From a virus (taxonomy: Duplodnaviria > Caudoviricetes): 52,286 nucleotides of DNA. Numbering within the stretch: position 1 is the first letter of the stretch; the number at the start of each line of letters is the position of its first letter. The translations under genes were made by a program, and so were the position numbers. Below the pieces are notes generated by a model, which was not told the DNA's origin, did no database searches, and saw nothing but the letters and a program-made list of their open reading frames with translations. The DNA is taken from positions 1 through 52,286 of the IMG/VR virus record IMGVR_UViG_3300030012_002942; one strand, 5' to 3'. This document shows positions 1-52,286 of this stretch, in pieces.

Positions 1-1281
1 GATTGCTTGAGAGTTCGCTCTGCTGACGTAGCTTCCCTTGGTGAAGCCGCCAATCCATCATCTACAGATCATGACGTTGAGGGAGATACCCCAACAAGAG
101 CAACAACATCAGCCTTGTCTATCTCTTGGGTATTCTCATTGGATGATGTTCAGGAGCCAGTAAGCGGTGTCTACACATACGCCAGTGGTTCACGCAATGC
201 AGGCACATCAATCAGTGCTCAGGCTGGCAAGTCCTATAAGGATGTCTTGTCCGCAAATATCGATCGCTTCACAACTACCTTGCATGGCGGTTTTGATGGC
301 TATGATATCTCTGAGCGTGAGCCATTTGCAAACAAAAACTTCGGAGCATCCGAAGAGGCATCATACGAATTGTTTAGTCTTAGAAAAGCAATTAACATTG
401 CCTCAGACAAAGACTACATTCAAATGAATGCAGTCACCATCCCAGGGATCTGGAAGGCAACTGTAACAGATCTTCTTCTAGAAACTGCTGAAGATCGTGG
501 TGATGCCATTGCATTGATCGATGTTGAAAAAGCATATACACCAGATACAGAAGCTCTAGGTGACGCAGCTACTAGAAATGCTAGTAACACACCTAAGCAA
601 GCTGCTGATACACTTGCTGCCCGTAGCATCAACAATAGCTACGGTGCTACATACTATCCTTGGGTTCGTATCTTGGATACAAACACAAACCAAAACGTTT
701 GGGTACCACCAACCGTTGCTGCTTTGGGTGTTCTTTCTTCAACAGATCGCTTGAATGCTCCTTGGTTCGCTCCTGCTGGGTTCACCAGAGGTGGGTTGAG
801 CGAAGGTGCTGCTGGTTTGCCAGTCTTAGATGTTTCCAGAAGGCTTACATCTGATGATCGTGACAAGCTTTATGAGAATAACATTAACCCAATCGCTAAG
901 TTCCCTGCTGAAGGTATTGTGATCTTCGGACAGAAAACATTACAACAAACAGCTTCCGCTCTAGATCGTATCAACGTTCGACGCTTGATGATCTTCTTGA
1001 AGCGTGAGATTTCTTTCATCGCTTCCCGTCTCCTTTTCGGACCAAATGCAAAGGATACTTGGGATCGCTTCTTGGGACAAGCTGGACCAGTTCTAGAAAG
1101 TGTTCGTGCTGAGTTTGGTATTGATGACTTCCGTCTAGTTCTAGACGAAACAACAACAACACCAGATCTCATTGATCGAAACATTATTTATGCTAAGTTG
1201 CTTGTGAAGCCAACTCGCTCCGTAGAGTACTTTGCAATCGACTTTGTGGTTACAAACAGTGGGGCAGCTTTTGAGGACTAA
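1..1281 (+). CDS. Contractile tail sheath protein, C-terminal part (5' truncated by window edge)
   Basis: Frame open from base 1. Sheath C-terminal motifs YYPWV, VPPT, PWFAPAGFTRG, LYENNINPI, FGQKTLQ, LDRINVRRL. Lies directly upstream of the tube gene. Confidence 0.95.
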   Translation, partial: DCLRVRSADVASLGEAANPSSTDHDVEGDTPTRATTSALSISWVFSLDDVQEPVSGVYTYASGSRNAGTSISAQAGKSYKDVLSANIDRFTTTLHGGFDGYDISEREPFANKNFGASEEASYELFSLRKAINIASDKDYIQMNAVTIPGIWKATVTDLLLETAEDRGDAIALIDVEKAYTPDTEALGDAATRNASNTPKQAADTLAARSINNSYGATYYPWVRILDTNTNQNVWVPPTVAALGVLSSTDRLNAPWFAPAGFTRGGLSEGAAGLPVLDVSRRLTSDDRDKLYENNINPIAKFPAEGIVIFGQKTLQQTASALDRINVRRLMIFLKREISFIASRLLFGPNAKDTWDRFLGQAGPVLESVRAEFGIDDFRLVLDETTTTPDLIDRNIIYAKLLVKPTRSVEYFAIDFVVTNSGAAFED

Positions 1282-1323
1282 ATCAAAGGCAACTAAATAT
1301 ATTATCGAGGAGTAACATAAATA

Positions 1324-1890
1324 ATGTCAAGCTTATTTTGGAATGACGTAAGAACAGAACCAAAGCGTAGATTTAGGTTTGAACTTAAGTTTAGCAGCCG
1401 TACCCTAGGACAAGGTGCTATTCCAGTATGGACAATTAAGACAGCTAACAAGCCAAAGGCTAATGTTAGTACTATTGAACACCAGTATGTTGATCACACA
1501 TTCAAGTATCCAGGACGTGTTACTTGGGATCCAATTTCTATCACTTTGGTAGACCCAGTTGATCCTGACTTGTCTTATGCTTTCCTAGACGTTCTTGGCG
1601 CTGCTGGCTACAAGTTCCCAACCACAGCCTCTCGTTCGAAGTTGAGTTTGAGCAAGAAGGCTTTCGCTGAGCAGATCGGCTCTGTCTTCATCGACCAGAT
1701 CGACGAAGCTGGCGAAATCATTGAGCGCTGGGAACTCATTAACCCATTTATTACTTCCATCGATTTCGGTGGTAGCTTGGATTACACATCTGATGATATG
1801 AACGAAGTTACCGTAGAGGTCGTATACGACTGGGCAAGACTTACCCAGACCAAGGCTAACGGCAGAGATCAAACATCTGCTGCTGACTAA
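1324..1890 (+). CDS. Tail tube protein (T4 gp19-like)
   Basis: EPKRRFRF, YPGRVTWDPISITLVD, IERWELINPFITSIDFG, LDYTSD, V(V)YDWA pattern. GAGGAG RBS. Follows sheath. Confidence 0.9.
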   Translation: MSSLFWNDVRTEPKRRFRFELKFSSRTLGQGAIPVWTIKTANKPKANVSTIEHQYVDHTFKYPGRVTWDPISITLVDPVDPDLSYAFLDVLGAAGYKFPTTASRSKLSLSKKAFAEQIGSVFIDQIDEAGEIIERWELINPFITSIDFGGSLDYTSDDMNEVTVEVVYDWARLTQTKANGRDQTSAAD

Positions 1891-1916
1891 ACGGAAGAAA
1901 TAATATCGGTTACAAT
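1888..1916 (+). promoter_or_regulatory. Putative sigma70-type promoter (TAAACG-17-TACAAT)
   Basis: Spacing and -10 fit. Same TAAAC -35 variant occurs at 20256, 45110 and 50091. Confidence 0.4.
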
Positions 1917-1937
1917 ATAAAAAACGAAAGGTTATAA

Positions 1938-2822
1938 ATGAGTCGTAACGAAAATAGAACAGGGTTTCCTGAAGATTTTACTCCCCAAGACGATACACCT
2001 ACACCTGCTGTTGCTACAACAGTGGGCGCTGGTGTGCCTAACGCTCAGCCAACATTCTCTTGGTCTGTGCCAACTGAGTTTGTGACACTGCCAAGCGCAG
2101 GTCGATTCTATCCACAGGGGCACCCACTCCATAATAAAACATCTGTAGAGATCAAGTATATGACGGCAAAGGAAGAAGACATTCTTACTTCCCGTGCATT
2201 ATTAAAAGAAGGTGTCGCACTTGATAGGATGCTACAAAGCCTAGTTGTTGAAGAGGGTGTTCGTATTGATACTCTCTTGATCGGCGACAAGAACGCTCTT
2301 TTGGTGGCTGCAAGAAGAACAGGATACGGACCAGATTACCGAACATCAGTTACTTGCCCATCTTGCGGAACAACAGATGAATTTGAGTTTGATATATCAG
2401 AACCATCAGTAACTCCTTATGAGCAGAATATAGAAGATAACGCCGCTATCCTCACTGATGACGGGAACCTATTAATAACTTTACCAATGACAAATGCAGT
2501 TGTTGAGTGTAAGATGCTAACAGGTGCTGATGAGTTGAGACTCTACAAAGAGTCAGAACGTAAAGCAAAAAGAAAACAAACTACAGGCACAATGACGGAT
2601 ATGTTCAGAAGCTACATTGTTAGCGTCAATGGACAAGAATCCCCATTGGTCATTGAGTCATTCATTCAGGCACTGCCAGCAAGAGATAGTCGTGTTCTTC
2701 GAAACATCTACTCAGCTTGTGTGCCAAATATTGATATGACACAGGTGTTTGACTGCACTAACTGCGGTCATTCGGCGGACATGGAGGTTCCGCTGAATAC
2801 TGACTTTTTTTGGCCTGGATGA
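1938..2822 (+). CDS. Baseplate hub / tail assembly chaperone (T4 gp26-like)
   Basis: LPS.GRFYP, MTAKEEDIL, two CxxC pairs (CPSC, CTNC), ends FFWP. Sits between tube and tape measure. Confidence 0.8.
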   Translation: MSRNENRTGFPEDFTPQDDTPTPAVATTVGAGVPNAQPTFSWSVPTEFVTLPSAGRFYPQGHPLHNKTSVEIKYMTAKEEDILTSRALLKEGVALDRMLQSLVVEEGVRIDTLLIGDKNALLVAARRTGYGPDYRTSVTCPSCGTTDEFEFDISEPSVTPYEQNIEDNAAILTDDGNLLITLPMTNAVVECKMLTGADELRLYKESERKAKRKQTTGTMTDMFRSYIVSVNGQESPLVIESFIQALPARDSRVLRNIYSACVPNIDMTQVFDCTNCGHSADMEVPLNTDFFWPG

Positions 2823-3024
2823 TCAATACATAGAGAGTGTCTATGAACAGTTGTTCCAACTCAAGTATTATGGCGGTTGGAGCTTTTTTGAGTCGTATAA
2901 TCTCCCTGTTAGTGTCCGAGTGTGGTTTCTCAACCGCTTGGCAGAACAAAAGAAACAAGAACAGGAAGCTCAATCTGGAACCATGTCAAGTTCAACAGGC
3001 AGGGGTAGAAAGTATACTCCGTAA
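2797..3024 (+). CDS. gp51-like chaperone extension, probably expressed by frameshift from the upstream ORF (not in supplied ORF track)
   Basis: The +1 frame is open 2797-3024: FGLDDQYIESVYEQLFQLKYYGGWSFFESYNLPVSVRVWFLNRLAEQKKQE... There is no early ATG with an RBS. It overlaps the T7 run at 2805-2811. Confidence 0.75.
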   Translation: MLTFFGLDDQYIESVYEQLFQLKYYGGWSFFESYNLPVSVRVWFLNRLAEQKKQEQEAQSGTMSSSTGRGRKYTP

Positions 3025-3041
3025 AGAAATGGTTTATCAAA

Positions 3042-3048
3042 CTACTTA
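3042..3048 (+). promoter_or_regulatory. Putative late-promoter motif CTANTTA (CTACTTA)
   Basis: Recurrent intergenic motif, here upstream of 3077 and the tape measure/baseplate genes. Confidence 0.55.
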
Positions 3049-3076
3049 ATAAACGTAGTAGTGAGGGGGCTTTCCT

Positions 3077-3406
3077 GTGCAAATCGATTTTGAAAATGAT
3101 GTTCTAGATCTTACCCAGTTCCGAGGCAATCAACTTAATGAGAATATTCTCCACGTCTTTGCGGCTTGGATCGAGTATCTTTTGTCTAAGATGTTCAAGG
3201 GAAGGCGAGTTCCTGTGCGAGTTAAGGGGAACAGAATAGAAATTGAAAGATTTACTGATGCCCTAGTGAACGAGAAGAGGTACCTTGACTTTATTAAGAA
3301 GTATGGTCTAGATGACCCTATGACTTATAAGCAAAAAGCCAAACTTCAGCTTGCTATCAAAAGATTCGAAACCGAAGCCGGTATTAACTGGCCTATCAAG
3401 GGATAG
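3077..3406 (+). CDS. Hypothetical virion-associated protein
   Basis: 109-aa ORF, GTG start with GAGGGGG RBS, inside the tail operon. Confidence 0.7.
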   Translation: MQIDFENDVLDLTQFRGNQLNENILHVFAAWIEYLLSKMFKGRRVPVRVKGNRIEIERFTDALVNEKRYLDFIKKYGLDDPMTYKQKAKLQLAIKRFETEAGINWPIKG

Positions 3407-3415
3407 GGCTAGGTC

Positions 3416-5320
3416 GTGGCTGACAATCTTAAACAACAGTTAGAACAACTCAAGCAACTAACGGCTCAGTATAAGGAAGCCGAAGCAGCGCTTGAGGATC
3501 TAAAGAACCAAGAGGAGCCGGACCCAGAGGCAGTTCGCCGTAGGACTGAGGCTTTAAACAACATTAAAAGATCACTAAATGGTGTGACAGAATCCGTAAA
3601 CGAAAGTAAGAAGGCTGTCGATCAATACAACTCGGCTCTAGACAAAACAGCAAGCACCCTCGGTCAGGTCGCCCCAGGGCTGGATAAATTAACATCACTA
3701 TTCAAGAAGAATGAGGAAGGGATAATAGACGGAAAAGAAGCTGCTGACTCGTTTATTGGAGGTATGGTCTCGATGGCAGCGACCATTGAAGAAACCAATG
3801 TAGCCCTTGCAAAACAGACAGGCTTTTCTAAAGCACTACAGCAAGATGTTCTTGATCTTGCTTCAAGTCACGACGGCTTATACTTGTCAATGTCGGAAAG
3901 TAAAGAAGTTGTAGGAGCACTATCTACAGGCTTCAAGATGTACAATGCCCAAAGCAAACAGACTCGTGGAGAGATAAACACTCTTGCTGGTCGATTTAAA
4001 GTTCTTGGGGTTGATACGAGTGCCTTTGCCTCTGTTCTTGATCAGTTGAACGAGGGTTTCGGTCTAACAGGATCAGGAGCCCTTGCCGCAGCAGCAGAAC
4101 TAGAAAACCTAGCCATTAGAACAGGGTCGCCTCTTGCTTCTGTGGTTAGCGACTTCCAAGACCTTGGACCTCAGATGTCCAGGTTTGGCTCAGATGGTGT
4201 TCGAGTCTTTACAAGATTGAATGAACAAGCGAGAACCCTGGGTCTGACGACACGCCAGGCTTTTGATCTTTCGGAATTGTTTGATACCTTTGAGAGTTCT
4301 GCTGATGTTGCTGGTAAATTGAATGCGCAGCTAGGCCTACAGTTGAACTCTGTTGAGCTTATGGCAGCTTCATCTGAAGATAGACTCAAGATCCTCCGTG
4401 CAGAGTTCGATATGGAAGGTATGCGTTTTGATCAGATGTCTCGCCGCCAAAGGCAAATGGTTGCTGAGATATTACAGACAGATGTTCTGACCGCAGAGAA
4501 GCTACTCGGCGATCCAATGGCAATGCGTGAGTTCCAAAAGGAACAAGAAAATAATGCAGAGAGAGTAAAAGCCTTTACAACCGCTATGGATAAGTTCAAG
4601 GCAGTATCAGAACAGTTGTTTTTAAACCTCGAACCGCTCCTTACGGGCACAATGTCTCTTTTGAGCGGTCTCGCTGAGCTTTTCAATGATGTGATGTCCT
4701 CGCCTTTCTTTGGAGCAATCATCAGCTTTGGTGGTGCGGCTTTAGCAATCCTAGTCAAGCTTAAGGGCGCTGCCACTGTTCTGGGAACCACTGTTTCTGC
4801 TCTGGCAGCAAAGCTCGTCCCAGTCATCTCTATTGTTATGGCACTAAAAGATATACTAGGGGCTTTTGGTTATGGTACTGGCGGCGATCCTAAAGCACAA
4901 AAGTCATCTATATTTAAGTTGATCGGCGGCATTATTGGCGGTATTGCAGGCTTTGTAGTCGGCGGTCCTATGGGCGCTGCGGTTGGTTACGGACTAGGTA
5001 GTACTGCTGCTGGTATTATACCTGTAGACGATGCAATATCTGGTCCTGGCGGGATTGCTTATGCAGTGCGCCCCACATCATCTGCTCAGACAGGACCAGT
5101 TGTATCTCAAGCCGGCAGACCAACCATGGTTGGCGGTCCAAGGGACACTGTCCAGGTAAGTAGACCCGGAGGCGCTCTTGACGATATGGGGGCAAAGATT
5201 GATAGCTTATCGAAAGCAATCAAAGAACTAGCCAAGAGACCTGTTCAGGCAACTATGGAAATGAACGGGGACAAGGTTGGAGAACTAGTTTTAAATCAAA
5301 TAGATCCTGTCAGAGGTTAA
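3416..5320 (+). CDS. Tape measure protein
   Basis: Long helical/coiled-coil Ala-rich protein with hydrophobic Gly-rich segments. Canonical position after the chaperone genes. Confidence 0.8.
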   Translation: MADNLKQQLEQLKQLTAQYKEAEAALEDLKNQEEPDPEAVRRRTEALNNIKRSLNGVTESVNESKKAVDQYNSALDKTASTLGQVAPGLDKLTSLFKKNEEGIIDGKEAADSFIGGMVSMAATIEETNVALAKQTGFSKALQQDVLDLASSHDGLYLSMSESKEVVGALSTGFKMYNAQSKQTRGEINTLAGRFKVLGVDTSAFASVLDQLNEGFGLTGSGALAAAAELENLAIRTGSPLASVVSDFQDLGPQMSRFGSDGVRVFTRLNEQARTLGLTTRQAFDLSELFDTFESSADVAGKLNAQLGLQLNSVELMAASSEDRLKILRAEFDMEGMRFDQMSRRQRQMVAEILQTDVLTAEKLLGDPMAMREFQKEQENNAERVKAFTTAMDKFKAVSEQLFLNLEPLLTGTMSLLSGLAELFNDVMSSPFFGAIISFGGAALAILVKLKGAATVLGTTVSALAAKLVPVISIVMALKDILGAFGYGTGGDPKAQKSSIFKLIGGIIGGIAGFVVGGPMGAAVGYGLGSTAAGIIPVDDAISGPGGIAYAVRPTSSAQTGPVVSQAGRPTMVGGPRDTVQVSRPGGALDDMGAKIDSLSKAIKELAKRPVQATMEMNGDKVGELVLNQIDPVRG

Positions 5321-5334
5321 TGGAGAACTAACAA

Positions 5335-6264
5335 ATGGCAAAAAATGATTTTTATTCACAAGGTTCCAGAAATCAGTTCAAGCGTCGTGGTGAGGATCTA
5401 ACCATAACACATGTCCCAACAGGAGAGGGAGTTAAGTTCCCAGCTTTCTTAGACTTGTTCAGTGATAGTTTTTCTTCCCAGTGGAATGCAGAAGACGTAT
5501 ATGGACGTATGGACCCAATCGCAACATTTATGAACACACGCCGAGCCATATCTGTAGCTTGGCACGTACCCGCTGACTCTTTCGAGCACGCAGAAATAAA
5601 TGTGGCAAAAGTAAATAAACTTATGAGTTTCCTGTATCCTCTGTACGATGCGACGGGTAATGGCGGAGCAACTGTAATTAATCAGGGTCCATTAGTAAGG
5701 GTCAGTTTTGGCAATCTCATCAAAAGTTCTTCTGGAACAGGTCTACTCGGCTATGTTAACGGATTTACTTTCGACCCAGCATTAGAGTTTGGGATGTTCA
5801 GCCGTCGCAAATTATTGAGAAATGGCACTAAAGATCCACAAATCAATGAGTATTATCCTAAGACTTTTAGACTGAACTTTGAGCTTGTGGTTTTGCACGA
5901 GCACGAACTTGGCTACAAAAGACAGGGCAGCAAGTATGTCTACAATGGTACTAGGCTTGGCGTCAATGAGCAAACATTCCCATATAGAACAGGAAAAGCC
6001 GACCCTGATGCTACCGCTAAGCGAGCAGCACCAAAGCCAGCCGCAAAGAAACTAAAGAAACCCAAGATAAAAAATAAACAACCTCAAGGAACCAAATCAA
6101 CAGATGAAAAACTTCCAAAACTGGTTCCTCCTGGACCAGCTAGACCAGGTCCCGATCCTTCGACCCCAGAGCCAGCCCGACGAGACCCGAACTCAGTCAG
6201 TGCAGCAACTAATGGCTCTAGCTTCACTATTCCCGGAGGGTTTCGGGTGAGAATCATAAGGTAA
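5335..6264 (+). CDS. Baseplate / tail-tube initiator protein (gp48/gp54-like) with Pro/Lys-rich C-terminal tail
   Basis: FSDSFSSQWN..VYGRMDPI..F.NT.R and P.V...G.L tube-fold pattern. Follows the tape measure. Confidence 0.65.
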   Translation: MAKNDFYSQGSRNQFKRRGEDLTITHVPTGEGVKFPAFLDLFSDSFSSQWNAEDVYGRMDPIATFMNTRRAISVAWHVPADSFEHAEINVAKVNKLMSFLYPLYDATGNGGATVINQGPLVRVSFGNLIKSSSGTGLLGYVNGFTFDPALEFGMFSRRKLLRNGTKDPQINEYYPKTFRLNFELVVLHEHELGYKRQGSKYVYNGTRLGVNEQTFPYRTGKADPDATAKRAAPKPAAKKLKKPKIKNKQPQGTKSTDEKLPKLVPPGPARPGPDPSTPEPARRDPNSVSAATNGSSFTIPGGFRVRIIR

Positions 6265-6272
6265 GATAAACA

Positions 6273-6611
6273 ATGGCATATTCAAGATATGGGAAAACAG
6301 ATATTTTTCTAAATAAAGACAAAAACTATAAGAATGTCTTCTTTAGGCGTAGAGGTATAGAAGAAACCTTTCAATACGAGTTTCCTAGGCTATCCTACCC
6401 TACAAATGATTTTATAGCGAGCCTTTCGAATACTCCAGAAGTATGGAGAGCGACAGATAAGCTTTATAATGTAGCGAACGAAGCATATGGATCCCCAGAA
6501 TATTGGTGGGTTATTGCTTGGTACAATAAAAAAGCCTCAGAAGCTGAGTTCAAGGTTGGAGAGATTTACTATATTCCGCAGCCACTTGCTGATGTGCTAG
6601 GGTTCTTCTAA
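6273..6611 (+). CDS. Baseplate wedge protein, LysM/gp53-like
   Basis: DKL.NVA...YG.PEYWWVIAWYN...G....IP is the LysM-like baseplate pattern. Confidence 0.75.
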   Translation: MAYSRYGKTDIFLNKDKNYKNVFFRRRGIEETFQYEFPRLSYPTNDFIASLSNTPEVWRATDKLYNVANEAYGSPEYWWVIAWYNKKASEAEFKVGEIYYIPQPLADVLGFF

Positions 6612-9319
6612 TGTCTTGGAAAGAGACCTCCGTTGGTAAGTTTTTAGGCTTAGATCAAGCCTCTCGTGAGCGCCGCCGCCAAGAAGTGGATACGGCTATT
6701 AGAGAAACTACAGGTTTTTCTGATTATAGTAGTTTTAAAGAGTCTGGATTCGCTGCTAGTCCCACACAAAAAGCTATCAACCTTACGGGACAAGAAATCT
6801 TATTAAAAAACCTTAAGACAATTCACACATCTGTTTCGCCAATATTCAAACAGGCAAATACAGACCTGTCTTCAGAGAATGAAAAAGCTGCGCTAGAGAG
6901 AAATAAGTATGTTTTACCTTGTGTAGAGATGGCTCCAGAAAGCATCATCTCAAGGTTGACCGATCCAACAAATATGAAGCCTTTTCATAATGCAACCCCT
7001 GCACAGTTGGGAACTCTCCAGCCCACATTGAGATTTTTTATTGTAAGCAATAAGGAGGATGATAACGCTGAAGTCAATAACTCAGGGTCAAACAAGAAAA
7101 GGAAGCAAGAAGAAGTATATTTCAGTGATTTTACTAGGGTTGATCAAATAATTAAGCTCGCCAACGCCCGTGCTAGTAAAAGTATTGATAAGACACTCAG
7201 AAGAGGTGGATCAGAGGCTGGCATTAGATCTTTTAACTGGAAATATCACAATAAGCATGAGGGTGACAAGATCATCCAAGCCGATCTAGAATTATATTTC
7301 GGCACATTATCAGAACTCGTTAATCTTAATTACTTGAGTTTTTTATTTACTAATGGCAGAAAATCTTCCATCGCTCCGAGTATTAAGAAATCTGGAAAAC
7401 AGTATAGCAAAAAAGAAAGGCTAAATAATCTAAAAGAAGAAAACGAAAAGATGCTAAAGACCCTGTTGCCAGGGACAGAAGGGCACAATGATGTCAATGA
7501 TAAAGTTACCAATGATTTTCGTCAGCTAAAAGTAGTTGTTGGGTGGGCAGTTCCTCAAGGGTCACCAGCAAATCTAGCTAGACTTTATGGACCGAACTGG
7601 AAAAAGTTTTTACAATCAGTAAAAGCAACACAAAGAGTTATTCTCTTAAATCTTACAGATTACGATGTGAACTTTTCACAAGAGGGTCCAACAACATTAA
7701 AGTTAGAATATGTAGGGTCATCAGATAATTTCTTAGCCTCCCCAGAATCTGATATCCTAGGGCAAAATAACTTTACCAAGGGTAACCTAAATCAACAGCA
7801 GGTCTTTATATCAATCGAAGGTATCGATAAGAATAAGACCTTTAAAGATGGGTATCTTCGTTTTCAAATGGACAGGTTCACAGTTGAAGAGCAAAAAATC
7901 GTCCCAGTCCGAACAGACAGACTAAACAGAGAACATGAATATCTAGCCAGCAGAAAGGAATACCTCCAGATAAGCACTGATGGATCAAGACCTAAAAAAT
8001 CTCAACAAAAAGAACTAGAAGAGATTAATTCGCAAATGGATCTTGTTGAATCTGCTTATAAAAAAGCAAAAAAAGCTCTACGTGTCAAAAGATATGCTTC
8101 TTTGATCAATAATCTTATTGGCGGGACAGGCAATGCAAGCAGGGTCTATATGTCTAATGTGGCAAGAGATTCAATGGGCAATATTGTATTTCATCCAGGA
8201 GAAAAAACAACCTCTGGTCAGTCCGGGGCTGATTTTTCCGCAAGGTTGAATAAATTAGCAAAACTGCCAGAAGAAGAGCGTAAAGAGTTTCTTAAGAGCA
8301 ACTCTTTATCTCCTGAATATACTTTTAAGCGTGGCTCTGTGAGTATTGAAGATGATCAGGGAAACAATAGACAGTTCTTAAGTGTTCCTTTTGTTTCTAT
8401 GGGCGATATTATATTAGCAGCAATGGAAAATGCTGATATGCGGGATGACATCAAATTTATTCTGGGGACGTACTGTCCAAAAAAACTAGGAATTCCTGGG
8501 TTTGAGAATGATAGTACAAACTATCCCTTGTATGATCTGCCAATCGCACTCGATTATCTTTCACAGTTTATCTATGATAACATAATCTCCAGGGAGATTG
8601 ATGAATACCCATTCCGTCAATTTATTGATCATTTGCTGTCAACCGTCGCAAAGCTATTAAATAATCTATCTTCTTATCGCTTCCGCATAAGTTTTGATTA
8701 TACTCTCTATATGACAGATAATGAGATAAAAACAATAGGTGAGAAGGATTCTAAAGAAGGAAAGACCGGAAAAGGTAAAGATTTTCTTTTAGATCGTAAA
8801 CGCCTAAATGACATAAGGCCCAACCTAAAGAATGAGGTGCTTATTAAAAACAGGAAAGTAAACAGTTACTATGTTATTTTCGCTAGACAAACAAACGAAG
8901 AATATAATGGGGATAGGCGAGAAGATGAAAAGCGAGGAATCTATCATTATACTCTGGGTGCTGACAGGGGTATAGCTAAAAACTTCAACTTTGCTAAGCA
9001 GGATGTTCCACAGTTTAAGGCTTTAAATATTGAAGCAATATATTCTGGACCTAATGCCGCAAACTTTGCACAAGCGTTAATACTGCCGCAAAATGTTTCT
9101 ATTGAAATGTTTGGCAACTCTATACATAAAAATGGAGACTTGATTTATGTAGACAGTAGAGCAGCCTTGGGTGAGTTTGCAAATCAAATTCTTGCCCTTG
9201 GAGGATACTATAGAGTCGTCAGGTCATCAAATTCGATCTCCAATAGAGGTTTCACAACAACAGTCGATGCAGTGTTCCAGCATAGGACAAATAGCAAACT
9301 AAGCACTTTGGGGAACTAA
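6611..9319 (+). CDS. Large baseplate hub protein (gp27/gpD/VgrG-like C-terminus)
   Basis: C-terminal SIEMFGN...GD.IYVD...GGYYRVVRSSNSI...GFTT.V pattern typical of hub proteins. Position in the tail module. Confidence 0.6.
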   Translation: MSWKETSVGKFLGLDQASRERRRQEVDTAIRETTGFSDYSSFKESGFAASPTQKAINLTGQEILLKNLKTIHTSVSPIFKQANTDLSSENEKAALERNKYVLPCVEMAPESIISRLTDPTNMKPFHNATPAQLGTLQPTLRFFIVSNKEDDNAEVNNSGSNKKRKQEEVYFSDFTRVDQIIKLANARASKSIDKTLRRGGSEAGIRSFNWKYHNKHEGDKIIQADLELYFGTLSELVNLNYLSFLFTNGRKSSIAPSIKKSGKQYSKKERLNNLKEENEKMLKTLLPGTEGHNDVNDKVTNDFRQLKVVVGWAVPQGSPANLARLYGPNWKKFLQSVKATQRVILLNLTDYDVNFSQEGPTTLKLEYVGSSDNFLASPESDILGQNNFTKGNLNQQQVFISIEGIDKNKTFKDGYLRFQMDRFTVEEQKIVPVRTDRLNREHEYLASRKEYLQISTDGSRPKKSQQKELEEINSQMDLVESAYKKAKKALRVKRYASLINNLIGGTGNASRVYMSNVARDSMGNIVFHPGEKTTSGQSGADFSARLNKLAKLPEEERKEFLKSNSLSPEYTFKRGSVSIEDDQGNNRQFLSVPFVSMGDIILAAMENADMRDDIKFILGTYCPKKLGIPGFENDSTNYPLYDLPIALDYLSQFIYDNIISREIDEYPFRQFIDHLLSTVAKLLNNLSSYRFRISFDYTLYMTDNEIKTIGEKDSKEGKTGKGKDFLLDRKRLNDIRPNLKNEVLIKNRKVNSYYVIFARQTNEEYNGDRREDEKRGIYHYTLGADRGIAKNFNFAKQDVPQFKALNIEAIYSGPNAANFAQALILPQNVSIEMFGNSIHKNGDLIYVDSRAALGEFANQILALGGYYRVVRSSNSISNRGFTTTVDAVFQHRTNSKLSTLGN

Positions 9320-10840
9320 ATGGCAGATCAAAATAAACTATCTCCTAAAGATTACCCTGGGCTTTACTCTTATGGCTCAAATGAATTAGGGGCTAGAAAT
9401 ATACATATAGAAAGGATTATTTACAGGGATGGCATATTCCCAGAAAATCTAATTGTAAACTCAATGAGTACTTGGTCAACTGATCGATTCTATGGGATTG
9501 TCAACACAAAGGGAAATACAGTTGTTCCAGACCAGAAGTTCTTGAAGCCACTATATTTTACCGACAACCAGAGTCAGTTTGCACTAAACTTTGTTGCCGA
9601 CGCTTGGTACGACTTATCCCAGCGCTTACGTGAACTCGGTGATCAGAACATAATATTTAGAAACAGTCCCTGGCTTGAGCCCACAGTCGTCAAGGCTTGG
9701 AACCCTGCCACTGTTGAATATGACGACTATATGAGAAATATTGTTTACAGATATTTTATTGAAAACTTTTTGCCTCTTGGAAACAAGGAAAGAAGAATAA
9801 GAAATATTAATGATTTCCTAAATGTGTTTGACGAATATATTGACTTGGCTGTATCGCTAGTCGGACCAACAACCTTTAGCGGATACATAGAGGGAGTAAG
9901 CCTATCCCCTCTGATGTCAGGTTTGATGATTGAGATATCAGATGAAACATACTCAGATGATTTTACAAAGTCATATGAGTTCCTCGACGACAACTTTGAG
10001 CTTGTCTCTAATATTGTAGCCCAATATGGGTTTTCTATAGATAGAAATATTCCTTGGAGGCTTATAGCTGATCTTCGAAGCCCAGCTATGCAAGAATATA
10101 TGTATGGTGTGCCGATTGATGAGTTTGAGGATTCATACCCTGACCCCTTGCCTTGCGATCCAACATTGCTAGATCAAGAGTTAGCACCTATGGCGTTTGG
10201 ATATTCACAGGTGCCAGGGATGGAAACAGTGAAGAGACGAATAGCAGTTCATTTTGACGAGGATGGTAATCCACAACCTGGCTATCAAGAATATCAACCT
10301 GTCAAGGATGCATCTTCTCAAGAGGAAGTCTTTGAGATTCTTTTTGAAACAGCTTATGATGAGACCTGGAAAAACGATGTTGATCTGTTACAGAAGTACA
10401 TTATAGGCTTTTATAACACTTACGTTACCTCTGCTCCAACAGTCTCGGTCAGAGAGCAATATGTTCAAATTGATTGCATCCCTAAAACAGAGGTTGTTGC
10501 TAGAAATATAATTTCTGAGGAAGAGTTCAGGGCAACCTTTGGCGACCGCTGGAAGCTTAAGACATTTTATGTTTCTCGGCTATCTGAGAGGGACCCTGAC
10601 CGTACGGCAAGAATAAAAAGAAAACAAATCCAACAAATGATGAATATTTATAACCTGAGTTCTGAAAATCGATATATGAGATCACTCAGGTATGCCCAAG
10701 AGGAATATATTGGACCTTATGATACTAATCCTTTAACATTGCGCACAGTAGGGGATATAATTGGATCTACTTCTACTAGGGAAGATGATGCTGTTCCAAA
10801 CATTAGACGACAAAACAGAGTGCGTAGGAATCTATACTAA
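9320..10840 (+). CDS. Hypothetical protein, probably virion structural
   Basis: 506-aa ORF abutting the hub gene. No motif recognised. Confidence 0.6.
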   Translation: MADQNKLSPKDYPGLYSYGSNELGARNIHIERIIYRDGIFPENLIVNSMSTWSTDRFYGIVNTKGNTVVPDQKFLKPLYFTDNQSQFALNFVADAWYDLSQRLRELGDQNIIFRNSPWLEPTVVKAWNPATVEYDDYMRNIVYRYFIENFLPLGNKERRIRNINDFLNVFDEYIDLAVSLVGPTTFSGYIEGVSLSPLMSGLMIEISDETYSDDFTKSYEFLDDNFELVSNIVAQYGFSIDRNIPWRLIADLRSPAMQEYMYGVPIDEFEDSYPDPLPCDPTLLDQELAPMAFGYSQVPGMETVKRRIAVHFDEDGNPQPGYQEYQPVKDASSQEEVFEILFETAYDETWKNDVDLLQKYIIGFYNTYVTSAPTVSVREQYVQIDCIPKTEVVARNIISEEEFRATFGDRWKLKTFYVSRLSERDPDRTARIKRKQIQQMMNIYNLSSENRYMRSLRYAQEEYIGPYDTNPLTLRTVGDIIGSTSTREDDAVPNIRRQNRVRRNLY

Positions 10841-12008
10841 TAATAGCCTTCTATTCGATTTAGAAGAGTTCCCAAAGAATCTTACTGCAACTTGGAAATA
10901 TGCTCCTTATCTTCGTGATCTCGATGTAGATTATGTCTCCCTTTATTTGGAGGGAGGTAAGATTGGCGATAACATACCAGAATACCTAAGTGATGACTGG
11001 GATGATGTATCGAAAAAGATCCTAGCTTTCAAGCGATCATTGGCTATATCTCAGGTCAATACTCAGGAAAACTGCTTTTTTGATCTTGTCCCTGATCGCT
11101 TCTTGGTTGATTTTTGCGAGGTAAAGAATAAAATATGTCAACATATTCTTAAGACAGTAAAGAAACCTGATCGTTATGACTTTCATAGGCACATATCAAT
11201 GATGCTGGGAGACATAGCAACAAGAAAAGTACTAATAGATACCAAGAGAGTGAAAACTTTTCAATCATCTGTTAAGTTGAAGAATCAAGCAAATATGATT
11301 CTCAATAATAAACCATACGTTGATTATAACCAGTTTGGCACTAAGACAGGGAGATTGACCACCAAAAAAGGATCATTTCCAATACTGACACTCAGTAAAG
11401 AGTTTCGATCAGCGGTTTTACCTCAGAATGATTACTTTATTGAGCTAGACTTCAACGGTGCAGAGGTCAGAACCTTGTTGGGGCTACTTGGAAAGCCTCA
11501 ACCAGCCGAAGATGTACACGATTTTCACCTAGAAAACGTTTTTACTAACATTAATACAAGAGATGCCGCCAAAGTTGCGTTTTTTGCGTGGCTATACGGG
11601 TCTAAGACGGCTGTTGGGTATCAAGATATGCAAAAATTAGCTAGTTTTTACGAAAAAGATCGGCTACTCGAAGAATATTGGGATGGCAACACAGTTAGAA
11701 CGCCATTTAGGAAAGAGATCCCGGACACGAGCGAACATCACGCCTTGAACTACCTAGTTCAATCTACCGCAGCAGAACTGACCCTAAAGCAGGCTCTAAA
11801 GATGGAGTACCTACTTCGCAAACAGTCCTCGGGATCTAATATTGCTTTTCTAATCCATGATGCTGTTGTGTTGGATATGAAAAAAGAGGATGAGAGCCTA
11901 ATTAAGTCATTAGTAAGGCTTATGAGTTCTACTAACTTTGGGACTTTCAAGGTAAATATAAAAAGAGGTAAAACTCTAGGTTCTATGAAGGATATACAAG
12001 TTGGATAA
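10785..12008 (+). CDS. polA: Family A DNA polymerase-like protein (polymerase domain only)
   Basis: TKTGRLTT, motif A ELDFNGAEVR, motif B RDAAKVAFFAWLYG, ALNYLVQSTAA, motif C IHDA. Likely start is ATG 10785/10788 rather than TTG 10761. Confidence 0.85.
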   Translation: MMLFQTLDDKTECVGIYTNNSLLFDLEEFPKNLTATWKYAPYLRDLDVDYVSLYLEGGKIGDNIPEYLSDDWDDVSKKILAFKRSLAISQVNTQENCFFDLVPDRFLVDFCEVKNKICQHILKTVKKPDRYDFHRHISMMLGDIATRKVLIDTKRVKTFQSSVKLKNQANMILNNKPYVDYNQFGTKTGRLTTKKGSFPILTLSKEFRSAVLPQNDYFIELDFNGAEVRTLLGLLGKPQPAEDVHDFHLENVFTNINTRDAAKVAFFAWLYGSKTAVGYQDMQKLASFYEKDRLLEEYWDGNTVRTPFRKEIPDTSEHHALNYLVQSTAAELTLKQALKMEYLLRKQSSGSNIAFLIHDAVVLDMKKEDESLIKSLVRLMSSTNFGTFKVNIKRGKTLGSMKDIQVG

Positions 12009-12861
12009 AGTCATTGGACTAGGTAAGCTCGGCTGCGCTATCGCAGAGCACCTTACCGCATACCCTGAATACAGGATATACAAGATAGATTCGGATATTG
12101 ATGAAAGAGGAAGCCTTTCAATAGGTGAATACCCAGGTCACGATGATTATGAGAACAACCTTGATCAAGATGAGGTTGCTGTTTATCTTCGGTCGATCAA
12201 AAACAAGGATGAGGTGCTTATGGTCGTTGAGGGCGGCGATCCTGTTTCAGGGGCAATCCTTAAAATACTAGAAACAATAAAAGAATCAAAGTTAAATGTT
12301 CTTTACGTTGTGCCCGATAGGGTGATGTGTTCAGAGATCCAACGCCGTGATGACAAAATTGCATTTAATGTTTTGCAGGAATATGCAAGGAGCGGAGTTT
12401 TTGAGAAAATCTTTCTAGTCCATCGTCAAGCTGTGGATGCGCTAGTTGGCGATGTGCCTATTCAAGAATACGAAAAGAACGTTTCTTACTTTATTTCATA
12501 CATCGTGGCAATGATAAACTTCTTTAATCATACAGAGCCAATTCTTGCAAACAAGATTGAGCCGCACAACATTTCAAGATTAGTAACTTTTGGCGTATCT
12601 TCCCTCGACGAAGACCAGGCAGAGATTAAGCTATTGTATCCACTAGAAAATACAAGAGACATTCACTTCTTCTATGGCATACCAGAATCCGACCTGGATG
12701 ATGACCCATCGCTGACAAATAAAATAAAGAAGCATGTCAAGAGTTATAAAGAAGAAGATGTATCAACAAGTTTTTCAGTATATTCAACAGATTTTGAAAA
12801 CCTAATGGTTCTGTGTACGGCTTATTCCTCGAAGATTCAGCCTGTTTTAGATACTATTTAG
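12001..12861 (+). CDS. Divergent tubulin/FtsZ (PhuZ-like) family protein
   Basis: N-terminal KVIGLGKLGCAIAE Rossmann loop, KIDS, and GGDPVSGA in place of GGGTGSG. Confidence 0.6.
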   Translation: MDKVIGLGKLGCAIAEHLTAYPEYRIYKIDSDIDERGSLSIGEYPGHDDYENNLDQDEVAVYLRSIKNKDEVLMVVEGGDPVSGAILKILETIKESKLNVLYVVPDRVMCSEIQRRDDKIAFNVLQEYARSGVFEKIFLVHRQAVDALVGDVPIQEYEKNVSYFISYIVAMINFFNHTEPILANKIEPHNISRLVTFGVSSLDEDQAEIKLLYPLENTRDIHFFYGIPESDLDDDPSLTNKIKKHVKSYKEEDVSTSFSVYSTDFENLMVLCTAYSSKIQPVLDTI

Positions 12862-12887
12862 TGTAAGGCGTTAAGGCTCCTAGGAAA

Positions 12888-12894
12888 CTAGTTA
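12888..12894 (+). promoter_or_regulatory. Putative late-promoter motif CTAGTTA
   Basis: AAACTAGTTATA, intergenic. A second copy, CTATTTA, is at 12854. Confidence 0.5.
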
Positions 12895-12921
12895 TAGAAC
12901 ACATTTGAGGAAAACATTTTA

Positions 12922-13362
12922 ATGAAACAAGAACGAGGTGTACTACTAGCGTCCTTTATAAAGGCTGAGAGTGAAGAGGAAGTTTTAGCTGAAGTAGAGT
13001 TTATTGCTTCTAATATTAATTTGACAAATAAGTATATATTTCTACTAGAAGACAAAGAAGACCCCACAAATAAGATATTGTCATATAATGCAATTGTGTC
13101 TAAGAATAGGGTCTATAATCCACGCCTATACACTATTCGTGTTCATCGTAAAAAACAGACCAACACCTTGTATACTATTAACGCCTTAAATAAAGCCGTT
13201 GCTCTGGAGCACGACGGACAAACAGGGAAGCACCTAAAACTAGATTGGGAAAAGTACCAAGATAGTATATTACTAACAGCCGGCAGTGACCTTAGAGTAC
13301 ACAATGTCACCGTCGCCAAAATCTTTCAGGTCGAGGACGAACCAGTTAACGAAGGAGAGTGA
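12922..13362 (+). CDS. Conserved hypothetical phage protein
   Basis: GAGG RBS. TIRVHRKKQTNTLYTINALN..W..Y block, recalled from uncultured large phages. Function unknown. Confidence 0.75.
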   Translation: MKQERGVLLASFIKAESEEEVLAEVEFIASNINLTNKYIFLLEDKEDPTNKILSYNAIVSKNRVYNPRLYTIRVHRKKQTNTLYTINALNKAVALEHDGQTGKHLKLDWEKYQDSILLTAGSDLRVHNVTVAKIFQVEDEPVNEGE

Positions 13363-13363
13363 G

Positions 13364-13459
13364 TTGTCTAAGTATTTGGATATAACTATCGCTGTCGCCT
13401 ATCTACCAATTTATCTAACTTTAGTAGCATTTGATTTGCTTACAAAGTCCCAGCCCTAA
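13364..13459 (+). CDS. Small membrane peptide (31 aa)
   Basis: TTG start after GGAGAG: MSKYLDITIAVAYLPIYLTLVAFDLLTKSQP, one hydrophobic stretch. Confidence 0.4.
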   Translation: MSKYLDITIAVAYLPIYLTLVAFDLLTKSQP

Positions 13460-13503
13460 GTCTCTAAAATATTTAGGGAATCAAAAAAACATCATTAAAA
13501 AGC

Positions 13504-13531
13504 TTTACACGTCATAGACGTGTGGTACTAT
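13504..13531 (+). promoter_or_regulatory. Sigma70-type promoter of the SSB-recA block, with an inverted repeat in the spacer
   Basis: TTTACA-16-TACTAT with extended TG and A-rich UP region. ACACGTC-ata-GACGTGT palindrome at 13507-13523. Confidence 0.65.
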
Positions 13532-13567
13532 ATGTTCAAGGTCAACTAACCAGTAAAGGAGAAAATA

Positions 13568-14353
13568 ATGGCTATTGACTTAAACAAGATGCGGCAGAAG
13601 CACGCTGCTCTTACTAACCGTGGTGGCGACACCAACGATTTCTTTTGGAAGCCCGAAGAGGGTACACACCAAATTCGACTAGTGTGTCCAGAATCTGGTG
13701 ATCCATTCTTTGAAGCATATTATCACTATGGGATGGGCACTGAAGGTCGTACGACCGTGTTGAGCCCCCGCACCTTCGGCGAGGATGATCCTATCGCCGA
13801 GTGGGGTACCCGCCTCTGGAACGAGGGAACCGACGCATCCAAGGAAGCAGCTAAGCGCTTCTGGCCTAAGATGCGAGTCTTTGCTCCTGTCGTTGTCCGT
13901 GGTGAAGAGGACAAGGGTGTTCGCTGGTGGGGCTTTTCCCGCACCACCTACCAAGCACTGCTTGATGTAGTTCTTGATCCTGAGTACGGTGACATCACCG
14001 ATACTGAGAAGGGCACTGACCTTCGCATTGATTACGGTAAGAAGCAGGGACAATCATTCCCAACTACCGATATCCGTCCAATGCGTCGCACAAGCGCCCT
14101 TGCTGATTCTGAAGAGCAAGTCAACACTCTTCTAGAGTCGCTTCCTGCTGCCGACAGTGTTTTCGAGCGTACTACTCTTGAGCAGTGTGAAAAGGTTCTT
14201 TCCGAAACTCTCGGCGAATCAGATACCTCAGCCGAGGGTAACGAAACGACTCGCTACAACAATAACACTAGCACTACTGAGGCTACCAAAACTGGTAACA
14301 ATCTCGAAGGTGTCAGTGACATTGAGTCAGCGTTTGATGATTTACTGTCGTAG
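13568..14353 (+). CDS. Single-stranded DNA-binding protein (T4 gp32-like)
   Basis: FWKP..G...IR, DPF...Y.HY, DPI.E, YGDITD...G.D, acidic tail ending AFDDLLS. AAAGGAG RBS. Confidence 0.85.
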   Translation: MAIDLNKMRQKHAALTNRGGDTNDFFWKPEEGTHQIRLVCPESGDPFFEAYYHYGMGTEGRTTVLSPRTFGEDDPIAEWGTRLWNEGTDASKEAAKRFWPKMRVFAPVVVRGEEDKGVRWWGFSRTTYQALLDVVLDPEYGDITDTEKGTDLRIDYGKKQGQSFPTTDIRPMRRTSALADSEEQVNTLLESLPAADSVFERTTLEQCEKVLSETLGESDTSAEGNETTRYNNNTSTTEATKTGNNLEGVSDIESAFDDLLS

Positions 14354-14362
14354 TTGACCGAC

Positions 14363-14398
14363 ACCCGCAGGGAGGCACGGGGTTACAGGTGCCTCTCC
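14363..14398 (+). other. Structured intergenic RNA element (hairpin, possible pseudoknot)
   Basis: Stem GAGGCAC/GTGCCTC. Upstream ACCC can pair with loop GGGT. Confidence 0.5.
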
Positions 14399-14413
14399 AC
14401 TTTTGGAGATAAA

Positions 14414-15481
14414 ATGGCTAAAGAAAAAAACACCCTTGCTAGTGCTCTTCGAAGCGAGCTTAACAAGGCAGCAAAAGAAAATATTGCTTTCGACTTACAC
14501 GGGGATAACCCAACAGACGTAAAGACTTGGATATCAACAGGTTCAACTTTACTAGATTATATTATTTCCAACCGCCGCCAAGGTGGCATCCCAGTAGGCA
14601 AGCTCACCACTATTGCTGGTGAATCTGCAAGTGGTAAAAGTCTTTTAGTAACGCAAATCCTAGCCAATACTCAAAAGATGGGTGGGCTTGCTGTCTACAT
14701 TGACACCGAGAACGCTGCCTCCCCAGATTTTATGGAGCAGTTGGGACTTGACACAAAGAACAACTTTATCTATGTTCAGCCAGGAACCATTGAAGAGGTG
14801 TTTGAAAACATCGAGCGACTGATTGGTTTGATCCGTGAAAAGGCACCTGAGAAGCTTGTTTGCATTGTTTGGGACAGTGTTGCTGGCACGCCAGTCAAAG
14901 CCGAGGTTGAGGGTGATTATGATCCTAACAGCCGTATCGGTTTGACAGCCAAAGCACTAGCCAAAGGGATGCGAAAAGTTACAGAGACGCTTGGCAAAGA
15001 GCAGATCGCTATGGTCTTTACTAATCAGTTGAAAACCAACATCGGCGTGATGTTCGGCGACAACCGAGTAGAGCCAGGTGGTAAAGCATTGCCATATCAC
15101 GCCTCCACCCGTATCTGGCTAACCCAGCACAAAGGGAAGGCTAACGGGCAGATCCTAAATAGTAAAAAGCAAGTAATTGGTTTTCATACCAGTGCTAAGA
15201 CTATAAAGTCTAGGTTTGGTCCATCTCCACGATCTTGTGAGTTTGATGTATTGTTCGATCTTGAGAATGATCGAGTTGGCGTAGATGATGAGGGCTCATG
15301 GCTCAGTGCAATCGCCAATACTCCTGGGTGTGTTCGCAGCGGTGCCTGGTATACTATCAGTGTCGATGGTGAAGATAAAAAGTTTCAAGCCAAAGAGTTT
15401 TTGTCACTTTTGGAAGATAAGAAGTTTCGATCCAGGGTTCTTGATATTCTTGAAGATGAATACCGAATAGGCAAGAAATAG
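14414..15481 (+). CDS. recA: RecA/UvsX recombinase
   Basis: ISTGS..LD, GGIP.G, Walker A GESASGKS, YIDTE, WDSVA, FTNQ, GG.AL..HAS.R, GAWY. Start is ATG 14414 after GGAG. Confidence 0.95.
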   Translation: MAKEKNTLASALRSELNKAAKENIAFDLHGDNPTDVKTWISTGSTLLDYIISNRRQGGIPVGKLTTIAGESASGKSLLVTQILANTQKMGGLAVYIDTENAASPDFMEQLGLDTKNNFIYVQPGTIEEVFENIERLIGLIREKAPEKLVCIVWDSVAGTPVKAEVEGDYDPNSRIGLTAKALAKGMRKVTETLGKEQIAMVFTNQLKTNIGVMFGDNRVEPGGKALPYHASTRIWLTQHKGKANGQILNSKKQVIGFHTSAKTIKSRFGPSPRSCEFDVLFDLENDRVGVDDEGSWLSAIANTPGCVRSGAWYTISVDGEDKKFQAKEFLSLLEDKKFRSRVLDILEDEYRIGKK

Positions 15482-15489
15482 GTATCAAC

Positions 15490-15921
15490 ATGGAGTCTGA
15501 CCCGAGTAATACAATTCGCAATAAGTTTCTCAAGTTGGCTCTCCGCCGTATTGACGGAGAAGAATATGACCAAGATATTCAGCACAGACACGCTGCTGTT
15601 GTTGTAAAAGCCGGGCGTGTATTGTCAATAGGGCGAAACAGAAATAAGACTCACCCCCAATCCGTTGGTGTTGAAGAAGACGGCGAAGCCTTCACTAAGA
15701 CTGTGCATGCTGAAATGGATGCAATTCTGAAGGTAAAGAATAAAAAGCATCTAAAAGGTGCGACCATTTATGTGGCTCGTAAAGGCAGAAATCAGAAACC
15801 TGGGATGTCTAGTCCCTGCGAGATGTGTCAAGAAATGATCAGCAAATATGGCTTGAAAAAGGCGATATTTACGACAGAGTGTGGCACAGGAACAATAGAG
15901 TTTAACGGAGAGAAGAAATGA
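15490..15921 (+). CDS. Zinc-dependent cytidine/dCMP deaminase-fold protein
   Basis: HAE...PCxxC zinc motif and G.N motif. Confidence 0.85.
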   Translation: MESDPSNTIRNKFLKLALRRIDGEEYDQDIQHRHAAVVVKAGRVLSIGRNRNKTHPQSVGVEEDGEAFTKTVHAEMDAILKVKNKKHLKGATIYVARKGRNQKPGMSSPCEMCQEMISKYGLKKAIFTTECGTGTIEFNGEKK

Positions 15922-16874
15922 AGAGGTTGTTGATTATCGATGGCATGAACTTGTTTATCAGAAACTATGTAATGTCCCCGCAACTAGATGCCAATGGAAA
16001 GCCAATTGGCGGCTTGACAGGTTTTATGAGGTCTCTTCAGAAAGAGGTCCGCAGAGCTAAGCCTGATCGTGTTGCTATTGCCTGGGAGGGTCCAGGGGGG
16101 TCTCAGAAGCGCAGAGAAAAGAATAAAAACTATAAAGTCGGTCGCAAAGCCCCTCGCTTGAATCGTGCCTATGAATTCAACTCTCCAGAGGAAGAGAAAG
16201 AAAATAAGTATGCCCAACTGGTGCGACTAACAGAATATATAGAGCACCTGCCAGTGCTTCAGCTTTCTTTGGAAAACGTTGAAGCAGATGATATTATAGC
16301 CTGGTTGTGTCACTCGGGTGAGTATGATGAATGGCAAAAACTAATCATCTCGAACGATAGGGACTTCATTCAACTTTGTGACGATAAGACAGTTCTTGTA
16401 CGACCAGGAAAAAATGAAGAAGTTCTGAATCAAAATAAAGTTTTGGAACAATACCAGATTCACCCAAGAAACTTTGCCTGGGCAAGAGCAATCACTGGTG
16501 ATAAATCAGATAATATAGACGGTGTGAAAGGTCTTGGTTTGGCAACCGTAGCCAAAAGATTTTCCTTCCTTTCAGAAAATAAAGACTATAACTTGAAAGA
16601 CATTTTGACTCACGCAAAAAATAATAATTCTAAAATCAAGGCTTATCAGAATGTTCTAGACAGTGAAGAAATAATCGCATCGAATTACGAAATTATGCAG
16701 CTATATACCTCTACCATATCGACTCAAGGAGTGCAAAAGCTCAAATATGCGATTCAGAACGACGGGGTTGTTCTAAATCGCTCTGAAATTAGAAAAATGC
16801 TCCTTAAAGACGGTATTGGAACCCTCAATATTGATGAACTTATGCTAATGCTAAACTCTCATAAAAAAGTATGA
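15918..16874 (+). CDS. 5'-3' exonuclease / flap endonuclease (PolA N-terminal, T4 RNase H-like)
   Basis: LIIDG.N, YK.GR, VEADDIIA, S.DRDF.QL, GDKSDNI.GV.G.G. Confidence 0.93.
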   Translation: MKRLLIIDGMNLFIRNYVMSPQLDANGKPIGGLTGFMRSLQKEVRRAKPDRVAIAWEGPGGSQKRREKNKNYKVGRKAPRLNRAYEFNSPEEEKENKYAQLVRLTEYIEHLPVLQLSLENVEADDIIAWLCHSGEYDEWQKLIISNDRDFIQLCDDKTVLVRPGKNEEVLNQNKVLEQYQIHPRNFAWARAITGDKSDNIDGVKGLGLATVAKRFSFLSENKDYNLKDILTHAKNNNSKIKAYQNVLDSEEIIASNYEIMQLYTSTISTQGVQKLKYAIQNDGVVLNRSEIRKMLLKDGIGTLNIDELMLMLNSHKKV

Positions 16875-16882
16875 GATTAGAC

Positions 16883-16911
16883 TAGACAGTTCTATATTTT
16901 TGGGACATAAT
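16883..16911 (+). promoter_or_regulatory. Putative sigma70-type promoter (TAGACA-17-CATAAT)
   Basis: Near-consensus hexamers, intergenic, upstream of helicase. Confidence 0.5.
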
Positions 16912-16935
16912 GAAGAACAGTAAAAGAGGTTTCTA

Positions 16936-18390
16936 ATGACGGAACAACAAGCAGTCGAAACATTCAGCAAATTTGGGAAAACATTCCAAGAAAAGCTGGT
17001 GAAAACTATTCTCTTCGACCGCAACTTTGCAAACCAAATGGAAGAGGTTCTTGATACAAGTTATCTAGAACTAAAATACCTTCAGGTCTTTGTTGACTTG
17101 ATGTTTCAGCACAAGAGAGACTACCCACACCCAACATATGAAGCTATGGTTTCGGTCGTTCGAACCCAGACTGATGACTACTCAAGTAGTATCATAAAGC
17201 AGGTTGTTGATTTTTTAGCTCGCATTAAAAGCAATGCCATCGGCGACGAAGATCAAGAATATGTTATGGAAAAATCCTTAGATTTCTGCAAGAAGCAGAA
17301 GCTCAAGGAGGCGATTCTAAAGTCCGTAGGACTTCTTCAGAGTCAGAGTTTTGAGCAGATTCAGAAAGTCATTAATGATGCCATGAATCTTGGCGCTGAT
17401 AATAACCACGGTCACGACTACCACAAGGACGTCCTTGACCGCTTTGAGATTAAGATGCGAAACCCGATATCGACATCTTGGGATGAAATTGATAATATAA
17501 CTAAGGGCGGCTTAGGGAAGAGGGAACTCGGCGTTGTAGTTGCTCCAACAGGTGCTGGAAAGTCTATGGCGCTTGCCCACCTTGGGGCTATGGCAGTTGT
17601 AAAAGGGAAGACTGTAGTTCACTATACCCTGGAGCTTGCAGATACTGTAGTTGGACAGCGTTATGACTCCTGTATCACGGGTATTAGGCTTCAAGATTTG
17701 ATGTCAATGAAGGAATCAATCCTAGGAGTCATTGAGCATATCCCAGGGCAACTTATAATTAAAGAATATCCTACCAAGTCAGCAACAACTCGAACTATCA
17801 ATGTTCATTTAGAAAAGCTACGACAAAAGGGCATCGAGCCTGATATGATCATTGTGGACTACGCAGATCTTTTGAAGCCAACCGCAACAGGATTTAAATC
17901 CCAAGAACTGCGCCACAGCTTAGGCAACACATACGAAGAGTTACGAGGCATTGCTCAGACTTGGGATATTCCAGTGTGGACAGCTTCCCAGACAAATCGC
18001 AGTGGACTGAACGCCGAGGTTATCACTATGGAAGCGATCAGTGAAGCATTTAACAAGTGCTTTGTAGCCGATTTTATTTGTTCCATCTCCCGCACAATGG
18101 AAGACAAGACTGAGAACAAAGGACGTATGTTTGTCGCCAAAAATCGCAATGGGATTGACGGCATTGTTTTCCCAATGGAGATTGACACAGCAAAGGTTCA
18201 TCTTCGGGTAAATCCACCCGATGAAGACTCATCAATTGACGCAGTAGTGATGAAAACTAAAGCAGAGCAAGATGAGCACTTACGGCAAAAATACAAAAAG
18301 TTCAAGGAAGAGAAAAGAAAAAAGCAGCTAGCTAAAAAGCAAGCTTTAGGTAATGTTAACACTCAAGAACAAGGAAAACAAACAGCATGA
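16936..18390 (+). CDS. Replicative DNA helicase (DnaB / T4 gp41-like)
   Basis: Walker A APTGAGKS, TLE, IIVDYADL, WTASQTNR, KNRNG. Confidence 0.93.
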   Translation: MTEQQAVETFSKFGKTFQEKLVKTILFDRNFANQMEEVLDTSYLELKYLQVFVDLMFQHKRDYPHPTYEAMVSVVRTQTDDYSSSIIKQVVDFLARIKSNAIGDEDQEYVMEKSLDFCKKQKLKEAILKSVGLLQSQSFEQIQKVINDAMNLGADNNHGHDYHKDVLDRFEIKMRNPISTSWDEIDNITKGGLGKRELGVVVAPTGAGKSMALAHLGAMAVVKGKTVVHYTLELADTVVGQRYDSCITGIRLQDLMSMKESILGVIEHIPGQLIIKEYPTKSATTRTINVHLEKLRQKGIEPDMIIVDYADLLKPTATGFKSQELRHSLGNTYEELRGIAQTWDIPVWTASQTNRSGLNAEVITMEAISEAFNKCFVADFICSISRTMEDKTENKGRMFVAKNRNGIDGIVFPMEIDTAKVHLRVNPPDEDSSIDAVVMKTKAEQDEHLRQKYKKFKEEKRKKQLAKKQALGNVNTQEQGKQTA

Positions 18391-20258
18391 GTAACACAGA
18401 ACTATCAACACAGATTCTATCAGATATTACGGTATATATGAAATATGCTCGATACTTGCCTGAAAAGCAAAGGCGAGAAACCTGGGATGAACTGGTGACT
18501 CGAAATCTTGAGATGCACATTAAGAAGTACCCAGAACTAAAGGGTGAGATCGTAGAAACATATAAGAACGTGTTTGACAAGAAGGTCTTGCCCTCTATGC
18601 GCTCAATGCAGTTCGCAGGGAAACCTATTGAAATCTCTCCAAACCGTGTGTTCAACTGTGCATACGCCCCAGTTGATGACTGGCGTGTTTTCGGTGAGAT
18701 TATGTTCTTGTTGCTTGGCGGAACAGGTGTCGGCTACTCTGTTCAACAGCATCACGTTGATGAACTACCAGAAATCAGAAAACCAAATCCAAACCGATCA
18801 AGGAGGTATTTGATCAATGATAGTATTGAAGGGTGGGCTGATGCAGTCAAATATCTTATCCGCAGCTACTTCTTTGGTGGCTCGAAGCTACGATTTGATT
18901 TTAGTGATATTCGCCCTAAGGGTGCTCGACTTGTAACTTCTGGCGGTAAAGCCCCAGGACCACAACCTCTCAGGGAGTGTCTTGTTAAGGTCGAGGGTGT
19001 TCTTGCTGAGAAGGAGGACGGTCAGCGTCTGTCCGCAATTGAGGTTCACGACATCGTCTGCCACATTGCTGATGCTGTGCTGGCTGGGGGTATCCGTCGT
19101 GCTGCTCTTATTTCTTTGTTCTCCGCAAGTGACAATGAGATGATTGCTTGCAAGTCTGGCAACTGGTGGGAGACCAACCCACAGCGTGGACGAGCTAACA
19201 ACTCTGCTGTACTTTTGCGGCACAGAGTAACAAAAGAATTCTTCCTAGACTTATGGAAACGAGTCGAAGCATCCAATGCTGGAGAGCCTGGCATCTACCT
19301 ATCCAACGACAAGGACTGGGGAACCAACCCATGCTGTGAGATTGGACTACGACCATTCCAGTTCTGTAACCTTACAGAAGTAAATGTCAGCAACATTAAG
19401 GATCAGCGAGACCTTGAGGATCGTGTTCGTGCTGCTGCTTTCATCGGCACGCTGCAAGCAGGGTATACGGACTTCCATTATCTCCGACCAGTCTGGCAAC
19501 GAACCACAGAGAAAGACGCTCTTATTGGTGTATCGATGACGGGTATTGCTTCAGGTCGTGTATTACAGGATGACATTGACTTGACCGCCGCTGCCCATGT
19601 TGTCAAGGAAGAAAACGCCCGTGTCGCTCAGTTGATCGGCATCAATAAGGCTGCTCGCACAACCTGCGTCAAACCAGCAGGAACAACCAGCTTGGCACTT
19701 GGCACATCCAGCGGTATTCACGCTTGGCACAACGACTATTACATTCGTCGTATCCGTGTTGGCAAGAATGAACCAATCTACTGGCACCTTGCCATCCATC
19801 ACCCAGAACTAGTAGAAGACGAGTACTTCCGTCCACACGATACAGCCGTAATCTCGGTTCCGCAGATGGCACCTGAAGGCTCTATCTTCCGCACCGAAAG
19901 CGCTTTCCAGCTTTTGCGGAGAGTAAAGAAAATCACTAGCGAGTGGGTCAAGGCAGGTCACCGCTCAGGTCAAAACGGACACAACGTCTCAGCGACTATT
20001 TCATTGCGTGAGAACGAGTGGGTAGATGCTGGAGAGTGGATGTGGGACAATCGAAATACCTACAATGGGCTTTCAGTTCTTCCCTATGATGGTGGTTCTT
20101 ACCAGCAGGCTCCTTTTGAAGACTGTACCCGAGAACACTATGAGACAATGCTCAATACTCTCAAGGGTGTTGACCTGACTCAAATCGAAGAGACGGAAGA
20201 TAACACAGACCTTAAAGATCAAGCTGCTTGTGCTGGCGGTGCTTGTGAAATCACTTAA
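18387..20258 (+). CDS. nrdJ: Class II (adenosylcobalamin-dependent) ribonucleotide reductase
   Basis: KYAR...RRETW, NCAY, GTGVG, GGIRR.ALI, TNPCCEI, VKPAGT.S, C-terminal CAGGACEI. No small subunit adjacent. Confidence 0.92.
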   Translation: MSNTELSTQILSDITVYMKYARYLPEKQRRETWDELVTRNLEMHIKKYPELKGEIVETYKNVFDKKVLPSMRSMQFAGKPIEISPNRVFNCAYAPVDDWRVFGEIMFLLLGGTGVGYSVQQHHVDELPEIRKPNPNRSRRYLINDSIEGWADAVKYLIRSYFFGGSKLRFDFSDIRPKGARLVTSGGKAPGPQPLRECLVKVEGVLAEKEDGQRLSAIEVHDIVCHIADAVLAGGIRRAALISLFSASDNEMIACKSGNWWETNPQRGRANNSAVLLRHRVTKEFFLDLWKRVEASNAGEPGIYLSNDKDWGTNPCCEIGLRPFQFCNLTEVNVSNIKDQRDLEDRVRAAAFIGTLQAGYTDFHYLRPVWQRTTEKDALIGVSMTGIASGRVLQDDIDLTAAAHVVKEENARVAQLIGINKAARTTCVKPAGTTSLALGTSSGIHAWHNDYYIRRIRVGKNEPIYWHLAIHHPELVEDEYFRPHDTAVISVPQMAPEGSIFRTESAFQLLRRVKKITSEWVKAGHRSGQNGHNVSATISLRENEWVDAGEWMWDNRNTYNGLSVLPYDGGSYQQAPFEDCTREHYETMLNTLKGVDLTQIEETEDNTDLKDQAACAGGACEIT

Positions 20259-20283
20259 ACGGAAACATAAAATAAGATATAAT
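20256..20283 (+). promoter_or_regulatory. Putative sigma70-type promoter (TAAACG-16-TATAAT)
   Basis: Perfect -10, upstream of groES. Confidence 0.45.
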
Positions 20284-20306
20284 ACACACCGGAAAGGAGC
20301 ATAAAG

Positions 20307-20558
20307 TTGAAACCTTTAAATCGCAGACTACTTATAGAAACTATCGAGGAGGAACCACAACAGGGAACATTCTTTGTACCAGTAGAAGAGAAAGTTGAAG
20401 ACTTCTTAGTGGCTAAGGTTGTCTCTTGTGCTAGTGATTGTACTAATGACCTGACTGGCAAGACCGTGATTATTCACGCTTTCGGCAGAGAAGAAGTCAC
20501 AGTAAAAGGAAAAACATATACTTTTATTGGAGAGAATCACCTGATCTGTGTAGAATGA
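20307..20558 (+). CDS. groES: Co-chaperonin GroES-like
   Basis: MKPLNRRLLIE start, A.VV, G..V, terminal Y.FI.E..LI. AAAGGAG RBS. Confidence 0.75.
   Translation: MKPLNRRLLIETIEEEPQQGTFFVPVEEKVEDFLVAKVVSCASDCTNDLTGKTVIIHAFGREEVTVKGKTYTFIGENHLICVE
20328..20334 (+). promoter_or_regulatory. Putative late-promoter motif CTACTTA inside groES, upstream of 20563
   Basis: GACTACTTATA matches the intergenic motif closely. Confidence 0.35.
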
Positions 20559-20562
20559 TTAG

Positions 20563-21267
20563 ATGAAAAACATTATAAGCGAATGGAAGAAGTTCTTACT
20601 AGAACAAACAACACCAGAAGAGTTCCACGAGGCAGCATCAAACACTATGTCTGCAATGAGTGTTTTTGCAGATGACACAGTTGTCGAGTCAGAACAATCT
20701 TATGAGTATGATTTTTCACTCGCAAGCGAACCCAATGAGGCAGTCATTAAGAGATTTATAAACTCTCTCTATGGCGGTAAGAGGTCCGGTTTCCTGACCT
20801 ACTACTCAGAATCTGATCTTGCAATGATGGACTTGTACCTTATTCAGGGAAATGATGCTGGATTTGCTATTAAAGATGGTGATGATATTGTAAGTGTTCA
20901 TAATAACTCTCCGCTAAAGGGTTTGGGTTCTGAATTTATGCGTAAAGCTAAGGAAGTCGGTGGTCGTCGCCTTGATCACTTTGATGGATTCTTGAGTGGT
21001 TTGTACAGAAAATATGGCTTTACGGATGTCTATGAAGTTTATCAATGGGAAGAGCAATACAAGCCAAAGGGCTGGAATTACGAAACAGTAGACATCTTCA
21101 ATCCTCGGACCAGTATATATGCTACACAAATCGATGATATGGCAAATGTAGATCGTCAGGTTAAAATAAAAGCAGAAGACAACTATGATATTGAGATCAA
21201 TCCCGCAAACAAAGTAAATCAGTACCGTTACGGTCGCCCAGATGTTATCCTCAGGAAGATAAAATAG
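20563..21267 (+). CDS. GNAT-like acetyltransferase with (L/I)xE leader
   Basis: GFAIK..DIVSVHN...KGLG..F...A...G...LDHFD..L..LY.KYGF. Leader MKNIISEWKKFLLE. Confidence 0.6.
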   Translation: MKNIISEWKKFLLEQTTPEEFHEAASNTMSAMSVFADDTVVESEQSYEYDFSLASEPNEAVIKRFINSLYGGKRSGFLTYYSESDLAMMDLYLIQGNDAGFAIKDGDDIVSVHNNSPLKGLGSEFMRKAKEVGGRRLDHFDGFLSGLYRKYGFTDVYEVYQWEEQYKPKGWNYETVDIFNPRTSIYATQIDDMANVDRQVKIKAEDNYDIEINPANKVNQYRYGRPDVILRKIK

Positions 21268-21428
21268 TGTCTAACCAAGAGAGATATATAAAAGTTCCGC
21301 TCTCGTTGGTCGAAGAGATAATTGAAAGGATAGATAAGTCTTATGATCAGTCGAGAACAGAAAAGTCACGCTGGCACCACTCTCAGATTTTAAAGATCAG
21401 ACTAGAGGAGTTGAAAAAGGAAATATGA
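21267..21428 (+). CDS. Small hypothetical protein (53 aa, not in ORF track)
   Basis: GTG overlaps the upstream stop and TGA overlaps the downstream ATG: MSNQERYIKVPLSLVEEIIERIDKS... Confidence 0.55.
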   Translation: MSNQERYIKVPLSLVEEIIERIDKSYDQSRTEKSRWHHSQILKIRLEELKKEI

Positions 21429-21922
21429 AAAAGATATTTAACAGTTTTCGAACATTTTTGTTTGAGGGACAAAAGAACGACTATGAAAAAGACGGTATAA
21501 TAACCTTATATCATTATACTAAAAATGATCAGCCGTCAATTCTTTTGGATCCTGAGTACAAAAAGAGCTATCACTCTACTAGGGAGTTTGAGGTTGCTCA
21601 GACGCCACGACTATTTTTCTACCTTGATCCAAAACAGCGAGAAGTGTTTTTTAGGAGGGGTGTTCCCCTTTTTAAGGTTGACATACCAGCTTCTAGGGTG
21701 TATGATTTTAAAAATGATCCCGAGGGATACATAGAGAAAAACAGGCATCCAATTTATGGCTTAAGGAAAGGCGAAGAATGGAATACACTATTAGAAGACA
21801 TTCGTGAAGATTATGATGGAATATTTTACTCTACAAACAGGTTTGATGTTGTTGCCTGGTTTCGTCCAATCGAAATCACAAGGACATCTGAAGAGGAACA
21901 GGCTCTCCTAGAGGGCGAATAG
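21425..21922 (+). CDS. Putative ADP-ribosyltransferase-fold protein with (L/I)xE leader
   Basis: ITLYHYT...RLFFY...YDGIFY pattern reminiscent of ART-like domains. Leader MKKIFNSFRTFLFE. Confidence 0.45.
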   Translation: MKKIFNSFRTFLFEGQKNDYEKDGIITLYHYTKNDQPSILLDPEYKKSYHSTREFEVAQTPRLFFYLDPKQREVFFRRGVPLFKVDIPASRVYDFKNDPEGYIEKNRHPIYGLRKGEEWNTLLEDIREDYDGIFYSTNRFDVVAWFRPIEITRTSEEEQALLEGE

Positions 21923-21933
21923 AAAGGTAAGCG

Positions 21934-22233
21934 ATGAAGTACCCTGAAGAAAATCTAGAAATGACCGAAGGCTCGCTTGTTATGAACTATCATAACAACT
22001 TGTTGAGGTTTGGTGCAATTCGACGCAAAGTAAAAGGCACTGATGGTTGGTCTTATTTTGAGATCGATTTCTTTGAAGATGATACATACGAAGCTCAATC
22101 AGCCTTCCGCAGCAAGTTATGCGGCGAAAACAAGTATCGACTTATTTATCGATCGGACGAAATCAGGCTTGTGAGTGGTGCTTGGCTACAGCAAGTGGCA
22201 GATTCATATGGAGAATATACAAATGAGCGATGA
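21934..22233 (+). CDS. Hypothetical protein, SH3-like
   Basis: MTEGSLVM...G.I......W..F.IDF...IRLVS. Confidence 0.55.
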   Translation: MKYPEENLEMTEGSLVMNYHNNLLRFGAIRRKVKGTDGWSYFEIDFFEDDTYEAQSAFRSKLCGENKYRLIYRSDEIRLVSGAWLQQVADSYGEYTNER

Positions 22234-22576
22234 AGAAAAGGTTTTGGAAGAAGTAACTGATGATTTGATTCCAAAGCCACCATCAAAACTAGCTCCCCGA
22301 GGGATTACAAGTTTTACAGTTTTTCGACAACAAGACGAAACAGGCGTGTCTGGCGAAGGAGTTGTCATTGAGGGTGTTGTAATGGCAACAGGTCAATGCG
22401 TTGTCCACTGGCTTTATCCACCACCCCGTGGAGGTATCGCTATTTTTGATAGTATGAGCGACTTTGTAAAGGTTCATATCGAACCACATCCAGCTAATCA
22501 GACAATAATCACTTATCAAGACGGTCACAAAGATGTTTACGGTAATCCCCCAGAGGGAGAAAATAAAGAAAACTAA
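22223..22576 (+). CDS. Conserved hypothetical phage protein
   Basis: F.V.R..DETGVSG.G.V.EGV...G.CVVHWL motif. Start ATG 22223 after GGAG. Confidence 0.7.
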   Translation: MSDEEKVLEEVTDDLIPKPPSKLAPRGITSFTVFRQQDETGVSGEGVVIEGVVMATGQCVVHWLYPPPRGGIAIFDSMSDFVKVHIEPHPANQTIITYQDGHKDVYGNPPEGENKEN

Positions 22577-22589
22577 GAACCGCTCAGAA

Positions 22590-22596
22590 CTAGTTA
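22590..22596 (+). promoter_or_regulatory. Putative late-promoter motif CTAGTTA
   Basis: AACTAGTTATA, intergenic. Confidence 0.55.
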
Positions 22597-22618
22597 TATA
22601 GACAAAGAGGGGCATCAA

Positions 22619-23875
22619 ATGAGTAGAGAAATAATTGTTGGAATAGTTACAAGTTTTGACCCAAATGGTTACTTCAATAATGGTCTTCATCAAAATGCTT
22701 TCTACTTGTATAAGTTGTTCAAGGCGGTGCCGAAAGTAAACCCGCTGCTAATATACAGTCCAGCAAAGGTTAAAGGCGAGCCACCACCCGATCAATCAGA
22801 GATTTTTGGTGAGCCTGCTTATTGTTTAGACTTGTTTAAAGAGAAATATCATCTAGACGCCCTAGTTTTTGTAAGTCAGGTTTTGCCTGATTCATATTTG
22901 CAGTCGTTTCGTAAAAGAGGTGTCAAAATGGCGACTGCTATCTATGGTAATCGCTATGTTATGGATCAGGAGACAATGTGTTTTGGTCACCTTTTGCCCC
23001 CAACTGAAAAACACCAAAACTATGCCAATCGATCTCTCTACAGAGAAGATGGCAAGGTTGATGCAACTTGGATCTCTCCTCATTTTGCTTGGCAAAAGGA
23101 TTATATCAAACACAGATACAAAGCAAAGGACTCTTTTATCTGCCCGTATATTTGGGACCCTCAGCTTCTAGATCTAAAGTACGATCAACATCCAGATTAC
23201 AAGGATCAATCAAGGCGTTTTGAAAAAAATCACCCCGCAAATAGAAACATTTTTTGCACCGAGCCAAACGTCAATGTGCTCAAGACATCTTTATTCCCTT
23301 TGTTGGCCAGTGACATAGCTTATTGTCAAGATAAAGAGTCTTTCGGTAAGCTGTCCCTTCTTAATAGCAGACAACCAGTATTACACAATAAGAAACTGGC
23401 TTCTTATTTATCGACATTTGACATAACAAAAGATAAGAAAGTTTCTTTTGTCGATCGATATGCCTTACCAACAATAACAAAAGATCACAAAATGATGTTC
23501 CATCACCACTTTGAAAATGGACTAAATTATACATTACTTGAGTGCGCTTATTTGGGTTTGCCAGTGGTTCATAACTCAGAGTTTATGCCAGAACTAGGAT
23601 ATTATTACAGAAGGGCAGATCTAACAGACGCTGCTAAGAAAATACGTCAAGCTTTTCTTCACGAGGAGCGAGACGATTTAGAAGAGTATACAAAAACCAG
23701 CTTCAAGGTTCTAAGAAGATTTTCTATCCATAATACCGCAAATATAAGAGGATATCAGACTTTGTTAGCTAATCTGTTGGATAATAAACTTGAGGTAGAA
23801 CTTCCTGAATATATTGTCAATTTAGAAAACAAGCTCTTGAATGATTATCCATATTTTTCTTCTATGTGCGAATGA
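22619..23875 (+). CDS. DUF2827-like / GT-B glycosyltransferase-like protein
   Basis: NGLHQN.FYLY, W.SPH, PYIWDP, EPN.NV.K...P, HH.EN.LNY...E....G.P.VHNS....LGYYY. Confidence 0.7.
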   Translation: MSREIIVGIVTSFDPNGYFNNGLHQNAFYLYKLFKAVPKVNPLLIYSPAKVKGEPPPDQSEIFGEPAYCLDLFKEKYHLDALVFVSQVLPDSYLQSFRKRGVKMATAIYGNRYVMDQETMCFGHLLPPTEKHQNYANRSLYREDGKVDATWISPHFAWQKDYIKHRYKAKDSFICPYIWDPQLLDLKYDQHPDYKDQSRRFEKNHPANRNIFCTEPNVNVLKTSLFPLLASDIAYCQDKESFGKLSLLNSRQPVLHNKKLASYLSTFDITKDKKVSFVDRYALPTITKDHKMMFHHHFENGLNYTLLECAYLGLPVVHNSEFMPELGYYYRRADLTDAAKKIRQAFLHEERDDLEEYTKTSFKVLRRFSIHNTANIRGYQTLLANLLDNKLEVELPEYIVNLENKLLNDYPYFSSMCE

Positions 23876-23916
23876 TACTATATATCCTAATGGAGAACCC
23901 TGTTACGGCAGGTGGC

Positions 23917-23949
23917 TGAGCGGGGAGATGGTGCCTCGCTCATTTTTTT
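23917..23949 (+). terminator. Rho-independent terminator
   Basis: Stem TGAGCGGGG/CCTCGCTCA followed by T7. Confidence 0.8.
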
Positions 23950-23960
23950 AATCCGAATGC

Positions 23961-23988
23961 TTGAATAATCTCAGAAATAGTCTATAAT
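23961..23988 (+). promoter_or_regulatory. Putative sigma70-type promoter of dnaE (TTGAAT-16-TATAAT)
   Basis: Near-consensus hexamers just after the terminator. Confidence 0.6.
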
Positions 23989-24017
23989 GAATCTGCACGA
24001 AAACAGAAAGGTTGTGT

Positions 24018-27000
24018 ATGTCTCAGCGTATTGAAAGCAAGATCCCTTTTGTGGGCTTGCACGCTCACTCTGGTCTCTCTCCGTTTGACGGTCTAGGGAT
24101 GCCTGGTGAGCATATGGACTTTGTATATGAAAATGGAATGAATGCACACGCTCTCACAGATCACGGACATATGAATGGACTGTCATTCCAGATCGAACAC
24201 TTGAAGAAAATGCGGGCAGACGGTAAAGAGTTCAAGGCAATCTACGGATGTGAGTCTTACTTCATCAAGTCCCATCGTAAGTGGCGGCAAATGTATGAAG
24301 AACACAAGGCTAATCAAAAAAGGCAGAAAAAAGAAGAATACGGAATGGTTGTTGAGACTGAGGACCGCAAGCTGAAGCGCAATCCCCTCAATGATCGCCG
24401 CCACCTTGTAATGCTAGCTCAAAACCAGACAGGTCTAAACAATCTGTTTCAGTTGGTTTCAGATAGTTATCGACCAGAGAACTTTTATCGCTATCCACGT
24501 ATGGATTTTGAGATGCTTGATAAGTACAATGAGGGTCTCATCATCAGTACTGCTTGTTTGTCCGGTCCCTTGTTCGGTGATTTTTGGAAACATCGAAACG
24601 ACGGTTCAGATCATGTACTTTCGGCAATGCGAAACACGATTGCTCAATTCAAAGAGATCTTCGGCGACAGGTTTTACGGCGAGATTCAATGGAATGATAT
24701 TCCCGAGCAGCACGAGGGTAATAACCTTATTATTCAGGCTTGTATGGAGATGGGTGTTGAGGTCATCAGCACTTCTGACAGTCACTATCCCCGACCAGAA
24801 CTTTGGAAAGATCGAGAGATGTACAAGCGCATCGGCTGGGGCGGAAAAGCGCCTTATGGCGATGAAGATGCGAATAAGTTGCCAGAATCTGTAGAAGAGA
24901 TCGGCTACGAGTTGTATCCCCGCAACGGCGATCAGATGTGGGAAGCCTACAAAAAGTATTCCAAGCGATCAAAGATTGAGTATGAAGATCATTTTGTTCG
25001 AGATAGTATTGAGCGAACTCATCACATCGCTTTTGACCTGATTGAGGATTTTATTCCAGATAGCGAAGTCCGACTCCCAGAGTTTGTGGTTCCTGAGGGC
25101 AAGACAGCCATCCAGGCTCTAACTGGTGATGCTTTGAAGGGATTAAAGAATAAAGGTCTCACCGACTCCGAATACGTGGATCGTCTCAAATATGAACTCA
25201 ACATCATCAAGGAGCGTGGGTTCGCTCAATACTTCCTGACGATGAAGGCTATTTCAGACAAGGCTCAGGAGCAAATGCTTGTTGGTCTTGGTCGAGGCTC
25301 GGCAGCAGGTTCATTGCTTGCATATGTTCTAGATATCACACAAATTGATCCAATCAAATATAATCTTCAGTTCGAGCGCTTCTTGACCAAGGGTGGTGCT
25401 GGTTATCCTGACATTGATTACGACGTTGAAGAGCCTATGCTCCTGAAACAACAACTCGCCGATGAATGGGGGCAGACCACTGTTGTTCCAATCAGTAACT
25501 TCAACACGCTTCAACTGCGATCACTAATCAAGGATATTGGGAAGTTCTATGGAGTTCCCTTCACAGAGGTCAACAAGGTAACCAGTGTGATGATGAACGA
25601 GGCAACCCCACTAGCTAAGAAGGCTCGTGGTCAAACGGCTGGAGTCTATACACCTACTTTTGATGAGGTCAAGGAGTATAGTGAAACGCTTCAAGACTTC
25701 TTCCAGAAGTACCCACATATTGCTACTCACGTTGACAACTTGTTCGGTAATATGCGCAGTATTTCACGGCATGCTGGTGGTGTTCTGGTCGCCGAGAATC
25801 TTGATCGACATATGCCGCTGATTAACTCTGGTGGTGTCATTCAGACGCCTTGGAGTGAAGGTCAAAACGTTCGGCACTTGGAACCTCTCGGCTTCATTAA
25901 GTTTGACTTGCTCGGCTTGTCAACCCTGCGTATGATTTCAGGTGCGGTTCGTCACATCCTCAAGCGCCATCACGGCATCGAAGATCCTACATTTGCTCAG
26001 GTGAAGGAATACTATAATAAAAACCTACACCCAGACGTGATTGATTTTGATAACCAAGAAGTCTGGCGAGAGGTATTCCACAAAGGCAAGTGGGCAGGCA
26101 TCTTCCAGATGACCAACGGCGGAGCGCAAAACTTTTGCCAACAAGCACAGCCTGAGTCTCTTTTGGACTTCGCAGCAGTCACGGCTATCTTCCGCCCTGG
26201 ACCACTTAGCGCCAAGGCTCACAACCTGTATGTCGCAAACAAGAACAATCCTAGCCAAGTACACTACGAGCACCCAATCATCAAAGAAGTGCTCGGAGAT
26301 ACATACGGCTTGCTGGTCTTCCAAGAACAGTTGGCTATGCTCGCTCACAAGCTGGGTGACAACCTTTCTCTGGACGAGGGCAACCTGCTCCGCAAGGTCC
26401 TGACGAAAAAGGGAACAGGAAAAGATAGTGTTAAGACCAAACTTTATAATAAGTTTGTAAAGGGCTGCAATAGTCACGGACTATCTGAAGAAGTAGCCAA
26501 AAACCTCTGGGCAAAGATGGAATACTTCTCAGGCTATGGCTTCAATCTATCGCACGCTGTATCCTACGGAGCGGTATCCTTCCAATGTGCTTGGTTGAGC
26601 TACTATTACCCAGCAGAGTGGATGGCTGCGTTCCTAGACAAGGAGCCAGAAGATCGCAAGGCTCAGGCAATCAACACAGCCAAGTCTTTTGGTTTTGATA
26701 TTGTTCCTCCTAGTATCAATAAGTCTGGTCGTGTTTGGGAAATTAGTGATGACTGCAAGACTCTTATTCAGCCTCTCGCTGGCATCAAGGGACTTGGGGA
26801 TAGTGCGATTGACCAGATCATCGACAATAGACCCTTTGAGAGTATAGAGAACTTTTTGTTCAACGAGAACATCGTTTATTCTAAGCTTAATAAGAAAGCT
26901 CTTGATGTATTGGTCCGTAGCCAATCCTTAACAGAGCTTATGGACGATCGGTTTACAGGTCTCCGTCATTTCTGGTCTGCGATCGCTGTTGACCGTCCCC

Positions 27001-27428
27001 GCAAAGAAAAGAACCTGCTGGAAAATATTGAGATGTATTCTCCCGAGGGCGATTTTTCGGAGGAGGAAAAGATTGAGCATTTTGCTTCACTCACGGGCAT
27101 CTTCCCCATCCACGAGATTATGCCACAGGAAATCCAAGACAACTTGATGACCCGTGGCTGTCCTCCTATCAGCGAGTACGACCCTGATCTACAACTGGTC
27201 TGGTTCATTCCGAGGGAAGTAAAAATAAAGAAGACCAAGAACGGCAAAGAGTACTGGATTATCCATACCACCGACAGCAACTCACATGACGCTCGCATCC
27301 GTTGTTGGGGGGTGAAAGAAAATGATAGAATTTCTCTTAACAAAGTGTACGTTGCTAACTTAGAATATAACGACAAGTGGGGATTCAGCACTCGCTCAAT
27401 TAAGAGAAGCTTTAGGAGGTTGACTTGA
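24018..27428 (+). CDS. dnaE: DNA polymerase III alpha subunit (family C)
   Basis: PHP motifs LHAHS..S..DG, ALTDHG, SDSHY. GRGSAAGS, PDIDYD, RHAGG, KFDLLGL, FQEQ, YGFN.SH, C-terminal OB fold. ATG 24018 after AGAAAGG. Confidence 0.96.
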   Translation: MSQRIESKIPFVGLHAHSGLSPFDGLGMPGEHMDFVYENGMNAHALTDHGHMNGLSFQIEHLKKMRADGKEFKAIYGCESYFIKSHRKWRQMYEEHKANQKRQKKEEYGMVVETEDRKLKRNPLNDRRHLVMLAQNQTGLNNLFQLVSDSYRPENFYRYPRMDFEMLDKYNEGLIISTACLSGPLFGDFWKHRNDGSDHVLSAMRNTIAQFKEIFGDRFYGEIQWNDIPEQHEGNNLIIQACMEMGVEVISTSDSHYPRPELWKDREMYKRIGWGGKAPYGDEDANKLPESVEEIGYELYPRNGDQMWEAYKKYSKRSKIEYEDHFVRDSIERTHHIAFDLIEDFIPDSEVRLPEFVVPEGKTAIQALTGDALKGLKNKGLTDSEYVDRLKYELNIIKERGFAQYFLTMKAISDKAQEQMLVGLGRGSAAGSLLAYVLDITQIDPIKYNLQFERFLTKGGAGYPDIDYDVEEPMLLKQQLADEWGQTTVVPISNFNTLQLRSLIKDIGKFYGVPFTEVNKVTSVMMNEATPLAKKARGQTAGVYTPTFDEVKEYSETLQDFFQKYPHIATHVDNLFGNMRSISRHAGGVLVAENLDRHMPLINSGGVIQTPWSEGQNVRHLEPLGFIKFDLLGLSTLRMISGAVRHILKRHHGIEDPTFAQVKEYYNKNLHPDVIDFDNQEVWREVFHKGKWAGIFQMTNGGAQNFCQQAQPESLLDFAAVTAIFRPGPLSAKAHNLYVANKNNPSQVHYEHPIIKEVLGDTYGLLVFQEQLAMLAHKLGDNLSLDEGNLLRKVLTKKGTGKDSVKTKLYNKFVKGCNSHGLSEEVAKNLWAKMEYFSGYGFNLSHAVSYGAVSFQCAWLSYYYPAEWMAAFLDKEPEDRKAQAINTAKSFGFDIVPPSINKSGRVWEISDDCKTLIQPLAGIKGLGDSAIDQIIDNRPFESIENFLFNENIVYSKLNKKALDVLVRSQSLTELMDDRFTGLRHFWSAIAVDRPRKEKNLLENIEMYSPEGDFSEEEKIEHFASLTGIFPIHEIMPQEIQDNLMTRGCPPISEYDPDLQLVWFIPREVKIKKTKNGKEYWIIHTTDSNSHDARIRCWGVKENDRISLNKVYVANLEYNDKWGFSTRSIKRSFRRLT

Positions 27429-27598
27429 CAGATCCTCTTCAACCTGGAGATAAAGTCAGGTGTCTTGTGTGGGAACTGCTTTCTTTGTGCGACAGAGAAG
27501 GTGTAATATTGGAAATAGATAAAGATGAGTGTCTGGTTCAGTTTGAAACAAAGACTTTCAAGATGAACCCTAAATTTTTAGCGCCTTTAGGAGAATAA
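27425..27598 (+). CDS. Small SH3/KOW-like protein (57 aa, not in ORF track)
   Basis: TTG after AGGAGG: MTDPLQPGDKVRCLVW...EGVILEIDKDECLVQF. Confidence 0.65.
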   Translation: MTDPLQPGDKVRCLVWELLSLCDREGVILEIDKDECLVQFETKTFKMNPKFLAPLGE

Positions 27599-27599
27599 A

Positions 27600-28175
27600 A
27601 TGGCTAATAATGTTTCGTTTAGAGTATCGTTTGAACAAATTAACAAAGAAGCAGCGGCAAAGCTTCAGGAGATGTACAAACGCTTCAGGACTGATGACTG
27701 CAACTTCAGTGATATGTATGTTGATGGCGAAGAGGGGTCTCCAACATACGAAGAGACTTGTACTCGTACTTGGAATACAGATAATATCGGCTCAAAGTGG
27801 TGTTATCTCGAAGAGTATGATGAGTATGGCTTTTTTGGCAAAAGTGCTTGGGCTGCACCTGAACAAGCACTTTATTGGCTTGCTGAACAACTAGGAGAAG
27901 TAGACCCAGAACTTCTAATGACTGCTTCCTACGAAGACGAGGGTCCAAACTTTGCTGGATGGATGGTGTTTGACGGCGTTGATATGTGGGATGAGGACTA
28001 CAAAGACGACGTCCAGCTTAGAAAGGTCATTGGCGAAATGAACCCTGATGTCAACGTTGAGGATGAGGATGAATACTATGAGGTTCTCTGGGACGGCGTG
28101 TATGAGTGGCAGAGTGACAACTTCAGCAGAGTAGAGAAAGAAATATTCAACTCAAGGGATTTTGAAATTGATTGA
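27600..28175 (+). CDS. Acidic hypothetical protein (DUF1281/YubB ferredoxin-like)
   Basis: WN.DNIGSKW...SAWAAP...YEDEG..FAG pattern. Confidence 0.6.
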   Translation: MANNVSFRVSFEQINKEAAAKLQEMYKRFRTDDCNFSDMYVDGEEGSPTYEETCTRTWNTDNIGSKWCYLEEYDEYGFFGKSAWAAPEQALYWLAEQLGEVDPELLMTASYEDEGPNFAGWMVFDGVDMWDEDYKDDVQLRKVIGEMNPDVNVEDEDEYYEVLWDGVYEWQSDNFSRVEKEIFNSRDFEID

Positions 28176-28737
28176 TGGAAAAGAAATAATAAAAGACGAA
28201 GAAAACTGTTACAACTGCGGTTGCAATCTAAAACCTATATGTCCAGATCATGAGGACGAAAAAGAAGAGAATAAAATGAGAGTAAGAGTACAAAAAGTTC
28301 ACACTAATGCTAAAATGCCTGCAAGGGCTCACAAGACTGATGCGGGGATGGACTTGTTTTTTTGTCCCGCACCTAAACCCGAACTTGATTCTCAGATCGA
28401 GACGGTACTTCCTTTTGGGTCATCAGTCATTCCAACTGGTCTAAAGATTGAGGTGCCCGAAGGTTACATGCTAGAGATTAAAAATAAGTCTGGTATCGCA
28501 TCAAAGCGTGGACTGATCGTGGGAGCCTGTGTTGTTGATCGAGGGTATACGGGCGAGATTTTTGTAAATCTTCATAATGTGACTCACCGTAACCAAACAC
28601 TTCACGAAGGCGATAAAATCGCTCAAGCTGTCTTTGTAAAAGTTGAGACTGACGTGCGATTGGTTGAAGCTGATCACATTTATGATGAGGATACCACCCG
28701 TGGTGACGGCGCTTTGGGATCAACAGGCGACCGATAG
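28162..28737 (+). CDS. dut: dUTPase (trimeric); core starts about 28276, possible Cys-rich N-terminal extension
   Basis: DAGMDL, IPTGL, KSGIA, VVDRGYTGEI, GDKIAQ, RGDGALGSTG. Confidence 0.95.
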   Translation: MKLIDGKEIIKDEENCYNCGCNLKPICPDHEDEKEENKMRVRVQKVHTNAKMPARAHKTDAGMDLFFCPAPKPELDSQIETVLPFGSSVIPTGLKIEVPEGYMLEIKNKSGIASKRGLIVGACVVDRGYTGEIFVNLHNVTHRNQTLHEGDKIAQAVFVKVETDVRLVEADHIYDEDTTRGDGALGSTGDR

Positions 28738-28750
28738 CCTAAGCTGAAAA

Positions 28751-28757
28751 CTACTTA
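28751..28757 (+). promoter_or_regulatory. Putative late-promoter motif CTACTTA
   Basis: AAAACTACTTA, intergenic. Confidence 0.5.
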
Positions 28758-28785
28758 CTCTTGGACTTTACCAAGGGAGCGTAGA

Positions 28786-30039
28786 ATGGCTAACGACACA
28801 TTCAGGCAAGTCCCCAGAACAGGGGTGGTATACGTTGTACAAGAGGCATCCAAACTAGGTTTTTACAGAGGTAATCCAGATTGGGTAAACTTTGGTCAAG
28901 GTCAACCACAAACTGATTTCATTGAAGGCGGCGTAGAGAGAATACACAACATTCCAGTAGTCGATGCTGACAACGAATACGCCCCTGTTTCGGGACTCCC
29001 TGAATTACGGGAAGCAATAGCAAATTATTATAATGAAACTTTCCGCAAGAACAAGAAATCAAAATATACAGCCAAAAACGTTTCTGTCGTATCAGGCGGT
29101 AGGCTCGCCTTAGCAAGACTGGCTGCTTCCTTGGGGAATATTAATCTTGGACACTTTGTTCCAGATTACACTGCCTACGAAGAACTGCTTTCTACATTTA
29201 ATCGCTTCAATCCCATTCCGATTCTGCTTGATCCTGAGAAGGGTTATGCTTTCACAACAGAGGACCTTAAAAGAGAGGTCCACGGACGAGGCTTGGGAGC
29301 CGTACTGGTTTCTAACCCTTGTAATCCCACTGGCAAAACTATTAAAGGCTCTGCCCTGCGTGATTGGGTGAAGATCGGTCGTGAGTTTGACTGCTACATG
29401 TTGATGGATGAGTTCTATAGCTCTTATGTTTATTCTGGGTTGCGTTTAGACGAGACACTCAGCGCCGCCAAATATGTTAAAGATGTGAACGAGGACCCAG
29501 TGGTCATCCTAGATGGTGCGACCAAAAACTGGCGTTATCCTGGCTGGCGTATTTCTTGGATCGTCGGACCCGAGCATGTCATTGAGAGCGTCACCAGTGC
29601 GGGCAGCTTTCTTGACGGCGGTGCTTGCCGTCCAGCCCAACGAGCCATCGTCCCATTGTTGGAGCCAGCCAAGATGAAGCAGGAGACTGCTGCCCTCAAA
29701 GCAAACTTCAGGGAAAAAAGAAGAATAATGTTAGACGGTCTACAGAAGATCGGCGTGACCTTTGAGCGTGAACCTGATGGAGCTTTCTATGCCTGGGGGA
29801 ATGTGTCAGCATTGCCAGAAGGAATCAATAACGGTATGAAGTTCTTCCGAGCCGCTCTCGAAGAGCAGGTCATTGTCGTTCCTGGTGAGTTCTTCGATGT
29901 GAATCCAGGCAAGCGTCGGGGCAAGTCATCTTCACGTTTTGACCAGCACCTGAGATTTTCTTATGGTCCCGATATTGAGATTATCAAAGAAGGAATAAAA
30001 AGGCTCCAAAAGGTAGCAAGCAATTGCACAAAGACTTGA
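28786..30039 (+). CDS. PLP-dependent aminotransferase class I/II
   Basis: GQGQP, Y....G..ELREAIA, SNPCNPTG, DEFY, TKNWRYPGWRI (PLP lysine), PDGAFY, LRFSY. Confidence 0.92.
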   Translation: MANDTFRQVPRTGVVYVVQEASKLGFYRGNPDWVNFGQGQPQTDFIEGGVERIHNIPVVDADNEYAPVSGLPELREAIANYYNETFRKNKKSKYTAKNVSVVSGGRLALARLAASLGNINLGHFVPDYTAYEELLSTFNRFNPIPILLDPEKGYAFTTEDLKREVHGRGLGAVLVSNPCNPTGKTIKGSALRDWVKIGREFDCYMLMDEFYSSYVYSGLRLDETLSAAKYVKDVNEDPVVILDGATKNWRYPGWRISWIVGPEHVIESVTSAGSFLDGGACRPAQRAIVPLLEPAKMKQETAALKANFREKRRIMLDGLQKIGVTFEREPDGAFYAWGNVSALPEGINNGMKFFRAALEEQVIVVPGEFFDVNPGKRRGKSSSRFDQHLRFSYGPDIEIIKEGIKRLQKVASNCTKT

Positions 30040-30080
30040 CATACTGTTCGCCTGTGGTAATATATTAATGTAAGGAGAGT
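30036..30080 (+). promoter_or_regulatory. Strong early sigma70 promoter plus RBS cassette
   Basis: TTGACA-16-TAATAT with extended TG, then TAATGTAAGGAGAG. Repeated at 32183 and 49404. Confidence 0.8.
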
Positions 30081-30311
30081 ATGATGCAAGTCGGTAAAAA
30101 AGTAAGACTCACAGGGATTACCCAGCACGGTAAAAACCGTGTTCGGGAACAGGGCGACACTTGGGAAGTTATTCGGATGAACCCCACGGTAGCTTTTAAG
30201 ACAAAAGCCCCTGGTCCATTTATGTTATTGCAGGCTACTCAGTCTATCAACATGCGCTGGGTTTCCACTATCAACGATGATAACTTTTCAGTAGAGGTCA
30301 TTGATGAGTAG
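30081..30311 (+). CDS. Small SH3/KOW-like protein
   Basis: MQVGKKVRL...VEVIDE. Confidence 0.7.
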   Translation: MMQVGKKVRLTGITQHGKNRVREQGDTWEVIRMNPTVAFKTKAPGPFMLLQATQSINMRWVSTINDDNFSVEVIDE

Positions 30312-30531
30312 AAAAGTTAGCCCTTGGCGACACAACCTTCAGGTTGGTGACTTGGTAAGTATGAAGTCTGGTCACATGGCTATTATTATGAAAGTTAGCG
30401 GTTACAGTACTCAAGCTTGGGACACTGAGCCGCTACCACCACCTCGTGTCAAGATTTTTTACTGTGATGACTCTAGCACAGGGTCTTGTAGTTCTTGGCG
30501 GGTAGACAGGGTATTGAATGCAAATCGGTGA
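30301..30531 (+). CDS. Small SH3/KOW-like protein
   Basis: LQVGDLVSM..G..AII.KV. Confidence 0.7.
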   Translation: MMSRKVSPWRHNLQVGDLVSMKSGHMAIIMKVSGYSTQAWDTEPLPPPRVKIFYCDDSSTGSCSSWRVDRVLNANR

Positions 30532-30724
30532 TCTAGTAAGAATCTCAGACTGGGATCCTAAACTCCACAAAGGTTGGAACCCAGTGGGACTTGTTATGTC
30601 CCTTCCAGAAGTAAAGAATCACGGCACAACTTGTGTCCTTGTTGACTGGCTTGAATCGCCGGATACTGAATATTATTCCGTTCATCATTTAGAAGTTATA
30701 TCAAAGGTTAGCAGAGGAGAATAG
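30518..30724 (+). CDS. Small SH3/KOW-like protein
   Basis: MQIGDLVRI...VGLV...VLVDW...LEVIS. Confidence 0.75.
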   Translation: MQIGDLVRISDWDPKLHKGWNPVGLVMSLPEVKNHGTTCVLVDWLESPDTEYYSVHHLEVISKVSRGE

Positions 30725-30725
30725 A

Positions 30726-31244
30726 ATGGCTGGAGGAATTCAACCTGGAACCACGGCATGGGATAGTCAGTCACTAAAGCACGACAAGGTTGTCCGCTTA
30801 GCTTCAAAGGAAGCAGAGAAAATTCTTCAAGAAAGGTACCCTGGGATCGCACGCCACAATAAGGTAGACAAAGATTCATTGCCAACTGGCTTTGGTGCTT
30901 GTTCTCCCGATGGTGGTGTCTGGTATTATCAAGATAAGCTAATCGCTGCATTTGAAGCCAAAAAGCAGGGACCTCGTGGAAATGCGATTGAGCGTTGGTA
31001 TAAGAACTATTTCTTGATTAAGGAAATCAATGATCGCTGCCCGCTAGTGACTTATGCTATTGGCGAGGGTGTCCGCTACGGCAACCCGATTCACGTCATA
31101 CTGCATGCAGCACACAGAGGACAATATAATACTTTCCGCTCAGACGGTCCATCTTGCTTTCTTGATGAAGAGGGCTTTACATTTGAAGAGATTAGAGATA
31201 ATATTGTTGAGTTCATTGAAGGCGAGATAAAACAATATGACTAA
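30726..31244 (+). CDS. EcoRI-family type II restriction endonuclease-like protein
   Basis: PDGG...EAKKQG...GNAIER..KN matches the EcoRI catalytic PD..EAK and recognition GNAIER motifs. Confidence 0.8.
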   Translation: MAGGIQPGTTAWDSQSLKHDKVVRLASKEAEKILQERYPGIARHNKVDKDSLPTGFGACSPDGGVWYYQDKLIAAFEAKKQGPRGNAIERWYKNYFLIKEINDRCPLVTYAIGEGVRYGNPIHVILHAAHRGQYNTFRSDGPSCFLDEEGFTFEEIRDNIVEFIEGEIKQYD

Positions 31245-32163
31245 ACCTCTTTATATGTGGGCTGGCGGTAAGACCCGTATGCTGAAGAAGTATGCTGACT
31301 TGCTTGAGGGCGTATCCTTCGATCGATATGTTGAGCCTTTCTTTGGCGGTGGTGCAATGTTTATCTGGGCGTACCAGCAGAATCCTGATGCTGAGTTTAT
31401 TATTAATGATATCAACTCTGGGATTATGAACATTTACACTGCTATTAAAGATGACTGTGATAACTTCACCAAAGTTATGGATATTCTATCAAAAGAGTAT
31501 TTATCACTCCCTAAGGGTGAGACTGACAAGTCATTTGAAAATGAGCACGAAAAGAATTGGGATAAGTTGTATCGCCTCCGCCCGTGCCGCCGATACTTCT
31601 ATTTCAATCTTCGGCAGAAGCATGCCTACGAATATCAGGACTGGGGCGCAACGAAAGAGGCTGCTGTTTTATATTTCTTGATGAAAACAGGCTTTAATGG
31701 CTTGTGGCAAGAAAACAAAAATACCAACGGTCGCTTTGGTACTCCTGCTGGCTTACTGAATCAAAAAGATAAAGTCTATGATAAAGAAGTCGTTGAGTGG
31801 TGGCACACCGCCTTACAGAAGTGTACAATCCTCAGTGACGACTTCGAAGCAACAAAAGAATATATTAACTCTGATACTTTCCTCTTTATGGATCCTCCTT
31901 ATCGAGACAGTTTCACTCAGTACGAGACTGACTTCAATGACGACGAACAGAAACGTGTAATCAGTTTGTTGAAGGTTTGCCAGGGTCACGGTGGAACAGG
32001 GTGGCTCTCAAACAGAGATGCTGGCGACGGCTTTTTCGAAGAGAACGCATCAGAGTTTGCAATGCATAAGTTCCCTGTGACTTATACCGCAGGAAGAAGA
32101 AAGAAAGTCGATGATGGCTTTGAGGCTAAAAAAGCCACCGAAATTCTTTTGGTAACAAAATAA
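31237..32163 (+). CDS. dam: Dam/D12-family N6-adenine DNA methyltransferase
   Basis: WAGGK, YVEPFFGGGA, INDIN, FNG....N..G.F..P, DPPY, LSN, terminal E.L. Confidence 0.9.
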   Translation: MTKPLYMWAGGKTRMLKKYADLLEGVSFDRYVEPFFGGGAMFIWAYQQNPDAEFIINDINSGIMNIYTAIKDDCDNFTKVMDILSKEYLSLPKGETDKSFENEHEKNWDKLYRLRPCRRYFYFNLRQKHAYEYQDWGATKEAAVLYFLMKTGFNGLWQENKNTNGRFGTPAGLLNQKDKVYDKEVVEWWHTALQKCTILSDDFEATKEYINSDTFLFMDPPYRDSFTQYETDFNDDEQKRVISLLKVCQGHGGTGWLSNRDAGDGFFEENASEFAMHKFPVTYTAGRRKKVDDGFEAKKATEILLVTK

Positions 32164-32182
32164 AATATATTTCCCAAAAAGC

Positions 32183-32230
32183 TTGACCTGTGCTCTCCTC
32201 ATGGTAATATACTAATGTAAGGAGAGAGTG
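32183..32230 (+). promoter_or_regulatory. Strong early sigma70 promoter plus RBS cassette
   Basis: TTGACC-16-TAATAT with extended TG, then TAATGTAAGGAGAG. Confidence 0.8.
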
Positions 32231-32386
32231 ATGTCAGTTCAAGATCATATTGAAAATATTCTCAACGCCCAGGGCAAGATTGCCATTGACTTTTGGAGTG
32301 CTGCTATCTGCGAGCACCCTCAAGATGCTAAAGCCATCTTGGATGTTGTTGGTGATCACCTTGTAGAAAACTCTAACTGGTTATAG
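32231..32386 (+). CDS. Small hypothetical protein (51 aa, not in ORF track)
   Basis: ATG after AAGGAGAG: MSVQDHIENILNAQGKIAIDFWSAAICEHP... Confidence 0.7.
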   Translation: MSVQDHIENILNAQGKIAIDFWSAAICEHPQDAKAILDVVGDHLVENSNWL

Positions 32387-32392
32387 GAGAGA

Positions 32393-32653
32393 GTGATGCT
32401 ATACGGCAAAGAACTTCTCAAGTCAATCCAGAAACGGAGCCGCATCCAGCCCGGTATGTTAGTCAACTGCCGTTGGAGCACGGACACCGCTGAGTTTACT
32501 AAGAAGCTCGCTTTGGTGGTTGAGGTATCTCCAGGCTGTAAGTTTGATCGGGATTACGAAGGGGCAGAGGAGCATCTCTTCTATCGGTGCCAGCGCTTTG
32601 ATGGTGCGCCAGACTTCGTAGACTATGCCTGCAATATGGAGATTGTATCGTGA
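32393..32653 (+). CDS. Small SH3/KOW-like protein
   Basis: IQPGMLVNC...LALVVEV...MEIVS. RBS GGAGAGAGTGATG is identical to that of 32231. Confidence 0.7.
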   Translation: MMLYGKELLKSIQKRSRIQPGMLVNCRWSTDTAEFTKKLALVVEVSPGCKFDRDYEGAEEHLFYRCQRFDGAPDFVDYACNMEIVS

Positions 32654-32832
32654 AGCCAATAAATAGATTTAGTATCGGTGCCCTAGTCAATGTTGATAAG
32701 CATTACAACAAAACTTTGGGTATGATTGTTCGCCAAAGCCGTGGGTACAACTGGATTGTCAAGCGTATGAACGACGGTCAAAATGTTCTAGCCCACGAAG
32801 ATAATATGGAGGTGGTCAGTGAAGCCAGGTGA
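32650..32832 (+). CDS. Small SH3/KOW-like protein
   Basis: FSIGALVNV...LGMIV...MEVVSEAR. Confidence 0.7.
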   Translation: MKPINRFSIGALVNVDKHYNKTLGMIVRQSRGYNWIVKRMNDGQNVLAHEDNMEVVSEAR

Positions 32833-32983
32833 TTTGGTTCGGCACCGAGGGAACAAAAAAGTATATCTTGTACTTAAAGCCCGTGAGGTCAAAGGCGAGG
32901 TTGTCTACGTTCACTTAGAGGGTATGCCCCCAAACCGAGCCGTCTATCTACAATCTCTGGAGATGTTGAATGAAGCCAGGTGA
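32819..32983 (+). CDS. Small SH3/KOW-like protein (54 aa, not in ORF track)
   Basis: GTG after GGAGGT: MKPGDLVRHRGNKKVYLVL...LEMLNEAR. Confidence 0.75.
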   Translation: MKPGDLVRHRGNKKVYLVLKAREVKGEVVYVHLEGMPPNRAVYLQSLEMLNEAR

Positions 32984-32993
32984 TTTAGTTCGG
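32820..32993 (+). repeat. 23-bp near-perfect direct repeat at two successive gene junctions
   Basis: TGAAGCCAGGTGATTT(G/A)GTTCGG at 32820 and 32971. Confidence 0.85.
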
Positions 32994-33167
32994 ATTAAAA
33001 AGTCAGCCATCACCGCTTGGTCTACATTGTGGTTTGTTGATCTTGCTGAAAACAAGTCACCGCTCCTTGTGATGGAACTCGTTAATAGACGCCATTGGAA
33101 AGTAATGAAGCCCGATGGAAATACTTTTTTTGTTGAAGAAGAAAACCTAACGAAGAGGATGTGGTAA
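32970..33167 (+). CDS. Small SH3/KOW-like protein
   Basis: MKPGDLVRI...LLV.E....WKV...G....V.E..L. Confidence 0.75.
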   Translation: MKPGDLVRIKKSAITAWSTLWFVDLAENKSPLLVMELVNRRHWKVMKPDGNTFFVEEENLTKRMW

Positions 33168-33406
33168 TGGAACGAGAAACTTACAACTCACGGCTCAGGT
33201 CAAACCCTGAAGATATTCCTGCCGGCAGCTTGCTGCGGATCAAGAAGCATTGTCGTAAGAATAATATCGTTAAACAAAATGGTGAGCTTGCTATACTGGT
33301 AGAACGTCCGCACGGAACATATATTTCACACGATGTTTTATTCCCCTCGGGTCGCAGAACTATTTTTATACCGATGAACTGGGAGGTAGTTAGTTATGCA
33401 CGATAG
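33161..33406 (+). CDS. Small SH3/KOW-like protein
   Basis: IPAGSLLRI...GELAILVE...WEVVSYAR. Confidence 0.65.
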   Translation: MVMERETYNSRLRSNPEDIPAGSLLRIKKHCRKNNIVKQNGELAILVERPHGTYISHDVLFPSGRRTIFIPMNWEVVSYAR

Positions 33407-33653
33407 GATGTGGAAAGTCCAGCAGCCTGGGACTCTCTTACGAGGGCGTAGTAGTCATCAATATGGCAGGCTGGCTTTGGTCCTTGATAAGGCTTACGAT
33501 GGACCCACGCCAAGCAATGGGTATCCTCCCCGTCGGTATGTAAAAATGCAATGGGTAGCAACTGGCGAGCGGTTTGAAGAAATGTTAGTAAATGCTCATA
33601 ATTGTTTTGACATTGTGAGTTCTCATGATACACTGGGACCGGAGGAGAACTGA
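33396..33653 (+). CDS. Small SH3/KOW-like protein
   Basis: QPGTLLRG...GRLALVL...VKMQW...FDIVS. Confidence 0.65.
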   Translation: MHDRMWKVQQPGTLLRGRSSHQYGRLALVLDKAYDGPTPSNGYPPRRYVKMQWVATGERFEEMLVNAHNCFDIVSSHDTLGPEEN

Positions 33654-33853
33654 TGGCTATTACACCTAAGTTCAAGCCAGGTCAACTGGTCAAGTATAAT
33701 CACACTTCCAATCCACTTGTTGGTTTGGTCAAGGCTACACGTCGTGCCCGCCGCCACGGCGACCCTGTGATCGTACTTGTCCAGTGGTGCAATGACCGGA
33801 ACACAGAAGAATATATATATCAAAAAGATTTGAAACTAGTGGAGGACGTATGA
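33653..33853 (+). CDS. Small SH3/KOW-like protein
   Basis: FKPGQLVKY...VGLV...VLVQW...E.I...DLKLV. Confidence 0.75.
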   Translation: MAITPKFKPGQLVKYNHTSNPLVGLVKATRRARRHGDPVIVLVQWCNDRNTEEYIYQKDLKLVEDV

Positions 33854-34365
33854 ATATTTTTGCTATTGAAGGTGACTTAGAGACAGGTCAAATCGACTGG
33901 GAGAAGTCAGCACATTCTCAAGACAATCTACGAGTTGTCAAGATGATTTTAGAGTCTTGTCAGATTTTATCTACAGTACTCAATGAGCAGGGGATGAAAG
34001 CACCGTATCGGTCATTCAATCCAAAGCACCCATCGTGCTTGTGGGCTGCCGAATCATCCAGCAACTTTGTTAATCTTGCTATACATTGCCAAGCAATGAT
34101 CGATGAGTATGAGCATCGGTTCAACAAGACACACAAGTGCCTGGCAGTTCTTCAGACTCTTATAGAAATGTTTGACCCTGATTTATTTCCTCAGCAGGAA
34201 TGTACTCCTCTACGCCTGGCTATGCCAGAAGAATTCAAATCAGACAATCCTGTACTATCATACAGAAAGTTCTACGCTTCGAAGCCAAGGCTGCGATATC
34301 CCAAGGACAAGATTCCAGATTGGGTTATGAAATATCGAGAGCAAGAGCCGATTGAAATCTGCTAG
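33850..34365 (+). CDS. Pyrimidine-dimer DNA glycosylase (DenV)-related protein
   Basis: MNIF...VVKMILES.Q.L...HP...W...EY..RF.K.H...AMP...YR.FY. Confidence 0.7.
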   Translation: MNIFAIEGDLETGQIDWEKSAHSQDNLRVVKMILESCQILSTVLNEQGMKAPYRSFNPKHPSCLWAAESSSNFVNLAIHCQAMIDEYEHRFNKTHKCLAVLQTLIEMFDPDLFPQQECTPLRLAMPEEFKSDNPVLSYRKFYASKPRLRYPKDKIPDWVMKYREQEPIEIC

Positions 34366-34400
34366 GGAATAAAATACTTTCTATAGGGTCTAAGAAAAAA

Positions 34401-34407
34401 CTAGTTA
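34401..34407 (+). promoter_or_regulatory. Putative late-promoter motif CTAGTTA
   Basis: AAAACTAGTTA, intergenic, upstream of ftsH. Confidence 0.5.
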
Positions 34408-34443
34408 CTTAAGTTTCTAGATCTTTTCTGGAGTACCTTTCCG

Positions 34444-36264
34444 ATGTTTTCTAAGCAATCCTACAGAAGTTTTATCATATGGTTTTTAGTCTTTGCAGCC
34501 GTTGCTTCTCTGTATGGAACCGCCGGAATATCTCAGCAAACTCTTCCAACAAACCTGTCTTATAGTAAAGCTTTAGAGATTGTTGGTGATGCGGAAGAAA
34601 GTAGAAAAGTAATAAAGATAACCATCCAGCAGGATAGCTGGTTGATAGATATCGACGGAAAGAAATATAAAACAGTAGGACCCTTATCAGAGGAAACTCT
34701 CAATAGCCTATCTAAAAACAAAAATATTGAACTCTCGTTCAAAGGAGCTAAGGCTCCATCAATATGGGCAACTATATTAATATCCTGGGTGCCTACACTA
34801 CTAATCATTTTTGTGCTTTATTATTTTATATCAAAAGCACTGAAGAATGTCCCCAGTGGTGGCAGCCGAATGGATAAGTTTTCAAACTCTAAAGCAAGAG
34901 TCATTTTACCATCTGATGACGGTGTCAACTTTGATGACGTTGCTGGGTGCGATGAGGCAAAGTCAGAACTCGAAGAGTTAGTTGAGTTCCTTCGCAAGCC
35001 ACAAAAGTTCACACGCTTAGGTGGCAAGTTACCGAAGGGGGTTCTGCTTTATGGTCCTCCTGGGACTGGTAAGACCCTTTTAGCCAAAGCCGTTGCTAAT
35101 GAAGCACAAGTGCCCTTCTTAGTGTCTTCTGGTTCTGAATTTGTTGAGATGTTCGTCGGCGTCGGCGCATCAAGAGTCCGAGACCTTTTTGATCAGGCTT
35201 ATAGCTTGGCTCCCTGTATTGTTTTTATTGATGAGCTAGATGCCATCGGTAAAACTAGAGGAGGCAAGGGATCAACAGGAAACGACGAAAGAGAGCAGAC
35301 CCTAAACCAGATACTTGTAGAGATGGATGGATTTGATGATAACTCTGGCATCATTGTTTTGGCTGCTACTAATAGAATAGAGATCCTAGACAAAGCTCTA
35401 ACAAGACCAGGGCGATTTGATAGAAAGGTCGCCGTACCACTACCAGATGCTAATGGAAGAAAAGAAATATTAAAGATTCACTTTGCAAACTCACCTGTTT
35501 CCGAGGATGTAGATCTGGAAGTTTTATCAGCAACGACATCAGGTCTTTCAGGTGCTGACTTGGCTAACTTAATAAACGAAGCGTGCATACTTGCAGCAAT
35601 GGAAGATTCAAAGCTTGTCACTAATCAGCATATCGAACTTGCAAAAGATAAGATTCTTATGGGCAAACCTAGAAAGTCTATGAAGCTAACAGAATCCTCA
35701 CGCCGAGCCACTGCTATTCACGAGGCTGGTCATGCAATTCTGGCATACTACCTAGATGAAGCTGATCCACTTCATAAGGTTACAATTATCCCTCACGGAA
35801 GGGCTTTGGGTGTAACTATTCAGATGCCAGAGGAAGATCGACTTTCGTGGAGCAAAAAAGAAAACATAGCAAGAATAAAGGTATTGCTAGGTGGCTTCAT
35901 TGCCGAAAGAATGTTCTATGGAGATGACGGCACAACCACAGGTGTATCTAATGACTTGTTAAGGGCCAAGCAGATAGCAGAGACAATGGTCAAGGACTAC
36001 GGAATGGGTGCAGTCGGACCAGTTTATTTTGGAAACTCTTCAGGCTATGGCAACCGAGGTGCTGATACCTCTGATCTTGCCAAAGAGGAGTTTGATGATG
36101 CTGTCAAAGAAATAATGGAAGAAGCTCTTCATTCTGCGGAAAAGCTGCTGGAAGATAAACGTGAACATATTGCCGTATTGACTGAGGCTCTAATGGAGAA
36201 AGATACAGTTATGGCTTCAGAGTTAGAAGGTCTGTTTTCTATTATTGATATTTATTTGGACTAA
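34444..36264 (+). CDS. ftsH: ATP-dependent zinc metalloprotease FtsH
   Basis: Two N-terminal TM segments, [20 protein letters not shown]...LD.AL.RPGRFDR, HEAGH. Confidence 0.97.
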
Positions 36265-36269
36265 AACAC

Positions 36270-36297
36270 TTGACTCCTATTTTTACTGTGGTATCTT
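36270..36297 (+). promoter_or_regulatory. Sigma70-type promoter (TTGACT-16-TATCTT, extended TG)
   Basis: Same architecture as the 30036 and 32183 promoters. Confidence 0.65.
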
Positions 36298-36320
36298 ACT
36301 AGAGTAGAAAAGGAGTTCCG

Positions 36321-36602
36321 ATGTCGGACAAGAAGCACAAGAAGAGGCTCAAGCGGGAAGCTAAGAAAAAGAAAGAAAAAAAGCTTGCCCAAGACCAACA
36401 ACAAAAGATCCGCAACCAAGTGGGTATGTTTGATAGACTGCCCAAGTCTTGCAGTGCATGCGATAAGGTCTTCCCAAAGACTCGGGAAGCACATATGACT
36501 TGGAAAGTCACAGTTAGAAACAAAGAACAACAAGTCAGGCTATTCTGCCCTGACTGCCTAGACAAAGCCAAAACGGCGGTGGAGAATAGTAATGAAGTTT
36601 AA
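36321..36602 (+). CDS. Basic zinc-ribbon hypothetical protein
   Basis: CSAC...CPDC with a Lys-rich N-terminus. AAAGGAG RBS. Confidence 0.75.
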   Translation: MSDKKHKKRLKREAKKKKEKKLAQDQQQKIRNQVGMFDRLPKSCSACDKVFPKTREAHMTWKVTVRNKEQQVRLFCPDCLDKAKTAVENSNEV

Positions 36603-37635
36603 AGAAGCAGTCACTTATGACGATATGCTGCTCGTACCTCAGTACAGTGACATTACGAGTCGATCAGAGGTGAATATCTCTAGTTGGCTTAATTCTAAGC
36701 ACTCTTTGGAGTTGCCAATCATCGCCTCGCCAATGGATACGGTGTCTGAGGTAGATATGAGCATTGCTATGGCTCAAGCAGGCGGGCTAGCTGTTATCCA
36801 TCGCTACAATACAATTCCTGAACAGGGAGCCCTGGTAAGTCAAGTAGCCAGCCACGTCAGTACGTCTTTGACTGCCGCTGCGATCGGCGTAACAGGCGAC
36901 TATCTTGAGAGGGCGACCACCGTTGTTTCGCTCGGTGCCAACGTTCTTTGTGTGGACGTAGCTCACGGTCATCACATTATGATGAAAAAAGCACTTGAAC
37001 AACTGCGGAAAGCTTTCGGGGAAGATATTTATATCATCGCAGGAAACGTCTGTACGTTGGAGGGTGTGAACGATGTCAGTGATTGGGGGGCTAATGCTGT
37101 ACGGTGCAATATTGGTGGCGGCTCCATTTGTTCTACTCGGATTGTCACAGGGCACGGTCTACCCGGTCTCCAAACGCTCTTCGACTGCGCCCGAACAGAC
37201 CGTGACGTCAAAATCATCGCAGACGGCGGCATCAAAACCTCGGGAGATATTGTTAAAGCTCTAGCTGCTGGAGCAGACTTTGTAATGTGCGGCTCGCTTT
37301 TAGCCGGCACCACCGAAAGCCCAGGTCAGATTATTACTCTTCCCGACGGCACCCGAATGAAAGAGTATCGAGGTATGGCATCAAAAGATGCTCAGATGGA
37401 TTGGAGAAACAAGTCATCAACTCCAGAGGGCGTTGCTTCATACATTCCCTATAAGGGCAGCGTAACTGACATTTTGCAAGATCTCCTAGGAGGTATCCAG
37501 AGCGGCTTATCTTACACTGGTGCTCGGACCATTGCAGGTCTCCAGCACAAAGCCGAGTGGGCAAGACAAACTTCAGCAGGCACTATTGAAAGTGGCACAC
37601 ATATTCTAACTTCTCAGAATGGACGGAAGAAATAA
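36592..37635 (+). CDS. IMP dehydrogenase / GMP reductase family protein without CBS domains
   Basis: YDD.LLVP, SPMDTV, DVAHGH, AGNV, IGGGSICSTR, IADGGI...GD..KALAAGA, YRGMAS, PEG. Confidence 0.92.
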   Translation: MKFKEAVTYDDMLLVPQYSDITSRSEVNISSWLNSKHSLELPIIASPMDTVSEVDMSIAMAQAGGLAVIHRYNTIPEQGALVSQVASHVSTSLTAAAIGVTGDYLERATTVVSLGANVLCVDVAHGHHIMMKKALEQLRKAFGEDIYIIAGNVCTLEGVNDVSDWGANAVRCNIGGGSICSTRIVTGHGLPGLQTLFDCARTDRDVKIIADGGIKTSGDIVKALAAGADFVMCGSLLAGTTESPGQIITLPDGTRMKEYRGMASKDAQMDWRNKSSTPEGVASYIPYKGSVTDILQDLLGGIQSGLSYTGARTIAGLQHKAEWARQTSAGTIESGTHILTSQNGRKK

Positions 37636-37965
37636 ATGTTTTATCGTAAAGACTCTAGGCAACAACAAGACGAAATAAATAGAAACCCCTCACCAGAGGA
37701 GGTTCAATACGGAGCCAGTCCTAAGTGTTTTGAAGTTCATGAAAAGTGGCAAGTTGGCTGCGATCAAAAAGCCTGTCGAAATTGGATGGACTTTGGAGAA
37801 GATCTGAACTGTGCTGTGGTCTGCGCCAGGAAGCATGATGGCGGACTAAGCCTCCGTGAGGTTGCCGAACGAATGGGGGTTAGTTTCCCACGAATTAGTC
37901 AGATAGAGCACGCCGCATATAAGAAGATGGATGATATGGGTGTTTTCAAAGATTTTGATCAATAA
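37636..37965 (+). CDS. Small Cys-rich protein with sigma70 region-4-like HTH
   Basis: C...C...C..W....DLNC..C, then GLSLREVAERMGVSFPRISQIE. Confidence 0.75.
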   Translation: MFYRKDSRQQQDEINRNPSPEEVQYGASPKCFEVHEKWQVGCDQKACRNWMDFGEDLNCAVVCARKHDGGLSLREVAERMGVSFPRISQIEHAAYKKMDDMGVFKDFDQ

Positions 37966-37989
37966 ACGGGTTTTTTATATAATCAGGAC

Positions 37990-37996
37990 CTATTTA
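37990..37996 (+). promoter_or_regulatory. Putative late-promoter motif CTATTTA
   Basis: ACCTATTTATA, identical at 40443. Confidence 0.6.
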
Positions 37997-38043
37997 TATT
38001 TGATTGCCTTTGGTGGGCAAAGTATTCTAGGAGATATACTATA

Positions 38044-38631
38044 ATGAAGAAAGAGAATAATAGCCTCATTAATGAAAATGTTGTTCGCCGCTGGGGCAAG
38101 CTAGCCAACATGGCTAAGTTGACCGAAAACTATCTTGATTCTACTGTTGAAGAAGCAGCACACGAAGAAGAAGAGATGGAAGTCGAAATGCCTGAAGCTG
38201 CTGCCGAAATGGACGCTGAAATGGACGCTGAAATGGCAGACGACGCTGAGGAAATGGAAATGGACGCCGAAATGGATATGGGCGAAGAACCATCTCTAGA
38301 CCTTGATGAAGAAGAAATCGAGCAAGTAGCTCAAATGTTCTTCGACACCTTGGCAAAGGCTACTGGCAAAGAGATCGATACCGAAATCACTTCTGATGAA
38401 GAAGAGATGGCTATGGACGACGAACCAGCTATGGACGACGAGCCAGCTATGGAAGATGAGCCAGCTATGTACGATGATCCCGCCATGTACGACGACAAGC
38501 CAGCTAATCGTGAAGACGAAGAGACGGTCGCTGAAGATGCTGAGGTTGAATTGGACGTTGTAGACGACGAATCTCTCACCGAGGCTGTTTTGGCTCGTGT
38601 CATCGAAAGACTACTAAAGACCGATAAGTAA
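38044..38631 (+). CDS. Highly acidic low-complexity protein, probable internal head/scaffold protein
   Basis: LINE..VRRW.KLA leader, Glu/Asp/Met-rich body, C-terminal LTEAVLARVIERL. Confidence 0.7.
   Translation: MKKENNSLINENVVRRWGKLANMAKLTENYLDSTVEEAAHEEEEMEVEMPEAAAEMDAEMDAEMADDAEEMEMDAEMDMGEEPSLDLDEEEIEQVAQMFFDTLAKATGKEIDTEITSDEEEMAMDDEPAMDDEPAMEDEPAMYDDPAMYDDKPANREDEETVAEDAEVELDVVDDESLTEAVLARVIERLLKTDK
38410..38499 (+). repeat. Five degenerate 18-bp tandem repeats (AMDDEP)
   Basis: GCTATGGACGACGAACCA and variants x5. A 12-bp GAAATGGACGCT repeat is at 38206-38229. Confidence 0.9.
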
Positions 38632-38641
38632 AGGGCACAAT

Positions 38642-39475
38642 ATGTCCATCACTAAAAGAAACGATCTTCAACACATTGTGTCGGAGGTCGTTTCTCATAT
38701 TAACGACGAGAATAGGTCTTGGCTACTCGAATCCCCACAGCCTTTGGTTGAGGGTGTTTACGACCCAGGCATACTAAAGGCTGTTTTTACTGCTGGTGGA
38801 CCTGGGAGCGGAAAATCTTATACTGCTGATGTTATCTTCGGCGTTAGAGATAAAGGCGGTGACAAGCTCTTCAAAAAAGCTTCGTTTGTTGCCGATACAG
38901 GGCTCAAGTATGTCAACTCAGATATGCTATTCGAAAAGGGTCTTACTGCCGCTGGTATTAATCCAAAACTTCTTGGTCAAATCGCAGAAGAAGAGCCAGA
39001 TCTTTGGGCGTTTATTCAGGACCCTACAGATCCAGAATCTATCAGAAGCGTAGCAAAGCAAAAGCTTTCTAAGATTAGGGGCTTTTATGAGTCTGGTCGT
39101 TTAGGCATGCTCATTGATGGCACTGGCAAGAACTACCTCAAGGTAGATAGAGACAAGAGAAAATTAGAAGAACTAGGGTATGATACATACATGCTATTTG
39201 TTGACACTGCTCTTCCTGTTGCTATTGACCGAGACAAAACCCGTGATCGTAGTCTTGGGGCTAGAAAAGTTACTGAGTTGTGGGAACAGGTACAAAGAAA
39301 TAAGGACCGTTTGGCAGAGCTATTTTCTCCAAACTTTGACATTATTAATAACGATGAGTTTGGTCCGCCACCTAAAGAGATTTCTCGTGCAATCAATAAT
39401 TTTGTCACCGAACCAGTTCAAAACCCATTGGGTCAGGTTTGGATCTCTAACGAAATGAAAAAGAGATCAGAATAA
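38642..39475 (+). CDS. P-loop kinase (AAA_33 / zeta-toxin-like) with N-terminal leader
   Basis: KAVFTAGGPGSGKS, VNSD, IDGTG, GY...M.FV.T....A..R...R.R. Confidence 0.8.
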   Translation: MSITKRNDLQHIVSEVVSHINDENRSWLLESPQPLVEGVYDPGILKAVFTAGGPGSGKSYTADVIFGVRDKGGDKLFKKASFVADTGLKYVNSDMLFEKGLTAAGINPKLLGQIAEEEPDLWAFIQDPTDPESIRSVAKQKLSKIRGFYESGRLGMLIDGTGKNYLKVDRDKRKLEELGYDTYMLFVDTALPVAIDRDKTRDRSLGARKVTELWEQVQRNKDRLAELFSPNFDIINNDEFGPPPKEISRAINNFVTEPVQNPLGQVWISNEMKKRSE

Positions 39476-39488
39476 GAAAGATGTTATC

Positions 39489-39848
39489 ATGGACAATGTC
39501 CTAAAGCTTTTGTTAAAAGAAGGCTTCGTCAGTTTTCAAAATGATAATCTTATCAACGCTGAGCGTGCCTTCTTCGGCGCTAGAGCTATTCATTGGATTC
39601 GACAGAACTCAGCCAAGCCAGGTTTTAATCTTAATGCCTATTTAGTAGCGTTAACATATTATAAGCTTGGCTTAGCTGATATGAAAATAGAAGATGATGA
39701 ACTTCTCTATCGCTACACCGGCGCAAATCTTGGAGGACTAGCCGATGAACTTTCTGAAGATGATACTGGAACTGATAATGGCTTCCACATCCCAGGTAAC
39801 GAAGCGCAAGCCAAAGAAGAAGTTGACAGAGATAATCACGAGCAATAA
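39489..39848 (+). CDS. Hypothetical protein
   Basis: 119-aa ORF in operon context. Confidence 0.6.
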   Translation: MDNVLKLLLKEGFVSFQNDNLINAERAFFGARAIHWIRQNSAKPGFNLNAYLVALTYYKLGLADMKIEDDELLYRYTGANLGGLADELSEDDTGTDNGFHIPGNEAQAKEEVDRDNHEQ

Positions 39849-40443
39849 TATAAAGACCGTGATGACCAAGAAAGGTTATACCTTTTTTGACGGCAACAAA
39901 AAGTTAAATATAAACATTATAGGCGTTAGAAGAGATAACGCTGGTACAAACGAGTTTGATGACTTTATTGTAGTACTGTACAAAGATGAGAACCTAAAAG
40001 AAGTCACAAAGGTATACCCAGCGACTACGGACCCAGGGGAGTATTGGCTGAAGAATCCAATCAACACCAAAGGGACAGCGATTCTAGTCCCAGGTCAATA
40101 CAAAGGCACTTGGAAAATAGGCAAGCATCAAAACAAGTACGAAGCTCTTGTCCAGAGAAAAGAAGTTAGTGTCTGGCGAGACAACAATAAGGACGAAATC
40201 ATTGACTATGAAAGCCTTGAGTCTATAATGAAAGGATTCTTTGGCATCAATATACACAGAAGCAATCCATACGACAAATCATATCTTGTAAACAAATGGA
40301 GCGCCGGCTGTCAGGTATTTCAGTCGGTAAATGATTTCAATGAATTTATGAGTTTATGTAAAAAATCAGCAAACCTATACGGAAACTCATTTTCGTATAC
40401 ACTATTAACCGAGCAAGATTTAAGGGAACACTTAAAAGAGTAA
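39823..40443 (+). CDS. Putative peptidoglycan-acting enzyme with L,D-transpeptidase-like His/Cys motif (start uncertain, 39745-39862)
   Basis: NIIGVR..FDD, TTDPG, L.PGQY, GINIH(x12)WSAGCQV. Confidence 0.6.
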   Translation: MTEIITSNNIKTVMTKKGYTFFDGNKKLNINIIGVRRDNAGTNEFDDFIVVLYKDENLKEVTKVYPATTDPGEYWLKNPINTKGTAILVPGQYKGTWKIGKHQNKYEALVQRKEVSVWRDNNKDEIIDYESLESIMKGFFGINIHRSNPYDKSYLVNKWSAGCQVFQSVNDFNEFMSLCKKSANLYGNSFSYTLLTEQDLREHLKE

Positions 40444-40444
40444 C

Positions 40445-40451
40445 CTATTTA
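40445..40451 (+). promoter_or_regulatory. Putative late-promoter motif CTATTTA
   Basis: ACCTATTTATAGTTA. The same CTATTTATAGTTA is at 48735. Confidence 0.6.
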
Positions 40452-40483
40452 TAGTTAGTCTTGTACTAAAAGGAGAAAAAAGG

Positions 40484-41032
40484 ATGTCTAAATTTGAAAT
40501 TTCAAAAGCAAGGTTAACACAGATTATTAAAGAAGAGTATCAATCTTTGAACGAAGATAATGCTCTAACTCGTACTATTCACCGCTGGGCAGAAGAGGCT
40601 AAGTCAATTCCTCCTCACTTGACAGTCGCACGCATGGTCGATGCTGGTGATTTTGACGGTGCGTTAGAAATGCTCGAAGCTATGAAGGCTCAGGCAGAGT
40701 TCCAGGCAATGCAAAGCCCAGGAATGGAGCAGAGCCCAGGGATGGCAGAGCGTCTAACACCCGATCAGCTTGAGATCGATGAAGAGTTGCTTGCCAAGCA
40801 AAAGAAAGAAAACCTTGAAGAGGCTCACTGCACTCCTGGCACTCGTGATGACGAAGAAGAAGACGAGGGCAAAAGAAGCGTCGAGATGGGAGCAGATGAC
40901 AACCCAGAAGAGACCAAGATGGACCACCTTCCAGCTAAAGTGCTCAAAAAGATCGCAAAGAAAAAGAAACTTAAAAAAGAAGCTGTAGATTCTATTCGAG
41001 AACTTATCAAACAAGAACTAAAGAGCCTATAA
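40484..41032 (+). CDS. Charged hypothetical protein, probable internal head protein
   Basis: ISKARLTQIIKEE..SLNE leader, echoed at the C-terminus as IRELIKQEL. Confidence 0.7.
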   Translation: MSKFEISKARLTQIIKEEYQSLNEDNALTRTIHRWAEEAKSIPPHLTVARMVDAGDFDGALEMLEAMKAQAEFQAMQSPGMEQSPGMAERLTPDQLEIDEELLAKQKKENLEEAHCTPGTRDDEEEDEGKRSVEMGADDNPEETKMDHLPAKVLKKIAKKKKLKKEAVDSIRELIKQELKSL

Positions 41033-42336
41033 TGCAAGACAAACTAACCCCAGAGCAAGTTGAGATCCTCGTTGGGGATCCATCGATCAATAACGAGTTC
41101 TCCAAGAAGATTCAGGAACTCAATAGAAGACTAAAGAAAAACAATCTCGACTATAGCATGTGGGAAACAATGACAGATCGCCAGCAAGAAATATTTGCTG
41201 ATGATATGTTTTTAGATAGTGAGTGTGCGTGTAGCATGAGAAACTATGTTATGGGCGCAGTTGAAAGCTGTTGGTGCCCTGACGTTGTTGAAGAACTCCA
41301 TCATCATTCTCCTTGTTTGATGGGCAGAATTGAACAAATACAAAACGCACCAAGACAATACAACGAAGCAAAGAGTCCCAGTCTCAACTTCTTGGACAGT
41401 GTGATTGATACTGTCGCTGATCAGTTGATTACAGAGGGTCCTGCTAGTCAAAAGATACAAGACTATGAGCAGCAAGTAATAGATAGTCTCGCAGAAGCAG
41501 GGATCGTAGGAAGCATGTTAGTCGCAGATGCGAACAGCAACGGTCCAGATGCACAGTTTATTATTGATGGTCAGCCTTTTTGGCTAGAAGTTAAAGAAAA
41601 CACAAACGCCCAGATGGGGGATGGAAGTATAACATATTATCCAGGCAACCCAGATGGAGAGAGGTTCCAGCCTTCCGACTGGAAGAAGTTTGGAGATGAT
41701 GGCTGGGCTGTTACTAGTGCCGCACTAAGAGCAAAAGAAGAGGACATCTTGGCTTGGCTGACAGCCTTGATAGATCCTGCAAGACCCGCAAGTTCTAAGT
41801 GGCGTAATGAAGACGGCAGTTTCATTCCAGGTGTTCGAGCAATGGGAACATTCCAGACTACTTTTAGAGCCTATGAGGCTGCTCAGGCAGCAGGGCTACA
41901 AAACAAAGCCAGTGCTGGTTTTGGTCGCTTGCCTCCTGTTGTTGCCCCTCCATCCTACATTGATAAAATATATGCTGCTAAAAAGTCTCCCATCTATTAT
42001 ATTCAAATCGGCGGCAAGGGTCTTTATTATATGGATGGCAACCCTGCCAATTTGCCAGTCCCTCATTTTGATGGCGAGATCGGTGTCGAGCTTCGACCCC
42101 GACCCTCGGGCAGAACAAAGGTAAAGAACAAAGAGACAGGCGAAAAATCTTATAAATACTGGTCATCGCCCGAGGACCCAGAGGATAAAGTAATGCACTA
42201 TAGTGGCGCTTATATGGCATCAGCTAGGTTCAAATCACACGATATCGCCCCCAGTCCCTACTCATTTGATAATCCAGAAAGCATTAAGAAAATGCTAGAA
42301 CAAATGTCAGATTCTTTGGAAATTGATGACGAGTAG
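41032..42336 (+). CDS. PD-(D/E)xK nuclease-like protein with Cys/His-rich N-terminal region
   Basis: YEQ.V...GPDAQF......LEVK....AQMG, later YYIQIG.KGLY. Confidence 0.55.
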   Translation: MQDKLTPEQVEILVGDPSINNEFSKKIQELNRRLKKNNLDYSMWETMTDRQQEIFADDMFLDSECACSMRNYVMGAVESCWCPDVVEELHHHSPCLMGRIEQIQNAPRQYNEAKSPSLNFLDSVIDTVADQLITEGPASQKIQDYEQQVIDSLAEAGIVGSMLVADANSNGPDAQFIIDGQPFWLEVKENTNAQMGDGSITYYPGNPDGERFQPSDWKKFGDDGWAVTSAALRAKEEDILAWLTALIDPARPASSKWRNEDGSFIPGVRAMGTFQTTFRAYEAAQAAGLQNKASAGFGRLPPVVAPPSYIDKIYAAKKSPIYYIQIGGKGLYYMDGNPANLPVPHFDGEIGVELRPRPSGRTKVKNKETGEKSYKYWSSPEDPEDKVMHYSGAYMASARFKSHDIAPSPYSFDNPESIKKMLEQMSDSLEIDDE

Positions 42337-42339
42337 TCA

Positions 42340-42346
42340 CTATTTA
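42340..42346 (+). promoter_or_regulatory. Putative late-promoter motif CTATTTA
   Basis: Intergenic, upstream of the tail fibre. Confidence 0.55.
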
Positions 42347-42397
42347 AAAAGATAAAGGTTTCACTCCCACCTGTATTAAAAATGGAGAATAATAAAA

Positions 42398-45103
42398 ATG
42401 ATTGAAACTACTTTAGCAGAAGGCGTCAATAGGGTTACCCTAGGATTAAGTGCTCCTACAACTAACACACAAGGTATTGCCAATGAAAATACACTAAACG
42501 GTATTTTTCTTTACACTCGCCTCCCAGTTCGAATCTGGGGGATGAACTCATCTAACGTATGGTCTGAAGTCACAGCACTCACTGGTGAAGCTGGTTCTCG
42601 TATGAGAACAGTTATCCTAGATGATACAGAAGTGACAAGAGTATTTTACCAGTCTACTGGCGCTGACAATGTAGTTATTCGTCTTTTGCGCAGAAACTCT
42701 ATTCAGCAAGATACTCCTGGCGAAGTTGTCAGAGTGCCAGGTCCATCTGGCTCGGCTGGTCCTGCTGGTCCCGCCGGTCCTGCTGGTTCTCAAGGTCCTG
42801 TCGGTGCCCCATTCGAAATTGTTCAAACATATAACTCTTTAGCTGAGCTTATTGGTGGCAGTATTCCAGACGGTAAGTTCGCTATTGTAGGGGGAACTCT
42901 TCCTGTAACAGAGGAAGACTACGGAAAGCTCTACTTGCGTGATGATGATGAGTGGGTATATGTTACAGATATGTCTGTCCAAGGAACCCAAGGTGTTGCC
43001 GGCGCAACAGGCATTCAAGGTCCCGCCGGTCCCCAGGGTCCAGCCGGTCCCCAGGGTCCTGCTGGTGCTGACGGTTCAGCACAAGCTCTGAGCGTACCTA
43101 CTCACACTCATACAGGTAGTTTACAGATAGACATCCCAGGCGCAAATACCACTTGGAGTGTCAGCCCAACAAAATACTACAAGTCAGACTTTGACAACCT
43201 CAGTCCGTCCCAGCAGGATGATTATACTAACTCTGGAAATACTGGCAAGATAGCATCAATTTCAAACGCTCTTCCTTCTAATGTTCACAAGTCAAAGCTT
43301 AGCGTTGGTGGTCACGATTATGAAAACCCTAGCAACTCTAATGGCTACCACTCTACTTATGTTACTGATCCCAAAAGCGGTTGGGCTCCTCTGCATGAAT
43401 ATCTTGGCGAAGACGACCCACGTTTCGTAACAAGAATGAATGGCTACCAACCCGGTTTTGACAGTTGGCAATCTAACCTTAATCCCGGACAGAAGTCGGT
43501 ACCTAGGTTCTATACTTATGGTCCTATGGGCGGCGGTCCCGAGGGTGCTAAAATAGATGTTACTGGATCTATCATTTTAGATCCTCAGTCCAATATATTT
43601 ATTGGCTCTCCAACCGGTCCAGGGATGAGCAAGTACCCCGAGGAGTGGACCGCAGGAGATGATGATTGTCTTATTATTACTCGTAATATGTTTGTTAACA
43701 ACTCCAACGACACTTATTACCAATTTGGCGACCGCCGATCAGTCGTCGCTTTTGCAAGTTCATCATATATTCACTTTAAGGACTCTCAGGCTCACTTTGA
43801 CACCTTGGCTGGTGGTAAAATAACATACACAGAAGCATCGCCATTCGCAGGGCGGCCGGATGTAACGAAGACTTTGCTTGGCGAGGATTTTCATACTGGC
43901 AAGACAAAGTTTTTCTTGCCTGAGCTTACAGCGTTTGATAATGGCGGAGAAATTGAATGTAGGAACACTACTTTAGTTCGAGATATGATGGTTGATCCAG
44001 GGCTTACTGTTGACAAGCTTACAATCAAAAAGAATGTCTCAAACCCTCTTGGCTACAGTAACCTCGCCTGTCACGTCGATGCAGATTTTACAGGAAACAC
44101 TCATTTTTCGACTAAATACAATGGCAATACTGCCCCTGATCCAGATGAGGACTCCAGCGTTCTTTTCACTCATAAGTTAGGTGTTGGTCAAACCCCAACT
44201 CCAACTGCCCTTTTCCAATCTCATGTAGATATTACCCGCCTTCATCTTGGTAAGGGGATATCATACACTACAAACTCTGGTTATCTGAGGGGCATTGGTA
44301 GTACCCAACCAGCAGGCACTAACTCTCCTCTTATGATCCGCCAACCTGGTGTACACTTTGGTCACGGCATACTTGTTGAGTGTCCTTTTGCAGGGCAAAA
44401 CACCCAAGGGTGGGGAATTCGTGTTGATAGCACCAAAGAGCTAGTGTTCCAAGCATTCCAGCTTGATGGTAATGGCGACCTCGTAGACGGCACATACAAC
44501 AATGCAGGCTTTGGTCGAGGTTACTTAATCGACGGCACCGATGTGGGGCAGATTACATTTACGGGACAGCACAGATCTTTGCCAGATGTTGGCACTGTGT
44601 CTGATTTTGAAGATAAGGTTGGACTAATCGTAGTCTCGACAGGCAAGTATGGCTCGATGGGTCAAGAAGATATTAGCATTAATGATGCGATGCCTAAGGT
44701 AGCTTTATGTAGTCAGGCTAATGACAAGCGAGCTTACGGTGTTGTTTCGAATGTTGAGGACGCAGACAGTGACGAGAGAAGGTTTACTCTTGGTCTCTGG
44801 GGGTCAGCAATGGAAAAACCTGAAGGCGACGATCGTGTTATCATCAACTCCGTAGGGGAAGGTGCAATGTGGATTACAAACATCAATGGCAACATTGAGA
44901 ATGGTGACTACATCACATCCTCAGAGGTCCCAGGTTATGGCATGAAGCAGGATGATGACCTACTTCATAACTACACCGTAGCTAAGATCACTATGGATTG
45001 TGACTTTGACCTTGGTTCTTCAGAATATCAGTGTGAGGAGATCGAACACAATGGTCAGACATATAAGCGAGCATTTGTAGGTGTAACCTATCACTGCGGG
45101 TAA
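42398..45103 (+). CDS. Tail fibre/spike with collagen repeats and C-terminal intramolecular-chaperone-like domain
   Basis: Two Gly-X-Y tracts. C-terminal FTGQH...NSVGEG..W....G..ENGDYITSS...GYGMKQ.DD...NYTVAKI..DCDF...FVGVTYHCG. Confidence 0.8.
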   Translation: MIETTLAEGVNRVTLGLSAPTTNTQGIANENTLNGIFLYTRLPVRIWGMNSSNVWSEVTALTGEAGSRMRTVILDDTEVTRVFYQSTGADNVVIRLLRRNSIQQDTPGEVVRVPGPSGSAGPAGPAGPAGSQGPVGAPFEIVQTYNSLAELIGGSIPDGKFAIVGGTLPVTEEDYGKLYLRDDDEWVYVTDMSVQGTQGVAGATGIQGPAGPQGPAGPQGPAGADGSAQALSVPTHTHTGSLQIDIPGANTTWSVSPTKYYKSDFDNLSPSQQDDYTNSGNTGKIASISNALPSNVHKSKLSVGGHDYENPSNSNGYHSTYVTDPKSGWAPLHEYLGEDDPRFVTRMNGYQPGFDSWQSNLNPGQKSVPRFYTYGPMGGGPEGAKIDVTGSIILDPQSNIFIGSPTGPGMSKYPEEWTAGDDDCLIITRNMFVNNSNDTYYQFGDRRSVVAFASSSYIHFKDSQAHFDTLAGGKITYTEASPFAGRPDVTKTLLGEDFHTGKTKFFLPELTAFDNGGEIECRNTTLVRDMMVDPGLTVDKLTIKKNVSNPLGYSNLACHVDADFTGNTHFSTKYNGNTAPDPDEDSSVLFTHKLGVGQTPTPTALFQSHVDITRLHLGKGISYTTNSGYLRGIGSTQPAGTNSPLMIRQPGVHFGHGILVECPFAGQNTQGWGIRVDSTKELVFQAFQLDGNGDLVDGTYNNAGFGRGYLIDGTDVGQITFTGQHRSLPDVGTVSDFEDKVGLIVVSTGKYGSMGQEDISINDAMPKVALCSQANDKRAYGVVSNVEDADSDERRFTLGLWGSAMEKPEGDDRVIINSVGEGAMWITNINGNIENGDYITSSEVPGYGMKQDDDLLHNYTVAKITMDCDFDLGSSEYQCEEIEHNGQTYKRAFVGVTYHCG
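42740..43081 (+). repeat. Collagen-like (Gly-X-Y)n tracts
   Basis: GPSGSAGPAGPAGPAGSQGPVG (about 42740-42811) and GTQGVAGATGIQGPAGPQGPAGPQGPAGADG (about 42983-43081). Confidence 0.9.
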
Positions 45104-45109
45104 TAAAAG

Positions 45110-45138
45110 TAAACAAACAACTTTTTTACCTATATAAT
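45110..45138 (+). promoter_or_regulatory. Putative sigma70-type promoter (TAAACA-17-TATAAT)
   Basis: Perfect -10, intergenic, upstream of the mom-like gene and groEL. Confidence 0.5.
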
Positions 45139-45169
45139 GTGTCTGATTGTTAGAAGAAAGTGAGGGCTT

Positions 45170-46090
45170 GTGAGAGCCGACCCTTTTGAGAGATTTAAAG
45201 ATCTAAAAGATAATCACTGCTGGCAGTATGAAGTAAGGTTACGGAACACTGAAGCAGACCTAGAGGAACTAGGGAAGTCGGCGTCTTGGGCAGAAAAGCT
45301 CAGGACTGCCGACTTTTACTTTTCCTATGTGGACAAGACGAACAAGGAAGAGTGCACCGAGATCAAGGCTTTTATCGAGCGTCATGAGTTTCTTGGCATT
45401 CTTCCTAACCGTCCAACTCACAGGTTCACAGCCCGGCTCAAGGATACAAACACTTTGGCAGGTGTCATCGTGATGGCAACTCCTAATGCTTTTAGTCACT
45501 TGTTGGGCAAAGAAAATAAAAACATCATAAAGCTAGTATCAAGAGGAGCTTCAATTAGTTGGGCTCCAAAGAACCTAGGGTCTTGGCTGTTGTCACGAGC
45601 CTGCAAGTGGATGGTTCAGAACACAGAGTTCAGAGCCTTTGAGGCATACAGTGATCCACTAGCTAAAGAGCTAGGAACAATCTATCAAGCGTTGAACTGG
45701 AACTACCTAGGACAAACATCAGGAACTGCGAAAGTATACAGAGATCCAAACGCCCTTGAAAAGGGTTGGTTCAGCGACCGAGAGTTTCGCAAGAAATCAA
45801 AGTATCGACGCTATGCTGAAGCAGTGGGCATATCTTATGAGGAATGGAAAAAATACTTAGGTAAGTACACTCCTAAATGGGATGAAATGCCTTCTGGTCT
45901 AAAGGATAAGATCAAAGAACAAGAGCGTCTTTTCCGAGACAGTTGCGACTGCCGAGTGGTACCAGCAAAACACAAGTACTGCTACATTTTGGGCAGATCA
46001 AAAAAAGAAACTAAACACTTGAGAAATTTGTTTGTACAATGTAATCCTAAACGGGCAAACCTCCCGTATCCAAAAGAAAGAGGGGAATAG
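45170..46090 (+). CDS. Mom-like (GNAT-fold) DNA adenine-modification protein
   Basis: FI..H..LG, L.GVI....P, SR......PKN..SW.LS, AYSDP...E.GTIYQA.NW.YLG, terminal K.KY.Y.L...PYPK. Confidence 0.75.
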   Translation: MRADPFERFKDLKDNHCWQYEVRLRNTEADLEELGKSASWAEKLRTADFYFSYVDKTNKEECTEIKAFIERHEFLGILPNRPTHRFTARLKDTNTLAGVIVMATPNAFSHLLGKENKNIIKLVSRGASISWAPKNLGSWLLSRACKWMVQNTEFRAFEAYSDPLAKELGTIYQALNWNYLGQTSGTAKVYRDPNALEKGWFSDREFRKKSKYRRYAEAVGISYEEWKKYLGKYTPKWDEMPSGLKDKIKEQERLFRDSCDCRVVPAKHKYCYILGRSKKETKHLRNLFVQCNPKRANLPYPKERGE

Positions 46091-47686
<1,596 letters not shown>

Positions 47687-47695
47687 GTCGGGAGA

Positions 47696-47702
47696 CTAAT
47701 TA
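47696..47702 (+). promoter_or_regulatory. Putative late-promoter motif CTAATTA
   Basis: GACTAATTA, intergenic. Confidence 0.4.
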
Positions 47703-47722
47703 GAACAGTCGGTTTCATAGCT

Positions 47723-47758
47723 AAAAAGACCAGAGTATTTTATGCCTGGTCTTTTTTT
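47723..47758 (+). terminator. Rho-independent terminator (possibly bidirectional)
   Basis: AAAAAGACCAG...CTGGTCTTTTTTT. Confidence 0.8.
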
Positions 47759-47772
47759 ATGGAGGTTGCCCC

Positions 47773-48231
47773 ATGAGTGACGAAACATTAAAAATAGTTC
47801 TACAAAAAATTGAAAATATGGAGAACAAAATCTCAAGTGCTAAGTCGCTTAATGGGGGTTTTGATAAGTTGGCTAATGATGTCGAGCACATCAAAGATAC
47901 ACAGGTAACTATCCTAGAAGGAGTCAGAGGAGTAAAGCAGAATCTTTATGAGCCAGACTCAGGTCTTTTTAGTCGTGTTAAGGAACTCGAAACAGAGTCC
48001 CAGAGAAGGATGGAATACATACAGGAGTCAAAACCAGCTTTGGAATTCTCTAAAGAACTCGCAGTCTGGAAGAAACATGCCGACAAAGAACTCGAACAGT
48101 TTGAAAAACTTCAGATTGAATTTGAAAAGCTCAAAGACTGGAAGGACGGAGCCCAGAAAGTTATTTGGCTCATAGCAACTGCCGCTGGTGGTATGTGGGT
48201 TAAGCACTTTATGGATCTGATGATGAAATGA
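47773..48231 (+). CDS. Coiled-coil protein with C-terminal hydrophobic anchor
   Basis: GGAGGT RBS, heptad pattern, C-terminal VIWLIATAAGGMWV. Confidence 0.7.
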   Translation: MSDETLKIVLQKIENMENKISSAKSLNGGFDKLANDVEHIKDTQVTILEGVRGVKQNLYEPDSGLFSRVKELETESQRRMEYIQESKPALEFSKELAVWKKHADKELEQFEKLQIEFEKLKDWKDGAQKVIWLIATAAGGMWVKHFMDLMMK

Positions 48232-48368
48232 CCATCTTTGTTATCACTGCAATTGTTTTTTCCATTCCCACAGTTTACTATCGAGCCAAGTATCTACAGT
48301 CAGAGAAAGACAGAAAGAGAATAATTAAAGATCAGTGGAAGTGGCAATGGGAAGACTGGGGAGAGTGA
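48228..48368 (+). CDS. Small membrane protein (46 aa, not in ORF track)
   Basis: ATGA overlap: MTIFVITAIVFSIPTVYYRAK...WKWQWEDWGE. Confidence 0.5.
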   Translation: MTIFVITAIVFSIPTVYYRAKYLQSEKDRKRIIKDQWKWQWEDWGE

Positions 48369-48369
48369 A

Positions 48370-48729
48370 ATGAGAAACTGGAAGCCTATCTTCATAGAGA
48401 ATAGCCGTATACCTGTGTGGCTTTCTTATTTGGCACCAATAAACATTGGAGCGATCACGCTCTTCTTCCTCGTCTTTAGTCGGGATACAATGAGCGAAGA
48501 GACGAAGCGCCATGAGACCATCCACTTCCAGCAGATGTTGGAAACTTTATTAATCGGATTTATAATCCTTTATTATTGGGACTATCTCAAAGGATATATA
48601 AAATACAAAAACGGAAAAATAGCTTATTATAGCATACGAGCAGAACAAGAAGCCTATCAAAAAGAAGCGTCAGGCTTTTATTCTGACCGCCGTAAACGCT
48701 GGCGATGGATTTGGGAATATAAAGTTTAG
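48370..48729 (+). CDS. Membrane-associated HExxH zinc-metallopeptidase-like protein
   Basis: AITL...F.R......HETIH.QQ..E...EQEAY. Confidence 0.65.
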   Translation: MRNWKPIFIENSRIPVWLSYLAPINIGAITLFFLVFSRDTMSEETKRHETIHFQQMLETLLIGFIILYYWDYLKGYIKYKNGKIAYYSIRAEQEAYQKEASGFYSDRRKRWRWIWEYKV

Positions 48730-48734
48730 GTAGA

Positions 48735-48741
48735 CTATTTA
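48735..48741 (+). promoter_or_regulatory. Putative late-promoter motif CTATTTA, 5 nt before ATG
   Basis: GACTATTTATAGTTATG, no Shine-Dalgarno. Confidence 0.6.
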
Positions 48742-48746
48742 TAGTT

Positions 48747-49367
48747 ATGGATAATAAACTAATCTTTGAGAACTGGCGCACCTTTATAATAAATGAGAGC
48801 CTGCCGCCACCCCCTGGGACTGAAAACATCGAGACAATCGGTGAGCTTGTAGAATACTTTAAGAACGCAGAGCCATCTGTTCTGAAGAAGATGTTCGCTA
48901 AGTACGGGAAGGCGGGTGCAAAAATCCTTGGAACTGCTGGTGCCGCTTTGGCAACCACGGGTTTCGGCGCAGGTGCCGGAGCCGCTGCTGGCGTCGCTGC
49001 TGTTGCTGGTGGCGCTTTAGCCCAAAAACTAGTTGAAGACATCCTGACTGCCGGCGCTTTGATGTTTGCCAATGTGGAAGATGGAACGTACCAAGAGGGT
49101 TCTGCAATTAGTTTTTTTGACTTAGACGACAAGGTACAAGCTTTCTTGAGAGATACAGAACATGGTGTCAAGGATGCGGTGAAGGGCAAAATATCAAGAA
49201 TGGAAAAAGAGGCTATAGATAAAATGATATTACACGTCAGAAAAAAAGCCAAAGAATTTTCACCAGATACAAAATTACAAGACGCTCTTGGAACCACAGC
49301 CCAGGAAATCATGGATAAACAGTTCAGAGATGAGAATGATATCAGGATTCAAACTGGCGGACGCTGA
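48747..49367 (+). CDS. Glycine-zipper protein with (L/I)xE leader, probable internal virion protein
   Basis: MDNKLIFENWRTFIINE leader, hydrophobic GTAGAALATTGFGAGAGAAAGVAAVAGGAL. Confidence 0.7.
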   Translation: MDNKLIFENWRTFIINESLPPPPGTENIETIGELVEYFKNAEPSVLKKMFAKYGKAGAKILGTAGAALATTGFGAGAGAAAGVAAVAGGALAQKLVEDILTAGALMFANVEDGTYQEGSAISFFDLDDKVQAFLRDTEHGVKDAVKGKISRMEKEAIDKMILHVRKKAKEFSPDTKLQDALGTTAQEIMDKQFRDENDIRIQTGGR

Positions 49368-49403
49368 CCTGCGTAAAATAAATAAAACTTAAATAAATAA
49401 AAC

Positions 49404-49452
49404 TTGACACCCACTCGTTACATGATACTATAATAATGTAGGGAGAAGAGAT
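49404..49452 (+). promoter_or_regulatory. Strong early sigma70 promoter plus RBS cassette
   Basis: A-rich UP element, TTGACA-16-TACTAT with extended TG, then TAATGTAGGGAGA. Confidence 0.8.
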
Positions 49453-50088
49453 ATGGGTTATTGGCATCAAATGTATCCTCGTCCAAAGCGCTCTGAGCGA
49501 GTAGAAGTTCCTAACGGCGAAGCTCGTTTCGAGTCGCTGATGGCTAAGAAGTTATCAGAACGTGATCGTAAGTTTGCTGAGTCTCTTAAGAAGCAGTTTG
49601 AGGACGGCGGCGAACTGTCTGTCAAGCAGATTGAGTGTATTGATAAGATGGAGCAACGCTACTCCCCCGAGGCACAACTCAAGCGGGAGCGCTGGGCTCA
49701 GTCCTACAAGAAAGAGCACCGCCCCACGGCTTTGATCTGTGCGAACTACTACGCTACAACCACATATTTCCGTGATCTATCTCTTAAGATTGCTACGGAC
49801 GAGGACTTCGTTCCCACTCAAAAGCAGTTCAACGCTCTTACAAAAAACAAGTATGCCCTAAAGGCTATCAAGGCTGCGACTGAGCCGCCTGCTTTTCCAG
49901 TAGGCTCTCTTTGCAAAGTGCGAGCTAACTTCAACTTGGTCAATGATCGCAAGCTTCATGACCAAGTGGGCTTAGTGGTGGCTAACCACGCCAAAGGGCT
50001 CTACGCTTCCTCAACCATTCTTGTAAATGGCGAGCAAGTCAAGCTTCAAGACCGCTGCTTGAAAGCTGCGGCAAAGAAAAAGAAATAA
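49453..50088 (+). CDS. Early hypothetical protein with C-terminal SH3/KOW-like domain
   Basis: F.ESL..QF.....LS.KQ helical region, then FPVGSLCKVR...GLVV. Confidence 0.75.
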   Translation: MGYWHQMYPRPKRSERVEVPNGEARFESLMAKKLSERDRKFAESLKKQFEDGGELSVKQIECIDKMEQRYSPEAQLKRERWAQSYKKEHRPTALICANYYATTTYFRDLSLKIATDEDFVPTQKQFNALTKNKYALKAIKAATEPPAFPVGSLCKVRANFNLVNDRKLHDQVGLVVANHAKGLYASSTILVNGEQVKLQDRCLKAAAKKKK

Positions 50089-50090
50089 CT

Positions 50091-50118
50091 TAAACAACAA
50101 ATAACAATAGGGTATAAT
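50091..50118 (+). promoter_or_regulatory. Putative sigma70-type promoter (TAAACA-16-TATAAT)
   Basis: Perfect -10 followed by AAAGGAGG RBS. Confidence 0.5.
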
Positions 50119-50139
50119 CCTAGAAAGGAGGGTTCGTAT

Positions 50140-50562
50140 ATGCGAGCAACAATTAGTTTTGATGTTGATATGGAACAAGTAGAAGGTACTATGGCAGTGG
50201 TAGCATGCTCGGAAGAGCACAATCTGCGTGCTGCTGCTGATATTTTGTCCAACTATACTGTCTTAGATGGTAGCTTACTAAGTGCTCTTACTGAAGTGCT
50301 ACGCTTGTTGGAAATGTCTGCTGAACAGCTTAGGCAGTACAAGAGTATGGTTGTAAACTTTGAGAAGGCTAGACTAGAACACTCAAATCCTGCACCACCA
50401 CAGGTTGATCAAGAAGCAAGAGGTCCAGAGCCTAGTGCCGTAAATAGCTTTGCGGATGTGCGAAGAGTTATGGAAGATATGGAAGGTTTTGACAGCTTCT
50501 TGTCACAGCTACCAACTGAGGATAGTGTTGATCTAGAAGTAGAAGAAGATGAAGAATCCTAA
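50140..50562 (+). CDS. Hypothetical protein
   Basis: AAGGAGG RBS, 140 aa. Confidence 0.75.
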   Translation: MRATISFDVDMEQVEGTMAVVACSEEHNLRAAADILSNYTVLDGSLLSALTEVLRLLEMSAEQLRQYKSMVVNFEKARLEHSNPAPPQVDQEARGPEPSAVNSFADVRRVMEDMEGFDSFLSQLPTEDSVDLEVEEDEES

Positions 50563-50770
50563 AAAGGGTGATTTAGTATATCTGCCCTCAGATATTACAC
50601 TGATTGATGACTTCACCGTCAAAAGGTGGGTCAAGCTTGAGGAGCCAACTTTGGCAGTAATGATAGAGCCTCAGGTAAACAAGGAAGACATCTACCACAG
50701 GGTCCATGTTCTAGGATCTGACTGGTATGTAAGGACAATAGATACAATGGAGGTAATGTCCCGTGCTTAA
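50549..50770 (+). CDS. Small SH3/KOW-like protein
   Basis: PKKGDLVYLP...W.V...MEVMS. Confidence 0.7.
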   Translation: MKNPKKGDLVYLPSDITLIDDFTVKRWVKLEEPTLAVMIEPQVNKEDIYHRVHVLGSDWYVRTIDTMEVMSRA

Positions 50771-51074
50771 AATAGCAGAAGTCTACGAAAAACAGATTAG
50801 AGAATCAAAAGAAAATACCGACGGATCAGTTTACACTGACTTCCATAAGGTTTTTGATACTCGTGATTGTCTATTGAACATTGATTATATTGTCAGTGTC
50901 CTGCCATACGAGTTCGAGGCATCGATAGACAAGGAGAGAATTGAAAATAGTTTCCCTGTTAGCACAAAGTTTTGTAAGATAGTTGTAGATGGCAACTCAT
51001 TTAGGAAGTCAGAACTTATTGTTGTTGGTTCTTTTGAGAAGTTCTGTCGTGTTCTAAAGGGTAATCAAACGTGA
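50763..51074 (+). CDS. Hypothetical protein
   Basis: GTG after GGAGGT. LLN.DYIVSV...IVVGS. Confidence 0.7.
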   Translation: MLKIAEVYEKQIRESKENTDGSVYTDFHKVFDTRDCLLNIDYIVSVLPYEFEASIDKERIENSFPVSTKFCKIVVDGNSFRKSELIVVGSFEKFCRVLKGNQT

Positions 51075-51805
51075 ATCTAGCAACCTGGGAAGAACTAATA
51101 GACTTTCATTGCCATCGGACACACGTCAGGGTTGACGGCGTTCTCCGCTGGAATAAAAAGTATGAACCCTTCTCGACAAGAAGGTACAATTTCTCGAATC
51201 GAAGAGATGGTAAGGTATGTCGTTTGGTCTTCCTAAATCCTGTACTAAAGGATAGCAACAACAAGACACTGATCCGAGACGGTCGGTTCATCTGGTGTAA
51301 AGATTTAGAGTACTGCGGTCTCAGTGAAAACGGGCTCCGTCAAATTTCTTTCTCTGTGGACAGGGGTAGAAAACGTTTCACGATAGAAGAAAATAATATG
51401 CTATGTGTTCCATCTAAAAGTTTTGTTAATAATAACAAATACTTTAGAAGCAAAGAGAAAGTTTTCAAGGGGTTCTCCTCAGTGCTAAACTATGATAATA
51501 CTATTGGTATGATGGCAAAGTGGGCGAAAGTTTCACAGCAAGACATCCGAGACCAGATTGATAAGGACAACCCTTTCAAACCTGGGACTCTGGTCGCCCC
51601 AAGGCTAGGGTACTTTTACCCGCAGCCCGCTCAACCACACCTTGAGCACCCACCGCTTAGTGAAACCCATCCTTATGGTATAATTTTAGGCAAATCCTTT
51701 ACAAATAACAATGAAATTGGCAGAGAATTTTATAGAGTACGCTTCGGTGATGTAACCTATGAAGGCGTCCACCCTGTCCAAATGGAGATAATAAATGAAG
51801 TTTAG
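51071..51805 (+). CDS. Hypothetical protein with C-terminal SH3/KOW-like domain
   Basis: C-terminal FKPGTLV...YGIIL...YRVRF...VHPVQMEII. Confidence 0.7.
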   Translation: MNLATWEELIDFHCHRTHVRVDGVLRWNKKYEPFSTRRYNFSNRRDGKVCRLVFLNPVLKDSNNKTLIRDGRFIWCKDLEYCGLSENGLRQISFSVDRGRKRFTIEENNMLCVPSKSFVNNNKYFRSKEKVFKGFSSVLNYDNTIGMMAKWAKVSQQDIRDQIDKDNPFKPGTLVAPRLGYFYPQPAQPHLEHPPLSETHPYGIILGKSFTNNNEIGREFYRVRFGDVTYEGVHPVQMEIINEV

Positions 51806-52052
51806 ATTATATACAACGGCTAACTGCCCATATTGTCATATGGCAATCAACTTATTGACAGAGAACCAAAAAGAATTTGAATGCTATTCTTTAGACCAAA
51901 AGCCAAAGCTTCTTAATGAGATCAAACAAACATACAACTGGAAAACTGTGCCAATCGTTGTAGAAATTACTGAGGGTCAGGAGAAGTTTATCGGTGGTTT
52001 TACCGATCTCAAACAATACTTAAATAAAGGTACACAATTGCTGAAAGGCTAA
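51795..52052 (+). CDS. Glutaredoxin
   Basis: CPYC, TVP, FIGGFTDL. Confidence 0.93.
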   Translation: MKFRLYTTANCPYCHMAINLLTENQKEFECYSLDQKPKLLNEIKQTYNWKTVPIVVEITEGQEKFIGGFTDLKQYLNKGTQLLKG

Positions 52053-52064
52053 GGAAAATAAAAT

Positions 52065-52286
52065 ATGCTATGGAAGACAGAGTTCTCATCGCTTCTAAAA
52101 GATTTCGAGTTGAAGCACCAGCCAGTTATTATTCGTGTAAATAAGTTTGATGAAGCTTCAGCAAAAGACTTTAACGCTAGAATGTCAGCAGCGCAAAGCA
52201 CGGGGCAAAAAGTTGTACCTGTGATCATCGATTCATATGGCGGTCAGGTCTATTCTCTTATGTCTATGATTGCATCAATTAACTCT
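52065..52286 (+). CDS. clpP: ClpP-like protease, N-terminal part (3' truncated, not in ORF track)
   Basis: MLWKTEF...IIRVNKFDEASAKDF...VPVIIDSYGGQVYSLMSMI matches the ClpP I(N/D)SPGG.V motif. Confidence 0.7.
   Translation, partial: MLWKTEFSSLLKDFELKHQPVIIRVNKFDEASAKDFNARMSAAQSTGQKVVPVIIDSYGGQVYSLMSMIASINS

Follow-up and report, generated by a model that had tools for sequence, protein, structure and literature searches.

The array of small genes analysed here is best explained, with a probability that we put at about 0.6, as a series of paralogous mini-proteins (50-90 aa), each an SH3-like (KOW-like) domain standing alone, the genes of which form translationally coupled head-to-tail cassettes. 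At least eight ORFs of the array and two C-terminal domains have a single five-stranded barrel in common, and these mini-proteins belong to a family that is common in large viral contigs and is as yet without a name. The window (the whole stretch of 52,286 nucleotides that was analysed) is a piece of an uncultured marine myovirus genome, the full size of which is about 175-190 kb. The array is mixed, since the first genes behind two promoter cassettes, 30081 and 32228 (ORFs are designated by their first nucleotide), are small unrelated ORFs; it also contains an inserted methylase module (Table 1).

Table 1. Predicted features of the array and related loci in the window; family membership is that assigned by profile tests.
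Feature	Position	Strand	Remarks
99-aa ORF listed by the sequence-only reading, unsupported	21934..22233	+	hhalign 0.5%; HMM E 3.8
Tentative KOW/SH3-like ORF, 57 aa	27425..27598	+	weak Pfam matches; hhalign 32.5%
Promoter-leader cassette, copy 1	30036..30078	+	directly before 30081; 43-nt pattern
76-aa ORF, first gene behind cassette 1	30081..30311	+	kept in relatives; dN/dS 0.10; no family signal
Family member, 76 aa	30301..30531	+	12-residue N-terminal extension ahead of xGDLV strand
Family member, 68 aa	30518..30724	+	modelled sequence; start overlaps 30301 end by 14 nt
Inserted two-gene module, non-family	30726..32163	+	172-aa unknown and D12-class adenine methylase; splits array
Promoter-leader cassette, copy 2	32183..32225	+	directly before 32228
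52-aa ORF, non-family, first gene behind cassette 2	32228..32386	+	hhalign 0.1%; orthologues in L003, L012
Family member, 86 aa	32393..32653	+	N-terminal extension; hhalign 90.5%
Family member, 60 aa	32650..32832	+	HMM E 1.1e-5; hhalign 78.8%
Family member, minimal form, 54 aa	32819..32983	+	14-nt overlap at each end; junction DNA GTGAAGCCAGGTGA
Family member, 65 aa	32970..33167	+	long first loop; hhalign 97.6%
Family member, 81 aa	33161..33406	+	N-terminal extension; hhalign 93.6%
Probable family member, 85 aa	33396..33653	+	hhalign 44.7%; BLAST link to 32393 group
Family member, 66 aa, last gene of the array	33653..33853	+	HMM E 4e-24
Promoter-leader cassette, copy 3	49404..49446	+	directly before 49453
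Two-domain protein, 211 aa, net charge +15	49453..50088	+	helical N-terminal part, KOW/SH3-like C-terminal domain, lysine tail
KOW/SH3-like C-terminal domain of 49453	about 49888-50073	+	residues about 146-207
Tentative member, 73 aa	50549..50770	+	only N-terminal KGDLV strand in common
C-terminal domain of 244-aa protein 51071-51805	51569..51802	+	about residues 167-244; family-like barrel, variable insertion in first loop

Family Membership

All 15 ORFs that a sequence-only reading of this DNA had grouped together are present on the + strand, with the coordinates reported there. Within the window alone their likeness is weak: phmmer links only the pair 30518-33653 (E about 6e-4), every other ORF pair having E > 0.1. 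The resemblance becomes significant once orthologues from 14 related viral contigs are added, an iterative HMM growing from 17 to 49 pooled ORFs without any reversed or shuffled decoy. The HMM obtained by enriching this family profile with 74 database representatives, for which the first decoy appears at E 0.039, matches 33653 (4e-24), 32819 (3e-18), 30518 (5e-18), 32970 (5.6e-12), 32650 (1.1e-5), 30301 (5.6e-4) and 32393 (0.016, better than the first decoy). In profile-profile comparison with the enriched profile, hhalign gives probabilities of 99.6% for 33653, 99.4% for 30518, 98.3% for the group of 30301 and 32819 (members of the same BLAST cluster), 97.6% for 32970, 93.6% for 33161 (63 columns), 90.5% for 32393 (56 columns), 78.8% for 32650 and 44.7% for 33396, while five non-candidate control families give 0.1 to 6.4%. 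Furthermore, iterative searches seeded by the 33161 and 32650 groups reach the core with no decoy; those seeded by 33396, 32393 and 30081 do not converge on it.

These profile tests, free of decoy matches, assign eight of the ten array ORFs (30301, 30518, 32393, 32650, 32819, 32970, 33161 and 33653) to the family. For 33161 and 33396, the E-values of the ORFs themselves with the enriched HMM are only 2.7 and 0.59, and it is the profiles of their orthologues that support membership. Two orthologues of 33396 match this HMM at 5e-4 and 7e-4 and the ORF is linked by BLAST to the 32393 group at E<=1e-3; it is a probable member. The C-terminal domains of 49453 and 51071 are likewise placed in the family by profile comparison. 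The former reaches 84.9% with the core across 57 columns and the latter 89.2% across 56 columns with three short-insert orthologues, or 52.5% across 12 columns with all six.

Among the outliers, 50549 (HMM E 0.12) is a tentative member, its 68.9% in hhalign covering 14 columns only, those of the N-terminal KGDLV strand. In the same way, 27425 may be a KOW/SH3-like protein and its membership is tentative (hhalign 32.5%): it has no Pfam match above cut-off and its weak matches are all to SH3-like models (MSSS SH3, E 0.0021; SPT5 KOW7, 0.04; ProQ_C, 0.053; KOW, 0.27). Two ORFs are not supported as members, 21934 (hhalign 0.5%, HMM E 3.8) and 30081, which scores 0.9% in hhalign, whose iterative HMM remains stuck at five sequences and whose Atlas matches are viral hypothetical clusters only. 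The proposed family of about 15 is reduced to 10 supported ORFs, three probable or tentative ones (33396, 50549 and 27425) and two without family signal.

Barrel Scaffold and Variable Loops

Folds were modelled with AlphaFold for two members. The model of 30518 (pLDDT 90.7) is an SH3-like barrel and that of 49453 (pLDDT 86.6) ends with a C-terminal SH3/KOW-like barrel. The nearest solved structures are the KOW domain of MjSpt5 for 30518 (Z 8.1, rmsd 1.8, 55 residues) and KOW6 of DSIF for the 49453 domain (Z 9.2, rmsd 1.3, 54 residues); PsaE, PetP, NdhS, Tudor, R67 DHFR and YorP come behind the KOW domains. Across 122 aligned sequences, G4, L6 and V7 are invariant, positions 24-26, 40/42/44 and 58-61 have low entropy and positions 9-22, 28-39 and 48-57 combine many gaps with high entropy. 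The conserved columns are the strands (xGDLV, GLV, VxVxW, LEVI), whereas the segments variable in both length and sequence are three loops. One small beta-barrel scaffold with variable loops, as initially proposed, is supported by this distribution and by the agreement of the two predicted folds.

Dual-Coded Junctions and Promoter Cassettes

The terminal (L/M/W)-E-(V/I)-(V/I)-(S/N) motif, which the sequence-only reading counted among the shared features, is present but is in part the imprint of the ribosome-binding site and overlapping start of the next gene. In its "LEVINE(S/A)R" form, it is in part a nucleotide signal for the downstream gene: the codons for LEV in the last strand make up the following gene's Shine-Dalgarno (TGGAGGT), and the end overlaps the following "MK(P/V)GD" start by 14 nt. 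At the canonical junction, the next start, ATG AAR NNN GGT GA, overlaps the preceding stop, and through this 14-nt overlap one protein has to end with N-E-(S/A)-R and the following one to begin with M-K-(V/P)-G-D. Three such overlaps are found in the window, at 30518, 32819 and 32970. In an unbiased lineage set, the TGA of the upstream ORF lies within the own GGTGA of 32 of 46 family ORFs. Among the 84 representatives of <=100 aa (88 matches in all), 32 have the C-terminus E-[SAGTN]-[RGW] and 56 start directly with M-[KQNRE]-x-GDLV. In the terminal [LM]E[VI], Glu is encoded by GAG in 24/30 cases in the lineage versus 95/234 elsewhere in the same ORFs (Fisher p 5.6e-5), and in 185/205 versus 575/1323 at other loci (Fisher p 1.2e-39). 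Outside overlaps, GGT encodes the Gly of xGDLV in only 9/14 and 66/126 ORFs; the junction thus shows no sign of nucleotide conservation beyond the demand of dual coding, which weakens the idea of a recombination site.

A single 43-nt sigma-70-type promoter-leader cassette is predicted to head both sub-arrays and the 49453 operon. It consists of TTGACA, a 16-nt spacer with a TG extension, TAATAT and a TAATGTAAGGAGA leader with a Shine-Dalgarno. The pattern occurs exactly three times in the window (none expected in shuffles), before 30081, 32228 and 49453, and also at the array starts of the relatives L003, L004 and L015. The sites at 30036 and 32183 are good, TG-extended matches to the sigma-70 consensus; the earlier description of these promoters as the strongest holds only to that extent, as other sites in the window score equally.

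Turnover and Distribution of the Array

Array content differs between relatives, which carry 16-18 small ORFs in the array versus 11 in the window. Synteny strings indicate that the 3' order is kept and the 5' part variable, 33653 retaining the last position in all relatives covering it. Cassettes are gained, lost, duplicated and replaced between close relatives. The methylase module (Pfam MethyltransfD12, E 2.8e-32), which over part of its length has about 72% DNA identity to Synechococcus phage S-BM1, is missing from the arrays of L003, L009, L012 and L015. Metagenome contigs bridge single cassette interiors and also this module, one contig joining 30660 to 32176; these contigs were matched at 80% likeness, many are short-sided and the joints may stem from other organisms. 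Homologues of 49453 adjoin arrays at 12 of 80 junction loci, and orthologues of 51071 are present in five of five related records.

Array paralogues are often about 25% identical. Their dN/dS values (0.10-0.39 for the array subfamilies, 0.05-0.14 for flanking genes) point to purifying selection on each subfamily and, being below 1, give no direct sign of diversifying selection.

Beyond this phage, 88 representatives at E<=1e-3 were found among 1.84 billion proteins. At least 178 viral stretches contain the junction pattern, and the tandem arrays count up to about 30 distinct family ORFs on one contig. Pfam and NCBIfam contain no significant match for the family, PHROGs only weak ones, and a single query against GenBank phages gave none. 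The closest cultured phage by tail sheath, a Microcystis phage (39.6% identity), has no family match at E<=1.

Putative Functions

The array genes could be transcribed early by the host RNA polymerase ("early" being deduced from consensus promoter matches only), and their coupling would lead to similar protein amounts. No RNA run was found to contain this DNA. Each barrel may serve as a small module that binds its own macromolecule of the host (or the phage), the barrels jointly forming a turnover-prone repertoire for host takeover or counter-defence, and the conserved junctions might allow in-register recombination of cassettes. Such a binder library, including the anti-defence or host-takeover roles that had been suggested, is plausible, the binder role being suggested by likeness to other small barrels. 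The spread of pI across 420 family ORFs (40% below 6, 36% above 8) is counted in favour of diverse targets.

It seems rather unlikely that the mini-proteins are instead nucleic-acid binders (KOW, Tudor or Sso7d style) coating or chaperoning phage or host RNA/DNA. The nearest solved folds, KOW domains of Spt5 and NusG and ribosomal KOW proteins, are consistent with this role, as are the weak profile matches to uL24 and uS17 (E 0.06-0.09), the charge and lysine tail of 49453, and pI values of 9.4-9.9 in seven of ten array ORFs. However, the 40% of the family with a pI below 6 would not suit a uniform binding of nucleic acids. Among 48 members, none reaches the cut-off of a KOW model or of any other Pfam model for nucleic-acid binding, and the variability sits in the loops, as expected with differing targets.

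Small barrels such as SspB and HspQ serve as protease adaptors. That the array barrels are adaptors or regulators of phage proteostasis machines (FtsH at 34444, a ClpP-like ORF at 52065, GroES/GroEL) and would direct selected host proteins to degradation or folding is nonetheless improbable. FtsH lies about 600 nt 3' of the array, and directly behind it in L002 and L004, but not beside it in L003, L009, L012 and L015. ClpP, DnaJ and HSP20 genes each adjoin an array at one other locus, yet chaperone or protease neighbours amount to only 3 of 98 flanking ORFs scanned. The structural matches include the Lon specificity factor HspQ (Z 5.5 and 7.4), but they are generic for the fold.

Tight packing could also shape gene ends through ribosome-binding sites and overlapping starts, so that the likeness would mostly be an artefact and not common descent. 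The C-terminal tail and part of LEV are indeed shaped in this way by the downstream Shine-Dalgarno and start, and the likeness of 50549 to the core is confined to its N-terminal 14 columns. For the core members, this very improbable explanation is largely refuted: profile matches span 50-67 columns and take in the inner strands GLV and VxVxW, decoys are absent, the equally packed control groups 32228, 36321 and 37636 score 0.1% in hhalign, and a confident barrel is predicted from the alignment. Moreover, 30518 retains LEVIS although the next start is five codons further downstream.

A mimicry of cyanobacterial electron-transport subunits (PetP, NdhS, PsaE) that would rewire host photosynthesis has even less in its favour. 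In the Foldseek list PetP ranks first and Ssl0352/NdhS fourth, and PsaE has Z 6.9, but E-values are 0.02-0.25, the matches are tied with many other small barrels, and 48 members have no Pfam match to the three families. The Microcystis phage and the Synechococcus phage-like methylase module would fit a cyanobacterial host; however, the former has no family match at E<=1 and a psbA-type gene is found in none of three related records (two at least 95% complete).

Hardly credible, finally, is that part of the family consists of dihydrofolate reductases of the R67/DfrB type for phage nucleotide metabolism, enzymes with SH3-like protomers whose tetramer has a catalytic pore. R67 DHFR ranks high in the structural comparison (Z 6.6, rmsd 2.3, 54 residues, 22% identity; Z 7.2 to the 49453 domain) and a language-model search with 33653 leads to a 127-member viral PF06442 cluster (score 0.90, 150 shared features), but PF06442 is found at E<=1 in none of 10 records (the window, four relatives and five array-rich contigs) nor among the weak Pfam matches of 48 members, VQIY occurs in 1 of 420 family ORFs, where it seems to lie on the third-strand segment and not on the fourth, none of the 15 window ORFs has it, and one enzyme is not expected in ten or more paralogues per genome. 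DfrB homologues near DNA methyltransferase genes have been reported from one phage each of Pseudomonas and Vibrio (PMC9835603).

Comparison with Known Systems

The array family has the same-size five-stranded SH3-like barrel as the KOW domains of NusG/Spt5 and uL24 (PF00467 and relatives). Both share a Gly-Asp-x-Val first strand, and KOW domains are the best solved matches to both models (T. maritima NusG, Z 8.0). However, no member reaches the cut-off of any KOW model, and the profile searched against PDB sequences reaches only E 0.09 with uL24. Furthermore, the array proteins stand alone, without NGN or another partner domain, and have many tandem paralogues.

Single-domain proteins of the same fold are known from cyanobacteria and plastids. 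PetP, NdhS (Ssl0352) and PsaE, of 55-80 aa and among the top structural matches, work by docking on large complexes; unlike the array genes, they are single-copy host genes, and no sequence relation was found. R67/DfrB (PF06442) has an SH3-like protomer of similar length (structural Z 6.6-7.2), with no HMM match in 10 records. YorP, from the SP-beta prophage of Bacillus subtilis (PDB 2heq, whose title gives no function), is a phage-borne stand-alone SH3-like protein that matches the 49453 domain (Z 8.1) and the core model (Z 5.4), no sequence relation being detected; it is not known to form arrays.

The SPO1 host-takeover module and the T4 early hyperplastic regions are clusters of small early genes behind strong promoters. 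Like the array, they are tightly packed small genes with sigma-70-type promoters in large virulent phages, and their content varies between relatives. They encode mostly unrelated small proteins, whereas the array holds mostly paralogues of one fold, with a fixed overlapping junction and up to about 30 copies per contig. Poxvirus "gene accordions" and giant-virus repeat families correspond to adaptation by changes in the copy number of one family through tandem duplication and loss. In contrast to these expansions, the array consists of overlapping, translationally coupled genes, and its paralogues are not recent identical copies but old ones that have diverged, often to about 25% identity.

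Membership of the Small ORFs in One Family

The sequence-only reading had grouped 15 small ORFs, named here by start coordinate, on the basis of a shared motif, and all of them are present where it placed them. Pfam and PHROGs give no significant family match for these candidates. Within the window alone, 30518 and 33653 recognise each other (E ~6e-4) while all other pairs stay at noise level, so that the motif is not statistically demonstrable from the window sequences alone.

The conserved gene 33850 gave access to 15 related loci, 14 of them at 83-88% identity. Their arrays carry orthologues of the window ORFs (34-93% identity) and many small ORFs without counterpart in the window. Single linkage at BLAST E ≤ 1e-3, applied to a pool of 190 distinct small ORFs together with their reversed sequences as decoys, produced no decoy match; one of its clusters, of 44 ORFs, contains 30301, 30518, 32819 and 33653, and another, of 18, contains 32393 and 33396. 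Starting from 17 members, an iterative HMM expanded to 49 without recruiting any reversed or shuffled decoy. With an enriched profile of 122 sequences (48 members and 74 of 88 database representatives), the first decoy of the pool appears at E 0.039, and 33653, 32819, 30518, 32970, 32650, 30301 and 32393 all score better. Iterative searches seeded with the 33161 and 32650 groups reach the core with 0 decoys; those seeded with 33396, 32393 and 30081 stay closed and do not reach it. Together with the profile-profile comparisons (see table), membership is supported for 10 ORFs, probable or tentative for three and unsupported for two.

The orthologues of 51071 come from a genome search, a prior search for related loci with this ORF having found no relative. 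In three of the six (L019, L020 and L021), the first loop of the C-terminal barrel holds ~50-65 extra residues, which indicates that this loop tolerates large additions. Beside the unsupported 21934 lies a 133-aa ORF that matches phrog_7499, a group of unknown function (E 8e-12); this is the sole clear PHROG match among the small proteins tested.

Features of the window, with profile-profile probability against the family core where computed
Position	Strand	Feature	Probability	Remark
9320-12008		Region of a 506-aa ORF and the next ORF
10761-12008	+	415-aa ORF		Polymerase match
20307-20558		GroES
21934		Small ORF	0.5%
22175-22576	+	133-aa ORF		phrog_7499
24012		DnaE-type polymerase
27425		Small ORF	32.5%
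30036	+	Cassette		Before 30081
30081		Small ORF	0.9%
30301/32819		Small ORFs	98.3%
30518		Small ORF	99.4%
30726-32163	+	172-aa gene and methylase		Within array
32183	+	Cassette		Before 32228
32393		Small ORF	90.5%
32650		Small ORF	78.8%
32970		Small ORF	97.6%
33161		Small ORF	93.6%
33396		Small ORF	44.7%
33653		Small ORF	99.6%
33850-34365	+	Conserved gene		Directly after array
34444-36264		FtsH
37636-37965	+	109-aa ORF		Sigma-70 region 4 match
38044-38631	+	195-aa acidic protein
45170-46090	+	Mom-family protein
46091-47686		GroEL
49404	+	Cassette		Before 49453
49453		C-terminal domain	84.9%
50549		Small ORF	68.9%	14 columns only
51071-51805		C-terminal domain	89.2%	Three short-insert orthologues
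52065-52286		ClpP-like ORF
		Five control families of other small ORFs	0.1-6.4%

Fold and Conserved Positions

Structure prediction bears out the proposed small beta-barrel scaffold for the two of the 15 proteins that were modelled, both of which contain the ~60-residue, five-stranded, strongly bent antiparallel domain of SH3-like barrels and have only such barrels as their leading matches. Since only two proteins were modelled, the statement of one fold for all is limited to the members linked by sequence; an ESM Atlas look-up of 30081 and 33653 returned no structure entry. The AlphaFold model of 30518, built with a 48-sequence alignment, is a small barrel of five main strands (mean pLDDT 90.7), DSSP assigning strands to residues 6-9, 23-26, 37-44, 50-54 and 58-62, plus a short one at 31-33. 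Its Foldseek list contains SH3-like barrels only (E 0.02-0.25, TM ~0.6), namely PetP, a Kin17 KOW, Ssl0352/NdhS, a Tudor domain, an Spt5 KOW and R67 DHFR. In an independent scan of 48,161 chains, the Spt5 KOW of M. jannaschii comes first (4zn3_A, Z 8.1, rmsd 1.8 over 55 residues), followed by PsaE and R67 DHFR.

In the model of 49453 (16 homologues, pLDDT 86.6), helices lie between residues 22 and 143 and are followed by a five-stranded domain at 153-205. This C-terminal domain superposes on DSIF KOW6 (5ohq_A, Z 9.2, rmsd 1.3 over 54 residues) and also on Mind bomb repeats, NdhS, YorP, PetP and the NusG KOW; no fold match of the helical part appears in lists that the barrel filled. Among predicted viral structures, the best matches are many unnamed mini-proteins (best E 6.8e-4, TM 0.78/0.83), and the runs of adjacent accessions that they include point to several copies in a genome.

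Across the alignment of 122 sequences, G4, L6 and V7 never change and entropy is low at positions 24-26 (GLV), 40/42/44 (VxVxW) and 58-61 (LEVI), while gaps or high variability mark positions 9-22, 28-39 and 48-57. Member length is 53-97 aa between the 5th and 95th percentiles, and among 420 members 40% have a pI below 6 and 36% above 8.

Promoter Cassettes and Dual-Coded Junctions

The window contains exactly three copies of a 43-nt promoter-leader cassette (TTGAC, 17 nt, TANTAT, ANTAATGTARGGAGA) versus 0 expected, and exact or near copies are found at array starts or inside arrays in three related loci (L003, L004 and L015). The array had been said to follow the strongest sigma70 promoters; the cassettes are indeed good sigma-70 matches with a TG extension, but other high-scoring sites exist. 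Judging from these sequences, the array would be transcribed early by the host polymerase, and through the third copy 49453, 50549 and 51071 would belong to one putative regulon with it.

Genes inside the two sub-arrays overlap by 14, 14, 14, 11, 7, 4, 4 and 1 nt; the 14-nt junctions of the window (n = 3) are at 30518, 32819 and 32970, the other sub-array genes overlapping by 1-11 nt. GGAGGT-type sites lie 5-9 nt upstream of the starts, inside the preceding gene. Overlapping or abutting stops and starts with an internal Shine-Dalgarno are the marks of a translationally coupled operon, as which the array is therefore predicted to behave.

Database-wide, representatives begin at residue 1 with M-K-(P/V)-G-D-L-V and end in L-E-V-I-(N/S)-E-(S/A)-R. 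Read one base earlier, ATG AAR NNN GGT GAY of the next gene spells x-E-(S/A)-R-stop, which produces the 14-nt overlap, and TGGAGGT, spelled by the L-E-V codons, is a Shine-Dalgarno 8-9 nt before the next start. The representatives thus have common heads and tails because, as in the window, the junction DNA codes both. The upstream stop falls inside GGTGA in 32 of 46 family ORFs of the window and related loci, a set not selected on the pattern. Among representatives of ≤100 aa (n = 84), 32 have the tail E-[SAGTN]-[RGW] and 56 the head motif at residue 1.

GAG encodes the Glu of the terminal motif in 24/30 cases, as against 95/234 Glu codons at other places of these ORFs (p 5.6e-5); in a second set, from other loci, the counts are 185/205 and 575/1323 (p 1.2e-39). 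Given this bias and the Shine-Dalgarno in the L-E-V codons, the C-terminal motif of the sequence-only reading doubles as the last barrel strand (58-62 in the model) and a translation signal; the tail residues after it are dictated by the start of the following gene. A role of the junction as a recombination signal, sought as extra nucleotide conservation, is not supported: only 52-64% of non-overlap ORFs use GGT for the Gly of the head motif, so that no junction conservation is seen beyond dual coding. The database representative P0056 (126 aa) fuses two family barrels, the second ending in the usual tail, and looks like the result of a lost stop at a junction.

The dual-coded junction is a clear case of a "protein motif" being partly a translation signal, and it offers a simple DNA signature for finding arrays in viromes.

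Turnover of the Arrays

Comparison across relatives, the check to which the idea of a diversified array had been tied, reveals that content differs. A conserved 3' block consists of a 32393-type ORF, an ORF of the K14 or K19 group, a 32970-type, an ORF of the K07 group, then 33161-, 33396- and 33653-type ORFs and the 33850 gene (K groups are subfamilies of the relatives without copy in the window). The 5' part is variable and includes duplications, for example two or three 32819-type or two 33653-type genes. Relatives covering the whole array have 16-18 small ORFs versus 11 in the window, whose array additionally carries an inserted 172-aa gene and a Dam methylase. Array subfamilies have pairwise dN/dS values of 0.10-0.39, flanking genes of 0.05-0.14: purifying selection acts on the array ORFs, which are real genes, less strictly than on their flanks.

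Marine-sample contigs (80% likeness) join 30660 to 32176, omitting the methylase module, and omit or replace interiors of single cassettes, for example 32838-32958, 32997-33150, 33174-33402 and 33622-33841. Such joints, many of them with short sides, are only suggestive of turnover.

The module itself comprises a 172-aa gene of unknown function and a D12-class adenine methylase. Part of it (~8% of a 4-kb query) shares ~72% DNA identity with Synechococcus phage S-BM1, and a shorter part 69% with S-RIM2. Four relatives lack it in their arrays, and in one metagenome contig the sequences on either side of it are joined. It looks like a mobile insertion and is possibly a restriction-modification-like pair.

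Distribution among Viruses

Searching 1.84 billion proteins with the 48-member profile gave 88 representatives at E ≤ 1e-3. A 30-letter junction pattern (~41 bits by our own estimate) was found in at least 178 viral stretches, spacings of 150-200 nt being common among the matches listed. Eighty junction loci yielded 622 profile hits; with the window and its relatives, and after removal of inter-locus overlaps, these amount to 432 distinct family ORFs, with up to 30 on a single contig. The flanks are mixed and auxiliary, including HSP20, GNAT, DnaJ, ClpP, dUTPase, thymidine kinase, cytidylyltransferase, methylases, AAA_5 and VWA-like proteins. Homologues of 49453 (23-36% identity) adjoin arrays in 12 of the 80 loci.

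The Phage and Its Gene Content

The window, a 52,286-bp viral contig fragment estimated to be 29% complete, has every gene on the + strand; for related contigs of 174,625 bp and 190,528 bp the completeness ratings are 95% and 100%. Marine metagenomes contain DNA near-identical to the window, and no RNA run is listed as containing it. The nearest tail sheath in a cultured phage is that of Microcystis phage Mel-JY01, at only 39.6% identity, and this phage has no match to the mini-protein family at E ≤ 1.

Structural genes encode the tail sheath, a T4-type baseplate protein and a collagen-repeat fibre; replication genes, a DnaE-type polymerase III alpha, RecA and a DnaB-like helicase; nucleotide genes, a class II ribonucleotide reductase, dCMP deaminase, dUTPase and an IMPDH/GMP-reductase-like enzyme. 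GroES/GroEL, FtsH, a Dam-type methylase and a Mom-like protein are also encoded. GroES, FtsH, GroEL and a ClpP-like ORF at the window end, whose match is weak (E 0.027), give this phage a more complete proteostasis set than is usual among phages.

In addition to the DnaE-type polymerase there is a 415-aa ORF whose sole match is to the C-terminal end of family A DNA polymerase and whose 5' end overlaps the 506-aa ORF before it; the region may be a split or frameshifted polymerase gene. The 109-aa ORF, matching sigma-70 region 4 only (E 1.7e-7), may encode a phage sigma-like or anti-sigma-like transcription factor, and the Mom-family protein (E 2.4e-12) suggests DNA base modification. The 195-aa protein is highly acidic, with low-complexity repeats of (E/D)-(E/P)-(A)-M-(D/E), and is kept in relatives but fast-changing (33-45% identity). 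The conserved gene that follows the array scores above the cut-off of the pyrimidine-dimer DNA glycosylase family (Pyr_excise, E 7.8e-5, 23.4 bits versus 23) and would encode a repair enzyme like T4 endonuclease V.

Possible Functions of the Mini-Proteins

What is established is a run of overlapping, probably coupled genes behind putative promoters that encode paralogous KOW-like barrels; the core of these barrels is conserved, and both their loops and the set of copies present vary. Coupling, as predicted from the junctions, would lead to roughly equal synthesis of the array proteins, and the barrels could be small binding modules acting on different targets. For the whole statement, early expression, coupled synthesis and binding role included, we estimate a probability of about 0.6. 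Within that figure, protein targets, in host takeover or counter-defence, are favoured at slightly under an even chance, because variation is concentrated in the loops, some members are acidic and others basic, and close relatives differ in the copies they carry. Host-takeover and anti-defence factors come mainly from the small early proteins of phages, most of which, to our knowledge, are still unclassified. A complex prediction for four copies of 30518, aimed at the homotetramer with a central pore that characterises R67/DfrB reductases (score 0.00 versus a mark of 0.42), speaks neither for nor against binding.

Nucleic-acid binding by the mini-proteins is unlikely. A function as adaptors of the phage FtsH/ClpP, genes for which occur in the window or beside arrays, is improbable. 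Mimicry of photosynthetic SH3-like subunits is more improbable still: although PetP, NdhS and PsaE are structural neighbours, their Pfam families are absent from the matches of the 48 members at E ≤ 1, and no psbA-type family occurs in three related records. A DfrB-type reductase function was rejected as very improbable: although a language-model neighbour exists and phage homologues are published (PMC9835603), PF06442 (DHFR_2) is found in 0/10 viral records at E ≤ 1 and is not among the weak matches of the 48 members, and VQIY, described in that paper as the fourth-strand motif of R67/DfrB, occurs in 1/420 family ORFs, by our reading on another strand, and in 0/15 in the window.

Returning to binding modules with protein targets, a wider and rather doubtful proposal is that the arrays are a self-renewing, virus-side KOW-like repertoire. 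The dual-coded junction, with ribosome-binding site, start and stop within ~25 nt, would keep cassettes in one register, so that unequal or inter-phage recombination could add, drop or swap whole barrels with translation intact. Large marine phages might in this way gain fast-evolving host-takeover or counter-defence effectors, scalable to 30+ copies per genome. The 49453-type two-domain protein, which has the same promoter cassette and adjoins arrays in other lineages, could belong to the same system. If members prove to be specific binders, they would represent a natural library of minimal barrels against bacterial targets.

Comparison with Known Families

The family is defined here by sequence, fold and gene architecture. 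Small beta-barrels are the subject of a survey (bioRxiv 10.1101/140376), and a full-text literature search, covering titles and abstract openings, returned no description of this family. Nothing exceeds the cut-offs in Pfam for the 48 members or in NCBIfam for family members; PHROGs give weak matches of unknown function for 3/52 representatives; tblastn with the single representative P0036 against GenBank phages gives none at E ≤ 0.01. Against PDB sequences, profile A2 has no match and profile A1 only matches at E of at least 0.058.

As for the KOW models of Pfam (PF00467 and SPT5 KOW), their cut-off is reached by 0/48 core members and 0/18 window proteins, the best sub-threshold scores being E 0.077 (KOWx_SPT5) and E 0.27 (KOW, for 27425). 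NusG, whose KOW is among the superpositions of the 49453 domain, binds RNA polymerase, ribosomal protein S10 or Rho. Profile membership among the KOW domains (PF00467, SPT5) is without support, whereas the barrel of the family superposes on the solved ones.
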